Shown here: piece by piece, positions 1-32,000 of the stretch
Layout: the number at the start of each line of letters is the position of its first letter
Position numbering within the stretch: position 1 is the stretch's first letter
NCBI GenBank assembly: GCA_963677105.1
Contig: OY781871.1
Coordinates: forward strand, 360,001-392,000
Source of the DNA: Candidatus Saccharimonadota bacterium
GTDB taxonomy: Bacteria; Patescibacteriota; Gracilibacteria; UBA4473
Length of the DNA: 32,000 nucleotides
Direction of reading: 5' to 3'
Made by a program: the position numbers and the translations under genes
The notes under the pieces: generated by a model
The model's input: the letters and a program-made list of their open reading frames with translations, nothing else
What the model was told of the DNA's origin: nothing
The model's database searches: none

Positions 1-2
1 AA

Positions 3-260
3 TCTTTATATGATTCATTTGATTTAGCGGAACAGTGGAAACCAGACACTTTTTATCGAATCACTTTTAGACAAGAAAACACAAAGGAATTAAAAGGCCT
101 TCTTACTATAGACGAAGTATCGAAAGATGACTTCAACAAACCTATCAAAACAATTGTAAACCATGAATTTTATTTCGATGGTCTTTCGGATACGTTAAAG
201 CCTTACCTTTTTGGTAGTGGGCAATCTGGTTACTCTTTTGTAGCCTTCCGAACTTATTAA
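3..260 (+). CDS. 3' end of a CDS entering from the left edge (hypothetical protein, last 85 aa)
   Basis: Frame 3 is open from the window edge to TAA at 258-260 (SLYDSFDLAEQWKPDTFYRITF...GYSFVAFRTY*). It is absent from the ORF track because there is no start in the window. No motif recognised. Confidence 0.4.
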   Translation, partial: SLYDSFDLAEQWKPDTFYRITFRQENTKELKGLLTIDEVSKDDFNKPIKTIVNHEFYFDGLSDTLKPYLFGSGQSGYSFVAFRTY

Positions 261-400
261 GTTTTTAACCTCCTAAAAATGGAAATACACAATATCGGCT
301 ATGGATGATCTGAGTAAGAAATCATCAACGAAGAGATTCAAAATCTAATGTAAAAAGAATCTATAAAAAAATATCACATTATATAATCTAAAATTCAAAA

Positions 401-2320
401 ATGAATTACATTCTTAAACAATTACGAAGAATTGCACCAGCAACTATGGTATTGGTTGCTCTCGCATTCGGAATGGCACCAATGGTCGCTGAAGCGGCTG
501 TGCCAAATTATTTTCAATACCAAGGTCGATTGTTGACTGCTCCAACAACACCAGCTGCAAATACTACGTACCAAATGCGTTTCTCTTTGTGGTCTGATGC
601 TGATTTTGAAGCAAGCGACATTGACGGATCTGGTGACCTAGTTGCTGCACCTTGGCAAGAGGTTCAGACAATTACTACAGATTCACAAGGTTTCTTTATT
701 GCAAACGTAGGTAGTGTTACAGCACTTCCGAACTTTGTATCTGGAACACATGAATTTATTCAAGCTGAGGTAAAAGCTGACGGTGCAGCTAATACTACTT
801 ACTTCTTGTTGGATAACATGCAAGCAAATGCTGCTATTGATCGTAAATCAATCATCAATTCTGTATATGCTCAAAATGCAAAACAATTAGACGGAAGAGA
901 ACTTGGATTCGGTAACGGAGACATTCCTTTCCTCGATCCTGTTACAGGAAAATTGGATCGAACTCTTATCACTGACGATAGCTGGTTAGATCCAGTTGCT
1001 GACGAGGCTGCATTGCCAGTTAGTGGAAATCAAGGTGATATCGTATATGTACAGTCTACTGACCGTATTTATACATACAATGGTACTGCTTGGATTAAAA
1101 CTGGTGGAGCTGTTGATGGTTCTATTTCTGGACTTGAAGGTCGAATGACTACTGCTGAAGCTGATATTGATGCAAACACTGCAGCAATTTCTGCTGAAAC
1201 TACTCGTGCTACTACAGCTGAAGGTGTTAATGCTACTGCAATCGCTACCGAACAAGCTCGTGCTGAAGCTGCTGAATTGGTTTTGACTAATGACTTGGCT
1301 ACAGAGCAAGCTCGTGCCGAAGCTGCTGAATTAGTGTTGACTAATGACTTAGCTACTGAAGCTGCTCGTGCTGCTGCTGCTGAATTGGTTTTAACTAATG
1401 ACTTATCTACTGAAGCTGCTCGTGCTATAGCTGCTGAATTAGTGTTGACTAATAACTTAGCTGCTGAAGCTGCTCGTGCTGCTGCTGCTGAAGCTGCTAA
1501 TGCTGGTAACATTACTACTTTGAACGCTGACGTAAATACTGCAGGTTCAGTATTGAAATCAATCAAAGATAATGGTCAAAACGCTACATTCTCTTCTACA
1601 ACAGGAATTGCTGCTACTACACTTGGTACTGCGATTGATGAGGTAAACGAAAATATTAGTGATGCAATTAATGGATTGAGCTGGAAAGCTCCAGTTGCTG
1701 ATGTTGCTGCTTTGACAACAACATACACTTCACCAGTTGTTGGTGATACTGCATACGTTACTTCTATTGGTGAAATTTACACATGGAACGGAACGTCTTG
1801 GGTAAAAACTGGTGCTGACTTCTTCCAAGATGGATCAGAAACGGCGAAAGGTATTGTTCAATTTGCTACAGATGGTGAAACATCTGCATTGAGGGCTGTG
1901 CAAGGTAATGACAGTCGATTGGCTCAAGTTGGAGTTAACACAACAAACATTACTACTAATGCTGCTAATATCGCTACTAACGTAACTGATATTTCAACAA
2001 ATGCTACTGCTATTAGTACAGAACAAACTCGTGCTGAAGCTGCTGAAGCAACACTTACTACAAACTTAGCTACTGAAGCTGCTCGTGCTACTGCTGCTGA
2101 AACTGCTAATGCTACCGCAATCTCTACTGAGGCTGCTCGTGCTACTGCTGCTGAAGGAGTTAATGCTACTGCAATTGCTACTGAAACTTCTCGTGCTACT
2201 ACTGCTGAAGGAGTTAATGCTGCTGCAATTGCTACTGAGACTTCTCGTGCTACTGCAGTTGAAGACAATACTAAGAACTTTGTTTCTACTGGATTTGACG
2301 TATTCATCGTTAATTTCTAG
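401..2320 (+). CDS. Secreted repeat protein with phage-tail-fibre-like modules (putative surface fibre/adhesin)
   Basis: 639-aa ORF with an N-terminal Sec signal (MNYILKQLRRIAPATMVLVALAFGMAPMVAEA|AV). Two copies of a W..PVAD.AAL...GD..YV.....IYT.NGT.W.KTG module. AKGIVQFATDGETSALRAVQGNDSRL resembles the conserved (S/T)xxxKGIVxLa...s.s...A.TP motif of P2/lambda-type tail fibres. Ala/Thr/Glu-rich 18-aa repeats (TEQARAEAAELVLTNDLA, ATAIATETSRATTAEGVN). Followed by a strong intrinsic terminator. Confidence 0.75.
   Translation: MNYILKQLRRIAPATMVLVALAFGMAPMVAEAAVPNYFQYQGRLLTAPTTPAANTTYQMRFSLWSDADFEASDIDGSGDLVAAPWQEVQTITTDSQGFFIANVGSVTALPNFVSGTHEFIQAEVKADGAANTTYFLLDNMQANAAIDRKSIINSVYAQNAKQLDGRELGFGNGDIPFLDPVTGKLDRTLITDDSWLDPVADEAALPVSGNQGDIVYVQSTDRIYTYNGTAWIKTGGAVDGSISGLEGRMTTAEADIDANTAAISAETTRATTAEGVNATAIATEQARAEAAELVLTNDLATEQARAEAAELVLTNDLATEAARAAAAELVLTNDLSTEAARAIAAELVLTNNLAAEAARAAAAEAANAGNITTLNADVNTAGSVLKSIKDNGQNATFSSTTGIAATTLGTAIDEVNENISDAINGLSWKAPVADVAALTTTYTSPVVGDTAYVTSIGEIYTWNGTSWVKTGADFFQDGSETAKGIVQFATDGETSALRAVQGNDSRLAQVGVNTTNITTNAANIATNVTDISTNATAISTEQTRAEAAEATLTTNLATEAARATAAETANATAISTEAARATAAEGVNATAIATETSRATTAEGVNAAAIATETSRATAVEDNTKNFVSTGFDVFIVNF
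1247..1492 (+). repeat. In-frame 54-bp tandem repeat, 4 full units plus a partial fifth, inside the fibre-like CDS
   Basis: Units at 1247-1300, 1301-1354, 1355-1408 and 1409-1462, then a partial unit. Each encodes T-E-(Q/A)-A-R-A-x-A-A-E-L-V-L-T-N-(D/N)-L-(A/S). Copies differ mostly at synonymous positions (ttg/tta, gtt/gtg). Confidence 0.9.
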
Positions 2321-2372
2321 TTGTAACTACAATTATTCGAACTTTTAATTTGGAGGTTAAAAGTCAGACTCA

Positions 2373-2404
2373 GCCTCCCACTGATCTCAGTGGGGGGCTT
2401 TTTC
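2373..2404 (+). terminator. Rho-independent terminator of the fibre-like gene
   Basis: GCCTCCCACT / AGTGGGGGGC 10-bp stem (one G-U), 6-nt loop gatctc, followed by TTTTTC. Confidence 0.8.
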
Positions 2405-2453
2405 TATCTAGAAAAAATTCAACCATACTTGAAAGTAAAAATACAGTTTCATA

Positions 2454-2490
2454 TTTGTAGTTTGTATTTTGAAATTTGTATGGTTTGAAG
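2454..2490 (+). repeat. Heptamer array a: TTTGTAG TTTGTAT TTTGAAA TTTGTAT gg TTTGAAG
   Basis: TTTG recurs with exact 7-nt period. The array lies between the upstream terminator and the methyltransferase start (ATG 2524), in TTTG-sense relative to that gene. Confidence 0.85.
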
Positions 2491-2523
2491 CAACACACCA
2501 AACCTGTTACTCTCCTCTGTGAA

Positions 2524-3378
2524 ATGACACAACAAAACTTTGACTACGAACTTATCGACTGTGGAAACGAACGTCGCCTAGAACGTTTCGGAAAAACAAT
2601 TGTAAATCGTCCTGCTCCGCAGGCGTTTTGGCATAGAAATGATATGATTGAAGAATGGAAGAATATCGATGCATATTATGAACGTCCTGAAAATGGAGAA
2701 AAAAAATGGAGTAAAGATTCTCAATTCCCTGAAAACTGGAACATAACTATTGATAATATTACGTTTGAACTTCGTCCCTCTGTAAATAATCAACTCGGAA
2801 TTTTTCCTGAACAATTAGAAAACTGGCGATGGATGACAAGACAAATTCAAAAGGCAAATCGCCCGCTCAAAATCTTGAATACTTTTTCTTATACGGGAGC
2901 CGCAACATTGATGGCAAGTGCCGCTGCTGAAAATGTAGAAGTTTGTCATGTAGATGGAGCCAAATCTTCTGTTACATGGGCACGAAAAAATGCAGAACTT
3001 TCTGGACTTTCTGATCGACCGATTCGTTGGATTGTTGATGACGTATTGCAATTCATGGAACGCGAAGTAAAACGTGGCAACAAATATGATGGAATTATTT
3101 TAGATCCACCGGCTTTCGGTCGCGGAGCAAAAGGAACATGGAAACTTCAACGAGATTTACCGAAACTTCTAAACCTTGTCGAAAAACTTCTCTCTGAAAA
3201 TCCTTGTTTTGTAATCTTGAGTTGTCACTCAACTGAATTTGCTTCAAAAGACTTAGCACAAATGCTTGAAAAAATTCCTCCTTTTTCTGGAAAACAATCT
3301 GAATCTGTAAATCTGATTATTCCATCTACAAATGGATCTGAATTGTGGTCTGGTACTTGTGGAAGAATAGCAGGATAA
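2524..3378 (+). CDS. Class I SAM-dependent methyltransferase, RlmI/PF10672-like (no PUA domain)
   Basis: The DGIILDPPAFGRG motif and the preceding TFSYTGAATL glycine-rich SAM loop are typical of the RlmI/YccW family. The track ORF starts at TTG 2476. I prefer ATG 2524 (MTQQNFDYELIDCGNERRLERFG), which does not overlap heptamer array a. Confidence 0.7.
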   Translation: MTQQNFDYELIDCGNERRLERFGKTIVNRPAPQAFWHRNDMIEEWKNIDAYYERPENGEKKWSKDSQFPENWNITIDNITFELRPSVNNQLGIFPEQLENWRWMTRQIQKANRPLKILNTFSYTGAATLMASAAAENVEVCHVDGAKSSVTWARKNAELSGLSDRPIRWIVDDVLQFMEREVKRGNKYDGIILDPPAFGRGAKGTWKLQRDLPKLLNLVEKLLSENPCFVILSCHSTEFASKDLAQMLEKIPPFSGKQSESVNLIIPSTNGSELWSGTCGRIAG

Positions 3379-3380
3379 AA

Positions 3381-3415
3381 CTACAAATTACAATGTACAA
3401 AGTTCAAATCACAAG
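3381..3415 (-). repeat. Heptamer array b (read on minus strand): CTTGTGA TTTGAAC TTTGTAC ATTGTAA TTTGTAG
   Basis: 7-nt periodicity. Starts 2 nt after the methyltransferase stop codon (TAA 3376-3378). Inverted relative to array a. Confidence 0.85.
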
Positions 3416-3491
3416 CTTTTTAATTTCAAACTGAAGTTTGACCGATACGCCTTTCTGCGGTATTTTTTTTCAGCAAACAATTTCTTGAAAT

Positions 3492-5288
3492 ATGAATGTT
3501 ACAACCGACGATCTGAGAAAAAAGTGGCTTGAATTTTGGAAAAAAAAGAATCACATCATTATTCCTTCTGCTGGAGTTTTGCCGGACAATGATCCAACCG
3601 CATTATTTCACAATTCTGGAATGCATCCGCTTGTTCCGTATCTTTGTGGACAAACTCATCCCGAAGGACGTCAATTAGCAAATGCGCAAAAATGTATTCG
3701 TACAGGTGATATTGATGAAGTTGGTGACGCAACACATTTAACATTTTTTGAAATGTTGGGAAACTGGTCATTGGGCGATTATTTTAAAAAAGAACAGATT
3801 GAATGGTCGTTTGAATTTTTAACACAAGAATTAAACCTTCCTTTGGAAAAGTTAGCAGTAAGTGTTTTTGCTGGAGACGATGATGCTCCACGAGATCAAG
3901 AAGCTGCTGATTTGTGGAAAGCTGCTGGAATTCCTGAAAACAAAATTGCATATCTCGGTAAATCAGATAATTGGTGGGCAAAAGGAGACATTGGTCCATG
4001 TGGAACAGACACAGAAATGTTTTTTTGGACTGGAGATGAAGCTGCTCCCAAAAGTTTTCAAGAATCACACAATGATCCTCGATGGGTTGAAATTTGGAAC
4101 GACGTTTTTATGACCTTTAATCGAAAAGCTGATGGAAGTTTGGAAGAATTGGAACAAAAAAATATCGATACTGGAATGGGACTAGAACGAACTGTTGCTG
4201 TTTTAAATGGAAAAAAATCCGTATATGAAACAGATGCTTTCACTGAGATTTTAGCGAAAATTGCAGAACTTTCTGGAGATCCAAAACTTGCAATCAATCC
4301 TCTTGCAGAAACAGCCGCAGCAAACTCAATGCGCGTTATTGCTGATCACATACGATCAGGAAGTATGATTCTCGCTGATAAGGTTTCCCCGAGTAATGTT
4401 GATCAAGGATATATTCTTCGCCGACTTCTCAGACGTGCTATTCGTCATGGAAAAAAACTCGGAATTGAAGGACATTTCACTGTAAAAATTGCTGAAGAAG
4501 TGAAGAAAAAACTCGGACATCAATACACTGAATTAGAAAAAAACTGGAATTTTATCGTAGAAGAACTCGAGCAAGAAGAAGAACAATTTGCGAAAACACT
4601 TGAAACGGGAGAACGCGAATTTAATAAATTAGCCGGAAAAATTTTAGAATTTTCGAATAAAAAAGAACTCAGTGGGAAAAAAGCATTTTGGCTCTATGAA
4701 ACCTATGGATTTCCATTTGAAATGACTGAGGAATTGTGTGCCGAACAAGGACTCACTGTAGATAAAAGTGGATTCGATGAAGCGGCAAAAAAGCATGCTG
4801 AGGCTTCACGTGCAGGTTCTGAACAAAAATTCAAAGGAGGTCTTGGAGATACTTCTGTGGAAACAACTAATTTACATACCGCAACGCACCTCCTTCATGC
4901 TGCATTAAAAAAAGTTTTGGGAGATCACGTTGAACAACGCGGATCAAATATAACACCTGAACGATTGCGATTTGATTTTTCTCATGGAGAAAAGATGACA
5001 CCAGAAGAAAAAACCAAAGTAGAAAACCTCGTTAATGAAGCTATCGATGCAAATGTCGAAATCACGTGTGAAGAAACGTCCGTCGATGATGCAAAATCTC
5101 AGGGAGCAATTGGACTCTTTGGAAACAAGTATGGAGAAAAAGTGAAAATGTACACGATGGGAGCATTTTCTAAAGAAATTTGTGGAGGACCACATGCAGA
5201 AAAAACGGGAAATCTCGGGAAGTTTCGTATTAAAAAAGAAGAAGCATCTTCTCGCGGAGTACGACGAATTAAAGCGGTGCTGGATTAA
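3492..5288 (+). CDS. alaS: Alanine--tRNA ligase, short form ending after the editing domain
   Basis: Class II AlaRS N-terminus (FHNSGMHPLVPYLCG, KCIRTGDIDEVGD.THLTFFEMLGNWS.GDYFK). Editing-domain HxxxH (HTATHLLHAALKKVLG) and CGGPH motifs. The protein ends at VRRIKAVLD, with no C-Ala/oligomerisation domain. Confidence 0.93.
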   Translation: MNVTTDDLRKKWLEFWKKKNHIIIPSAGVLPDNDPTALFHNSGMHPLVPYLCGQTHPEGRQLANAQKCIRTGDIDEVGDATHLTFFEMLGNWSLGDYFKKEQIEWSFEFLTQELNLPLEKLAVSVFAGDDDAPRDQEAADLWKAAGIPENKIAYLGKSDNWWAKGDIGPCGTDTEMFFWTGDEAAPKSFQESHNDPRWVEIWNDVFMTFNRKADGSLEELEQKNIDTGMGLERTVAVLNGKKSVYETDAFTEILAKIAELSGDPKLAINPLAETAAANSMRVIADHIRSGSMILADKVSPSNVDQGYILRRLLRRAIRHGKKLGIEGHFTVKIAEEVKKKLGHQYTELEKNWNFIVEELEQEEEQFAKTLETGEREFNKLAGKILEFSNKKELSGKKAFWLYETYGFPFEMTEELCAEQGLTVDKSGFDEAAKKHAEASRAGSEQKFKGGLGDTSVETTNLHTATHLLHAALKKVLGDHVEQRGSNITPERLRFDFSHGEKMTPEEKTKVENLVNEAIDANVEITCEETSVDDAKSQGAIGLFGNKYGEKVKMYTMGAFSKEICGGPHAEKTGNLGKFRIKKEEASSRGVRRIKAVLD

Positions 5289-5348
5289 TCTACGCTTTGT
5301 GCAATATAAAAATCCTGATTTAGTTTAATATTTGGGTCTAATATCTGT

Positions 5349-5510
5349 TTAGTTTAAATTTATAGTATCTCCACACAATGCTGCAACATCATTTTTTGTC
5401 CCTAATTGTGTTTCTATTATCATCTTATCGACATCTATTTCATCTCCACATAGTGCTGCCCTCCCTTTCTTCATATCTTCTTTTATAGCCATATTTAAAT
5501 TTTCTACCAT
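5349..5510 (-). CDS. Small hypothetical protein (53 aa) with internal AALCGD duplication
   Basis: The track ORF starts at TTG 5546. The first ATG, at 5510, gives MVENLNMAIKEDMKKGRAALCGDEIDVDKMIIETQLGTKNDVAALCGDTINLN. No homology recognised, so coding status is uncertain. Confidence 0.35.
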   Translation of the reverse strand: MVENLNMAIKEDMKKGRAALCGDEIDVDKMIIETQLGTKNDVAALCGDTINLN

Positions 5511-5582
5511 TGTATATTTTTTAAAAAACCAAACAAAAAGTAGCAATATTTTACTTATTAGTCAATAACAACTCACACAATA

Positions 5583-5610
5583 TTTGTACTTTGAAGTTTG
5601 AAGTTTGATT
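5583..5610 (+). repeat. Heptamer array c: TTTGTAC TTTGAAG TTTGAAG TTTGATT
   Basis: Exact 7-nt period. The last unit overlaps the first base of the pyrF stop codon (minus-strand TAA at 5610-5612). Confidence 0.85.
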
Positions 5611-6443
5611 TATGCGTCCCATGCATTCAATAAATTCTGCAAAACTGCACGTCCAGCTTCTGCAAAATCTTTGTCATCACTTGCATATAAAACTGCTCGA
5701 GAAACAGGAACGAGAACTCCAAGTCCATCTACTTGCACATCTTTTACTGCATCAATTGATCCTCCTTGCGCTCCAACTCCAGGACAAAGAAACCATGCAT
5801 GAGGCATTTCTTCTCGGAAAAATTTCAAAAATTCTGGCTCAATCGTTGCTCCAATTACTGCTCCAACTGAAGCGAGCATTGTATCTACAGACTGAGTGGT
5901 CATATTCCATTCTTCAACTTTTTCTGCAATCTTACGTGACATTTCATATTCTCCTCCTTGAAATTCTTGAGCCGATGGATTTGAAGTACGAACAAGAACA
6001 AAAATTCCTCGTCCATTTTTTTCACAACGCTCAACAAATGGAGTAATTCCATCTGTTCCAAGCAATGGATTTACCGTCATACAATCTGCTGCCAACGGTC
6101 CATTTTCTAAATACGCTTTTGCATACGCATCTGCTGTTGATCCAATATCATTTCGTTTCCCATCTACCATCGTGATGAGATCTAAGCTTTTCGCTAACGC
6201 CAATAATTCTTCAACCGCTTTGATTCCTTCTGAACCAAATTGTTCGAAATACGCCATCTGAATTTTAATCCCACAAATAAGATCATGTGTCGCCACCATC
6301 ATCTTTGTACAAAATTCCAATGCTCCTTTTGCATCTTGAGAAAAGAAATCGGGCATCTTTTCTAAATTCGGATCAAGTCCGAGCATAAGACATGAATTTT
6401 TTGCTTGCACAGCAGCCGTAAGTCGATCAGAGAAGTTTTCCAT
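5610..6443 (-). CDS. pyrF: Orotidine 5'-phosphate decarboxylase (type 2)
   Basis: 277 aa. N-terminal LMLGLDPN, DGKRNDIGSTADAYAKAY and a C-terminal GVGAQGG-type phosphate-binding loop are characteristic of long-form PyrF. Confidence 0.9.
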   Translation of the reverse strand: MENFSDRLTAAVQAKNSCLMLGLDPNLEKMPDFFSQDAKGALEFCTKMMVATHDLICGIKIQMAYFEQFGSEGIKAVEELLALAKSLDLITMVDGKRNDIGSTADAYAKAYLENGPLAADCMTVNPLLGTDGITPFVERCEKNGRGIFVLVRTSNPSAQEFQGGEYEMSRKIAEKVEEWNMTTQSVDTMLASVGAVIGATIEPEFLKFFREEMPHAWFLCPGVGAQGGSIDAVKDVQVDGLGVLVPVSRAVLYASDDKDFAEAGRAVLQNLLNAWDA

Positions 6444-6484
6444 CGCCCCGTAGTCTACAAGGTTTTTTCAAAAAAGAAAGATTC

Positions 6485-6745
6485 TTAGTGAATCGTTTCT
6501 TCTCCCTGTTGAACATTTTTCGATGCTAATTCGTCAGAATACATATGCTGCAATAATCTTGGACTATCTCCCAAAACTTCCCATACTTTTTTTTCAATTT
6601 CGGTGATCATTCCTGGAAACTCACTTTTTGCTGCTTGAACACACGGAAATAACTTGTGTGGAGAAGTAACTCCATTTGCACCTGCAAATTCATTTAAATC
6701 TTTTTCTAATTGAACGAGTGCTTTTTCTCCTTCTGGATTTGCCAT
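6485..6745 (-). CDS. Hypothetical protein (86 aa), upstream of and co-oriented with pyrF
   Basis: ATG-initiated ORF 41 nt upstream of pyrF. No motif recognised. Confidence 0.45.
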   Translation of the reverse strand: MANPEGEKALVQLEKDLNEFAGANGVTSPHKLFPCVQAAKSEFPGMITEIEKKVWEVLGDSPRLLQHMYSDELASKNVQQGEETIH

Positions 6746-6826
6746 TTTTCATTTTTATTAAAAAATCATACACAATTTACACTTTTACTAAAAGTTGTCA
6801 ACCGAGTCTTAATCACTGCGCAAAAT

Positions 6827-6854
6827 TTGACAATACAACACTGAACAATACAAT
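6827..6854 (+). promoter_or_regulatory. Sigma70-type promoter (TTGACA-16-TACAAT) in front of the tRNA-Leu 5' fragment
   Basis: TTGACA 6827-6832, 16-nt spacer, TACAAT 6849-6854. The predicted start lies about 5 nt before the tRNA-like fragment at 6867. Confidence 0.6.
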
Positions 6855-6866
6855 TCTTTCGCTCTT

Positions 6867-6916
6867 GCACGAGTGGCGAAGAGTAGACCTGCCTGCCGGC
6901 AGGCAGGCGCGCTTAG
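6867..6916 (+). pseudogene. Degenerate duplicate of the 5' half of tRNA-Leu (acceptor 5' strand, D-arm, start of anticodon stem), interrupted by a 20-bp palindrome
   Basis: GCACGAGTGGCGAAGAGTAGAC[20-bp palindrome]CGCGCTTAG compares with the intact tRNA GCACGAGTGGCGAAACGGTAGACGCGCTAGC at 7194-7224. The conserved D-loop GG is lost and there is no 3' half. Confidence 0.75.
6888..6907. repeat. Perfect 20-bp GC-rich palindrome CCTGCCTGCCGGCAGGCAGG
   Basis: Exact self-complementarity. Inserted between GTAGA and CGC of the tRNA-like fragment. Strikingly GC-rich for this AT-rich spacer. Confidence 0.9.
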
Positions 6917-6955
6917 ATTTTTGACAATTCAAAGCAGATATTTAACATTTTAGAG

Positions 6956-7228
6956 ATGTTCTATGTGTATGTCTTAAAGAGTAAAAATCGAAATTATATT
7001 TATGTTGGTTTAACTTCCAATATTGAGCGGCGTGTAAATCAACACAATTCGTTGAAAGAAAAAACTACTCGATCATATGCACCCTTTACATTAATTCATT
7101 CTGAAACTTTTAAAACTCGTCCAGAAGCTCGTAAAAGAGAAATATTCTTCAAATCTGGATGTGGAAAAGAATGGATAAAGAAACAATTTATCAGCACGAG
7201 TGGCGAAACGGTAGACGCGCTAGCTTGA
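6956..7228 (+). CDS. GIY-YIG (URI-domain) nuclease family protein, YhbQ/COG2827-like
   Basis: MFYVYVLKS..NYIYVGLTSNIERRVNQHN...K.RPEARKREIFFKSG matches the GIY-x10-YVG, R, and E signature of small stand-alone GIY-YIG proteins. The last 11 codons and the TGA stop lie inside tRNA-Leu. The stop covers loop position 33 and anticodon positions 34-35. Confidence 0.8.
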   Translation: MFYVYVLKSKNRNYIYVGLTSNIERRVNQHNSLKEKTTRSYAPFTLIHSETFKTRPEARKREIFFKSGCGKEWIKKQFISTSGETVDALA

Positions 7229-7282
7229 GGGGCTAGTGGGAAATTTATTCCCGTGGAGGTTCAAATCCTCTCTCGTGCACCA
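7194..7282 (+). tRNA. tRNA-Leu(GAG), type II with long variable arm and encoded CCA
   Basis: Manual cloverleaf: GCACGAG/CTCGTGC acceptor; anticodon arm CTAGC-TTGAGGG-GCTAG; variable arm TGGGAAATTTATTCCCGT; T-arm GGAGG-TTCAAAT-CCTCT; discriminator A then CCA. Collinear with E. coli tRNA-Leu. Confidence 0.9.
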
Positions 7283-7298
7283 TATGAGAAAAACAACT

Positions 7299-7331
7299 TC
7301 TTATAATCTGTCGATTATGAGATATTTTTTG
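7299..7331 (+). terminator. Rho-independent terminator after tRNA-Leu
   Basis: TCTTATAATC-tgtc-GATTATGAGA (10 bp, one G-U), followed by TATTTTTT. Confidence 0.6.
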
Positions 7332-7402
7332 TTTTCTAAAAGAAGTATTTACTTTTTCATGTTTTATGTTATAGTGAATTTGTGATTATCTAATTTTTAT
7401 AC

Positions 7403-7612
7403 ATGTCACTTATTGAAGAATATGGACTTAGTGATGATTATCCAGAAGGATCAGATATTCCAAGGGCTGTAGAACTAATTAAAGAATTAGAAGAAAATGG
7501 CTATTTAATAAGAGCTACTACTCTAGCAACAAATATTCAACTCCTAATAAAAGAAAAGCCACCCGCCATTCATAAAAGAGTTGATGAAATTATAAAGGCG
7601 GCATTATCTTAA
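7403..7612 (+). CDS. Hypothetical protein (69 aa)
   Basis: ATG ORF with acidic/helical composition. No motif recognised. Confidence 0.4.
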   Translation: MSLIEEYGLSDDYPEGSDIPRAVELIKELEENGYLIRATTLATNIQLLIKEKPPAIHKRVDEIIKAALS

Positions 7613-7634
7613 TTTATTTTAAAAAACCCACTCA

Positions 7635-7669
7635 TTTGTACTCTGTATTTTGTAATTTGAACTTTGATA
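7635..7669 (+). repeat. Heptamer array d: TTTGTAC TCTGTAT TTTGTAA TTTGAAC TTTGATA
   Basis: 7-nt period. Occupies the convergent gap and ends 1 nt before the stop codon (7671-7673) of the minus-strand 202-aa gene. Confidence 0.85.
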
Positions 7670-7670
7670 T

Positions 7671-8279
7671 CTAGTAGCACTCAATCTTATACTCAACACG
7701 ATCCGCATTTTCTCCGGATTTAATTTGGTATGTCAAAAATGCTGTTTCATCATCCAATATCATACTATTTGGAAGATTTCTCATCTGAGCTGGAACTAAA
7801 TCATTCACCGTAACAGCTGCACTATAAACTGATTTTTGTTTTTTAGCAGCAATTCCCATGATTTGAATTGACCCAATTTGTGGCTGATCTAAATCACGAA
7901 ATTCATCTCGTAAACGCACGATTATTCGTGCTCCGTTTGCACACGTATTTTCATGAATCATAAATGAAATCATTCCACTTAAATCTTTGGCTAACAAATA
8001 TTCATGTCCACTTTTAACAGCTGAATCTTTTTGTTGAATAGCCCTTAGAGCAAGACTCATTTCTTTTATTTCTTCTAACAATTCTTGTTGCACTGCTTTT
8101 TCTGGTGACACAAGTGATGTTTTCAATTCTTCCCACGGAGTCATTATGACAGCGACTACAACTACAACAAGCCCCACTATACCAAAAGAAACATTTCGAA
8201 TAACTGTCCCAGAAATTTCAATAAATTCAGGTTTTTTCTTTCCTTTCTTGATATTAAAATTTTCGGGGAGATTCATCAT
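7671..8279 (-). CDS. Hypothetical membrane-anchored protein (202 aa)
   Basis: Single N-terminal TM segment (VSFGIVGLVVVVVAVIMTPW) followed by a ~150-aa domain. Lies downstream of thrS on the same strand. No motif recognised. Confidence 0.55.
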   Translation of the reverse strand: MMNLPENFNIKKGKKKPEFIEISGTVIRNVSFGIVGLVVVVVAVIMTPWEELKTSLVSPEKAVQQELLEEIKEMSLALRAIQQKDSAVKSGHEYLLAKDLSGMISFMIHENTCANGARIIVRLRDEFRDLDQPQIGSIQIMGIAAKKQKSVYSAAVTVNDLVPAQMRNLPNSMILDDETAFLTYQIKSGENADRVEYKIECY

Positions 8280-8353
8280 GGATAATTGTAGCGAGAAAAT
8301 TTTTACTATGCAATAAATGTCTTACAGGAATTGCTAATCTTTTCAAAGGATAA

Positions 8354-10078
8354 TTATTGTAATTTTTTTAACAGTGATGCGAGAGACATATTCATATCTT
8401 TTTTTTCTCCATATTTTCGAACAGTGAGTTCACCTGATTTTAATTCTTCATCACCAATTATTGCTGCAAATGGTATTTTTCGTGTCTGAGCCAATCGAAT
8501 ACGTTTTCCAAGTGTTTCTCTTGGATCGAGTAATTCAACGAAAACACCTTCTGATTCAAGTTCTTTCTGAACCTCTTCCGCTCGCTTCATATGCGCATCA
8601 GTTACCGGCAATAATGAAATTTGAATTGGTGCAACCCACGCTGGTAAAGCTCCAGCTGTGTGCTCAATAAGAATTCCGATAAATCGCTCAATTGATCCAA
8701 AAATTACACGATGCAACATCACTGGTCGATGTTTTTCTCCATCCGCACCAACATAAGTAAGATCAAATCGTTCTGGCATTGCAAAATCAAGTTGAACGGT
8801 TCCACATTGCCATGTTCGCCCAATCGCATCTTTTAAGTGAAAATCCAATTTTGGTCCATAAAATGCTCCATCACCTGGATTAATTTTAAATTCTAATCCT
8901 GATTTTTGAATCACTTTTTCCAAAATAGATTCTGCTTTCTCCCACATAGAATCTTCTCCAATCGCTTTTTCAGGTTTTGTAGAAAGTTCGACATGAAAAT
9001 CGAATCCAAATTTAGAATAAAACTCTTTTGCGAGCTGAATTACATTTTTCAATTCTGTTTCTACTTGATCAATCGTACAGAAAATATGTGCATCATCTTG
9101 TGTAAACGCTCGCACACGAAACAATCCGTGTAATGTTCCTGATAACTCGTGTCGATGAACTAATCCTAATTCAGCTAAACGCAATGGTAAATCTCGATAT
9201 GAATGCAATCCATTTTTATAAATAAGCATTCCTCCCGGACAATTCATTGGTTTTACTGCAAATCCTTTTTCATCAATTTCGGTAAAATACATATTTTCTT
9301 TGTAGTTCGCATAATGTCCTGATTGATGCCACAAATCTTCGCTCAACATCATCGGTGTTTTCACATATTTGTATCCATATTCATCATGTTTTTCGTGCCA
9401 ATATTTCAATAATCGATTCATAACTGTCATTCCATTTGGATGCCAAAAGGGAAATCCTGGACCTTCATCATGAAAGGAAAATAAATCGAGTTCTTGTCCT
9501 AATTTTCGATGATCACGTTTTGCTGCTTCTTCAAGCACCATTAGATATTCATCCAGTTTTTCTTGGGTTGAGAAGGCAACTCCATAAATACGCGTTAACG
9601 ATGGTTTGTTTGCATCTCCACGCCAATACGCTCCTGCAATTTTCATAATTTTAAACGCTCCTAATTGTCCGGTAGATTCCAAATGTGGTCCCGCACAAAT
9701 ATCTCTATAAACAACTCTTCCAGATTCATCTTCAAAATCGTATGCAGAAATTTGTTCCCCACGTTTCACTATTCCTTCAATTAACTCTAATTTGAACGGA
9801 TCATCTGCCCAGATTTTCAAGGATTCTGCTTCAGAAAATTCTTTCCGAACAATTTTAAAATCTTTATTAATAATCCAACGCATTTTCTTCTCAATCGCCT
9901 TAAAATCATTTTCTCCGAGTGGATTTTCACCAAAATCAAAATCTTGATAAAACATATCTTCCGTCCATGGACCAACTCCAAGTTTAATCTCTTTACTCAT
10001 CATTTTGACTGCATATGTCATAATGTGTGAACCGGTATGTCGTCGCATCACTTCGAGATCGAGTTTTTTTTCGTTCAT
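8354..10078 (-). CDS. thrS: Threonine--tRNA ligase lacking the N-terminal TGS domain
   Basis: 574 aa. The editing/SAD HxxxH is already at residues 14-18 (RHTGSHIMTYAV). Class II core motifs are present (FRVRAFTQDDAHIF, GAFYGPKLDF) with a C-terminal anticodon-binding domain. Confidence 0.93.
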   Translation of the reverse strand: MNEKKLDLEVMRRHTGSHIMTYAVKMMSKEIKLGVGPWTEDMFYQDFDFGENPLGENDFKAIEKKMRWIINKDFKIVRKEFSEAESLKIWADDPFKLELIEGIVKRGEQISAYDFEDESGRVVYRDICAGPHLESTGQLGAFKIMKIAGAYWRGDANKPSLTRIYGVAFSTQEKLDEYLMVLEEAAKRDHRKLGQELDLFSFHDEGPGFPFWHPNGMTVMNRLLKYWHEKHDEYGYKYVKTPMMLSEDLWHQSGHYANYKENMYFTEIDEKGFAVKPMNCPGGMLIYKNGLHSYRDLPLRLAELGLVHRHELSGTLHGLFRVRAFTQDDAHIFCTIDQVETELKNVIQLAKEFYSKFGFDFHVELSTKPEKAIGEDSMWEKAESILEKVIQKSGLEFKINPGDGAFYGPKLDFHLKDAIGRTWQCGTVQLDFAMPERFDLTYVGADGEKHRPVMLHRVIFGSIERFIGILIEHTAGALPAWVAPIQISLLPVTDAHMKRAEEVQKELESEGVFVELLDPRETLGKRIRLAQTRKIPFAAIIGDEELKSGELTVRKYGEKKDMNMSLASLLKKLQ

Positions 10079-10195
10079 TTTTAGACTAATATTTTAAAGG
10101 AAACACTCTCTGCTGGAGAGCCTGTGTATATACCACAAACTCAAGGATTTAAAATCCCATTACTATTGTGATATTCGTCCTTTTTCCCTTCATCG
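10079..10195 (-). promoter_or_regulatory. thrS 5' leader with attenuator-like alternative hairpins (T-box-like features, unverified)
   Basis: Minus-strand reading: tGCGATGAagggaaaaagg (like a K-turn/GA-motif T-box start), ACA-A in atcACAAtag, gtTTGTGGTAtatacac containing UGGU, then hairpin ACAC(agg)CTCTC-cagca-GAGAGTGT followed by TTTCCTTT. The small hairpin TGTG-gtatata-CACA competes with the 5' arm of that stem. Confidence 0.35.
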
Positions 10196-10201
10196 CAGAT
10201 G

Positions 10202-10230
10202 AGTATACGACGAGAAAAAAATGAATGCAA
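10202..10230 (-). promoter_or_regulatory. Sigma70-type promoter of thrS (TTGCAT-17-TATACT)
   Basis: On the minus strand, TTGCAT (10230-10225), 17-nt spacer, TATACT (10207-10202). Confidence 0.6.
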
Positions 10231-10336
10231 ATTTTCTGCATTTTTTTACACGAAATGACATAAAATGTGCTGAAAAAAATATTGCCTAAACCGTAAAATA
10301 TACCGATAATTCGCATGAATTTTAATCTCTTTATTC

Positions 10337-11338
10337 ATGAAACGTATTGCCATAAACGGATTTGGAAGAATCGGTCGCGCTGCTGCACGAATTATTCTTG
10401 AACATCACTCTGACACACTTGAGTTGGTTGCCATAAACGATCCTTCTCCAACAGAAACAACTGCTCATCTTTTACAATTTGACAGCAACTACGGAACTTT
10501 TGATCAAAATGTTGAAATCCTTCACGAAGGCGATAAAGAAATTCTCCTTGTTGGAGATCACCAAATTCGAAGTTTTTCTACTAGAAATATTTCTGATTTA
10601 CCGTGGAAAGACCTCAATATTGACATTGTGATGGAATGTACTGGAGTATTTCGAACAAAGGAAAAATGCCAGCCACACATAGATCAAGGAGCGAAAAAAG
10701 TATTGCTTTCAGCTCCAGCAAAAGACGATAACTTCAAAACAATTGTTTTGGGAGTGAATGATGACGATTTACAAGACGATGATACATTTGTCTCAAATGC
10801 AAGTTGTACCACAAACTGTCTTGCTCCGGTTGCAAAAGTTTTACAAGATAATTTTGGGATCGAATCGGGATTAATGACAACTATTCATGCCTACACAAAC
10901 GATCAAAATGTGCTTGATGTAGGACATAAGGACTTACGACGTGCTCGAGCAGCGGGATTAAATATGATTCCTACTTCAACGGGAGCCGCAAAAGCGGTCG
11001 GAATCGTTATTCCTGAATTAAAGGGAAAACTCAACGGACTCGCTGTGCGAGTACCAACTCCAACTGTTTCACTGGTAGATTTGGTAGTAAAACTAAAAAA
11101 TCCTGCAACAAAAGAAGAAATTAATTCTATATTGGAAGCAGCAAGTAATGAAAACCCAGCAATTATTGGATATGAAACTCGTCCTCTTGTAAGTAAAGAT
11201 TATCAATGTGATTCTCGAAGCACAATCGTCGACGCAAGCGAAACAAAAGTTATTGGAGACTTGGTAAAAGTTTTATCTTGGTACGACAACGAATGGGGGT
11301 ATTCATGTCGTTATGTAGACTTAGCATGTATGATGTAA
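10337..11338 (+). CDS. gap: Glyceraldehyde-3-phosphate dehydrogenase (type I)
   Basis: INGFGRIGR Rossmann start, active-site SNASCTTNCLAP, and WYDNEWGYS near the C-terminus. Confidence 0.95.
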   Translation: MKRIAINGFGRIGRAAARIILEHHSDTLELVAINDPSPTETTAHLLQFDSNYGTFDQNVEILHEGDKEILLVGDHQIRSFSTRNISDLPWKDLNIDIVMECTGVFRTKEKCQPHIDQGAKKVLLSAPAKDDNFKTIVLGVNDDDLQDDDTFVSNASCTTNCLAPVAKVLQDNFGIESGLMTTIHAYTNDQNVLDVGHKDLRRARAAGLNMIPTSTGAAKAVGIVIPELKGKLNGLAVRVPTPTVSLVDLVVKLKNPATKEEINSILEAASNENPAIIGYETRPLVSKDYQCDSRSTIVDASETKVIGDLVKVLSWYDNEWGYSCRYVDLACMM

Positions 11339-11364
11339 TTCATTAATAATTGAACAACTAAAAT

Positions 11365-11396
11365 AACTCTCTCCGTAGTAGGAGGGAGTTTTTTTA
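11365..11396 (+). terminator. Rho-independent terminator of gap
   Basis: AACTCTCTCC-gtagta-GGAGGGAGTT (10 bp, one G-U), followed by TTTTTTT. Confidence 0.8.
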
Positions 11397-11793
11397 TTCA
11401 AAAGTTTTCCTTTTGTATCGAAACTTTTTGCTTCAATAACTTTGCCTAAAACCGTCCCCAATCACTTTTCATAATATTTGTATTTTTTGTATCGAAAGCT
11501 TTTTGTTTCAAAGTTTTCATATTGTTTTATTAAACAATAAAGTAGTTTACCAAATACTATAAATAAAATCAAACACTTTTTTGGCAAATATGAATAAATA
11601 GTCGTTATCTAAAAGAGGAAATTTCTTTGCCTCTTCTTAGAATACAAGTAAACTCCTCACGAATGGCTAGCAACTAAATGCTAATTGCGGCTCAGTACCG
11701 CCAGATTCGCCATCTGAAAAAGCTCTTCCCACGAAGTTCCTAACAAATCCCACATACGGGATAAGGCTCGTGCGTTCATAATTAAAAACAAAT

Positions 11794-13755
11794 ATGTCAG
11801 ATAAATTATCAAATTTTTTAGAAAAATCAGGACTTCTTCCTTCTGTTGGAGAACAGAAAAAGTCTTCTCCATCAGTAAATACTCAATCAAAAAAACCGAT
11901 ACCGAAATCCTCTTCCAGTTCTTCGAAACGAAATTTTGTAAAACGTCCAAGTAAAGTGATTCGACCAGCTCATCCAACACGATCTCTTCCTGTAAAAAGC
12001 GAGAAAAAAATGACTCCGACACAAGATGGAGGAAAACCTTTTGAACCACGAATCAAACCTCTAGATGTTACAAAACACATTCTGAATAACCGAAAAGTTC
12101 CTGCTGGATACGAACTTCGTGTCGTACCACTTGGAGGAATGGAACAAGTGGGACAAAATATGATGCTTGTCGAAACAAAAGAGGATATTGTCATAATTGA
12201 TATGGGATTAGAATTTCCTTCTGCTGAACATTTGGGAATTGATGTATTAATTCCGGACGTTTCATATTTGAAACAAAATAAAAAGAAAATTCGTGGAGTA
12301 ATTTTTACACACGGACATCTGGATCACATCGGTGGCGCACAATACATGATGCAAGATATTGGATTTCCACCAATGTACGGAACAAAACTTACTTGCGAAT
12401 TATTAAAAGCCAACAATGATAGTCCTGATGTAGTAAAAAATTACAAACTCTATGAAATAAATTCTACATCAAAAATAAAACTCGGAAAATTAGAAGCCGA
12501 ATTTTTTCATGTAAATCACTCAATCCCTGACGCAGTAGGAGTAGTTATTAACACTCCTTTAGGAGCTATTGTTAACTCTGGAGATTTCAAAATTGAACAT
12601 AATCCTTCTGATAATTCTCCTGCAAACTTGCGTCGAATCCAACAAATTGGTGATCGTGGAGTAATCTTGGCAATGATTGATTCTACAAACGTAGAACGCG
12701 ACGGAAATACTCAACCTGAAGCAGAAATTGAAGCTGAATTAACCAGTACTATTCGTGGAACAAACGGACGAATCGTAATCGCTACATTTGCTTCGAATAT
12801 CGGACGAATTGCTCGAATTGTCGAAGCTGCAGAAAAAGATGGGCGAACCGTTTTTATCTCTGGACGTTCTATGGATAGAAATTTAGCAATTGCTCGAAAA
12901 TTAAAGTATTTGAAATGTAAAGAAAAAACACTTCAAAGAATGTCTAAAGCTGCTGAATCAATGCCAGCAGATAAGGTTTTAATTCTTTCAACTGGATCAC
13001 AAGGAGAAGAACTTGCTGCACTTACGCGAATGGCAGCAGGCACTCATCGTGATATCAAACTAACTCCAAAAGACACCGTCATTTTCTCTAGTTCTCCAAT
13101 TCCAGGAAACGAAATTGCGATTGTTTCTGTGCTCAATAATTTAGCTGATCGCGGTGTAACAATGCTCGATAATAAAAAACTTGATAGTCATGTTTCTGGT
13201 CACGGTCATGCAGAAGAAGTAAAACTTATGACTTCTCTTCTTCGACCAAAATTCATTGCTCCAATTCATGGAGAATTGTACATGCGCCATCATCATAAAA
13301 ATTTAATTTGCAAAGATTTGAAATTACCAAAAAATCACGCCATTGTGATGAAAAATGGACAAGGAGTTGTACTTTCTGCGAAAGGAATGCGAGCAATGAC
13401 AAAAAATGAAATTCTTCCTCAGGCACCAGTTCTCATTGAAATGCGCGAGAAACTAAAAGAACATATCCTTGCTGATCGTCAGCTCATGGCTGATGGCGGA
13501 ACTATTTTGATTGGAATTTCACAACATGATGGAACAATTAAAAATATAACAATACGTTCTCGTGGATTCCGATATATGGGACAAAATCATGAAATTTTCA
13601 AAATTTTAGAGAAAGAAATGCGTACTGTTTTCACCCGAAACTTTGATTCGAGCCGTCCAATGAACGCTATCGAAGAGACACTTCGAAAATCTGCTGCTAA
13701 AATATTGTGGCAAAAATTTAAAAAAGATTCTCTGGTAGAAGTGATTGTGCTGTAA
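11794..13755 (+). CDS. rnj: Ribonuclease J (metallo-beta-lactamase/beta-CASP) with a basic low-complexity N-terminal extension
   Basis: LRVVPLGGMEQVGQNMMLVE, HGHLDHIGG (HxHxDH), beta-CASP and a C-terminal domain. The conserved core starts near residue 107. Residues 1-100 are K/S/P-rich, so an internal start (for example M73 at 12010) cannot be excluded. Confidence 0.9.
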   Translation: MSDKLSNFLEKSGLLPSVGEQKKSSPSVNTQSKKPIPKSSSSSSKRNFVKRPSKVIRPAHPTRSLPVKSEKKMTPTQDGGKPFEPRIKPLDVTKHILNNRKVPAGYELRVVPLGGMEQVGQNMMLVETKEDIVIIDMGLEFPSAEHLGIDVLIPDVSYLKQNKKKIRGVIFTHGHLDHIGGAQYMMQDIGFPPMYGTKLTCELLKANNDSPDVVKNYKLYEINSTSKIKLGKLEAEFFHVNHSIPDAVGVVINTPLGAIVNSGDFKIEHNPSDNSPANLRRIQQIGDRGVILAMIDSTNVERDGNTQPEAEIEAELTSTIRGTNGRIVIATFASNIGRIARIVEAAEKDGRTVFISGRSMDRNLAIARKLKYLKCKEKTLQRMSKAAESMPADKVLILSTGSQGEELAALTRMAAGTHRDIKLTPKDTVIFSSSPIPGNEIAIVSVLNNLADRGVTMLDNKKLDSHVSGHGHAEEVKLMTSLLRPKFIAPIHGELYMRHHHKNLICKDLKLPKNHAIVMKNGQGVVLSAKGMRAMTKNEILPQAPVLIEMREKLKEHILADRQLMADGGTILIGISQHDGTIKNITIRSRGFRYMGQNHEIFKILEKEMRTVFTRNFDSSRPMNAIEETLRKSAAKILWQKFKKDSLVEVIVL

Positions 13756-13765
13756 TCTCTAGATC

Positions 13766-14278
13766 ATGAATTTATTTATTCTCTCGCAAATTCTTGTCGG
13801 AATAGCTTTTTGTACAGATTTAATATCTTTTCAATTTAAAGAACGAAAAAAGGTTGTGTTATTTTTATGTCTTTCTTCTGCACTTATTTCCACTCATTAC
13901 TTTTTACTTGGAAGAAATACCGCTGGACTTCTTGTTTTTATTTCTATAATTCGTTTTATTACTTCTTATTTTTCAACACGAAAAATTTTAATGTTCAGTA
14001 TTATTGGATTAAATATTTTAGGATTCCTTCTCACATACTCTTCACCCCTTTCATTTATTATTCTTTTTGCGTTAATTTTAATAACAATTGGCGCTTTTCA
14101 AAAAGAAGATAAATCTCTCAGAAGGATCATTATGATGGGAACTTGTTTTGTTATAACATACGACATTCTTATTTTTAGTCCGATAGCAATTATATTAGAA
14201 ATATCATTTTTACTAAGTAACGTCATTGGATATTTTCGTTTTTATTACAAGAAAAAAAAGAAAGTCATTTATACATAA
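13766..14278 (+). CDS. YgjV-family inner membrane protein (5-6 TM)
   Basis: 170 aa and polytopic. The N-terminal pattern (Q.LVGIAF..DLISFQFKERKK....L..SALISTHYFLLG...AGLL..I...R) resembles the E. coli YgjV family (PF10688) as I recall it. The start is 10 nt after the rnj stop. Confidence 0.55.
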   Translation: MNLFILSQILVGIAFCTDLISFQFKERKKVVLFLCLSSALISTHYFLLGRNTAGLLVFISIIRFITSYFSTRKILMFSIIGLNILGFLLTYSSPLSFIILFALILITIGAFQKEDKSLRRIIMMGTCFVITYDILIFSPIAIILEISFLLSNVIGYFRFYYKKKKKVIYT

Positions 14279-14279
14279 A

Positions 14280-14345
14280 AAATCTATCGCAAAAGTACTC
14301 TAACAAAAATTTAAAAAAGATTCACTTGTAGAAGTTGTTGTAATA
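14280..14345 (+). pseudogene. Displaced, decayed copy of the last ~23 codons of rnj
   Basis: Translates KKSIAKVL*QKFKKDSLVEVVVI, versus the authentic rnj end RKSAAKILWQKFKKDSLVEVIVL* (13684-13755). By hand count, 52 of 72 aligned nt are identical, including an uninterrupted identical run CAAAAATTTAAAAAAGATT. The W codon is replaced by TAA. Confidence 0.75.
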
Positions 14346-14355
14346 AAAAATATTT

Positions 14356-14386
14356 AAAAGCCCCACATCAATGAGGGGCTTTTTTG
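14356..14386. terminator. Bidirectional rho-independent terminator between the rnj/ygjV-like unit and the convergent 93-aa gene
   Basis: AAAAGCCCC-acatcaatga-GGGGCTTTT, with a T-run on the plus strand and TTTT on the minus strand. Confidence 0.8.
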
Positions 14387-14413
14387 TTTCTGTTATGCTA
14401 TTACAAACTCTTT

Positions 14414-14695
14414 TTAGGAAGAATGTGTAGTAAATCTTCCTGATGGTGTAAGTAACTGCCCATTATTTGGATCTTCTGGTGTCGCAATTTTTACATTCTC
14501 AATACTCTGATTTAACCATGGACGAACTAAATAGGTCTTGTCGACGTCTAAATTCAAGTCCCCCGACAAAACATTCTCCACTTTTACGGCTAACTCCGCT
14601 GCCAATTCTTCTGCCAACTGTTGCCCTGTTAATTCTACTCCATCTCGTTTTTGAAATTCGGGATATTTTGAAAACCGATCCAATAGATTCACCAT
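14414..14695 (-). CDS. Hypothetical protein (93 aa) immediately downstream of 5S rRNA
   Basis: ATG ORF preceded by its own near-consensus promoter. No motif recognised. Confidence 0.5.
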   Translation of the reverse strand: MVNLLDRFSKYPEFQKRDGVELTGQQLAEELAAELAVKVENVLSGDLNLDVDKTYLVRPWLNQSIENVKIATPEDPNNGQLLTPSGRFTTHSS

Positions 14696-14720
14696 TTGAA
14701 AATATTTTTAAAGCAATGTC

Positions 14721-14748
14721 ATTATACATAAAAAACAAAAAAAGTCAA
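14721..14748 (-). promoter_or_regulatory. Sigma70-type promoter (TTGACT-16-TATAAT) for the 93-aa gene
   Basis: On the minus strand, TTGACT (14748-14743), 16-nt spacer, TATAAT (14726-14721). Confidence 0.65.
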
Positions 14749-14772
14749 TACTCTTCTCAAGTTATAAAAAAC

Positions 14773-14895
14773 TCTGTGTTGATGTCGACCTACTTTCCCA
14801 GGATAACTCCAAGTATCATCGGCGCTGAAAGGCTTAACTGCTGAGTTCGGGATGGTATCAGGTGTACCCCCTTCGCTACAAACATCAACACAGAG
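14773..14895 (-). rRNA. rrf: 5S ribosomal RNA (ends +/- 5 nt)
   Basis: The reverse complement reads ...GTAGCGAAGGGGGTACACCTGATACCATCCCGAACTCAGCAGTTAAGCCTTTCAGCGCCGATGATACTTGG...GGGAAAGTAGGTCGACATCAACA, collinear with bacterial 5S. The terminal helix is formed by CTCTGTGTTGATGT / ACATCAACACAGAG. Confidence 0.93.
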
Positions 14896-15009
14896 TTTTC
14901 TAATTCTAGAATATAACTCTGATACGTAACAAATTCCTAAGGTCATTCAAATGTTTCTGAAACATTTCCTCTAAATTGTTCACCGAACGATGAAACAAAT
15001 TACTTGAAA

Positions 15010-17900
<2,891 letters not shown>

Positions 17901-18176
17901 TTTCAAGATTTGTTTATCGTTCGGTAAACAAATTACAGAAAACATTCAGTAATTTTCTAAAACACTCAATCGAAATTGAATGCTATTAAAAGACATTTGA
18001 TTTGCGTTCACTATCTCTAAGGAAATAAAAATAGTAAACATTTACTCCAATCTCATTAAATTGCTTAATTGAGACTGAAATTGACTCCAATTTCAATTAG
18101 AAATTGGAATTTAGGAATCTGTTCGTGTCAAAGATCCTTGCCATATCGCATTCACAATGAGCGCGACAGCCGGGAG

Positions 18177-18204
18177 ATATTATCCAGAAAACCACTGCTG
18201 TCAA
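18177..18204 (-). promoter_or_regulatory. Consensus-like sigma70 promoter (TTGACA-16-TAATAT) for the 23S-5S unit
   Basis: On the minus strand, TTGACA (18204-18199), 16-nt spacer, TAATAT (18182-18177). An A/T-rich UP-like tract lies upstream (ttcttcaaaaaaaga). About 270 nt upstream of the 23S 5' end. Confidence 0.65.
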
Positions 18205-18319
18205 TCTTTTTTTGAAGAAATTTCACTCCATAATTGCAAAGCTCTGTTGTGTCCACAAACAAGCCGAAAAAAAAGCTAGATAATTTATCATTAAACACTA
18301 TTTTTCTCCTTTGAAAAAC

Positions 18320-21106
18320 CTATGAACGATGCCGTAAGAAAAGAACCATTCCAAGTCCTGTAATAATTGCAAAAACTGCAAACCACCAAGAAGTCGAATT
18401 TCCTGTTTTAGGTGGAGCAGGGTGCTCCACTTTATCACAAAAAGGTGTACCAGCGACAATGATGCTTCCCGGTCCCTCTAATCCTTCTTGATCAATAGGT
18501 GTTACCTGAAAATACATTTCTACACACGGTTCAAGTCCGTCAACATACCACTGAGTTCTTGCATCTGGTGTCAGGTTTACATCAAACAAGGTTGTTTCAT
18601 TTTTTCCGAAATTTATACGATAATTTTTTATCCCTTTATCATCAACTGCCGGAGACCATAAAACAGTCACTCGTTTTTCCCCTGGCAACGTGTGTACACT
18701 CGATGCTGGTAATGGCGGAATATTTTCAGAAGATTCTATTATTAAATTTTTTACATCCGTCATTTCTACTCCTTCCTTACTCATTCCAATGAATTTCACG
18801 GGATACACTCCTGATGTTTCTGGCGCAATAAAAGGAACTGAAAAGTTTTTCGAATCAGACGAAGCCAAGCTGTACGTCTTTCCTGCAATTTCACAATTCA
18901 CCGAAGCAAGTTCGCTCAACGATTGAGCCGACGCAATAACTTCTGTTAAAGCAGGTATTTCTCCTTCTGAATCGAGAGCCGTAGCCCAATCACCAACCGT
19001 TAACATTTGTGTATCAACCATTTGATTTCCCTGCAAATCCGTCCCTACGCAATCCACTGGATAAATTCCTTGTGCTGCTGGAGCAAAAACTTTCGTTGAA
19101 AAGTTTTTCGAATCGGATGACGTCAAATTATATGTTTGACCCAAAAGTCCGCAACTCACACTTGATAACTCCCCAAAAGATTGCGCAAGAATTGTGGTTT
19201 CTGTAAGTGGCAACACTGAACCTGTTGGATCAAGTTCTACTGATAAACTTCCTACTTTTAATGTTCTTATTTCTGTTGTTTTATTTCCCTGTAGATCTGT
19301 CATAGTACACGGAACTGAATATTCTCCGAGACTTTCTGGTGCTTGAATTTCCGAAGAAAAGTTTTTTGAGTCTTTTGTCTCAAGCTCGTGCTCACTTCCT
19401 ATAAACTGACACGTAACATTGGATAATTTATTTAAAGAACGAACGTAAATAGTTGAATAAGTAAGTGGCAACACTGTTCCTTCTGGGATCAATTCCATCG
19501 TTCCCTGAAACCCTTCTACTAGGAGTGTTCCTGCGTTTGGGTCTGTGATTTTATTTCCTAATAAATCGATTAATGTCGTACTTATTGAATATTCTCCTTT
19601 CGAAAATGGTGCTAAACAAGTTTTTGAAAAGACTTTCGGTGTTTCCATTTCTAGATCACACTTTTGACCATCAATTTCAACACTTACTGAAGATAGTTCA
19701 TCTTCTGCTTCTATTGTAAAAAGCACATTCATTCCCGGAGACACTCCTTCTTTTGGAACAATTTCCAAAGACATAATTTTTGAGGGAGAACGGTCAATCG
19801 TTACTTGTACAACCTCTGACACAACTGTTGGATCTTCTACTGAAGTCGCCTGAAAAAGATGAATTCCTTCTGCCAATCGTGGTGTCTGATATACATATTT
19901 CCCAGAGGAATCCACCGGCAATGCGCTAATAAGTTCTGTTGGTCCATCTGTTAAGCGAACTAATGATGTTCCAACTGCGGTTCCCGAAATTGTGATACGA
20001 GAAGAGCTAAACGTAGACCCATTTACCGGAACATCTATTCTTACTTCTGGTGTCGGATCAGGAATTGCTACTACACCACTACTGTCTGAAACCGTAACGT
20101 TTCTTTCTCCTGAGATACGAAAATCTCCTAAATCATGAACGGCAATTGTTTGCATTCCGGGAGTCTGTAACATTACAGACAAATAAAACGTGTGCCATCC
20201 CTGATCTTCTGAAACAAACGTATAGTCATTTGGTAAGACTGCTCGATCATCACTCGAAGAAAATCGAATCGTTCCCGTGTAATTTGCGACAACTGCTCCA
20301 TCTGCATCTTTTGCTCCCACTCGTACGGTCATATTTTCTCCAGCAACTATTTCTGATTCCAAGTCTTCGATAGAAAAATAAGCTACTGGAACTTCTTCTT
20401 TCGGGTCTTCAAAAAGTTGCGCTTGTAAAAATTTCCCAATACCACTCGCTCCCATGGCTAAATTCCCTGTATTTGCTAAATGAAACACTAATTCTGTGCG
20501 CTCAAATAAAAGAACGTCTCCCACTAAAACTGAAATCGAAGAAACGCCTGGTGTATTTGAAGAAACTTTTACTATCACTTCTCCTTGCTCATTTGTTTCT
20601 GGAGCAGCGACAACAGAATCTTCTGCGCGCGAAGAAAACGCTCTCACTGGCGCATTTACAATTACATTTCCATGAGGATCTTTTGCTTGTACACGAATAC
20701 GCGCCACTTGCTCTCCATCTGCTGCAAGAGAAGAAATGTCAACTGATTGTGTAGAACGATATGCTGAAACGGATGACGGAGAAACGAAAAATTGTTCAGC
20801 AATTACATGTGAACTTTGTTCTCGACGAACCAGTAATTCATATGATCCTGCTTGGCGTACATGAAGTCCGTAAATGGAAAATGATGCAACTCCTAAGTCA
20901 TTTGCCGTAACATCTATTGATATTTTTGATTCATCTGGACGCACTAATAATAGTGATAGATTTTCGTTCTCAAGTAATCCAGAAACTCGTACTGGAATAT
21001 CTTTTCCCGCAATACTCGGAGAAATATTAATCCATGGACCAGCAGCAAATACTGTTCCCATGAGAACAAGACATGCAAGTGAAAGCCGAAAAAACAATTT
21101 TTTCAT
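18320..21106 (-). CDS. Large surface protein: signal peptide, Ig-like (Big-type) domains, four ~85-aa repeats, FN3 domain, sortase-type C-terminal sorting signal
   Basis: Preferred start is ATG 21106 (MKKLFFRLSLACLVLMGTVFAAGPW); the track extends to 21157 across a heptamer array. Four repeats carry the core S(V/N)xC...G..(Y/H).L...DSKNFS....AP...G.Y.V.C...DLQGN. The FN3-like segment is LPGEKRVTVLWSP...YRINFG. The C-terminus has PPKTG, then the hydrophobic stretch STSWWFAVFAIITGLGMVLFL, then RHRS. Confidence 0.8.
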   Translation of the reverse strand: MKKLFFRLSLACLVLMGTVFAAGPWINISPSIAGKDIPVRVSGLLENENLSLLLVRPDESKISIDVTANDLGVASFSIYGLHVRQAGSYELLVRREQSSHVIAEQFFVSPSSVSAYRSTQSVDISSLAADGEQVARIRVQAKDPHGNVIVNAPVRAFSSRAEDSVVAAPETNEQGEVIVKVSSNTPGVSSISVLVGDVLLFERTELVFHLANTGNLAMGASGIGKFLQAQLFEDPKEEVPVAYFSIEDLESEIVAGENMTVRVGAKDADGAVVANYTGTIRFSSSDDRAVLPNDYTFVSEDQGWHTFYLSVMLQTPGMQTIAVHDLGDFRISGERNVTVSDSSGVVAIPDPTPEVRIDVPVNGSTFSSSRITISGTAVGTSLVRLTDGPTELISALPVDSSGKYVYQTPRLAEGIHLFQATSVEDPTVVSEVVQVTIDRSPSKIMSLEIVPKEGVSPGMNVLFTIEAEDELSSVSVEIDGQKCDLEMETPKVFSKTCLAPFSKGEYSISTTLIDLLGNKITDPNAGTLLVEGFQGTMELIPEGTVLPLTYSTIYVRSLNKLSNVTCQFIGSEHELETKDSKNFSSEIQAPESLGEYSVPCTMTDLQGNKTTEIRTLKVGSLSVELDPTGSVLPLTETTILAQSFGELSSVSCGLLGQTYNLTSSDSKNFSTKVFAPAAQGIYPVDCVGTDLQGNQMVDTQMLTVGDWATALDSEGEIPALTEVIASAQSLSELASVNCEIAGKTYSLASSDSKNFSVPFIAPETSGVYPVKFIGMSKEGVEMTDVKNLIIESSENIPPLPASSVHTLPGEKRVTVLWSPAVDDKGIKNYRINFGKNETTLFDVNLTPDARTQWYVDGLEPCVEMYFQVTPIDQEGLEGPGSIIVAGTPFCDKVEHPAPPKTGNSTSWWFAVFAIITGLGMVLFLRHRS

Positions 21107-21144
21107 CAGAGGAATATTAGCATCGAAACACAATAGAAAGCAAG

Positions 21145-21179
21145 ATTCAAAGTACAAAGTGCAAAGTTCAATTTACAAA
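21145..21179 (-). repeat. Heptamer array e (read on minus strand): TTTGTAA ATTGAAC TTTGCAC TTTGTAC TTTGAAT
   Basis: 7-nt period. Lies 38 nt upstream of the surface-protein start (21106), in TTTG-sense relative to that gene. Confidence 0.85.
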
Positions 21180-21244
21180 CCTTAAATGAGAAAGAGTAAA
21201 CAAGGGAGACTTTTTTAAAATTATATTTGGAATAACAAAAAAAT

Positions 21245-21272
21245 TTTGTACTTTGATATTTGTTCTTTGTGT
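21245..21272 (+). repeat. Heptamer array f: TTTGTAC TTTGATA TTTGTTC TTTGTGT
   Basis: 7-nt period. Lies just distal to the rplL terminator and is inverted relative to array e. Confidence 0.8.
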
Positions 21273-21275
21273 TTT

Positions 21276-21311
21276 TAAAAAACTCCCATCTCATTGAGAT
21301 GGGAGTTTTTC
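21276..21311 (-). terminator. Rho-independent (bidirectional-type) terminator of rplJ-rplL
   Basis: ACTCCCATCTC-att-GAGATGGGAGT (11 bp), flanked by an A-run and a T-run. Confidence 0.85.
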
Positions 21312-21331
21312 TGTGTTCCTCCTTTTGGAAA

Positions 21332-21730
21332 TTATTCCAATTCAATTGTTGCTCCTGCGTCAACAAATTTCTTTTTCATTTCTTCTGCCTCATCTTTTTT
21401 CACGTTCTCTTTAATTGTTCCTCCGTTGTCAGCCAAAGCTTTTGCTTCACCAAGACCAAGTCCTGTGATTTCACGTACTACTTTGATAACAGCGATTTTT
21501 TGAGCTCCAGCATCTTTCAATACAACATTGAATGAAGATTTCTCTTCTGCTGCATCATCTCCTCCTGCTGCAACTGCTGCAACTGCAACTGGTGCTGCCG
21601 CTGTAATTCCATATTTCTCTTCGAAATATTTTGCTACATTGTTTGCTTCCACAACTGTTAATTTTTCAATTGCGTCTACTACTGATTGCTCGTTTTTTGC
21701 GAGCGCGATTGTTGTTGTTTCCTCTGTCAT
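21332..21730 (-). CDS. rplL: 50S ribosomal protein L7/L12
   Basis: Ala-rich hinge ([14 protein letters not shown]) and a C-terminal domain ([49 protein letters not shown]). Confidence 0.95.
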
Positions 21731-21760
21731 TTTTAAAAAGGTAAAAGGGAAATAAATAAA

Positions 21761-22306
21761 TTATTGCGCGAATTTTTCTGCGTTCTCCATAACGTTATAT
21801 AATTTTGAGAACCCAGAGTTTAACACTGAGTGAAGTTTCTGTGGACCAGATTGCAACATTCCCACGATTTTTGCCAATGACTCTTCGCGAGTACATGTAT
21901 CAGCAAATTGAGCGGTTGCCGCTGCATCGAGGAATTTTCCCTCGAATAATGCTCCAGCAAAATCGAATTTCGAAAACTTCTCTTTTTTGTTGAAGTATTC
22001 TTTTTTCAATTTTTTGATCTCTTGAGCTGGCATTACCGCATCAGTAGCTGAAACGATAACTGCAACTGAACCCTCAAGATCATCTGCTGAAAATTCTCCG
22101 AGTCCTGCTTCCTTGGCTGCCAACGCCATCAAAGTTTTTTTGATAACTGTATATGACATCCCTTCTGCACGAAGAGCTCGTCGAACTGTCTGGACCTCTT
22201 CCACTGTCGCTTGGTCAAACCGCACAAATGCAACTCCCTGCGCATTTTGGAATTTTTCCAAAAGGGCTGCTAGCTGTCCGGATTTCTTCTGTTTTGAAGT
22301 AGCCAT
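21761..22306 (-). CDS. rplJ: 50S ribosomal protein L10
   Basis: 181 aa. FVRFDQATVEEVQTVRRALRAEGMSYTVIKKTL is typical of L10. Sits immediately upstream of rplL. Confidence 0.9.
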   Translation of the reverse strand: MATSKQKKSGQLAALLEKFQNAQGVAFVRFDQATVEEVQTVRRALRAEGMSYTVIKKTLMALAAKEAGLGEFSADDLEGSVAVIVSATDAVMPAQEIKKLKKEYFNKKEKFSKFDFAGALFEGKFLDAAATAQFADTCTREESLAKIVGMLQSGPQKLHSVLNSGFSKLYNVMENAEKFAQ

Positions 22307-22463
22307 GCTATTAATTAGAAAAAAAGTCTTCGATCGAAGACTTGAGAAAACTTATTGGGTGAAGCGGTCTACTGTAACGCCAATTCGTCGGCGTGCCGCT
22401 TCTCAATAGTGTTTGCCTCTAGCGAGCCTTATGTCCACAAGGAACTGCTTGCTGTCTTCGACC
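22307..22463 (-). promoter_or_regulatory. rplJ leader RNA (L10-leader-like) ending in an intrinsic-terminator attenuator
   Basis: GC-enriched structured leader with helix GAAGCGG...CCGCTTC (22361-22402) enclosing CGCC-gacgaatt-GGCG. A perfect hairpin AAGTCTTCGATCGAAGACTT (22324-22343) plus a 7-nt U-run lies 10-15 nt before the rplJ ATG. This arrangement matches L10(L12)4-controlled attenuation described in Firmicutes. Confidence 0.6.
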
Positions 22464-22469
22464 AACCGC

Positions 22470-22497
22470 ACAATAGGCGAGACGAAAGATATGTCAA
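22470..22497 (-). promoter_or_regulatory. Sigma70-type promoter of rplJ-rplL (TTGACA-16-TATTGT)
   Basis: On the minus strand, TTGACA (22497-22492), 16-nt spacer, TATTGT (22475-22470). Confidence 0.55.
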
Positions 22498-22770
22498 ACG
22501 TTTTTTTGTTTAAAACAAAATCCAAACTTAAATCTAAACTTAGAAAACATATTGACTTTTTTACTTTTTATGCTATTTTACGCTCACATTATTCGTAATA
22601 CAGATTTCATCGAGAAATACTGCATAACGAAATGCTCTTTAAAAATTTGGTGAAAATTATAGATGAATAAACGCCTCTTTGAGAATGCCTGGAAAAATAT
22701 ATCTGTACCAGGGACACAAAGAAGGAAGTCGAGCTTAAAAAATAGGGGTCTCGCCCCTTTAGGAGGAAAA

Positions 22771-23229
22771 ATGAGAAAATTATTATTAACATTATTAGTA
22801 TGGATGTTGTTAATTCCCAGCGTTTCTTTGTTCGCTAGTAATGATGGAGACAGAATATTTGTCTCTGGATATGGTTCTATTGATGAAACTGAAGGCGAAA
22901 AAAGTTACGTCTTTGAGGGCGTGAAATTCGCCTATGTTCGTCAATGGGAACAAGTGGTATTTCCAATTACAATCAACGACAAAGAATGCTCTGCATCGAC
23001 TGGTCTTGGCTTTGCCTACGACTGGATAAATGGAACCGAGGAGAAATTTGCAACAATATCACTTCTCGGCGGATATCACAAGAAAACCGAGAAACATGGA
23101 TACGGATGGTCTTGCGGACTTGATGTCGGTATTGAAGTCGGATGGTTCTATTTTTCTGAATACATCCGCTACGATAGCATATCAAATGGCATAAAAATAA
23201 GCCATGCTGTCGGAATTCCGCTGTTCTAG
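22771..23229 (+). CDS. Small secreted protein (152 aa), Gly/Tyr/Trp-rich, function unknown
   Basis: Strong RBS AGGAGG 5 nt before ATG 22771. Signal peptide MRKLLLTLLVWMLLIPSVSLFA|SNDG. The track ORF start at 22663 lacks both an RBS and a signal peptide. Confidence 0.65.
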   Translation: MRKLLLTLLVWMLLIPSVSLFASNDGDRIFVSGYGSIDETEGEKSYVFEGVKFAYVRQWEQVVFPITINDKECSASTGLGFAYDWINGTEEKFATISLLGGYHKKTEKHGYGWSCGLDVGIEVGWFYFSEYIRYDSISNGIKISHAVGIPLF

Positions 23230-23253
23230 TTCTAAAAATTTTTACCAAATACC

Positions 23254-23282
23254 AACCACCGGATTCGTTCGGTGGTTTTTTC
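23254..23282 (+). terminator. Rho-independent terminator in the convergent gap (mainly plus strand)
   Basis: AACCACCG-gattcgtt-CGGTGGTT, followed by TTTTT. Confidence 0.75.
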
Positions 23283-23283
23283 T

Positions 23284-23814
23284 TTATTTCAAAACTGTGG
23301 CTAACGCCGCCAAACTTGAAGCACTCGTTTCATATTCGCCGTGTAAAAATTCTTTCTGAACCACTTCTAAGTCTGCAACAAAAAATGGCTCAATCTGCTC
23401 TGAATCATCTAATTCGAGTTCTGAAGTTTTCTCACAATTTTTTGCAAAGAAAAAATAATACGTCATCTGACTTCCCGTTGCATCTGCTGCACATTTTCCT
23501 AGTGGAACAATTTCTTCAGCAACCAAACCTGTTTCCTCTCGTAATTCCCGAATTGCTGCTTTTATTGGCTCTTCATCGGAATCAACAAGTCCAGCAGGAA
23601 ATTCTAAAATTATCTTTCCACATCCGTGTTTGTAGGTTTTTTGCAGATAAATCTCCCCAGATTTTAATTGTGGAACAATCACCACAGCTGGATCTGAATG
23701 TCGAATAAACCAATCTGTTTCTGTGTCGTTTGGCAAAAGAACGCGTTGTTTTTCCACACGACAATACGGCTCATCAACAAGCATTTCTGAATCCAGAACT
23801 TTGAAAGGTTTCAT
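23284..23814 (-). CDS. NUDIX hydrolase (ADP-ribose pyrophosphatase-like)
   Basis: Nudix box G(x5)E(x7)REUxEExGU, seen as AGLVDSDEEPIKAAIRELREETGLVA. The preferred start ATG 23814 (MKPFKVLDSEMLVDEPY) is typical of the family; the track starts at TTG 23880. Confidence 0.85.
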   Translation of the reverse strand: MKPFKVLDSEMLVDEPYCRVEKQRVLLPNDTETDWFIRHSDPAVVIVPQLKSGEIYLQKTYKHGCGKIILEFPAGLVDSDEEPIKAAIRELREETGLVAEEIVPLGKCAADATGSQMTYYFFFAKNCEKTSELELDDSEQIEPFFVADLEVVQKEFLHGEYETSASSLAALATVLK

Positions 23815-24045
23815 CAAAAATAGTTTCTCTTGAATAGAAACAAAATTCAAATTAAAAAGTTGCATTTGTGCGCGCCGCAAAAAACGATTATTTGAAATGA
23901 ATGCTCAAATCGCCAAAGGCGATTTAATGAATGAGAATATTTCGTTTGCAAGCAATCAACAGCAACGAGCTTTTTTGTTTCTTTTTTCGCGGAGAAAAAA
24001 GAAAGGCGTTTTTAAAGATTTCTCCACTTTGGTCGAAATGACAAC

Positions 24046-24639
24046 CTAAGAACGATTCATTTTTTCAATAAACTCAACAACCATTTCTTTTCCCATTTTT
24101 TGATGCGCAGAAGTGATAAAATATTCCGGCATTCCGGTGAGATATTCCAACACGATTTTTTCATACTTTCGAACACTTTGATTCACCTGATTTTTTGAAA
24201 GTTTGTCTGCTTTTGTAAAAATAATAGAAAACGGAATTTCGTGTCGCACCAACCACGCCATAAACTCAACATCATTTATTTGTGGTGTGTGACGAATATC
24301 TATTAAAACGAAAAGATGTCGCAAGCTCGTTCGTCGCTCAATATATTGCAGAATCATTTCATTAAATTCATACATTTCCCCTTTTCCCACTTTTGCAAAT
24401 CCATATCCAGGTAAATCCACAAGATTCCACTTATTATCGATCAGAAAATGGTTTATCATCTGTGTTTTCCCCGGTTTCGCAGAAGTTTTAGCCAATTCTT
24501 TTTGATTCGTTAATGTATTGATTAAAGAAGATTTTCCTACATTTGATCGCCCAATAAATGCGTATTCTGGATATTTTTCTTCCGGACAATCATTGACTGT
24601 CAAACTTGATTTTACAAAAACAGCTTTATTAATGCTCAT
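24046..24639 (-). CDS. engB: Ribosome biogenesis GTPase EngB/YsxC
   Basis: G1 GRSNVGKSSLIN, G3 DLPGYGFAKV, G4 TKADK. The 197-aa size is typical. Confidence 0.92.
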   Translation of the reverse strand: MSINKAVFVKSSLTVNDCPEEKYPEYAFIGRSNVGKSSLINTLTNQKELAKTSAKPGKTQMINHFLIDNKWNLVDLPGYGFAKVGKGEMYEFNEMILQYIERRTSLRHLFVLIDIRHTPQINDVEFMAWLVRHEIPFSIIFTKADKLSKNQVNQSVRKYEKIVLEYLTGMPEYFITSAHQKMGKEMVVEFIEKMNRS

Positions 24640-24684
24640 CTATTATTTTTTACGAAAGAAGTGTGCCGATTGAAGAGAAAAAAA

Positions 24685-25599
24685 TCAATCTTCACGCTCT
24701 AAATCCTTAAATTTATGGAAAAAAATCCCTGGAACAAGAGATTCTGCGGTAACCATTTCTCCGTTTTTATCCGGATCAGGAAAAGTTAATGTTTCTGCGT
24801 GAAGCAAGAGTCTTTCGTGGAATTCTCCTCCGTATTTTGTATCTCCAATAATGGGAAACCCAATTGAAGATAAATGTACTCTAATTTGATGTGTTCGTCC
24901 GGTCGGAATACGTACTCTTAACATGGAACTTTTTTCGTCAACACTTAAGGCAATGCGTTCAAAATAACTTTCTGCATCTCTTGAGTCAGAACTTACAGAA
25001 ACAGACATTTTGGTTCTATTTTGAAAATCTCGTCCAATCGCCGCTTCAATTCTTCCTGCTTGAGGAGTTCTTCCTGACACAATCGCGCGATACCATTTTT
25101 CTGTCTCGCTCCAATGTTTTTGAAAATAACGAAGTGCGGCATCTGTTCTTGCAACAAGCAAAACTCCGGATGTTGGTTTATCTAATCGGTGTACGATTCC
25201 CGGACGCAAATATTCATCTGGAAATGACTTTTCCCATGCAGGAAATTGATGAACTAACGCATTTACGATTGTATGTTGGTCTGTGTCTGAAACGGATGGA
25301 TGAATGGAAATTCCAATTGGTTTTTCTATCACAATCCATGATTTCGATTCCGCTAATATTTTCAATGGAAAATCCCATGACTCAAGATTTGGTGACAATC
25401 CTGACGCTGGCTCGCAAGAAATGGTCCACAAATCGCCCAATATTGATTTTGCTTTATAAGAAGCCTTTTCTCCATTTCGCTGGAAAATTCCCGCTTTTTG
25501 CCAACGTGAACGAGAAAATTCCGGCACTAATTCTGCAGCCAACACATCCATGCGTTTTCCTGCTTGCTTTTCTGAAATGGTAAATGTTAACTCAGTCAT
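24685..25599 (-). CDS. rluD: RluA-family pseudouridine synthase (RluD-like, S4-type N-terminus)
   Basis: Catalytic HRLDKPTSGVLLVART motif and GRTHQIRVHL motif. Its start overlaps the murJ stop by 4 nt (ATGA). Confidence 0.85.
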   Translation of the reverse strand: MTELTFTISEKQAGKRMDVLAAELVPEFSRSRWQKAGIFQRNGEKASYKAKSILGDLWTISCEPASGLSPNLESWDFPLKILAESKSWIVIEKPIGISIHPSVSDTDQHTIVNALVHQFPAWEKSFPDEYLRPGIVHRLDKPTSGVLLVARTDAALRYFQKHWSETEKWYRAIVSGRTPQAGRIEAAIGRDFQNRTKMSVSVSSDSRDAESYFERIALSVDEKSSMLRVRIPTGRTHQIRVHLSSIGFPIIGDTKYGGEFHERLLLHAETLTFPDPDKNGEMVTAESLVPGIFFHKFKDLERED

Positions 25600-26882
25600 T
25601 GTTGAAAGTGTTTTCGGGTTGCATTCCAGAAAAGAATTGCACTCAATGTGTTTGCTAAAAATGTTCCTATTCCGAGCCCCAATACAGAAATATTTTTCGG
25701 AAGAACTACCAAAGCGAGTGTCGCTGCAACTGCTGTTGCTATTGAGAGAGCAATGATTGTTACGCGAAGTGGCGTACGAACATCGTCATTCGCAAGAAAT
25801 ATTCGTGATAAAACGGGGATTGCACACGCCGCTGGAAGCGATAAAACAACAATTTGAAATACCCACTTTCCAAGCCGCAATAACTCTCCTTCTGCATCGA
25901 AAAGCAATATGAGCCAAAATTCTGCAAAGACGGCTCCAATAATTGCTGCTGGAATCGTTGCTAAGAAAACCCATTTCAACGAGTCAGATAAAACTTTCTG
26001 TTGTTCGACTGGATTATCTCGTGCTGCAGTAAGTTTTGGGAAACTCGCGCTTGCAATCGGAATCCCAATCATAGACAAAAGAGCCATTCCTAAGTTTGTA
26101 CCGATTTGATACGCACTCACCGCTCCTGCGGCAAGAAAACTCGCAATCCACATATCTGCTGAAAGATTTATTTGAAATGCCGCATTTGTTCCAATACGAG
26201 CAGAACAATCTGATCCAAAATGCTTCCAGCTATTTACTGGTTTTTTCCACCACCACCCAAGACGTCCTCCTGAAGAAAAGTACGCTATAAAATTTATAAA
26301 AAGGTGTAAAAATGCACCACAAACGGCAGAAATACCAATGACCTGCAATCCGTATTTTTCAATCCCAAACCATATTCCCAAACAAATGGCGCCTGTGTAG
26401 AGAATCGGCGCAATTGCTACTGAAAGAAATTTTTGTTGTTCTTGTTGAGCTGCTCCAAAAACTGCACTACAAGCTAATAACCACACCGAACCAAAAAGCC
26501 ATCGAACGAGCGTTGCTATTTCTGCTTGCGCTCCGGCGTCAAACCCACTGGCAAAAATCTGTACAAAATAGTGTGGAAAAACCGCTCCAATCAAACAAAA
26601 AAGTCCAAACACTGTTACCACTAACCATAAAAATGAACTTAAAAATTTAACACGATCATCTTTTTTCAATACAGACATTCGCGGCAAAAGCAACGTTGCA
26701 ACGGTTCCTCCCACTAAAAGAAAAAAGAAAAAATCCGGTACACGAAACGCCGCAAAAACGCGATCTAACTGTTCTGCTGGAAGATTGGAAACCAAAAGTC
26801 TATCGCGCAAAAGTCCTAAAACTTTGCTCATAAATGCTGATCCCATCAGCAATGCTCCACCAGAAGTAAGTATTTTTTTCAC
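25596..26882 (-). CDS. murJ: Lipid II flippase MurJ/MviN (short, 428 aa)
   Basis: GTG start. The N-terminus SKVLGLLRDRLLVSNL...DRVFAAFRVPDFFFFLL matches the MurJ signature (R..G..R......fG....DaF..Af..Pn). Polytopic throughout. Confidence 0.8.
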   Translation of the reverse strand: MKKILTSGGALLMGSAFMSKVLGLLRDRLLVSNLPAEQLDRVFAAFRVPDFFFFLLVGGTVATLLLPRMSVLKKDDRVKFLSSFLWLVVTVFGLFCLIGAVFPHYFVQIFASGFDAGAQAEIATLVRWLFGSVWLLACSAVFGAAQQEQQKFLSVAIAPILYTGAICLGIWFGIEKYGLQVIGISAVCGAFLHLFINFIAYFSSGGRLGWWWKKPVNSWKHFGSDCSARIGTNAAFQINLSADMWIASFLAAGAVSAYQIGTNLGMALLSMIGIPIASASFPKLTAARDNPVEQQKVLSDSLKWVFLATIPAAIIGAVFAEFWLILLFDAEGELLRLGKWVFQIVVLSLPAACAIPVLSRIFLANDDVRTPLRVTIIALSIATAVAATLALVVLPKNISVLGLGIGTFLANTLSAILFWNATRKHFQQ

Positions 26883-26971
26883 GCGCCGAGTGTGCCATGG
26901 AATGAGAAATTGAGCAAATTGGCGAGTTTGGATTTAGTAAAAAAAACTGGGAAAAATATAAACTCTTAAAA

Positions 26972-26999
26972 TTTCAATTTTCAAACTACAATTTACAAA
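26972..26999 (-). repeat. Heptamer array g-left (read on minus strand): TTTGTAA ATTGTAG TTTGAAA ATTGAAA
   Basis: 7-nt period. Points toward murJ (start 26882). Directly abuts array g-right, forming a palindromic centre TTTACAAA|TTTGTAA. Confidence 0.85.
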
Positions 27000-27037
27000 T
27001 TTGTAATTTGAACTTTGGAGTTTTAAGCGAAACGACT
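27000..27037 (+). repeat. Heptamer array g-right: TTTGTAA TTTGAAC TTTGGAG TTTTAAG, plus the shared tail CGAAACGACT
   Basis: 7-nt period. Points toward the LTD-protein gene (start 27110). The tail TTTTAAGCGAARCGAYT recurs at 31953-31969. Confidence 0.85.
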
Positions 27038-27109
27038 TTGTGAATTTTTCATGAATAATTTTAGTGCAAACAATTGAGAGAGTTTAGGTCTCTGCTAGAA
27101 AAAATAAAG

Positions 27110-29422
27110 ATGAAATATGTGATTATAAGTTTTTTTCTCTTTTGGGTAGTAATAACACAAGCTGCTATTCGAATAAACGAAGTCGCTTGGTCAGGAACTC
27201 CAACGAGTAGTAATGACGAATGGATTGAACTTTTTAATGATGGAGAAGAAACTATTTCCGTAGAAAACTGGACTCTAAAAGCAGTCGATGAAAGTCCTGA
27301 CATAACTCTTGCTGGAGAAATCGAACCAAATGGATTTTTTCTACTAGAACGAACCGATGATACAACCGTCCCAAATATTGAAGCGAATATAATTTATGCT
27401 GGATCACTTTCTAACACTGGCGAAGAATTGATTTTGAGTGATGAACATGAAAACGAAATTTGTAGAACTCCTTCTGGAAATTGGCCCGCTGGAGAAAGTT
27501 CTCCTGAAAGACGATCCATGATGTGGCTTGAAAATGAATGGAAAACTTTTTTGGGAGAAGCCAATGAATTTGGAATATTTGGAACTCCTGGAACAGAAAA
27601 TATAATTCCTCCTCCAGAACCACCGGAAACTACGTTTCAATCTGCAGAACCAATAAGTGTGAAAATATCCGAATTATCTCCCATCTCCATTGGAGAACCT
27701 GAATGGTTTGAAGTAGAAATATTGGCAATCAACGCTATTGACCTCGATAAATGGAAAATCAAAAAAGGCACAAGTGAGATTTTGTTATCAGAACTCACAT
27801 TTGCAAATGGTGGACAATCCCTTTCTGGACAATCTGTAACACTTCTTGAAAACGGTCTTGTAGGACATGAACAACTCAATGGAACGGATTTTACGTTTAC
27901 TGAAGATTCTCAAGTTTGGCTAAGTGATAATGAATCTACTCCTCTTCGATTTGTCGGAAACCCCAGTCCAATAAGTCTTCCTGACGGCGGAGGAGCTCTA
28001 GAAATTCTAAATGAGCAAAACGAAGTTTTGAGTTCTGCCACGTGGGGAAATACTCGAAATGGAGTACAGGATGGGTTTCGCTGGGGAGAAATTTGGAATT
28101 GGAATCCAATAAAATATTGGCCGTTACGAAGTAATGAAAATGCTCCAACTCACACTCGTGGAGAGGAAAATAGAACTGCTCCTGTCTTTCCTGAGCAACT
28201 AAATATTCGTATCGATGAAATTTCGCCGAATAGAATAAATGGCGTTGATTTCATTGAAATACTGATCACTGAAGCCCCAGAAAATAGCATTCTTCCTCCA
28301 TGGAATATAAAACATAATGGAACAGAACTTTTCTCGAGCGGAGGAGAATTTGTAGAATCTGGAGATAGAATTACGCTTTTTTTTGAAAGTGAACTCGTCG
28401 AAGAAAATCCTTCACGATGGATAAATAGAACTACTTCAAACGATACGCAAACAGAAAAAATTTGGGAAAGCAGTAAAAAAAATGGGCTCAATAAAACGAG
28501 CGGTACTTTAGAATTAAATATTTGGACTGGAACAAGCTGGGAAAAAACTGCAGATTTTATTTGTTGGGTTAAAGACGAATTACCCGAGGCGGAACAAGTT
28601 CGATTAGAAAATCATCCAGATGATTGGATTGGATCATGTTTTCAAAACGCAAGTATATTGCAAAACGAGTCAATCGCTCGACCAGAAGAATCAATAGACA
28701 CAAATAGTGCTACTGATTTTTTCCATCATTTCAATGGTTCTCCTGAAGAAATAAATATTCCTCAAAATGCCCCACCTGTTCCAAAAATACTCGTTCAGGG
28801 AAGTCGACGCGTGTATGATGCATCACTTAATTTGACTGGACTTGATGGCGAAAATGCTACAACCGATCCTGATGGATTACATGATTTGAAGTCTTGGAAA
28901 TGGGAAATTGAAGGAACCAGTTGTGGGAATTATTCTACTGATAATTGGGAGTGGAGTAATGTAAAAAAAGGAATTAAATCATGTGAAGAAGAAAGCTCGC
29001 GTGCCAACCCAGGAGTAATTTATTTTAACTTCAATGAACAAGAAAAATTTCATGTAACACTGACCGCAGAAGATTATTCTGGCGCAAATGCAAGCGTGAC
29101 AGTAGAACTTGATCGTGATCCGTTCAATGTTGGTGGCGGAGGAAGTGTTTTTGATGCTCCGTTAAAAAAATGGCTTGCAAAAGAACTTGAAAAAGATGCA
29201 ATACAAGAGCGAAAAACGTTAAAAGTTGGAACAAATCAATCAATAAGTGAACATTTTTTCGATGATTTTTTAACACATCTTGATTATAAAAAAATAGATC
29301 CTCGATTTTGGAAACCAAATCCTCCCCAACCAAAATTAATTTCTGGAAAATTTCGTGATCGAATCCCAGAAGACGACATATTTAAAATTAAAAAAAATAT
29401 CGGATTAGTCTTTTTATATTAA
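27110..29422 (+). CDS. Secreted protein with three lamin-tail-domain (LTD) modules and a PKD-like domain
   Basis: Preferred start ATG 27110 (MKYVIISFFLFWVVITQA signal). LTD signature I.I.E(V/L/I)....(E/D)(W/F)(I/F)E(L/I) occurs three times (IRINEVAWSG...NDEWIELFNDGEE..SVENWTL; VKISELSPISIGEPEWFEVE; IRIDEISPNRINGVDFIEILI). PKD-like segment TDPDG..DLKSWKWEI...FHVTLTAEDYSGANAS. Confidence 0.75.
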   Translation: MKYVIISFFLFWVVITQAAIRINEVAWSGTPTSSNDEWIELFNDGEETISVENWTLKAVDESPDITLAGEIEPNGFFLLERTDDTTVPNIEANIIYAGSLSNTGEELILSDEHENEICRTPSGNWPAGESSPERRSMMWLENEWKTFLGEANEFGIFGTPGTENIIPPPEPPETTFQSAEPISVKISELSPISIGEPEWFEVEILAINAIDLDKWKIKKGTSEILLSELTFANGGQSLSGQSVTLLENGLVGHEQLNGTDFTFTEDSQVWLSDNESTPLRFVGNPSPISLPDGGGALEILNEQNEVLSSATWGNTRNGVQDGFRWGEIWNWNPIKYWPLRSNENAPTHTRGEENRTAPVFPEQLNIRIDEISPNRINGVDFIEILITEAPENSILPPWNIKHNGTELFSSGGEFVESGDRITLFFESELVEENPSRWINRTTSNDTQTEKIWESSKKNGLNKTSGTLELNIWTGTSWEKTADFICWVKDELPEAEQVRLENHPDDWIGSCFQNASILQNESIARPEESIDTNSATDFFHHFNGSPEEINIPQNAPPVPKILVQGSRRVYDASLNLTGLDGENATTDPDGLHDLKSWKWEIEGTSCGNYSTDNWEWSNVKKGIKSCEEESSRANPGVIYFNFNEQEKFHVTLTAEDYSGANASVTVELDRDPFNVGGGGSVFDAPLKKWLAKELEKDAIQERKTLKVGTNQSISEHFFDDFLTHLDYKKIDPRFWKPNPPQPKLISGKFRDRIPEDDIFKIKKNIGLVFLY

Positions 29423-29432
29423 AAAATTACAA

Positions 29433-29467
29433 TTTGTACTTTGCACTTTGTAATTTGAAATTTGATC
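29433..29467 (+). repeat. Heptamer array h: TTTGTAC TTTGCAC TTTGTAA TTTGAAA TTTGATC
   Basis: Exact 7-nt period. Fills the convergent gap: it starts 10 nt after the LTD-gene stop and overlaps the stop codon (29466-29468) of the minus-strand gene by 2 nt. Confidence 0.9.
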
Positions 29468-30551
29468 ACTGTGTTGTCCACGCGCTTGGAGAAATTACTC
29501 GACCAAATGGATCTTCAGGGAAATTTACAACTTGAATATCTTGCGCAATTGCTGCTCTATTTGCTATGAGAACTGTTTGAATATTTTCTAATACCAAAAC
29601 ATATTCTGAAGTTTTTTGAGCAAAAATACGTCGTGCTTCAGCGTCAACAGAAAATTTTTGAAGATCTTTTTCCGCTTCTATTTTTCTGTCCAACAGCAAG
29701 GAAATGTCTTCTGGATTCGATGTTTTTAATGCGTCAAGGAATAAGGTTTCACTCTCTAGTGAAGCATTTCGTGCAGTGGCTGCTAGACGAGTAAACTCTG
29801 TGATGTCTTGCGACAATCTCGCTTGCAATACATCTGATCGACTTATTAATCGAGCAATCATTTGGAGTAATCGACCAACTTGATAATCTCGCAAAATTGC
29901 TGTTTCTCCTGTGATTTGCTCTGGAAATGGAACTTCAAACACACTCTCTACTTCGCGTTTCCAAAGTAACACTTCTGCCAATAAACCTTTTTGATCAGAA
30001 AGTCGCTGCGTTTCAATCCAATAATTCCACACCCCTAAAGAACGTCCAGCCATACTTTTTTGGGCAACCGTCGCCTTTTCTGTTGAGGAATTTTGCACTA
30101 TTTTTTCTTTTTTCTTTCCTGCTCGTTGAAGTTTTTCTGATAATGCATCTTTGGTTGGAAAAATTTTTGTCTTTACAGATTCTATTGCTATCGGCTTCTC
30201 TTGCAACGCCTTTTTCACATCTAGTTTGTCACTTCCTCCCCAAATCAACCAACCAACTATTCCCAATCCTCCTAGAACCAAAAGTGTTTTAAGAATTCCA
30301 AATCCAACACGACGCAAGAGCCAAACTGTATCTGTTGTGTCTTCCAAATCTGTTAACTCTTCATCTAATTCATCAAACTGATTTTCAGCTTGTTCTAATT
30401 TTTCCTTATCTTCTAATTCCGTCTCCGTCGGCTGTTTTTCAGGCTCAATAAGTGACTTCTCCTCTTCGAGAAAAGGTTGTGGTGCTGCAACTTGCTCCGA
30501 TGCTGGAGTAGTCGTCGCTTCTGTTGTTGATTCAAATGGATTTTCTACCAT
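29466..30551 (-). CDS. Hypothetical single-pass membrane protein (361 aa) with an acidic N-terminus and a helical C-terminal domain
   Basis: Preferred start ATG 30551 (MVENPFESTTE...), which avoids a 50-nt overlap with ruvC. TM segment VGFGILKTLLVLGGLGIVGWLIWGG. No family recognised. Confidence 0.6.
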   Translation of the reverse strand: MVENPFESTTEATTTPASEQVAAPQPFLEEEKSLIEPEKQPTETELEDKEKLEQAENQFDELDEELTDLEDTTDTVWLLRRVGFGILKTLLVLGGLGIVGWLIWGGSDKLDVKKALQEKPIAIESVKTKIFPTKDALSEKLQRAGKKKEKIVQNSSTEKATVAQKSMAGRSLGVWNYWIETQRLSDQKGLLAEVLLWKREVESVFEVPFPEQITGETAILRDYQVGRLLQMIARLISRSDVLQARLSQDITEFTRLAATARNASLESETLFLDALKTSNPEDISLLLDRKIEAEKDLQKFSVDAEARRIFAQKTSEYVLVLENIQTVLIANRAAIAQDIQVVNFPEDPFGRVISPSAWTTQ

Positions 30552-30582
30552 CGTGTAATTATACCTCAATCTATAGAAAAAA

Positions 30583-31050
30583 TCAAACGCGAAGCGCCCA
30601 CATCGCTGCTGCGATCGCATCTGCAGCATCATCTATTTTTGGATTCTTTTCGAGTCCAAATTGCAACTTCGCCATTTTCTTCATTTCCGCTTTATTCGCT
30701 CGTCCATTTCCAGTAAAAGAAAGTTTTAATTCTACTGGTTTTGGTTCTACTACACGACATCCTGCTCGTTCTGCAAGAAGTAAAAGAACACCTCTTGCTC
30801 CAGCCACACGCATTGCTGTGGTTGTATTTGAGCCAAAGAAAAGATCTTCAATCGATACTATTTCTGGTTTCCATTTTTTGAAGAGAAACTCAAAATCAGT
30901 TGCCAATTCGTGTAATCGCGCTGGAAATGGAGAATTTGGTTCGGTTGTTATCGTTCCAAATGTACATAATTCTGGTTTCGCCTTATTGGATGCGTCCAAA
31001 ACTGCAAATCCACATCGCCCAAATCCCGGATCAACACCAAGTATTTTCAT
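30583..31050 (-). CDS. ruvC: Crossover junction endodeoxyribonuclease RuvC
   Basis: Preferred start ATG 31050 (MKILGVDPGFGRCGFAVLD). C-terminal catalytic DAADAIAAAMWA. About 155 aa, typical of RuvC. Confidence 0.9.
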   Translation of the reverse strand: MKILGVDPGFGRCGFAVLDASNKAKPELCTFGTITTEPNSPFPARLHELATDFEFLFKKWKPEIVSIEDLFFGSNTTTAMRVAGARGVLLLLAERAGCRVVEPKPVELKLSFTGNGRANKAEMKKMAKLQFGLEKNPKIDDAADAIAAAMWALRV

Positions 31051-31255
31051 TATTGAAAGTATAGCGAATATTTCCATTTTTGCATGAAAATAGTGTATGT
31101 AAACCTCATTTATTTCTCTCAACTATTTTAAAACTTGACTAAATAACGAGTTCCGTGTTTTATAATATCGTATTTTTCTTTTCTTTCGAGAAGAGAAAGA
31201 TCTGATCTTTGAGAAGTCGAAGAATGTTTTCTTACTAATAAAAGGAAGTCGTATC

Positions 31256-31540
31256 ATGGAAAGAAAAATATTTCTCGCAACAGAGAAAGGTTGTTATGAC
31301 TTTATGTTCCCAGAACGAGAAAATGAATATCATATCTTGCTCATAATAAATAAAGATGGTGCAAATATCGAAAAAGCACCAAACACTTCACAATCAAGAA
31401 AAATTATTTTTACTGACACTGTAAATGAAATGGTATCAGAGCTTACAACTTCATCAGAAGATAGAGATATTGTGATTATTGAAAATAAAGATAATACCCT
31501 TTCTTTGTTTCAACTAAAACAATCTCCTGTAATCGCTTAA
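31256..31540 (+). CDS. Hypothetical protein (94 aa)
   Basis: ATG ORF with an aaaGGAAG RBS-like tract 7 nt upstream. No motif recognised. Confidence 0.45.
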   Translation: MERKIFLATEKGCYDFMFPERENEYHILLIINKDGANIEKAPNTSQSRKIIFTDTVNEMVSELTTSSEDRDIVIIENKDNTLSLFQLKQSPVIA

Positions 31541-31577
31541 CACCTGCCTATAAGGCATACAAATATTGGAGAAGAAT

Positions 31578-31847
31578 ATGAGTGCTAGAGAGTATTCACG
31601 AGGAAAAGATATCCTCGCCGTTTTAAAAATCAACGCGAAAAGATTGGGTTTTAACTTTTCGTCACTTGATAATGTATATTTTGAAATATGTTCATCGGAC
31701 CATTCTAAAAACTGTAAAAAACAAATAGAGGAAATTGAGTCATTAATTGCAAATGCCGTTCCTCCATATGTAATTGAACCTAATGGAATTGAAAACGATG
31801 ATATTTTCCTCGAAAAATGGAAATTTATCCGTATTCAACCAAGATAA
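31578..31847 (+). CDS. Hypothetical protein (89 aa)
   Basis: ATG 31578 preceded by tGGAGaag; the track uses TTG 31566. Followed by a terminator. No motif recognised. Confidence 0.45.
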   Translation: MSAREYSRGKDILAVLKINAKRLGFNFSSLDNVYFEICSSDHSKNCKKQIEEIESLIANAVPPYVIEPNGIENDDIFLEKWKFIRIQPR

Positions 31848-31848
31848 T

Positions 31849-31880
31849 AAGAAGAAGCTTTTTGCTTCTTCTTTCTTCCT
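31849..31880 (+). terminator. Rho-independent terminator after the two small ORFs
   Basis: AAGAAGAAGC-ttttt-GCTTCTTCTT, followed by TCTTCC (weak U-tract). Confidence 0.6.
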
Positions 31881-31938
31881 AAAACATTCTTCCACTTCTC
31901 TTTTTTTTAATACCTTTTCGCTCGCAAAGACAACACTA

Positions 31939-31969
31939 TTTGTAGTTTGTGATTTTAAGCGAAGCGATT
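31939..31969 (+). repeat. Heptamer array i: TTTGTAG TTTGTGA TTTTAAG, plus the shared tail CGAAGCGATT
   Basis: Same family. The last unit plus tail match 27021-27037 (TTTTAAGCGAARCGAYT). Confidence 0.75.
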
Positions 31970-32000
31970 ATTTCACCGTTACACTTTTCGCTAAATTCCG

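Follow-up and report, generated by a model that had tools for sequence, protein, structure and literature searches.

Intergenic TTTGNAN heptamer arrays in a small candidate-phyla-radiation bacterium belong to a described class of repeats and may be operator-like sites

A family of tandem heptamer arrays with the unit TTTGNAN was identified in a 32,000-nt stretch (the window) of the 962-kb genome of a small candidate-phyla-radiation bacterium. The family is real and not due to chance. Its arrays are members of an already described, still unexplained class of bacterial heptamer repeats and do not represent a new kind of element. The sample consists of ten arrays only. An initial annotation of this DNA had listed them, and all were found at its coordinates and in its orientation; its count of eleven arrays at ten loci has to be corrected to ten arrays in eight intergenic gaps, since the gaps 21107-21331 and 26883-27109 hold two each. 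Period-7 arrays were called independently by Tandem Repeats Finder at seven of the ten.

Arrays were far commoner than in composition-matched shuffles. Three consecutive TTTGNAN units with at most two mismatches were matched 28 times (0.81 expected), and the largest shuffle count was 4, so that none of 100 shuffles reached 28. The 4143 nt of non-coding DNA (13% of the window) contained 11 arrays of at least three units, compared with 0.59 expected from composition-matched dinucleotide shuffles (maximum 4 in 500), and 8 arrays of at least four units compared with 0.016. TTTG-to-TTTG spacings peaked at 7, 14, 21 and 28 in intergenic DNA only. The proposed confinement to non-coding DNA was borne out: no array of at least four units lies inside any gene, and the genic 87% of the window has only two marginal three-unit matches with 2-3 mismatches (23838-23858 and 31705-31725). 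Arrays 3 and 9 each reach 1-2 nt into a stop codon, and one more weak match (18097-18117) was observed in the rRNA leader. The arrays are not CRISPR, as had been stated, and an Rfam search with them gave no matching family.

Alignment of 47 units gave the per-position counts T41 T46 T47 G43 W (23 T, 20 A) A38 N, and five of the seven positions of TTTGWAN are constrained. Positions 0-3 carry 1.1-1.9 bits and position 5 carries 0.9 bits, while positions 4 and 6 are free (0.35 and 0.12 bits). The first unit is TTTGTA(C/G/A) in nine of the ten arrays, in line with the "nearly always" of the annotation. Neighbouring units share 4.92 of 7 bases, compared with 4.90 of 7 for units from different arrays. 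Because the core is constrained and neighbouring units are no more alike, the pattern appears to be maintained and not recently copied; fresh slippage copies were ruled out by the same comparison.

Several arrays run into promoters. Array 1 (forward strand) consists of TTTGTAG, TTTGTAT, TTTGAAA and TTTGTAT at 2454-2481, followed by GG and a fifth unit, TTTGAAG, at 2484-2490. This last unit contains the -35 hexamer (2485-2490) of the methyltransferase promoter, TTGAAG-17-TACTCT (2508-2513)-10 nt-ATG 2524, whose position is conserved and matches TTTACT-17-TATATT in the related genomes L081 and L203. Array 5 (21138-21179, reverse strand) has five units and, after extension to 21138, a degenerate sixth, CTTGCTT, which is the predicted -35 box of the Big_1 gene; the promoter as read from sequence would be TTGCTT (21143-21138)-18-TAATAT (21119-21114)-7 nt-ATG 21106. 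Array 6 (forward strand, extended to 21245-21279) forms a divergent pair with array 5 at a distance of 65 nt and adjoins the rplL hairpin terminator (21276-21305). Array 7 (reverse strand, extended to 26965-26999) lies back to back with array 8 (27000-27027, forward strand), which ends in TTTGGAG and TTTTAAG. Together they form a 63-nt palindrome between divergent genes with an RNA fold of -21 kcal/mol (z = -6.2), and the third unit of array 7 is the -35 box of a 10/12 promoter match, TTGAAA-18-TATATT, facing murJ.

The five units of array 2 (3381-3415, reverse strand) start 2 nt past the methyltransferase stop codon, and the array lies 22 nt upstream of the alaS -35 box. The alaS promoter (3438-3466, forward strand; TTGACC-17-TATTTT) has a unit-like -35 reading TTTGACC and is invariant in the window and in L081, L327, L328, L203 and L205. 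In L081, L327 and L328, seven units in register end in (A/T)TTGACC at this conserved -35. Arrays thus enter the -35 box in 7-bp register at the methyltransferase, Big_1 and alaS promoters, the last in relatives only. The view that the arrays are not core promoters was therefore too strong, as -35 boxes lie within units of arrays 1, 5 (predicted) and 7 and in the alaS array of three relatives. The -10 hexamers downstream of arrays 1 and 5 are 7-10 nt before the ATG, which puts both arrays upstream of the inferred transcription start, so that they cannot act within the mRNA of the following gene.

The remaining arrays, all on the forward strand, lie at or behind gene ends. Array 3 (5583-5610; TTTGTAC TTTGAAG TTTGAAG TTTGATT) shares 1 nt with the pyrF stop codon and is 17 nt upstream of a predicted promoter, TTGACT-17-TACTTT, of a 53-aa gene on the reverse strand. 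Array 4 (7635-7669, five units) occupies a convergent gap of 58 nt, its end 1 nt short of the stop codon of the reverse-strand gene 7671-8279. Array 9 (29433-29467, five units) likewise fills a convergent gap, of 43 nt, with a 2-nt overlap with the stop codon of the reverse-strand gene 29466-30632. Arrays 4 and 9 have no promoter to regulate, an observation that speaks against operator function. Array 10 (31939-31959, three units, the last TTTTAAG) is found 66 nt past the terminator hairpin 31849-31873, and the window stops before the next gene. Because the intergenic gaps are very short, any element in them is near a promoter or a stop codon, and positional evidence is weak.

No preference for a gap type could be observed, with arrays in one of five divergent, two of five convergent and five of 17 tandem gaps. 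Orientation towards genes was balanced as well: in four cases an array points to a gene start and in five into the 3' end of a gene on the opposite strand, which fits a reader of duplex DNA better than a reader of RNA. Single arrays are not hairpins, as had been proposed, with RNA minimum free energies of 0 to -2 kcal/mol and positive z-scores. The suggestion that gaps carry either a hairpin or an array was not significant (arrays in three of 12 gaps with a strong hairpin and five of 15 without).

The initial annotation had stated that no element with this structure is described, which is wrong. Tandem heptanucleotides of cyanobacteria (Calothrix) are known as STRR. In Nostoc sp. PCC 7120, also a cyanobacterium, at least three contiguous copies of TTTTGAA/TTCAAAA are dispersed over the genome in both orientations near promoters and start codons; no binding partner has been identified for them, and they are suspected to have a global role in regulation (bioRxiv 10.1101/2022.06.06.494920). 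Shifted by one base, TTTTGAA becomes TTTGAAT, a perfect TTTG(W)A(N) unit. The Nostoc repeats are described as one unit, whereas the units of the window all differ at positions 4 and 6, and the window arrays are found equally at gene ends and gene starts. TTTTGAT heptads in the ctxAB promoter of V. cholerae recruit H-NS, ToxR and ToxT as DNA-level binding sites, and their copy number alters promoter output (10.1101/2021.05.14.444153). In the phase used here this heptad reads TTTGATT, a unit of array 3. Unlike the window arrays, the ctxAB heptads are perfect repeats of strain-variable copy number at a single prophage locus and not a dispersed family.

The ribbon-helix-helix (RHH) ParB protein omega of plasmid pSM19035 binds 7-10 contiguous, spacer-free 7-bp heptads, direct or inverted, that overlap promoters; each heptad takes one dimer, the dimers bind cooperatively, and full activity requires at least four contiguous units (PMC9499535). 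Mechanistically, omega is the best model of how duplex DNA can be read with a 7-bp period. Omega differs from the present case in its consensus (WATCACW compared with TTTGWAN) and in its six sites on one plasmid, compared with about one array per 3 kb of chromosome in the window, and no RHH gene was identified within the window.

Marine Beggiatoaceae, cyanobacteria and Bacteroidetes carry intergenic arrays of 2-6 copies of TAACTGA, of which one genome has 169 sets and some close relatives have none; their function is unknown (PMC4679880). Dispersal in intergenic DNA and patchiness among close relatives are shared with the window arrays. The unit is different, and TAACTGA is strongly oriented to the start codon, often ending 1 nt upstream (147 of 170 sets; PMC4679880), a bias that the window arrays do not have. 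As most units of both kinds carry stop codons, three units close all three frames on one strand. Over-represented heptamer tandem repeats of intergenic DNA also include GGGAATC (Xanthomonas) and GGGGA(T/C)T (Nostoc), and such heptameric simple-sequence repeats form inverted pairs and vary in length and sequence between close relatives at conserved positions (PMC4692102, citing Mrazek 2007). The window arrays are likewise over-represented and intergenic and include inverted pairs; they are T-rich, unstructured and degenerate, whereas the Xanthomonas and Nostoc heptamers are G-rich, quadruplex-capable and mostly near-perfect.

It is tentatively proposed that the arrays are DNA-level operator-like sites for a cooperative DNA-binding protein; this is a possible reading, in which we infer the protein, its identity and its effect on transcription. 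The annotation had raised a repeat-reading protein, which seems the most economical idea and has solved precedents. A small protein would bind contiguous 7-bp TTTG(W)A(N) units cooperatively and in either orientation, with about one protein unit per heptad. Candidates would be a nucleoid-associated silencer or an RHH-type repressor; to our knowledge, candidate-phyla-radiation bacteria are not known to have H-NS, ToxR or ToxT. No small ORF with a DNA-binding domain (Pfam) was found within the window, a result that counts against this reading. Where an array enters a core promoter, its last unit would double as the -35 box, and occupancy could compete with sigma region 4 and thereby tune or silence initiation. 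Where it sits shortly before a promoter or spans the gap between gene ends, the nucleoprotein block might insulate neighbouring transcription units or act as a roadblock. A DNA reader is supported by the constrained core of the unit, by the position of arrays 1 and 5 ahead of the inferred transcription start, by the 7-bp register with -35 boxes, by the balanced orientation, by the back-to-back position of arrays 7 and 8 between divergent genes, by analogy with the published omega/pSM19035 and ctxAB heptads, and by the conservation of the array at the methyltransferase stop codon.

This array (array 2) has orthologues in L081, L327 and L328 and is kept in four genomes, at 84-86% AlaS identity to the window, while its individual units turn over. 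In relatives with about 85% AlaS identity, arrays 3 and 4 are likewise matched by arrays at the equivalent positions: array 3 by one at 6541-6561 of L328, and array 4 by a degenerate copy near the stop codon of the orthologous 201-aa gene in L328. Three arrays are thus conserved in place. Sister genomes such as L203 and L205 do without arrays, which speaks against the operator reading, and L081 and L327 have arrays at one gap only. The alaS array has lost 40 nt in the window, and in L328 an array is partly duplicated around an insertion of ~270 nt. Related arrays were found in many metagenomic contigs, and the unit type recurs at GC contents of 0.25 to 0.68. Also against the operator reading, the start-codon arrays of L221 and the long hairpins of L080 and L228 point to RNA-level roles.

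A role in RNA is considered unlikely. The NNNCAAA sense after a stop codon would be an unstructured, G-poor site for Rho, a cold-shock, S1 or KH protein or an RNase, by which the upstream transcript is ended or stabilised (the alternative terminator suggested earlier), and the UUUG sense would be a leader element. Indeed, arrays 2, 3, 4 and 9 begin 0-2 nt from a stop codon, all in CAAA sense for that gene, none of their gaps has a hairpin, and CAAA-sense array RNAs are wholly unstructured (minimum free energy 0 kcal/mol). An ordinary GC-rich hairpin occupies the alaS gap of L203 where other genomes have an array pair, metagenomic arrays flank gene ends more often than gene starts (151 vs 95 flanks), inverted arrays of L080, L052 and L228 form long hairpins after gene ends, and post-transcriptional action was proposed for TAACTGA (PMC4679880). 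However, the following gene has its transcription start downstream of the array in the case of arrays 1 and 5 and the alaS arrays of relatives, arrays 7 and 8 are between divergent genes, where nothing needs terminating, and little RNA should reach arrays 1, 6 and 10 behind strong hairpin terminators. The lack of complementarity between arrays and hairpins noted above also argues against this role. In addition, arrays of 28-35 nt with ~17% C are short and C-poor for a rut site, and the alaS-gap pairs fold no better than shuffles (z = -1.5 and +0.5).

That the arrays are functionless, born by slippage as heptamer simple-sequence repeats, tolerated only in non-coding DNA and decaying by point mutation, is doubtful. 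In many genomes heptamers outnumber all other long simple-sequence repeats, and it has been suggested that they arose by slippage, according to Mrazek 2007 as reported in PMC4679880 and PMC4692102. The fast turnover among relatives and the missing gap-type preference and strand bias fit this origin, and a period of 7, which is not tolerated in coding sequence, would alone explain the intergenic restriction. Yet decay should strike all seven positions equally, whereas 38-47 of 47 units retain TTTG and A5, with positions 4 and 6 close to randomised, and neighbouring units lack the expected similarity. Moreover, all ten arrays have one consensus out of ~2300 possible heptamer classes, the core of orthologous arrays persists over ~15% AlaS divergence while their individual units change, and the same unit type is found across the range of GC contents.

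It is rather improbable that RNA polymerase itself, through sigma region 4 or the alpha C-terminal domain and without a dedicated regulator, reads the arrays as tandem -35-like boxes that recruit it upstream of promoters or serve as decoys. The extended -35 at the strongest promoters of the genome (TTTGACA for tRNA-Leu at 6826, TTTGACC for alaS) agrees with TTTG(A/T)A(N) at 5-6 of 7 bases, three to four arrays terminate in a -35, working or predicted, that keeps the 7-bp register, and among organisms so different in GC content sigma-70 is the only shared reader. Against this, about half of the arrays point into a gene 3' end without a correctly spaced -10, array 4 being the only one of these with a -10 at the right distance (TTGATA-18-TATACT). 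Sigma-70-type matches are not enriched in the window (41 vs 48 and 28 vs 36 expected), and the related L221 array, which abuts the start codon, stops 2-4 nt short of the ATG, too close for a -10 hexamer to fit in between.

REPs of E. coli are imperfect palindromes of ~35 nt with a shared sequence and a cognate RAYT transposase, and REP/BIMEs resemble the window arrays in being dispersed, intergenic, lineage-specific, often directly after stop codons and in inverted pairs. An origin as the remnants or ends of a small REP/BIME-like or MITE-like mobile element, with arms built from heptads, would account for the inverted pairs (7/8 and 5/6, and those in L081, L327, L080, L052 and L228), the perfect 23-nt heptad inverted repeat of L080, the patchy presence in close genomes and the partial duplication in L328, but is highly improbable, because six of the ten arrays are solitary, neither target-site duplications nor a common internal sequence nor a nearby transposase was found, arm lengths and spacers (0-65 nt) all differ, and the single arrays, which are not palindromic, have only a 5-base pattern in common and no longer sequence.

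Ten arrays of 3-6 head-to-tail units of 7 nt are present at separate loci within the 32-kb window, at 2454-2490 (+), 3381-3415 (-), 5583-5610 (+), 7635-7669 (+), 21138-21179 (-), 21245-21279 (+), 26965-26999 (-), 27000-27027 (+), 29433-29467 (+) and 31939-31959 (+), and are referred to here as arrays 1 to 10. All ten positions and strands reported in the initial annotation were recovered, and seven of the ten arrays were independently identified by Tandem Repeats Finder. The earlier tally of eleven arrays at ten loci was corrected to ten arrays in eight gaps, and arrays 5, 6 and 7, although rightly placed, are each one unit longer than described. Two arrays, 3 and 9, reach 1-2 nt into a stop codon. 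Seven was the only enriched tandem period in the window. A search for the three-unit pattern with up to 2 mismatches gave 28 matches, compared to 0.81 when the whole window was shuffled. In the non-coding bases (4143, 13% of the window), 11 arrays of at least three units and eight of at least four units were found, versus 0.59 and 0.016, respectively, in dinucleotide shuffles of the same bases, a large excess over composition-matched sequence and far above chance. The absence of arrays from genes was confirmed: the coding 87% holds two marginal three-unit matches and none of at least four units, and the TTTG-to-TTTG spacing peaks at 7, 14, 21 and 28 nt in intergenic DNA only. The repeat family is real, has solid statistical support and is conserved in part; its density is unusual for a small genome, with ten arrays sampled from the source genome, all within this window.

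The 47 units follow the pattern TTTG(W)A(N), with counts over positions 0-6 of T41 T46 T47 G43 W(23 T, 20 A) A38 N. TTTG and the A at position 5 are kept, positions 4 and 6 are almost free, and 25 distinct unit sequences occur. Neighbouring units within an array share 4.92 of 7 bases and units of different arrays 4.90 of 7. Because adjacent units are no more alike than units across arrays, the arrays are not recent slippage copies; the near-identical units expected of recent slippage were not seen among the 47. What is maintained is the pattern, with its 7-bp register. When read from the sequence, nearly every unit contains a stop codon on the TTTG strand, and as 7 equals 1 modulo 3, three successive units are enough to put a stop in every frame.

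By AlaS comparison, the nearest species representatives were Candidatus Peribacteria (74% identity) and Gracilibacteria MAGs. The window was compared with related contigs of 81-86% AlaS identity (L081, L201, L203, L205, L327 and L328, of which L081 and L201 belong to one 383-kb JGI contig); MurJ as a query against metagenomes retrieved no relatives. Positional conservation was observed, as a reverse array lies just after the methyltransferase stop codon in the window (array 2), L081, L327 and L328, and these orthologous arrays differ in individual units between genomes. L328 also carries an array beside the pyrF stop codon, the counterpart of array 3, and one near the stop codon of a 201-aa gene, the counterpart of array 4. 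In L203, which has 91% AlaS identity to L081, a G+C-rich hairpin (z = -3.4) replaces the alaS arrays; no arrays were found in L205, and L081 and L201 have arrays at one gap in 43 kb. Judged from these contigs, array turnover is fast. In L328 (4012-4420), the array after the methyltransferase stop codon is partly duplicated, with CTTCAAA CCGGAAA CTACAAA occurring twice, and the two copies flank an insertion of ~270 nt with its own hairpin. Fast turnover is what neutral slippage repeats would display, but such repeats account neither for the position-specific constraint nor for the common consensus, and we consider this origin unlikely. Units that are degenerate yet constrained argue for selection on a read pattern over slippage alone.

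More distant Peribacteria also contain period-7 arrays with related units, in which inverted pairs form long hairpins after a gene end. At L080 14795-14935, three AGCTCCA units face four (T/C)TTGGAG units (-73.7 kcal/mol, z = -9.5), and at L052 10070-10195 the units read ATTGAAA in the present phase (-28.9 kcal/mol, z = -3.65). The two hairpins have different unit sequences and identical architecture. Each follows a gene of ~480 aa, which is PMT_2 glycosyltransferase-like in L080 and gave no Pfam match in L052.

In the window, array orientation was defined as the direction in which TTTG is read. Four arrays (1, 5, 7 and 8) point toward a gene start and five (2, 3, 4, 6 and 9) point into an opposite-strand gene from its 3' end; array 10, where the window ends before the next gene, was left out of this count. 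There is no strand bias of the arrays relative to transcription, and no preference for a gap type, because arrays occupy one of five divergent, two of five convergent and five of 17 tandem gaps. The arrays end 34-83 nt away from a start codon or lie directly at a stop codon. Four arrays start 0-2 nt from a stop codon, all in the CAAA sense, that is, the strand complementary to TTTG, for that gene. The pairing of arrays 1 and 2 at the 5' and 3' sides of the methyltransferase gene was considered as a possible rule and rejected, as this arrangement occurs at no other gene.

Single arrays do not form hairpins, in agreement with the initial annotation: in either sense, RNA folding gave 0 to -2 kcal/mol with positive z-scores, no better than shuffles. 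The only long palindrome is formed by arrays 7 and 8, which lie back to back (-21 kcal/mol, z = -6.2). A terminator scan detected no intrinsic (Rho-independent) terminator at the arrays, and no G+C-rich hairpin followed by a U-tract. Rfam searches matched only rRNA and tRNA at the gathering score and no array position with E-values up to 1; the lone sub-threshold match, SNORA77 at 2364-2448 (E 0.57), corresponds to the terminator hairpin before array 1. The proposal that gaps carry either a hairpin or an array did not hold, as arrays occur in three of the 12 gaps that contain a strong hairpin (-13 kcal/mol or lower) and in five of the 15 that do not, a difference that is not significant. A function as terminator or insulator is still compatible with these data, which lend it no specific support. 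Action at the RNA level, as an alternative terminator or 3'-end element, would fit the four stop-abutting arrays and the hairpin that takes the place of arrays in L203, but it leaves arrays 1, 5 and 7/8 and the alaS arrays unexplained and is rather doubtful.

The view that the arrays are not obviously core promoters needs correcting, as several continue into -35 hexamers. Six genomes share an unchanged alaS promoter, TTGACC-17-TATTTT. In L081, L327 and L328 a series of seven heptads leads into its -35 without a break in the 7-bp register; in L327 they read TTTGAAG TTTGAAA TTTGTAG TTTGAAT TTTCCCA ATGGAAG TTTGACC. Alignment with the relatives indicated that 40 nt of this array were lost in the window. 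The fifth unit of array 1 is the -35 of the predicted methyltransferase promoter TTGAAG-17-TACTCT, whose -10 lies 10 nt before the ATG and whose position matches that of TTTACT-17-TATATT in L081 and L203. The sixth, degenerate unit of array 5 leads into the predicted promoter TTGCTT-18-TAATAT, 7 nt before the ATG of a Big_1 protein, and unit 3 of array 7 is the -35 of a promoter with 10 of 12 matches. Arrays 2 and 3 lie 22 and 17 nt, respectively, upstream of a predicted -35 in the opposite orientation. The promoter-joined arrays are thus placed upstream of the predicted transcription start of the gene they precede, and any effect on that gene must be at the DNA level.

The fit of the unit sequence and register to the -35 raises the question whether the arrays are a tandem series of -35-like boxes that RNA polymerase itself recognises. 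Arrays aimed into gene ends without a -10 are at odds with this, and we regard it as quite unlikely. Several more specific promoter models were rejected. An 18-bp internal spacer (TTGNAN with TANTTT three units on), which would make each array a self-contained sigma-70 promoter, fits arrays 1 and 5 only and fails as a general rule because later units are TTTGA(A/T)N and not TTTGTAN. The Bacteroidetes-type promoter motif, TTTG ... TAnnTTTG, is impossible within a strict 7-nt register, and antisense promoters at gene ends are not the rule, as a good -10 at the right spacing was found for array 4 only. For the methyltransferase, the Big_1 protein and an LTD protein (window 2508-2526, 21106-21119 and 27096-27112; predicted leaderless starts at 2524, 21106 and 27110), no more than 7-10 nt separate the -10 hexamer from the ATG, and there is no Shine-Dalgarno sequence. 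This arrangement was found again in L081, L203 and L201, which suggests that leaderless mRNAs may be common in this lineage.

The initial annotation knew of no described element with this structure, but the structure is already on record in published heptad repeats from Nostoc, the ctxAB promoter, a Beggiatoaceae genome (TAACTGA) and the Omega system. According to the accounts of Mrazek (2007) in PMC4679880 and PMC4692102, it is heptamers that show the strongest over-representation among long simple-sequence repeats in many bacterial genomes. The window arrays resemble this dispersed class (LSSR or STRR-like) in their many loci and non-coding excess, but differ in that their units are not near-identical. 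In Nostoc PCC 7120, dispersed contiguous TTTTGAA/TTCAAAA heptamers occur near promoters and start codons without a known binding partner (bioRxiv 10.1101/2022.06.06.494920). Shifted by one base, TTTTGAA becomes TTTGAAT, a perfect unit of the window consensus; TTTGAA(N) accounts for 10 of the 47 units and exact TTTGAAT for one, and no window array is a run of TTTGAAT. At the V. cholerae ctxAB promoter, 3-8 copies of the heptad TTTTGAT, TTTGATT in the window phase, recruit H-NS, ToxR and ToxT (10.1101/2021.05.14.444153). Like these, arrays 1, 5 and 7 and the alaS arrays of L081, L327 and L328 lie directly upstream of or join a core promoter, unlike arrays 4 and 9 in convergent gaps. In one Beggiatoaceae genome, 169 sets of TAACTGA repeats are found, mostly just upstream of start codons (PMC4679880). 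They also close all three frames, but have another unit and are oriented to, and end a few nt from, the start codon, whereas the window arrays are balanced in orientation. Omega, the ribbon-helix-helix ParB protein of pSM19035, binds cooperatively, one dimer per heptad, to promoter-overlapping runs of 7-10 contiguous 7-bp heptads, which may have either orientation (PMC9499535). The window arrays are similarly contiguous without spacers, and arrays 7 and 8 are inverted with zero spacer, but the Omega consensus WATCACW differs from TTTGWAN. The arrays are new, degenerate, candidate-phyla-radiation-specific members of the known class of intergenic heptamer arrays.

As stated in the initial annotation, the arrays are not CRISPR, whose repeats of 23-50 nt are separated by unique spacers, whereas these units are 7 nt and contiguous. 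IHF sites were rejected since the IHF consensus, WATCAANNNNTTR, misfits the array register. A REP/MITE-like mobile element is highly improbable, as only the inverted pairs fit it, while six arrays are solitary and non-palindromic, unlike REP/BIME or MITE, and sharing is limited to a 5-base pattern.

Our preferred but tentative reading is that the arrays are operator-like duplex-DNA sites for a cooperative heptad-reading protein, which is possible, though far from assured. Such a protein would occupy the array on duplex DNA, would compete with sigma at arrays joined to a -35, and would serve as an insulator or block at those between gene ends. The data establish that the arrays are non-random, constrained at specific positions, retained in place in relatives, in register with -35 hexamers, free of strand bias and located upstream of transcription starts; we infer the existence and identity of this reader, as well as its effect. 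Two arrays in convergent gaps and sister genomes that manage without arrays speak against the operator reading, and positional arguments are weak because the gaps are short. No candidate reader was found within the window: its small open reading frames (ORFs) were rejected, as Pfam gave no ribbon-helix-helix or other DNA-binding domain in them, even at E = 1.

Candidate-phyla-radiation bacteria have few regulators and very compact genomes and, to our knowledge, little is known about their transcription control. The arrays have a density of ~1 per three genes and five constrained positions per 7 bp, and at some the -35 is fused in register; if read by a protein, they would form a major part of the regulatory layout in this lineage. 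They tie together the scattered reports of Nostoc TTTTGAA, cholera-toxin TTTTGAT, TAACTGA and the general heptamer-repeat excess, and degenerate but constrained arrays offer a concrete handle on the long-standing question of heptamer repeats.

When metagenomes were scanned for four heterogeneous TTTG units, at least 120 loci were returned. Among the matches listed, many contigs, with GC contents of 0.25-0.68, hold TTTGNAN arrays beyond those required by the search, often as inverted pairs at gene boundaries. The pattern-matched contigs among these matches (749 kb) contain 352 period-7 arrays versus 5-42 for periods 5, 6, 8 and 9; of 196 arrays, 155 fell outside ORFs when these were called by a crude method, and they are flanked by gene ends more often than by gene starts. 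This set was chosen by the pattern itself and demonstrates breadth, not frequency. In a viral collection, many of the matches listed were on giant-virus contigs, several of them tandem and multi-copy. The viral and metagenome matches show that such arrays are widespread, and do not give an unbiased frequency. Inverted pairs between genes, CAAA-sense then TTTG-sense, were located in metagenomic contigs L228 (66% GC; 8823-9046) and L221 (43% GC; 6574-6679 and 12988-13086). In L221 the TTTG-sense arm stops 2-4 nt before the next ATG, and one array ends TTGGAG TTTTAAG, like array 8. From Peribacteria, metagenomic contigs of GC 0.25-0.68, Nostoc and a single Vibrio promoter locus, it could be proposed that T-tract heptad arrays TTTG(W)A(N), often inverted pairs at gene boundaries, are one widespread unrecognised class of cis-elements, read by a conserved factor (RNA polymerase or a cooperative heptad-binding family) and acting as orientation-independent insulators between transcription units; we hold this to be decidedly unlikely.

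The window contains bacterial 23S and 5S rRNA genes, one tRNA-Leu gene and housekeeping genes typical of small genomes (short alaS, thrS, gap, rnj, rplJ/rplL, murJ and ruvC). The 23S and 5S genes (14777-18204, - strand) have their own strong promoter, TTGACA-16-TAATAT at 18204-18177; because no 16S gene was found upstream of them, the rRNA genes appear unlinked. The 5' part of the tRNA-Leu(gag) gene (7194-7282) has a second copy at 6866-6890, followed by the perfect palindrome cctgcctgccggcaggcagg at 6887-6906 and a GIY-YIG endonuclease ORF (6956-7228) that extends over the beginning of the tRNA gene. The arrangement at 6866-7282 suggests that a homing endonuclease inserted beside or into the tRNA gene; the tRNA-containing gaps of L081, L327 and L328 have no called gene at this place. 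A 639-aa ORF at 401-2320, without a Pfam match, contains Ala/Glu-rich tandem repeats of 54 nt (18 residues) at 1217-1505 and 2028-2264, and L081, L203 and L328 have an orthologue of it ahead of the methyltransferase gene. The 455-nt stretch at 11339-11793, which separates the terminator of gap from rnj (RNase J), is non-coding, gave no Rfam match and measures ~400 nt in L081; it could serve as a long leader with a regulatory role.

Follow-up and report, generated by a model that had tools for sequence, protein, structure and literature searches.

Degenerate heptad arrays abutting stop codons in a Gracilibacteria-class genome as probable members of an amplified repeat family at transcription-unit boundaries

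Why should short heptamer arrays begin at the very stop codons of four genes, each with its CAAA strand in the mRNA sense? To our knowledge, there is hardly any information on how CPR/Patescibacteria mark off their transcription units; these lineages contribute a substantial part of bacterial diversity and their genomes are highly compact. We found no literature on heptamer repeats or Rho in CPR/Gracilibacteria. We analyzed a 32,000-nt stretch of one such genome (the window, meaning that whole stretch), in which a first-pass annotation had flagged four arrays. Arrays were labelled A1 to A10 along the window, and the flagged ones are as follows:

A2, positions 3381-3415, plus strand: CTACAAA TTACAAT GTACAAA GTTCAAA TCACAAG, in CAAA sense for the methyltransferase gene, starting 2 nt past its stop (TAA, 3376-3378).
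A3, positions 5583-5610, minus strand: TTTGTAC TTTGAAG TTTGAAG TTTGATT on the plus strand, in CAAA sense for pyrF, overlapping its minus-strand stop (TAA, 5610-5612; TTA on the plus strand) by 1 nt, the last T being shared.
A4, positions 7635-7669, minus strand: TTTGTAC TCTGTAT TTTGTAA TTTGAAC TTTGATA on the plus strand, in CAAA sense for a 202-aa gene, whose stop (TAG, 7671-7673; CTA on the plus strand) it adjoins.
A9, positions 29433-29467, minus strand: in CAAA sense for a 361/388-aa gene, overlapping its stop (TGA, 29466-29468) by 2 nt and lying 10 nt from the stop (29420-29422) of a convergent LTD gene.

The flagged coordinates and sequences proved correct: each of the four arrays either overlaps a real stop codon or lies within 2 nt of one and reads CAAA on the mRNA strand, and the three on the minus strand end in TTTGAT. 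When arrays were placed and oriented at random within their own spacers, the chance of at least four lying no more than 2 nt after a stop in this sense was P ~9e-5. Because this DNA comes from a Gracilibacteria-class CPR relative, the TGA at A9 needed checking: genetic code 25 (TGA = Gly) would erase the stop at 29466. Since the real genes contain no in-frame TGA in ~8000 codons, and murJ and rluD overlap as ATGA, TGA is a stop here and code 25 was rejected. The coupling to stop codons did not hold up as a phase-locked signal. The distance from stop to first CAAA varies among the four arrays (2, 3, 5, and 6 nt), which rules out phase-locking; combined with the contact or overlap of 0-2 nt, this suggests arrays that simply occupy the available space as far as the stop codon.

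The flagged arrays are best explained as members of a family of degenerate heptad arrays that was amplified in this genome and sits at transcription-unit boundaries. All 10 arrays in the window are intergenic, with none convincing inside genes, against 0.28 expected from shuffles of the 4.6 kb of intergenic DNA; the three-unit pattern itself occurs 28 times in the window (1.36 expected). Each array comprises 3-6 units (4-6 in eight of the 10) with the consensus TTTGWAN and a period of exactly 7 bp. Across 42 units the TTG core is invariant in 41-42, position 5 is T or A and position 7 is fully variable; adjacent identical units occur once, as the doubled TTTGAAG of A3. No target-site duplications or shared flanks were detected around arrays in the window. 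Besides the flagged four there are six further arrays:

A1, 2454-2481 (extended 2447-2489), plus strand: TTTG sense, 34 nt before the methyltransferase ATG (2524) and 43 nt after the hairpin terminator (2372-2399) of a 639-aa gene.
A5, 21138-21179, minus strand: TTTG sense on that strand, ending 35 nt upstream of the ATG (21106) of a Big_1 surface-protein gene.
A6, 21245-21272, minus strand: CAAA sense for rplL, just beyond its canonical hairpin terminator (stem 21283-21305) and followed by a U7 run (seven A residues at 21237-21243 on the plus strand).
A7, 26965-26999: CAAA on the plus strand, in the spacer between the divergent murJ and LTD genes.
A8, 27000-27027: TTTG on the plus strand, in the same spacer.
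A10 (weak, 3 units), 31939-31959, plus strand: TTTGTAG TTTGTGA TTTTAAG, 65 nt after a hairpin (31849-31873), sharing the motif TTTTAAGCGAARCGA with A8.

The claim that the arrays always run in the CAAA sense was therefore true of the chosen four but not of the window: five others (A1, A5, A7, A8, and A10) precede a gene and carry TTTG on its sense strand, ~34-85 nt upstream of start codons. In the convergent gaps, A4 and A9 read CAAA for the 202-aa and 361-aa genes but TTTG for their partners: A4 lies 22 nt past the stop of a 69-aa ORF, and A9 10 nt past that of the LTD gene. The common rule is one of direction. In all nine scorable arrays the TTTG strand points at the nearest gene, whether at its 5' or its 3' end, and outgoing transcripts therefore always carry the CAAA sense. 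A7 and A8, which abut head to head, each aim the TTTG strand at their own gene, ~82 nt from the start codon.

At the RNA level, the description of the four tracts as unstructured and G-poor was borne out. Fold z-scores of the flagged 3' UTRs (+0.33, -0.23, +1.76, and -1.24) show no more stability than shuffles, and A4 (+1.76) is less structured than 198 of 200 shuffles. Nor did any complementary arm within 110 nt of a flagged array pair better than shuffles (z +0.73, -0.24, +1.23, and +0.59). The arrays are 28-35 nt long and A-rich, with C:G counts of 7:3, 6:1, 5:3, and 5:4. Of the five arrays that run in the CAAA sense at the 3' ends of genes, four have a U5-7 run within the next 14 nt, compared with a 9% background: T5-T6 runs follow A2, A4, and A9 at 2-8 nt (T5 at 3417-3421 beyond A2; U6 in the mRNA sense past A4, given by six A residues at 7621-7626 on the plus strand), a T7 run follows A6, and A3 has no U run nearby. 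Stop-adjacent arrays occur at four of six gene ends without a GC hairpin and at none of seven with one (Fisher p=0.02; 13 gene ends in one window). Of the two convergent gaps described earlier as free of hairpins (7612/7671 and 29422/29466), neither contains a GC-rich terminator, but a 9-bp AU hairpin with a weak stem, followed by U6, is possible at 29422/29466 (A9). The sequence downstream of A2 was also considered as a terminator; it is instead a conserved promoter-like element for alaS (TTGACC-17-TATTTT, 3438-3466). The suggestion of a 3'-UTR element is partly supported, by lack of structure, low G, U runs, and hairpin-less gene ends, and is weakened by the variable offset, the opposite sense of half the arrays, and poor conservation.

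As the flagged arrays sit where other genes carry hairpin terminators, they may be a hairpin-free end-of-gene signal. We tentatively propose that the arrays are a lineage-amplified boundary element that could act as a hairpin-independent module for 3'-end formation or termination, a reading we consider possible though short of probable. A stop-adjacent array opens the 3' UTR with a (NNNCAAA)4-5 tract that is unstructured, rich in A, and poor in G, in most cases with a U5-7 run 2-8 nt further on; on this reading the array would take the part that a GC hairpin plays in an ordinary terminator. The nascent CAAA tract might be read by a trans-acting factor, for which a helicase of the Rho type, a protein covering ~7 nt, or a UUUG-type RNA that anneals to the tract are candidates, and this factor would free or process the transcript at the following U run. 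Contact with the stop at 0-2 nt would then reflect an array filling the free non-coding space of a streamlined genome rather than locking to ribosome phase. A tblastn search for rho in the individual loci analyzed gave no match.

Several observations sit uneasily with such a module. At 28-35 nt the arrays are shorter than classical rut sites, the five upstream TTTG-sense arrays fit awkwardly (they would have to serve upstream-antisense transcripts or be separate promoter-linked copies), A3 has no U run, two junctions are not kept in relatives, and the complementarity with hairpins rests on 13 gene ends of one window. That half of the window's arrays run in the other sense at gene 5' ends also speaks against an RNA signal strictly coupled to stops.

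Comparison with relatives gave a mixed picture. Of three testable genes, only the methyltransferase keeps its stop-array junction, whereas pyrF and the 202-aa gene do not, so that conservation was upheld at one site. A2 is the only array retained at an orthologous site, in the relative L001, where it persists with diverged internal units; there the stop is followed by a CAAA array, a UUUG array, and a U run, and the two arrays form a full hairpin. The array after pyrF is absent from L001, L245, and L247, and the 202-aa orthologues carry a classical GC hairpin with U7 where the window genome has A4. Arrays are abundant here and nearly absent in relatives whose GAPDH is 85% identical.

Beyond these relatives, a context-blind pattern scan of genome and metagenome contigs recovered stop-adjacent CAAA arrays in Komeilibacteria, Uhrbacteria, and Parcubacteria. 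In an Uhrbacteria contig (L107), TGA is followed after 2 nt by four units, then by a zipper hairpin and U6; in Komeilibacteria (L013, units TTTGACA), the TGA of one long ORF lies inside the first unit and the array of another begins 0 nt past its TAA; a Parcubacteria contig (L009) has TAG, five units, and a GC hairpin. A Saccharibacteria contig (L018) has a full CAAA/UUUG hairpin. In Pyrinomonadaceae-like soil contigs, arrays abut stops in the reverse polarity (UUUG sense), which argues against a single RNA-level rule across phyla; heptad arrays with a TTTG core also occur in cyanobacteria, Verrucomicrobia, Planctomycetes, and Bacteroidota, where we saw no orientation preference. A broader proposition is that CPR/Patescibacteria use an undescribed hairpin-less terminator consisting of a stop, (NNNCAAA)4-8, and a U run, in which the role of the hairpin would fall to a factor covering 7 nt or to a UUUG RNA annealed to the tract, and inverted heptad pairs would build AU "zipper" terminators, as in Uhrbacteria and L001. 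We consider this doubtful.

The arrays might instead work as double-stranded DNA. By analogy with the omega/ParB system of pSM19035, the heptads could be operator-like sites over which a protein polymerises along at least four heptads, one per dimer, to form polar boundary, insulator, or roadblock complexes or to govern a global regulon, the mRNA sense being incidental. The exact 7-bp period, the invariant TTG core, and the free seventh position are what such a protein would leave, and 3-6 units per array is in keeping with pSM19035 parS, which needs at least four contiguous heptads, direct or inverted (PMC9499535). Both orientations and the head-to-head pair A7/A8 are present, arrays occur at promoters as well as gene ends, the nine-of-nine polarity toward the nearest gene is easier to understand at the DNA level, and opposite polarity in another phylum would fit lineage-specific proteins. 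We nevertheless consider an operator role rather unlikely. The small ORFs of the window include no candidate binding protein of the ribbon-helix-helix or any other kind, the U-run association and the anticorrelation with hairpins go unexplained unless the complex is a roadblock terminator, and the ~300 sites extrapolated are many for a 0.96-Mb genome.

A link to promoters is improbable, although each unit resembles a -35 element (TTGWAN), so that upstream arrays could supply -35 or upstream elements while the stop-adjacent copies would be antisense promoters or non-functional. The near-invariant TTG agrees with this, as do the TTTGACA units of Komeilibacteria. A1 and A5 stop 34-35 nt short of ATGs, which places them at -35 distance from TACTCT and TGCTAATAT; in A5 it is the last degenerate unit, CTTGCTT, that stands at this distance, and together with TGCTAATAT it may form a promoter. 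The last unit of A4 yields TTGATA-18-TATACT (10/12 match). Consensus promoter matches are, however, fewer in the window than in shuffles, and such matches therefore carry little weight. Suitably spaced -10-like hexamers are missing at A3 and A9, A7 and A8 lie ~50 nt upstream of any plausible -35, and it would be strange for four antisense promoters to be directed into housekeeping genes. The idea of antisense promoters at gene 3' ends was rejected, a -10-like hexamer being found only at A4 and weakly at A2, not above chance.

Equally hard to credit is a purely selfish or neutral origin, in which REP-like or simple-sequence-like repeats spread by copying or slippage and survive where harmless, directly past stops or between terminators and promoters. 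Copies of one master would explain the 31/35 identity of A4 and A9, the end units GTACAAA and ATCAAA common to several arrays, the abundance here and near absence in relatives, and the unconserved junctions. Heptanucleotides are the commonest long simple-sequence repeat of prokaryotes according to Mrazek 2007, as cited in PMC4679880. Imperfect units with a conserved core, however, do not resemble what slippage yields, copying has left neither target-site duplications nor shared flanks, and a streamlined 0.96-Mb genome should delete useless DNA. The polarity and the U-run association would need a further explanation, and the methyltransferase array has been kept in a relative despite its diverged internal units.

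Least probable, and very unlikely, is that each array forms one arm of an AU-rich zipper hairpin, CAAA pairing with UUUG in cis or trans as a terminator or processing stem and lone arrays being half-elements. The A7/A8 palindrome does fold (dG -21; z -5.2 in the fold and -3.9 in the partner test), A6 pairs weakly with A5 (z -2.2 and -1.9), the full hairpins of L001, L107, and L018 exist, and the CAAA-then-UUUG order with a U run matches terminator logic, yet region folds do not exceed shuffle stability, trans pairing is pure speculation, and the partner test within 110 nt largely refutes the cis reading for A2, A3, A4, and A9. Binding of cold-shock domains, suggested by the resemblance of NNCTTTG to the CspB consensus GTCTTTG/T (PMC1904285), was discounted for the flagged arrays on the grounds that their mRNAs carry the CAAA strand, not TTTG. 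DNA uptake sequences, phase-variable simple-sequence repeats, integron attC sites, and inverted repeats of invertible promoters were also discarded: units are degenerate, a fixed long motif is lacking, and the promoter predicted for Big_1 falls outside the A5/A6 segment.

Returning to an amplified family at transcription-unit boundaries, its significance depends on function. If the arrays are functional 3'-end or boundary signals, they would represent a new type of terminator or insulator that is easy to recognise, would allow better annotation of operons and UTRs in metagenome-assembled CPR genomes, and would point to an unknown nucleic-acid-binding factor that reads heptads. If they are selfish, streamlined sub-megabase genomes would be seen to tolerate repeat families of ~1% of the genome, confined to a few nt after stops. 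Either way, the abutment of TTTG-core arrays on coding-sequence ends in both Patescibacteria and Pyrinomonadaceae-like contigs, with lineage-specific polarity, calls for explanation.

The arrays share features with several known systems. Like intrinsic terminators, they lie just after genes with U5-7 downstream (save A3) and are mutually exclusive with GC hairpins at the window's gene ends, but what precedes the U run is an unstructured tract, and the nearest thing to a stable hairpin is the weak 9-bp AU stem at A9. Rho utilization (rut) sites are ~60-80 nt of unstructured, ribosome-free RNA with C>G; the arrays are likewise untranslated, unstructured, and C>G, starting where translation stops, but are only 28-35 nt long, A-rich rather than C-rich, and strictly periodic at 7 nt. 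REP/BIME elements are dispersed extragenic repeats whose units are individually palindromic. The arrays are similarly dispersed, short, and extragenic, often just past stops and between convergent genes, whereas the flagged ones are non-palindromic and only the composite A7/A8 is a palindrome. With the cyanobacterial STRR heptamers, which are 7-nt repeats, and with simple-sequence repeats they have in common the 7-nt period, intergenic bias, and sporadic phylogenetic distribution. Long heptanucleotide simple-sequence repeats of prokaryotes, to go by the summary of Mrazek 2007 in PMC4679880, form a known class; unlike these near-perfect, slippage-prone tracts, the arrays combine a conserved core with variation at positions 5 and 7, and they show defined end units and steady polarity, with a single adjacent identical pair in 42 units. 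TAACTGA direct repeats of marine Beggiatoaceae, cyanobacteria, and Bacteroidetes (2-6 copies; proposed target of an RNA-binding protein; MacGregor 2015, PMC4679880) are also short, abundant, intergenic tandem 7-nt arrays that abut coding-sequence boundaries in patchy lineages. They are perfect, however, and stand immediately upstream of starts, whereas the flagged arrays are degenerate around TTG and stand immediately after stops, and the upstream arrays of the window are 34-85 nt from starts, in the opposite sense. The heptad operators of pSM19035 parS, bound by the ribbon-helix-helix protein omega (ParB), are plasmid-borne and confined to a few promoter sites, unlike arrays that recur about once per 3 kb of chromosome, gene 3' ends included, with a cognate protein that is only putative. 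What the two share is an architecture of contiguous 7-bp repeats, direct and inverted, with at least four repeats in eight of the 10 arrays.

Screening the window for the pattern TTTGNNNTTTGNNNTTTG with at most one mismatch returned 28 matches against 1.36 expected. The intergenic 4.6 kb contained ten separate degenerate heptad arrays, against 0.28 in its dinucleotide shuffles, and the 27 kb of genes only two weak, chance-like array matches. Periodicity was specific to seven: under a stricter threshold, nine segments were self-similar at lag 7 and 0–1 at each of lags 4, 5, 8, 10, and 11. The unit consensus (n = 42) was T(86%) T(98%) T(100%) G(100%) W(90%) A(79%) N. The arrays are listed below, CAAA or TTTG (UUUG) sense denoting the repeat strand carried by the mRNA of the named gene.

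A1, 2454–2481: TTTG sense, before the methyltransferase gene, ending 34–35 nt from the ATG
A2, 3381–3415: CAAA sense, starting 2 nt past the methyltransferase stop (TAA)
A3, 5583–5610: CAAA sense, overlapping the pyrF stop (TAA) by 1 base
A4, 7635–7669: CAAA sense, ending 1 nt before the TAG of the 202-aa gene
A5, 21138–21179: TTTG sense, before the gene of a Big_1 protein, ending 34–35 nt from the ATG
A6, 21245–21272: CAAA sense for rplL, directly past a canonical hairpin terminator
A7, 26965–26999, and A8, 27000–27027: head to head in the murJ–LTD gene spacer, each TTTG sense for, and ~82 nt from, its own gene
A9, 29433–29467: CAAA sense, overlapping the TGA stop (29466–29468) of the 361/388-aa gene by 2 bases
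A10, 31939–31959: TTTG sense for the gene it precedes, close to the window end

A4 and A9 are identical at 31 of 35 positions, and several arrays have end units in common (GTACAAA distal, ATCAAA proximal), which suggests copies of one element. Unrelated to the heptads, a 16-nt direct repeat lies in the 455-nt gap–rnj spacer (TTTTTGTATCGAAAGC, ~2 copies within 11400–11520, with another, related one close to 11410).

The first-pass annotation had described four arrays (A2, A3, A4, and A9) abutting stop codons, always in CAAA sense. All four junctions were confirmed at the sequence level, and the shared sense holds for these four; the window contains ten arrays, however, and five of them (A1, A5, A7, A8, and A10) precede genes with the TTTG strand in those genes' sense. 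When each array was placed at random, in random orientation, within its own spacer, at least four arrays landed CAAA-sense and no more than 2 nt past a stop with P ~9e-5, so the adjacency is not chance. The tight coupling previously proposed is real as contact but not phase-locked: the stop-to-first-CAAA offset varied (2, 3, 5, and 6 nt), and stop bases are used by some arrays, as if the element filled whatever non-coding space a compact genome leaves free.

One junction depends on TGA being a stop. Window G+C is ~37%, and the best matches to the window GAPDH are proteins named Candidatus Gracilibacteria. Because Gracilibacteria proper read TGA as glycine, ORFs were re-called with TGA counted as a sense codon. 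In-frame TGA codons were absent from all real genes and numerous in off-frame ORFs; together with the ATGA overlap of murJ and rluD (25596–25599), this identifies TGA as a stop and validates that at 29466–29468. The organism, although a Gracilibacteria-class CPR relative, thus has the standard code instead of code 25. Among the gene calls, a 90-aa GIY-YIG ORF (6956–7228) overlaps the 5′ part of tRNA-Leu(GAG) (7194–7282) by 35 nt.

A G-poor, unstructured site had been among the candidate roles proposed for the flagged arrays, and these properties held. Fold z-scores against shuffles were +0.33, −0.23, +1.76, and −1.24, the CAAA strand was A-rich with C>G, and no complementary arm within 110 nt beat shuffles (0/4). 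The idea that the four act as hairpin arms was accordingly rejected in cis. Elsewhere, pairing was strong for A7/A8, a palindrome (z −5.2 and −3.9), and weak for A6/A5 (z ~−2). Of the five CAAA-sense arrays located at 3′ ends of genes, four had a T5–T7 run ≤14 nt downstream, compared with 9% of intergenic positions. Classical GC hairpin plus U terminators follow the 639-aa gene, gap, ygjV, rplL, the 188-aa/NUDIX pair, engB, and the 93-aa ORF; stop-adjacent arrays were found at 4/6 gene ends without a GC hairpin and 0/7 with one (Fisher p = 0.02; a small sample, window statistics being based on 10 arrays and 13 gene ends). The 639-aa alanine-rich protein (401–2320) had no Pfam match and carries 54-nt (18-aa) tandem repeats (1217–1505, 2028–2264).

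Given their uniform sense, their unstructured nature, the U run, and a distribution complementary to that of hairpins, we tentatively favour a role of the flagged arrays in hairpin-less 3′-end formation, in which some trans-acting reader would be required. A DNA-level heptad operator array is a rather unlikely alternative that better explains both orientations and the nearest-gene rule: the TTTG strand faces the nearest gene boundary, start or stop, in all nine scorable arrays. For both convergent pairs, the gap array reads as CAAA sense from one gene and as UUUG sense from its partner, lying 10 or 22 nt past the partner's stop. The rule is equivalent to stating that a transcript leaving any gene would carry the CAAA sense. 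Precedent for operators exists in pSM19035 parS, whose 7-bp repeats require at least four contiguous units (PMC9499535), but this reading leaves the U runs unexplained. Promoter-like arrays of −35 hexamers, which we consider improbable, would suit A1 and A5; A3 and A9 do not match this reading. Upstream of the Big_1 gene (21104–21130, minus strand), an extended −10-like TGCTAATAT stops 7 nt short of the ATG (21106) and a degenerate last heptad, CTTGCTT, sits at −35 distance; this gene may be leaderless. It encodes a 928-aa Big_1 (Ig-like) surface protein and, rather than 16S, is next upstream of the 23S–5S rRNA pair (14777–17903, minus strand), so the rRNA genes are unlinked.

We compared four syntenic relatives (GAPDH ~85% identity, 202-aa protein 53–66%). 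The proposed check of orthologous junctions came out positive once: locus L001 retains the methyltransferase array (TAA-AA-CTACAAT CTTCAAA CTGGAAA CTACAAA TCACAGA), followed by a UUUG array and a U run that complete a zipper hairpin. This array was not kept in L245 or L247, and those of pyrF and the 202-aa gene were absent in all relatives compared. Directly past the 202-aa orthologue stop, L001 (7285–7314) and L243 (8895–8915) carry a different period-7 tract, (NCAGTTN)3–5, then a GC hairpin, GTACAAG, and U7. Relatives had 0–2 arrays per 9–21 kb, indicating expansion of the heptad family in the window genome. Such lineage-specific expansion and poor conservation at orthologous sites would suit a selfish REP/simple-sequence-repeat-like family, which we likewise consider improbable; it accounts for neither the conserved core, nor the polarity, nor persistence in a streamlined genome. 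Upstream of alaS, TTGACC-17-TATTTT (window 3438–3466; L001 ~3545–3575; L247 downstream of 13773, minus strand; TTGACC element only in L245) is probably the alaS promoter, despite a terminator-like first look. The alanyl-tRNA synthetase itself (3492–5288, TAA end) has only 598 aa; since relatives have equally short forms (599–604 aa), the clade appears to lack the C-terminal C-Ala domain.

Species-representative genomes were scanned for TTTGNAN x3 + TTTG without regard to context; matches were listed in Nostocales, Pyrinomonadaceae and other Acidobacteriota, Verrucomicrobiota, Planctomycetota, Bacteroidota, Chloroflexota, and at least ten CPR genomes; the non-CPR matches listed were mostly perfect repeats of 4–5 copies. 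With genes called by a simple longest-ORF caller, CPR loci showed at least four cases of CAAA arrays directly past stops of long ORFs: two in Komeilibacteria L013 (one array 0 nt past TAA, the other with TGA inside its first unit), one in Uhrbacteria L107 (5095–5230; TGA, 2 nt, then the array), and one in Parcubacteria L009 (TAG, 5 units, GC hairpin). UUUG-sense stop-adjacent arrays occurred once among the CPR matches listed. In several other CPR arrays, the adjoining TAA was no real gene stop. In L107, the CAAA array and a downstream UUUG array form a ~45 bp heptad 'zipper' stem followed by U6, which looks like a giant intrinsic terminator. The L013 and L009 arrays lead into GC hairpins of a widespread type, 'GTCATCCTGAGCG...GAAGGATC', with the junction CAAA-TTTGTCAT. 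Saccharibacteria locus L018 has three near-identical UUUG-then-CAAA hairpins, [AGTTTNN]5[CTACAAA]4, between ribosomal-protein cistrons (S17, S8, L16), ending 25–31 nt ahead of each ATG.

Metagenome contigs scanned for the array pattern gave mostly soil contigs (~53% G+C) with (TTTGNNC)n arrays. The soil and rhizosphere contigs (L123–L242) carry degenerate (TTTGNNC)4–19 arrays and probably derive from Pyrinomonadaceae; unusual units are common to soil contigs and genomes of that family. Their arrays are UUUG sense, starting a median 10 nt past stops, or CAAA sense just upstream of starts, a polarity opposite to that in the window. Non-CPR genomes pooled showed no orientation preference among the matches listed.

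The window arrays are intergenic heptanucleotide repeat arrays, probably with a boundary-related function. The literature searched did not describe arrays of this kind from CPR bacteria. Heptanucleotide simple repeats are in excess in prokaryotes according to Mrazek 2007, as cited in PMC4679880. Among published systems, TAACTGA heptamer repeats come closest; they abut start codons in Beggiatoaceae, cyanobacteria, and Bacteroidetes (PMC4679880). Compared with published heptamer repeats, the window arrays consist of degenerate units around a conserved core, are placed after stops, and differ in polarity.

Follow-up and report, generated by a model that had tools for sequence, protein, structure and literature searches.

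How can a nuclease gene come to occupy the interior of a tRNA gene and the tRNA gene remain intact? This question was raised by a locus in the window, the whole stretch of 32,000 nucleotides that was analysed. Here a GIY-YIG open reading frame (ORF) lies between a displaced 5' piece of tRNA-Leu(GAG), termed the stub, and a complete copy of the same tRNA gene. The analysis showed a cassette inside the tRNA-Leu(GAG) gene that leaves the rebuilt tRNA gene intact. The cassette comprises the GIY-YIG gene, its own promoter-like site, a 20-nt palindrome and, as a spare, a second copy of the tRNA 5' part. The genome around the window was present on one contig of 962 kb with 36% GC. The host of the cassette at tRNA-Leu(GAG) is an ultra-small bacterium. 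The features of the locus are listed in Table 1.

Table 1. Features of the tRNA-Leu(GAG) locus; positions are counted from the first nucleotide of the window.
Feature	Position	Strand	Basis and remarks
Native tRNA-Leu promoter, TTGACA-16-TACAAT	6827-6854	+	Promoter scan, 11/12 positions; now precedes the stub
Stub part 1	6867-6887	+	Corresponds to tRNA nt 1-22 with decayed D-loop; 14-nt exact repeat plus GTAGA
Perfect 20-nt palindrome CCTGCCTGCCGGCAGGCAGG	6888-6907	none	Clean insertion at the boundary of stub nt 22/23
Stub part 2, CGCGCTTAGATT	6908-6919	+	Counterpart of tRNA nt 23-33, plus an additional T; read from sequence and alignment
Cassette-borne promoter-like site, TTGACA-16-TAACAT	6921-6948	+	Promoter scan, 10/12 positions; lies 7 nt ahead of the ATG
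GIY-YIG nuclease ORF, 90 aa	6956-7228	+	Pfam PF01541
Intact tRNA-Leu(GAG)	7194-7282	+	ARAGORN and Rfam
AU-rich hairpin of 10 bp, then U-run AUAUUUUUUG to 7333	7299-7322	+	RNA folding, z = -3.24

The intact tRNA-Leu(GAG) scored 53.3 bits with the Rfam tRNA model (gathering score 29), and the GAG isoacceptor was present as a single copy in the whole genome. Its nt 1-33 are the cassette-side copy and its nt 34-89 the native remainder. The direct repeat had a period of 327 bp, which is the length of the cassette. ORF and tRNA overlapped by 35 nt, the last 11 residues and the stop codon being encoded by tRNA sequence, with the TGA (7226-7228) on tRNA positions U33-G34-A35. Between the cassette promoter-like site and the tRNA, the promoter scan detected no further promoter-like site on the plus strand. 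The hairpin and U-run downstream of the tRNA likely act as an intrinsic terminator, as judged from RNA folding. A consensus terminator scan at the locus gave no match and the AU-rich hairpin emerged only from folding; the region is conserved in the same-genus genome G002. Two other kinds of insertion were considered and rejected. For an island with a tyrosine integrase, the integrase was missing, the insert was 327 bp with one 90-aa ORF, and the repeat corresponded to the 5' and not the 3' part of the tRNA. For a group I intron in tRNA-Leu, Rfam searches showed only an uninterrupted tRNA, even at E values up to 10.

The identity of the stub as a piece of this tRNA was established by alignment. 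The 14-nt exact repeat GCACGAGTGGCGAA occurred at 6867 and 7194, with no third occurrence in the genome. Once the 20-nt palindrome had been taken out, 27-29 nt of the stub could be aligned to the tRNA, at a local score of 40. All of 19,986 random genome windows remained below this value, with a maximum of 37, and the next best score of the stub against the other tRNAs of the genome was 21. The GG of the D-loop was reduced to a single G in the stub, and the homology stopped at the anticodon loop, which is the point where the ORF ends in the intact copy.

The origin of the stub was inferred from two genomes of the same genus, G001 and G002, whose threonyl-tRNA synthetases (ThrRS) are 88-89% identical to that of the host genome. 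Both possessed tRNA-Leu(GAG) without stub, palindrome or ORF. The 70 nt upstream of the stub were homologous to the promoter of these cassette-free tRNA genes (AAAATTTGACAA...TACAAT...CGCTCTT), and no such homology was seen in the 70 nt that precede the intact tRNA. This comparison with the empty sites rests on pairwise alignments. The downstream flank was shared with G002 at 88%. Because the empty tRNA genes sit behind a promoter homologous to that of the stub, the stub represents the start of the original tRNA gene. The insertion has pushed the native promoter upstream, together with the original ~33 nt that began the tRNA, and these are now decaying. The 5' part of the tRNA now in use was supplied by the cassette and joined to the native nt 34-89, yielding a complete gene. 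A donor signature was sought in the rebuilt 5' part and was absent, since this part is identical to that of the cassette-free tRNA of G002. A test of whether the segment after the palindrome was cassette-borne or local gave a mixed result, compatible both with a palindrome that lies at the junction and with its insertion at a later stage.

These results bear on an earlier note, which had been made from the sequence alone. It had described a promoter, a tRNA fragment, an ORF, a tRNA and a terminator, and all of these features and their coordinates held. Its tRNA-Leu model was accepted by ARAGORN and Rfam, and its reading of the fragment as a 5' piece of tRNA-Leu outscored every random window, the proposed loss of the D-loop GG amounting to one G left. 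Its prediction that relatives without the nuclease lack the fragment was met in G001 and G002. The note had further placed the old promoter in front of the remnant, as the homology to the promoter of G002 and G001 confirmed. Its claim that a nuclease cassette had integrated in the tRNA gene with a replacement 5' half was supported by the empty sites, the promoter homology, the conserved flank and the recurrence described below.

The ORF encodes a small nuclease. It matched Pfam PF01541 over residues 1-67 with 62 bits (cut-off 22.6; 6.8e-17). The conserved domain covered residues 1-79, with no extra DNA-binding domain of the kind that I-TevI and Seg proteins have. In the AF2 model (pLDDT 89.5, elements E-E-H-E-H-H), the GIY-YIG fold was confident for residues 1-80, and the tRNA-coded tail, residues 83-90, was predicted to be disordered with pLDDT below 50. 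Foldseek matched the model to BH0048, Slx1, I-TevI and UvrC-N, with I-TevI being more distant, and profile searches of the PDB matched BH0048 (UPF0213) at 6e-15 and SLX1 at 5e-8. Profile and fold thus identify the nuclease as a minimal SLX1/UPF0213-like domain, nearer to UPF0213 and SLX1 than to I-TevI. NCBIfam held no model specific to it. Among 72 homologues, Y5, Y16, G18 and E62 were invariant and R26 and H30 were at least 90% conserved; the set of catalytic residues was likewise conserved among 14 close homologues. With a dN/dS of 0.06-0.2 at saturated dS, the ORF is under purifying selection. In lineages using TGA as a glycine codon, which are sister families of the class, conserved glycines of the nuclease were written as TGA. 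The gene is therefore translated and resident in these lineages.

The ORFs of close relatives ended 22 nt inside the tRNA, at the tRNA edge or its first base, or before the tRNA. A stop codon inside the anticodon loop thus reflects an accident of read-through; it is incidental and not a conserved device. The 35-nt overlap and the TGA on positions 33-35 had been correctly described by the earlier note.

The cassette was found at the same tRNA in other genomes. In G004, which belongs to another genus, tRNA-Leu(GAG) showed the matching layout with two tandem units of 322 bp that were identical at 322/322 positions. G291 carried one unit at tRNA-Leu(GAG). The hexamers and spacing of the cassette promoter-like site were common to the host genome, G004 and G291, and the site was located 6-7 nt before the ATG. 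When G004, G291 and G065 were compared with the host genome, identities were 76, 71 and 72% for the nuclease and 54, 51 and 49% for ThrRS. This higher conservation of the nuclease between hosts argues for its horizontal spread. The closest named relative for the cassette was a Candidatus Gracilibacteria MAG. The host genome itself contained a single cassette and a single palindrome.

Association with tRNA genes was also observed across the wider family. Among homologues from 400 genomes of the class, the 30 best were examined, and 27 of them directly adjoined a tRNA on the same strand. Homologues with at least 49% identity were all located beside tRNA-Leu isoacceptors, and more distant homologues of the class beside Pro, Trp, Gly, Gln and Met tRNAs. 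At least 451 relatives were found across all phyla; locus counts cover only the best 80. A same-strand tRNA within 150 nt was present at 48 of these 80 loci and an identical 18-mer at 30. About 40% of the cross-phylum homologues had no tRNA within 150 nt. Hosts belonged to Patescibacteria, Omnitrophota, Bacteroidota, Ignavibacteriota, Gammaproteobacteria, Planctomycetota and Verrucomicrobiota, with Zunongwangia, Namhaeicola and Algoriphagus as cultured Bacteroidota carriers. Two layouts recurred. One was the order of the host locus, 5' stub, palindrome, ORF and tRNA, and the other was tRNA, ORF and 3' stub with the palindrome within the T-arm. Across loci, the displaced 5' or 3' tRNA pieces bore the hairpin, and at some loci the duplicated segment also took in 26-40 nt of the promoter. 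Nuclease clade, hairpin type and tRNA isotype covaried. All enrichment figures are overstated, because kin genomes are not independent. Exact-pattern scans of metagenome contigs gave no match to the junction predicted for a precise excision and none to a stub of the host-genome type. A search of phage proteins with the nuclease gave one weak match only.

The palindrome within the stub was itself widespread. Among 401 genomes of the class, 75 contained exact copies of CCTGCCTGCCGGCAGGCAGG, at up to 18 per genome, compared with 1-9 nuclease genes per genome; the reversed control gave 0. Beyond the class, it was detected in other phyla, and 35 stretches of viral contigs likewise contained it. At the host locus it lies 48 nt before the ATG, and it adjoined most of the close homologues. 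The palindrome occurred in 17 of 19 genomes with a close nuclease homologue versus 58 of 382 others, a comparison that is only indicative, as related genomes are not independent. Among 36 sampled palindrome sites, 12-13 were at tRNA genes, ~10x the chance expectation. The insertions were exactly 20 nt long without target duplication and were located at D-loop, anticodon-arm, T-loop and variable-loop positions. The palindrome remained identical in 20/20 positions, though the synonymous sites of the adjacent ORF were saturated. Different nuclease clades carried different hairpins, GGTCGCCTNAGGCGACC in the clade at tRNA-Pro (support 99/96) and others elsewhere. Lone palindromes were found in a tRNA-Val stub without an ORF, in frame in an intact rsmA-like gene, where the insertion encodes LPAGRQ, and in terminator-like hairpins. 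Of 42 palindrome sites on viral contigs, a nuclease was present at 1, and these data therefore do not establish phages as vectors of the cassette. A role of the palindrome as a terminator was considered and rejected; the U-run is 11 nt off at the host locus and absent in G004. In the literature searched, the 20-mer, the 18-mer and LPAGRQ appeared in no paper.

The palindrome accompanies this clade of nucleases in many genomes. The link between nuclease and palindrome is a correlation only. Three roles remain possible for the palindrome, namely recognition site, immunity mark and micro-element of its own that is mobilised in trans. The earlier note had missed both the palindrome splitting the fragment and the second promoter-like site behind it. 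A survey for tRNA adjacency and partial duplications, which it had proposed for other GIY-YIG copies in the genome, was made across the family and showed that the adjacency recurs together with stubs. Its comparison with Seg proteins was only partly borne out, as the enzyme is minimal and SLX1/UPF0213-like and not multidomain in the manner of Seg. Co-transcription of nuclease and tRNA, also proposed there, is likely but inferred, as is processing of the tRNA from a joint transcript; it need not depend on the old promoter, because a conserved promoter-like site is supplied by the cassette itself. What stands out more is the palindrome, along with the pattern seen across the family.

The reading that we prefer, with moderate confidence, is a homing-type cassette comparable to the mORFs of fungi, with a cognate hairpin as in Ssn nucleases. 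Its mechanism is inferred by analogy. ORF and tRNA would be transcribed as one unit from the cassette promoter. The message would probably be leaderless, as suggested by the promoter-like site 6-7 nt before the ATG. Excision of the tRNA would remove the last 33 nt of the ORF and its stop codon; each transcript would thus yield either a tRNA or a full-length message, not both, and the level of nuclease would be kept low. A break made by the nuclease would fall at or near either its cognate hairpin or the tRNA gene; by analogy with Ssn, the DNA cut would probably be single-stranded or extruded. Cassette-free tRNA-Leu genes may then acquire the cassette by repair via the highly conserved tRNA sequence. 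The direct repeats would also allow recombination that deletes the cassette cleanly or stacks it in tandem. The existence of cultured carriers, namely the three Bacteroidota genera, makes this mechanism experimentally testable.

Several points stand against the homing reading. Neither a cleavage activity, nor a target site, nor a transfer event has been shown. Self-immunity is unexplained, because the rebuilt tRNA retains any target that lies within the tRNA. Palindromes occur far from nuclease genes; coding sequences, viral contigs and the tRNA-Val stub lacking an ORF all contain such copies. The host genome has one palindrome and one cassette, a donor signature is missing, and about 40% of the cross-phylum homologues lack a nearby tRNA.

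Of the rival explanations, the one that survives best is nonetheless unlikely. It regards the palindrome as the primary mobile unit, inserting at the tips of DNA hairpins, of which tRNA genes would offer the best. The GIY-YIG enzyme would mobilise it in trans, as RAYT does for REP. Breaks induced by the palindrome, and their repair, would have produced the tRNA duplications as by-products and, in the same way, set where the nuclease gene lies. In its favour are the clean 20-nt insertions at several tRNA-loop positions without target duplication, the invariance of the 20-mer in those 75 genomes despite saturated synonymous sites in the ORF, and the excess of palindromes over nuclease genes within genomes. 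It is further supported by the lone copies in the rsmA-like frame, in terminator-like hairpins and at 41/42 viral-contig sites, and by the share of sampled sites at tRNA genes. Against it, a hydrolytic GIY-YIG enzyme is not known to have strand-transfer chemistry, and the host genome holds a single palindrome. This reading alone also does not explain the ORF lying exactly between stub and rebuilt tRNA, in matching orientation, in dozens of lineages.

A host function of the Ssn type is very unlikely. Cutting of single-stranded DNA at the hairpin would modulate transformation, recombination or incoming DNA, the position next to a tRNA would borrow strong constitutive transcription, and local rearrangement would have left the stubs as scars. 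This reading is supported by the SsnA-like size and single-domain build with hairpins flanking the gene (PMC11893778), by the strong purifying selection on the ORF and by the long residence in the lineages that use TGA for glycine. It is contradicted by presence and absence varying within one genus, by the identical tandem copies in G004, by a nuclease less diverged between hosts than ThrRS, and by isotype-specific clades in which stubs are always present. Taken together, these observations give the cassette the appearance of a mobile parasite. A non-mobile origin, either a local duplication event of long ago, in which the tRNA 5' region was copied and a chance ORF captured, or the remnant of an integrase island or group I intron, draws on tRNA genes being classical integration sites and on tRNA-Leu hosting group I introns in some bacteria, but is all but excluded, as the ORF is a genuine, conserved gene of the GIY-YIG type and the architecture recurs in many phyla.

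A bolder reading is possible, in which the 20-nt palindrome and the 79-aa nuclease form a new class of mobile DNA across bacterial phyla and some viruses. The palindrome might then be the smallest known mobile element, written without duplication into hairpin tips of single-stranded DNA in tRNA genes, terminators and reading frames, and the nuclease gene might ride in tRNA genes with a spare tRNA part. One conceivable route would extend both 3' ends of a break by an identical decamer.

Under the preferred homing reading, the locus extends the role assigned to tRNA genes, which are usually regarded only as landing pads for islands that bear an integrase. Here a unit of 0.3 kb colonises the interior of a tRNA gene and repairs the gene with its own spare part. 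The cassette would be a minimal answer to the targeting of essential, universally conserved DNA by a selfish element. Should the nuclease recognise tRNA-shaped DNA or its 20-nt palindrome, it would count among very small enzymes with sequence or structure specificity and might be of practical use, as has been proposed for Ssn. For annotation, the cassette explains tRNA pseudo-fragments and ORFs labelled 'GIY-YIG family protein' that enter tRNAs, and the palindrome explains six-residue LPAGRQ inserts in proteins.

In the literature searched, no paper joins GIY-YIG enzymes, tRNA fragments and palindromes, nor describes the cassette. REP/BIME elements with RAYT resemble it in that a short, conserved, dispersed palindrome flanks the gene of a cognate enzyme. 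They differ in the enzyme, which in the cassette is a GIY-YIG hydrolase and not an HUH/Y1 transposase, and in the palindrome, which in the cassette is only 20 nt long and inserts inside structured genes. A looser likeness exists to SegB of phages T4 and T6, a GIY-YIG gene among tRNA genes that gains preferential inheritance by a break and co-conversion of the flanking tRNA DNA (PMC2330249). Seg proteins and I-TevI, however, have ~200 aa or more, with DNA-binding domains, and the Seg genes sit between genes and create neither a tRNA stub nor a palindrome.

Ssn nucleases are GIY-YIG enzymes of 94 aa; each cuts single-stranded DNA next to a cognate hairpin that borders the gene of the enzyme itself (Chenal et al. 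2025, PMC11893778). The cassette shares with them a single-domain GIY-YIG protein of ~90 aa (here 79-90 aa; SsnA 94 aa) and hairpins that differ between nuclease clades (PMC11893778). A likeness to the flanking, dispersed hairpin of Ssn is seen in part, as a conserved hairpin adjoins the gene here and at most close homologues. The Ssn paper makes no mention of tRNA, and neither embedding in a tRNA nor stubs are described there. The perfect palindrome of the cassette is unlike the NTS/SRM motif of Ssn, CGTCATTCCCGCGMAVGCGGGAATCYRG, and the host genome has only one copy of its hairpin, though other genomes have up to 18.

Among the systems compared, mORFs share the arrangement of gene and replacement end. 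They are known from fungal mitochondria, namely atp6 of Allomyces macrogynus and atp6, atp9, cox2 and nad3 of Glomus (PMC3630166). In both systems, a free-standing endonuclease ORF, of the GIY-YIG type in atp9, lies within a gene and brings a replacement for one gene end (PMC3630166). The native end is left as a displaced duplicate, the hybrid gene is expressed and the element spreads horizontally (PMC3630166), the last two being inferred for the cassette. Unlike the mORFs, the cassette occupies bacterial tRNA genes instead of protein-coding genes and replaces the 5' end at this locus; its nuclease has only 79 aa without an extra domain, and a conserved palindrome splits the displaced piece. 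The likeness extends to filled and empty alleles of one site, which were observed here in relatives of the same genus.

The exact 20-nt palindrome that forms part of the cassette was present in tRNA genes and in tRNA stubs, the displaced partial copies beside intact tRNAs. In comparison genome G314, an otherwise intact tRNA-Leu(GAG) had its T-loop split by the palindrome (G314:C46:524-625; loci L068 and L173). ARAGORN called this tRNA only with the 20-mer taken out, and no second GAG tRNA copy was found in the assembly, which is 94% complete. Genome G145 held a tRNA-Val(TAC) 5' stub comprising nt 1-43, with the palindrome in the D-stem, followed by a 29-nt spacer and an intact tRNA-Val (contig C4; L041 1489-1670). 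The nuclease ORF was absent from this locus, which could represent either the footprint of a cassette or an event that involved the palindrome alone. On two viral contigs, the palindrome was located at the variable-loop position of tRNA-Met (L200, ~2240-2330; L177, ~8590-8660). The ARAGORN tRNA call persisted, and the hairpin conceivably mimics a long variable arm.

The palindrome core was also located in a protein-coding gene. An uninterrupted rsmA/ksgA-like ORF of 278 aa carried it in frame as LPAGRQ, immediately preceding the IANIPYNIT motif (G013:C62; L030 1192-2028). Further GC-rich hairpin families were detected in tRNA stubs and elsewhere (L081, L084, L087 and L091; contexts in L032, L038, L060 and L062). 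The hairpin GGTCGCCTNAGGCGACC was a companion of tRNA-Pro cassettes, TCCCGATG(A/G)(C/A)CATCGGGA stood in place of T-arms and GTCCGCCTCGGCGGAC was also observed.

Two same-genus genomes, G001 and G002, have a cassette-free tRNA-Leu(GAG). In G002, a duplicate of the tRNA 3' end, ATCCTCTCTCGTGCACCAC, was located ~120 nt downstream of the tRNA (L007 1410-1440, minus strand), which suggests that this gene underwent some other event in the past. In G001, the tRNA was inverted relative to its flanks, pyrF and the gene for a 202-aa protein, and an additional TTTGACATACAAAA, resembling TTTGACAATTCAAAG of the cassette, separated the native promoter from the tRNA (L008 840-910, minus strand). This additional sequence may have been left behind by a cassette that has since been lost. 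Two small ORFs flanked the cassette locus in the window, and the 86-aa ORF was apparently missing between pyrF and the tRNA in G002.

Small ORFs flanking the cassette locus
Feature	Length (aa)	Window position	Strand
Small ORF	86	6485-6745	-
Small ORF	69	7403-7612	+

In L068, L075, L076 and L083, which come from family f11 and other families of the class, in-frame TGA codons occupied positions of conserved nuclease glycines (YVG, KSG-G), a pattern compatible with the use of genetic code 25 by these lineages. For the window's own genome, table 11 gives a normal reading.

Follow-up and report, generated by a model that had tools for sequence, protein, structure and literature searches.

The 3' end of rnj, the RNase J gene in the analysed window (the whole 32,000-nucleotide stretch of DNA), was found to be duplicated around a single ygjV-like gene. 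Comparison with relatives indicates that the outer copy, together with the terminator hairpin behind it, is the ancestral end of rnj and that the 593-nt block in front of it is an insertion. The block is best explained as a one-off, recombinase-independent event, which either duplicated the 3' end of its target or replaced that end from a very close relative; a probability of roughly 55% was assigned to this reading. Scars of the same kind could be found at recG in the same genome and in several related genomes.

Structure of the rnj-ygjV locus

The features of the locus are collected in Table 1. The window RNase J shared 84-85.5% identity with its genus-level counterparts in three relatives (L115, L120, and G002). 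The YgjV protein matched its family over positions 1-158 of 159 (E 8e-36; 123.7 bits against a cut-off of 23.5), and its gene was present as a single copy in the genome. Fold analysis revealed no hairpin in the gap between rnj and ygjV, and the two genes are probably co-transcribed. The hairpin behind the second tail copy (AAAAGCCCC...GGGGCTTTTTT) had a folding energy of -14.5 kcal/mol (z -3.2). The 93-aa ORF downstream had no Pfam, PHROG, or PDB match and no homologue in 42 family genomes. The rRNA genes formed the conserved right-hand border of a variable rnj-rRNA interval, and the order of rnj followed by 5S and 23S was also seen in L115, L117, and L119. The nearest GIY-YIG ORF lay 6.5 kb away, at 6956-7228.

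Table 1. Features of the rnj-ygjV locus, in positions of the window
Feature	Position	Strand	Basis or remark
rnj (RNase J, 653 aa), intact, ending in tail copy A	11794..13755	+	Pfam RNase_J_b_CASP, Lactamase_B, RNase_J_C
Tail copy A, functional last 23 codons and stop of rnj	13684..13755	+	Homology to copy B, 13686-13752
20-nt exact run, encoding QKFKKDS	13711..13730	+	Same as 14304-14323
10-nt linker from rnj stop to ygjV start, without terminator	13756..13765	+	
ygjV-like inner-membrane protein gene (170 aa), putative insertion cargo	13766..14278	+	PF10688
Tail copy B, displaced and decaying original rnj end	14277..14348	+	Internal TAA at 14301-14303; terminal stop now AAA
Bidirectional intrinsic-terminator hairpin, ancestral rnj terminator, probably now serving rnj-ygjV	14356..14385	+	Fold, homology
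Orphan 93-aa ORF between terminator and 5S rRNA gene, possibly spurious	14414..14695	-	
5S (14777-14889) and 23S (15005-17903) rRNA genes	14777..17903	-	Rfam

An earlier note on this DNA had described the last 24 codons of rnj (13684-13755) as recurring directly after the ygjV-like gene, with the W codon changed to TAA. These limits of rnj, the stop codon, and the repeat itself could all be confirmed, while the start given for the second copy (14280) proved to be 3 nt late. The ungapped alignment paired 13684-13752 (copy A) with 14277-14345 (copy B) at an offset of 593 nt, so that the first 2 nt of copy B were also part of the ygjV stop codon. Identity was 51/69 (74%), where a hand count had given 72% over 72 nt, and the uninterrupted identical core, previously counted as 19 nt, was a 20-nt exact run (CAAAAATTTAAAAAAGATTC). 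The formal alignment that had been proposed as a check gave a local score of 61, compared to a mean of 18.4 (SD 3.0, maximum 33) for shuffled sequences (n=2000), a z-score of about 16. The next best match to the tail in a scan of the entire 32-kb window scored 32.

The tails are rich in A, and their arrangement, with one copy closing an ORF and a further copy downstream, resembles the variable and template repeats of a diversity-generating retroelement. Chance similarity was nevertheless ruled out by the shuffles and the window-wide scan. A retroelement could be ruled out as well, since the mismatches were not adenine-specific (11/36 at A vs 8/36 at non-A positions) and no RVT_1 (reverse transcriptase) match was present in the genome. 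The likelihood of either explanation is thus practically nil.

Copy B was closer to copy A than to the tails of seven other species (44-49/69), and copy A matched the tails of relatives at 49-56 of 69 positions, copy B having the character of a decaying pseudogene. An Ile/Val codon was unique to the two copies, the corresponding position being Leu or Met in all other tails, and the differences between them were AT-biased on the B side (11 GC-to-AT vs 4 AT-to-GC). Their mutual closeness, the common codon, and this bias suggest that A and B were very similar at the time of the event; at a length of only 69 nt, the comparison is a weak test between copies that were once identical and copies from different lineages. 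The distribution of the differences over codon positions (6:3:9) fits local duplication and import alike.

Ancestral end of rnj and origin of ygjV

In two relatives whose rnj was 82-83% identical (L116 and L117), a hairpin was found directly after rnj and ygjV was absent, representing an empty site. The same-genus genomes G001 and G002 also lacked ygjV. The hairpin after copy B proved to be homologous to that of L116 (z 6.3) and to that of L117 (z 3.2). Since rnj is followed at once by the homologous hairpin in these two ygjV-less relatives of the genus, the ancestral gene end can be recognised in copy B with the hairpin behind it, and the 593-nt block can be regarded as an insertion. This synteny comparison, in which the duplicate was not universal, upheld two proposals of the earlier note, namely that the terminator at 14356 had once served rnj and that ygjV had arrived with a replacement rnj end. 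Judged by the refuting conditions set in the note, the finding holds.

The origin of ygjV was approached by phylogeny and composition, as had also been proposed. Linkage of ygjV to rnj was observed in L115 and L120, which are possible donors or ancestors. The YgjV phylogeny was star-like and weakly informative. The three rnj-linked YgjVs were 64-66% identical to one another and 70-73% identical to YgjVs of other contexts. A clade of rnj-linked YgjVs (the window, L115, L120/P0006, and the unplaced close homologue P0005) was rejected (p 0.0225), whereas a clade of the window and L115 proteins was not rejected (AU p 0.24). The GC content of ygjV (26.1%) was the lowest among the 727 ORFs of the genome; as proof of foreign origin it was set aside, since a low value is not decisive for a hydrophobic membrane protein. 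Sliding-window comparisons along rnj and recG revealed no identity step and hence no recombination breakpoint, so that a foreign 3' segment was not demonstrated for either gene.

These data bear on an alternative in which no foreign DNA would be involved. An ancestor similar to L115, with the order rnj, tail, terminator, spacer, and ygjV, could have doubled the segment from tail to ygjV; deletion of the first terminator with its spacer and of the second ygjV would then have left rnj, tail A, ygjV, tail B, and terminator. In agreement with this course, ygjV lies behind rnj in two more lineages of genus level (L115 and L120), the clade of the window and L115 proteins was not rejected, and copy B and the terminator are still adjacent, as the course predicts. 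The two tails are mutual nearest relatives, and together with the B-side AT bias this fits initial identity. However, three events would be required, and the sequence downstream of copy B contained no trace of the kinase, ORF112, or another ygjV. The rnj-linked YgjVs were also less similar to each other than to those of other contexts, with their clade rejected, and the corresponding arrangement at recG and uppS would be left unexplained, since the genus relatives lack uppS and G002 has an empty site. Duplication followed by loss was considered unlikely.

Recurrence of the scar at other loci

A search for further ORFs flanked by the duplicated end of their upstream neighbour, another check proposed earlier, revealed the same scar at several sites. 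Within the window genome, recG was followed by uppS (PF01255) and a second, degenerate recG end (psi tail), the repeat being 67 nt long with 58 identical positions. Both G001 and G002 lacked uppS, and the recG site of G002 was empty. Elsewhere, recG was followed by a 127-aa ORF and a psi tail of 48 nt (G008), the end of recG was repeated over 17 nt (G007), the rnj tail was repeated over 32-41 nt (G021), and a 105-nt repeat surrounded a broken ygjV (G019). No Pfam, PHROG, or PDB match was obtained for the cargo ORF of either G008 or G021.

A stop codon was located within about 0-5 nt of one repeat end in 6/6 cases. In all three co-oriented cases (3/3), the psi tail started exactly at the cargo stop codon, and uppS had its native ...NFGK* end. 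Repeat lengths varied among independent events (rnj, 63-69 nt in the window and 32-41 nt in G021; recG, 67, 48, and 17 nt), and the target sequences of these events were unrelated. Tail scars in other family genomes were seen at recG in 2/26 and at rnj in 1/28, compared to 2/1149 ORFs genome-wide, an enrichment that was calculated post hoc. Comparable scars were found at none of 360 ORF tails in loci of other phyla, and no housekeeping case was present in 400 kb of G015. Flanking repeats were absent from about 70 other ygjV loci, the G019 case having been found separately, and none of 87 other ygjV loci contained a copy of the rnj tail.

Mode of insertion

The earlier note had interpreted the identical core as an att site. 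In that interpretation, a site-specific recombinase, acting in trans, would have inserted a mini-cassette of ygjV and a surrogate rnj end, and the 19-20-nt run would represent the att core within attL and attR. Direct repeats around a single gene, a repeat end at the gene stop, and empty sites in relatives are all compatible with it, and the compact junctions, where the psi tail abuts the cargo stop, look cassette-like. Moreover, 18 evenly spread mismatches would seldom leave an exact run of at least 20 nt (P = 0.013). The core, however, encodes in AT-rich codons part of the WQKFKKDS motif, which was invariant in 12/12 genus-level RNase J proteins, and orthologous rnj tails of different species shared exact runs of 14-26 nt at the same place without integration, owing to this motif. 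The sequences on either side of the core were similarly diverged (left 16/27, right 15/22), and no fixed crossover point was apparent, repeats at the same gene being of unequal length (69 nt against 32-41 nt at rnj) and the targets unrelated.

As the note had stated, the inserted unit contained ygjV alone and encoded no recombinase; none was located near it either. Only one Tyr recombinase (685.8 kb) and one Ser recombinase (347.9 kb) were present in the genome, both distant from rnj (371.8 kb). A cassette of ygjV and rnj tail did not recur among the 87 other ygjV loci. The attC boxes RYYYAAC and GTTRRRY were absent from both strands of 14260-14400, which ruled out an integron gene cassette. 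Site-specific integration was accordingly dropped as an explanation of the core and is regarded as highly improbable.

A Campbell-type event would produce the observed topology without an enzyme of its own. A small circle carrying ygjV and an rnj-tail homology arm could have entered by a RecA-dependent single crossover in the tail, which would account for the repeat end at the rnj stop and for the psi tail abutting the cargo stop. RecA-type recombination needs identical runs of only about 20 nt, and these are present in the tails. On the other hand, the origin of such a circle would be unexplained, no free or other integrated copy was seen (87 other ygjV loci), and the left halves of A and B were no more alike than the right halves, contrary to a recent crossover in the core. 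This route appears quite improbable.

For the favoured one-off insertion, the following course is proposed. The 593-nt block, made up of an rnj terminus (~22 codons copied together with the stop), the linker, and ygjV, would have entered rnj about 22 codons ahead of its end. The new tail A would keep rnj intact; ygjV, with no terminator in front of it, would be read through from rnj; and the old tail B and the old rnj terminator would come to lie behind ygjV, where B would decay by AT-biased mutation. Neither a site-specific recombinase nor an att core would be needed. The block may have entered by one-sided homologous plus illegitimate recombination with DNA taken up from a relative, and the presence of ComEC and DprA in the genome makes DNA uptake plausible. 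Alternatively, it may have arisen by template-switch or staggered-break insertion. Selection would have kept solely those events that preserved the essential gene. Against this explanation stand the lack of a visible breakpoint in rnj and recG and the lack of a known donor with uppS beside recG; moreover, simple illegitimate recombination does not predict repeat ends at stop codons or exact cargo-stop junctions.

That several genera show the scar at the same two housekeeping genes, always with a duplication bounded by the stop codon, suggests either strong selective filtering of insertions or an undescribed insertion route of the CPR. If the latter holds, this family of the class Gracilibacteria would possess a recurrent, enzyme- or break-site-driven process by which conserved genes (rnj, recG, and others) each receive a single gene at their 3' end, always with duplication of the host tail up to the stop, as an endonuclease-less bacterial counterpart of the mitochondrial gene hybrids discussed below. 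Its driver might be a nuclease acting in trans, for example the GIY-YIG protein by tRNA-Leu, or breaks at terminator hairpins. A dedicated process of this kind is considered unlikely.

The locus illustrates how a streamlined genome of ~1 Mb may gain a gene at an operon end while an essential gene is kept, and the scar of such an event is datable. If the pattern is general, psi tails could offer an easy way of marking where uncultured lineages have gained genes.

Comparison with known systems

Some integrative elements insert into the 3' ends of tRNA, tmRNA, or protein genes and bring a substitute end with them, which produces attL/attR direct repeats. The present locus is similar in that the repeats extend from an internal point to the gene end, the gene is restored, the old end is displaced, and empty sites exist. 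It differs in the lack of an integrase, the 0.6-kb unit with one cargo gene, the diverged repeats, and the lack of a fixed crossover point.

Homology-facilitated illegitimate recombination in natural transformation or conjugation (PMC3240628) likewise leads to the gain of foreign DNA beside a conserved anchor gene, one junction being homologous and the other formed at a microhomology. Recipient sequence may become duplicated in the process, and ComEC and DprA are available here. The right junctions may contain A-rich microhomology, but this is not diagnostic. Possible donors in which anchor and cargo are adjacent could be found for rnj-ygjV (L115 and L120); for recG-uppS none is known, the closest uppS homologues not being adjacent to recG. 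The lack of a breakpoint in rnj and the exact stop-codon junctions, which are not predicted, set the locus apart from this process, a candidate route here.

In Rhs, CdiA, and T6SS effector loci, displacement of 3' ends leaves orphan modules (PMC5361080). There, too, a new 3' end and a companion gene arrive and the old end is pushed downstream; however, the tails in such loci are toxin domains of polymorphic type, subject to diversifying selection, whereas the tail here is conserved and its companion is not an immunity gene. An Rhs-CT/immunity array with displaced 3' ends was observed in G015.

The closest known parallel is the mobile-ORF gene hybrids of fungal mitochondria, which have a duplicated C-terminus and are described for atp6, atp9, cox2, and nad3 of Glomus (Beaudet et al. 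2013, PMC3630166) and for atp6 of Allomyces macrogynus (Paquin, Laforest and Lang 1994, as cited in PMC3630166). In the fungal hybrids the ORF is a homing endonuclease that drives mobility, while the cargo here is YgjV (UppS in the second case) with no endonuclease adjacent; their inserted C-terminus is clearly foreign, while the in-frame tail of rnj does not look clearly more foreign than the relic. The arrangement is nevertheless the same, with the host gene body followed by an inserted in-frame C-terminus, the inserted ORF, and the displaced native C*-terminus, and in both systems the host gene is intact and the site is empty in relatives.

Duplication of the rnj 3' end around ygjV

The genome consisted of a single contig of 962 kb with 36.4% GC, in which the window corresponds to G000:C1:360001-392000. 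The 3' end of the RNase J gene rnj was present twice, as the functional gene end (copy A) and as a displaced copy (copy B) whose start overlaps the stop codon of ygjV by 2 nt. Formal alignment of the two copies, as proposed in the earlier note, revealed 51/69 identical positions without a gap and a local score of 61, far above that of shuffled sequences (mean 18, maximum 33), while no other match to the rnj tail scoring above 32 was found in a window-wide scan. The duplication behind ygjV claimed in the earlier note was thus confirmed. Its coordinates for copy A held, but its start of copy B (14280) lay 3 nt late, and its uninterrupted identical core measured 20 nt on alignment rather than 19 nt. 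In copy B the Trp codon had become TAA, as reported there, and the stop codon AAA. No hairpin was found in the rnj-ygjV gap. Further downstream lies a 93-aa ORF (14414-14695, minus strand), for which neither a family match nor, in 42 genomes of the family, a homologue was found; it may not be a gene.

Features of the rnj-ygjV locus, the recG-uppS scar and the loci compared (G, genomes of the family, G000 being that of the window; L, loci)
Feature	Location	Strand	Description
rnj	window 11794-13755		
Copy A	window 13684-13752		last 23 rnj codons
ygjV	window 13766-14278		full-length YgjV-family gene, 10 nt 3' of rnj
Copy B	window 14277-14345		offset from copy A 593 nt
Hairpin	window 14356-14385		9 bp, GC-rich, A and T runs at its flanks; 3' of copy B
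Spacer after rnj	L116 and L117	minus	kinase-like gene
Spacer after rnj	L119		small ORFs
Spacer after rnj	L115		terminator, then ygjV
Spacer after rnj	L120		ORF112 (minus strand), then ygjV, then kinase
ygjV context	G021, L111, L113		yceG-ygjV-Cys-rich gene
ygjV context	L123		Cys-rich gene-ygjV-kinase-5S
ygjV context	L125		after T4SS coupling-protein gene
ygjV context	L115 and L120		3' of rnj
recG	G000 617054-619108	minus	
recG-uppS scar	G000:C1:616248-619108 (L127 2248-5109)	minus	outside window
recG repeat	G008 (L143)		recG, 116 nt, 127-aa ORF, 48-nt recG-tail relic from that ORF's stop codon
recG repeat	G007 (L142)		17-nt exact repeat of recG end around 140-nt hairpin-rich insert
rnj relic	G021 (L025)		32-41 nt of rnj tail behind antisense 82-aa Cys-rich ORF
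Repeat at ygjV	G019 (L011)		105 nt, 93 identical, around broken (frameshifted) ygjV

Ancestral end of rnj

The order rnj, variable spacer, 5S and 23S rRNA genes (opposite strand) was common to the window, L115, L117 and L119. The rnj genes of the genus-level lineages compared were 81-85.5% identical, and the spacer contents were different in each. Directly after the stop codon of rnj, L116 and L117 each have a hairpin that aligned with the one behind copy B (z 6.3 and 3.2, respectively), in agreement with the claim that the latter once served rnj as terminator. At these two loci the gene-order comparison suggested earlier revealed no tail duplicate, nor was one found at the other rnj loci of the genus. 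The hairpin match argues that copy B and its hairpin are the ancestral rnj end, still in place, and that the segment comprising tail A, the linker and ygjV is the insertion. Nine of 36 family genomes had a ygjV gene; its absence from both same-genus genomes (G001 and G002) also supports the proposed insertion of ygjV with a surrogate rnj end.

The rnj-to-5S/23S interval (window 13756-14776, compared with L115, L116, L117, L119, L120 and L123) was a hot spot of gene-content change, carrying ygjV, an AAA-kinase-like gene, ORF112, small ORFs or an orphan ORF depending on the lineage.

Copy B was nearest to copy A, whereas it matched the tails of seven other species at 44-49/69 positions; copy A matched those tails at 49-56/69. 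Codon 7 of the tail is Ile/Val in the two copies alone and Leu or Met in all others. The comparison fits two tails that closely resembled each other when the event took place, and is equally compatible with a copy of the resident tail and with import from a close relative. Over 72 aligned positions, including the stop codon, 19 differences were observed; on the B side, 11 were GC to AT and 4 AT to GC, the pattern that decay of a relic would produce in a genome rich in AT.

Assessment of site-specific integration

The earlier note had read the identical core as an att-type integration site. However, the RNase J C-terminal end ...WQKFKKDSLVEV.. was present in 12/12 genus-level proteins, and pairs of orthologous tails from separate species are identical over uninterrupted stretches of 14-26 nt in that same place (L116/L120, 26 nt; L117/G002, 23 nt; copy A/L117, 18 nt), which argues that the 20-nt run is ordinary conservation in AT-rich codons. 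Identity beside the run was alike on both sides (left 16/27, right 15/22). The inserted unit contained no recombinase, as had been stated, and the one Tyr and one Ser recombinase of the genome were both far from rnj. Repeat lengths varied from 17 to 105 nt across the cases described below, which argues against a fixed recombination site. Site-specific integration of the att type was thus not supported. Among approximately 87 other ygjV loci, no rnj-tail copy was found 3' of ygjV, the only rnj-tail matches being true rnj ends (L115, L120 and L121), and a flanking repeat occurred in G019 only. DGR and integron attC signatures were absent.

Origin and composition of ygjV

The nearest YgjV proteins were 64-75% identical and occurred in several gene contexts. 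The phylogenetic tree was star-like, and the three rnj-linked proteins (window, L115 and L120) were just 64-66% identical to one another. A single clade of these with the close homologue P0005, which was included irrespective of its gene context, was rejected (p 0.0225), while a clade of the window and L115 proteins was not (p 0.24). The tree, the low identity and the rejected clade make exchange of ygjV within the family likely; vertical descent with relocation would also be compatible. The GC content of ygjV (26.1%) was the lowest among 727 ORFs of at least 150 aa (ORFs of the genome, mean 36.7, SD 2.9) and its GC3 was at the 7th percentile, which is explained in part by its hydrophobic composition. 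In L125 (a contig of GCA_029935835.1), a close YgjV homologue with 64% identity begins at the stop codon of a TraG/VirD4-like T4SS coupling-protein gene, a context that hints at carriage on conjugative DNA.

Recurrence at recG and in other genomes

The last 93 nt of each ORF of at least 100 aa were compared with the 2.5 kb downstream, and genuine tail duplicates were found for 2 of the 1149 ORFs, rnj and recG. The search for further such ORFs advised earlier thus yielded a second case, in which uppS lies 85 nt after recG and retains its native end (...NFGK*). A relic of the last 22 recG codons, 67 nt long with 58 identities, an indel and an internal stop, directly follows the uppS stop codon. 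No uppS was found in G001 or G002; the G002 site was empty, recG being followed there by a terminator and, after 219 nt, by the same downstream gene. The closest uppS homologues (64-67%) adjoin a pseudouridine synthase gene, not recG. The relic forms the entire spacer between uppS and a convergent pair of DUF4411 (PIN-like) and IrrE/M78-peptidase genes (L127 518-2247, plus strand; G000:C1:614517-616246), which was absent at the matching place in G002.

Four further family genomes, in other genera, carried comparable repeats (table). The G019 repeat ends at the stop codon of an opposite-strand gene homologous to the G008 cargo, the gene between the repeat copies. This unannotated 127-aa cargo (L143, +117..+500 after the stop codon of recG, oriented +) and its homologue (L011 728-1364, plus strand), whose 3' end beside the broken ygjV is the 105-nt repeat, had no match in Pfam, PHROG or PDB. 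In control loci from other phyla, 0/360 ORF tails were duplicated, and the first 400 kb of G015 yielded an Rhs toxin/immunity array only (G015:C1:264600-268400, L164), with repeated module ends, a known kind of 3'-end displacement.

Within the window, the tRNA-Leu/GIY-YIG locus described earlier was also observed: the tRNA-Leu 5' end (GCACGAGTGGCGAA..GTAGAC) is duplicated 327 nt upstream (6867-6888 and 7194-7216), and the copies flank a 90-aa GIY-YIG ORF (6956-7228, plus strand; PF01541, E 7e-17), which extends into the start of the tRNA gene.

One repeat end lay approximately 0-5 nt from a stop codon in 6/6 cases, and in each of the three co-oriented cases the relic began at the stop codon of the cargo. 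These regularities are explained in part by selection that keeps the host gene intact and favours read-through transcription into a cargo lacking a promoter; the precision of the stop-codon junctions is beyond what simple illegitimate recombination explains. The rnj-ygjV locus alone is a modest insertion scar, and the main interest lies in the finding that such scars recur at rnj and recG in several genera.

Comparison with known systems

Integrative elements that restore the 3' end of their target gene have a similar layout, but rnj-ygjV fails their defining tests. Resemblances to homology-facilitated illegitimate recombination (PMC3240628) and to the displacement of toxin tips at Rhs and T6SS loci (PMC5361080) could also be seen; the locus cannot be firmly assigned to either of these. 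The gene hybrids formed by mobile ORFs in fungal mitochondria consist of an inserted in-frame C-terminus, a mobile ORF and the displaced native C-terminus (PMC3630166), the same layout as in rnj-ygjV, with the difference that the cargo here is no endonuclease.
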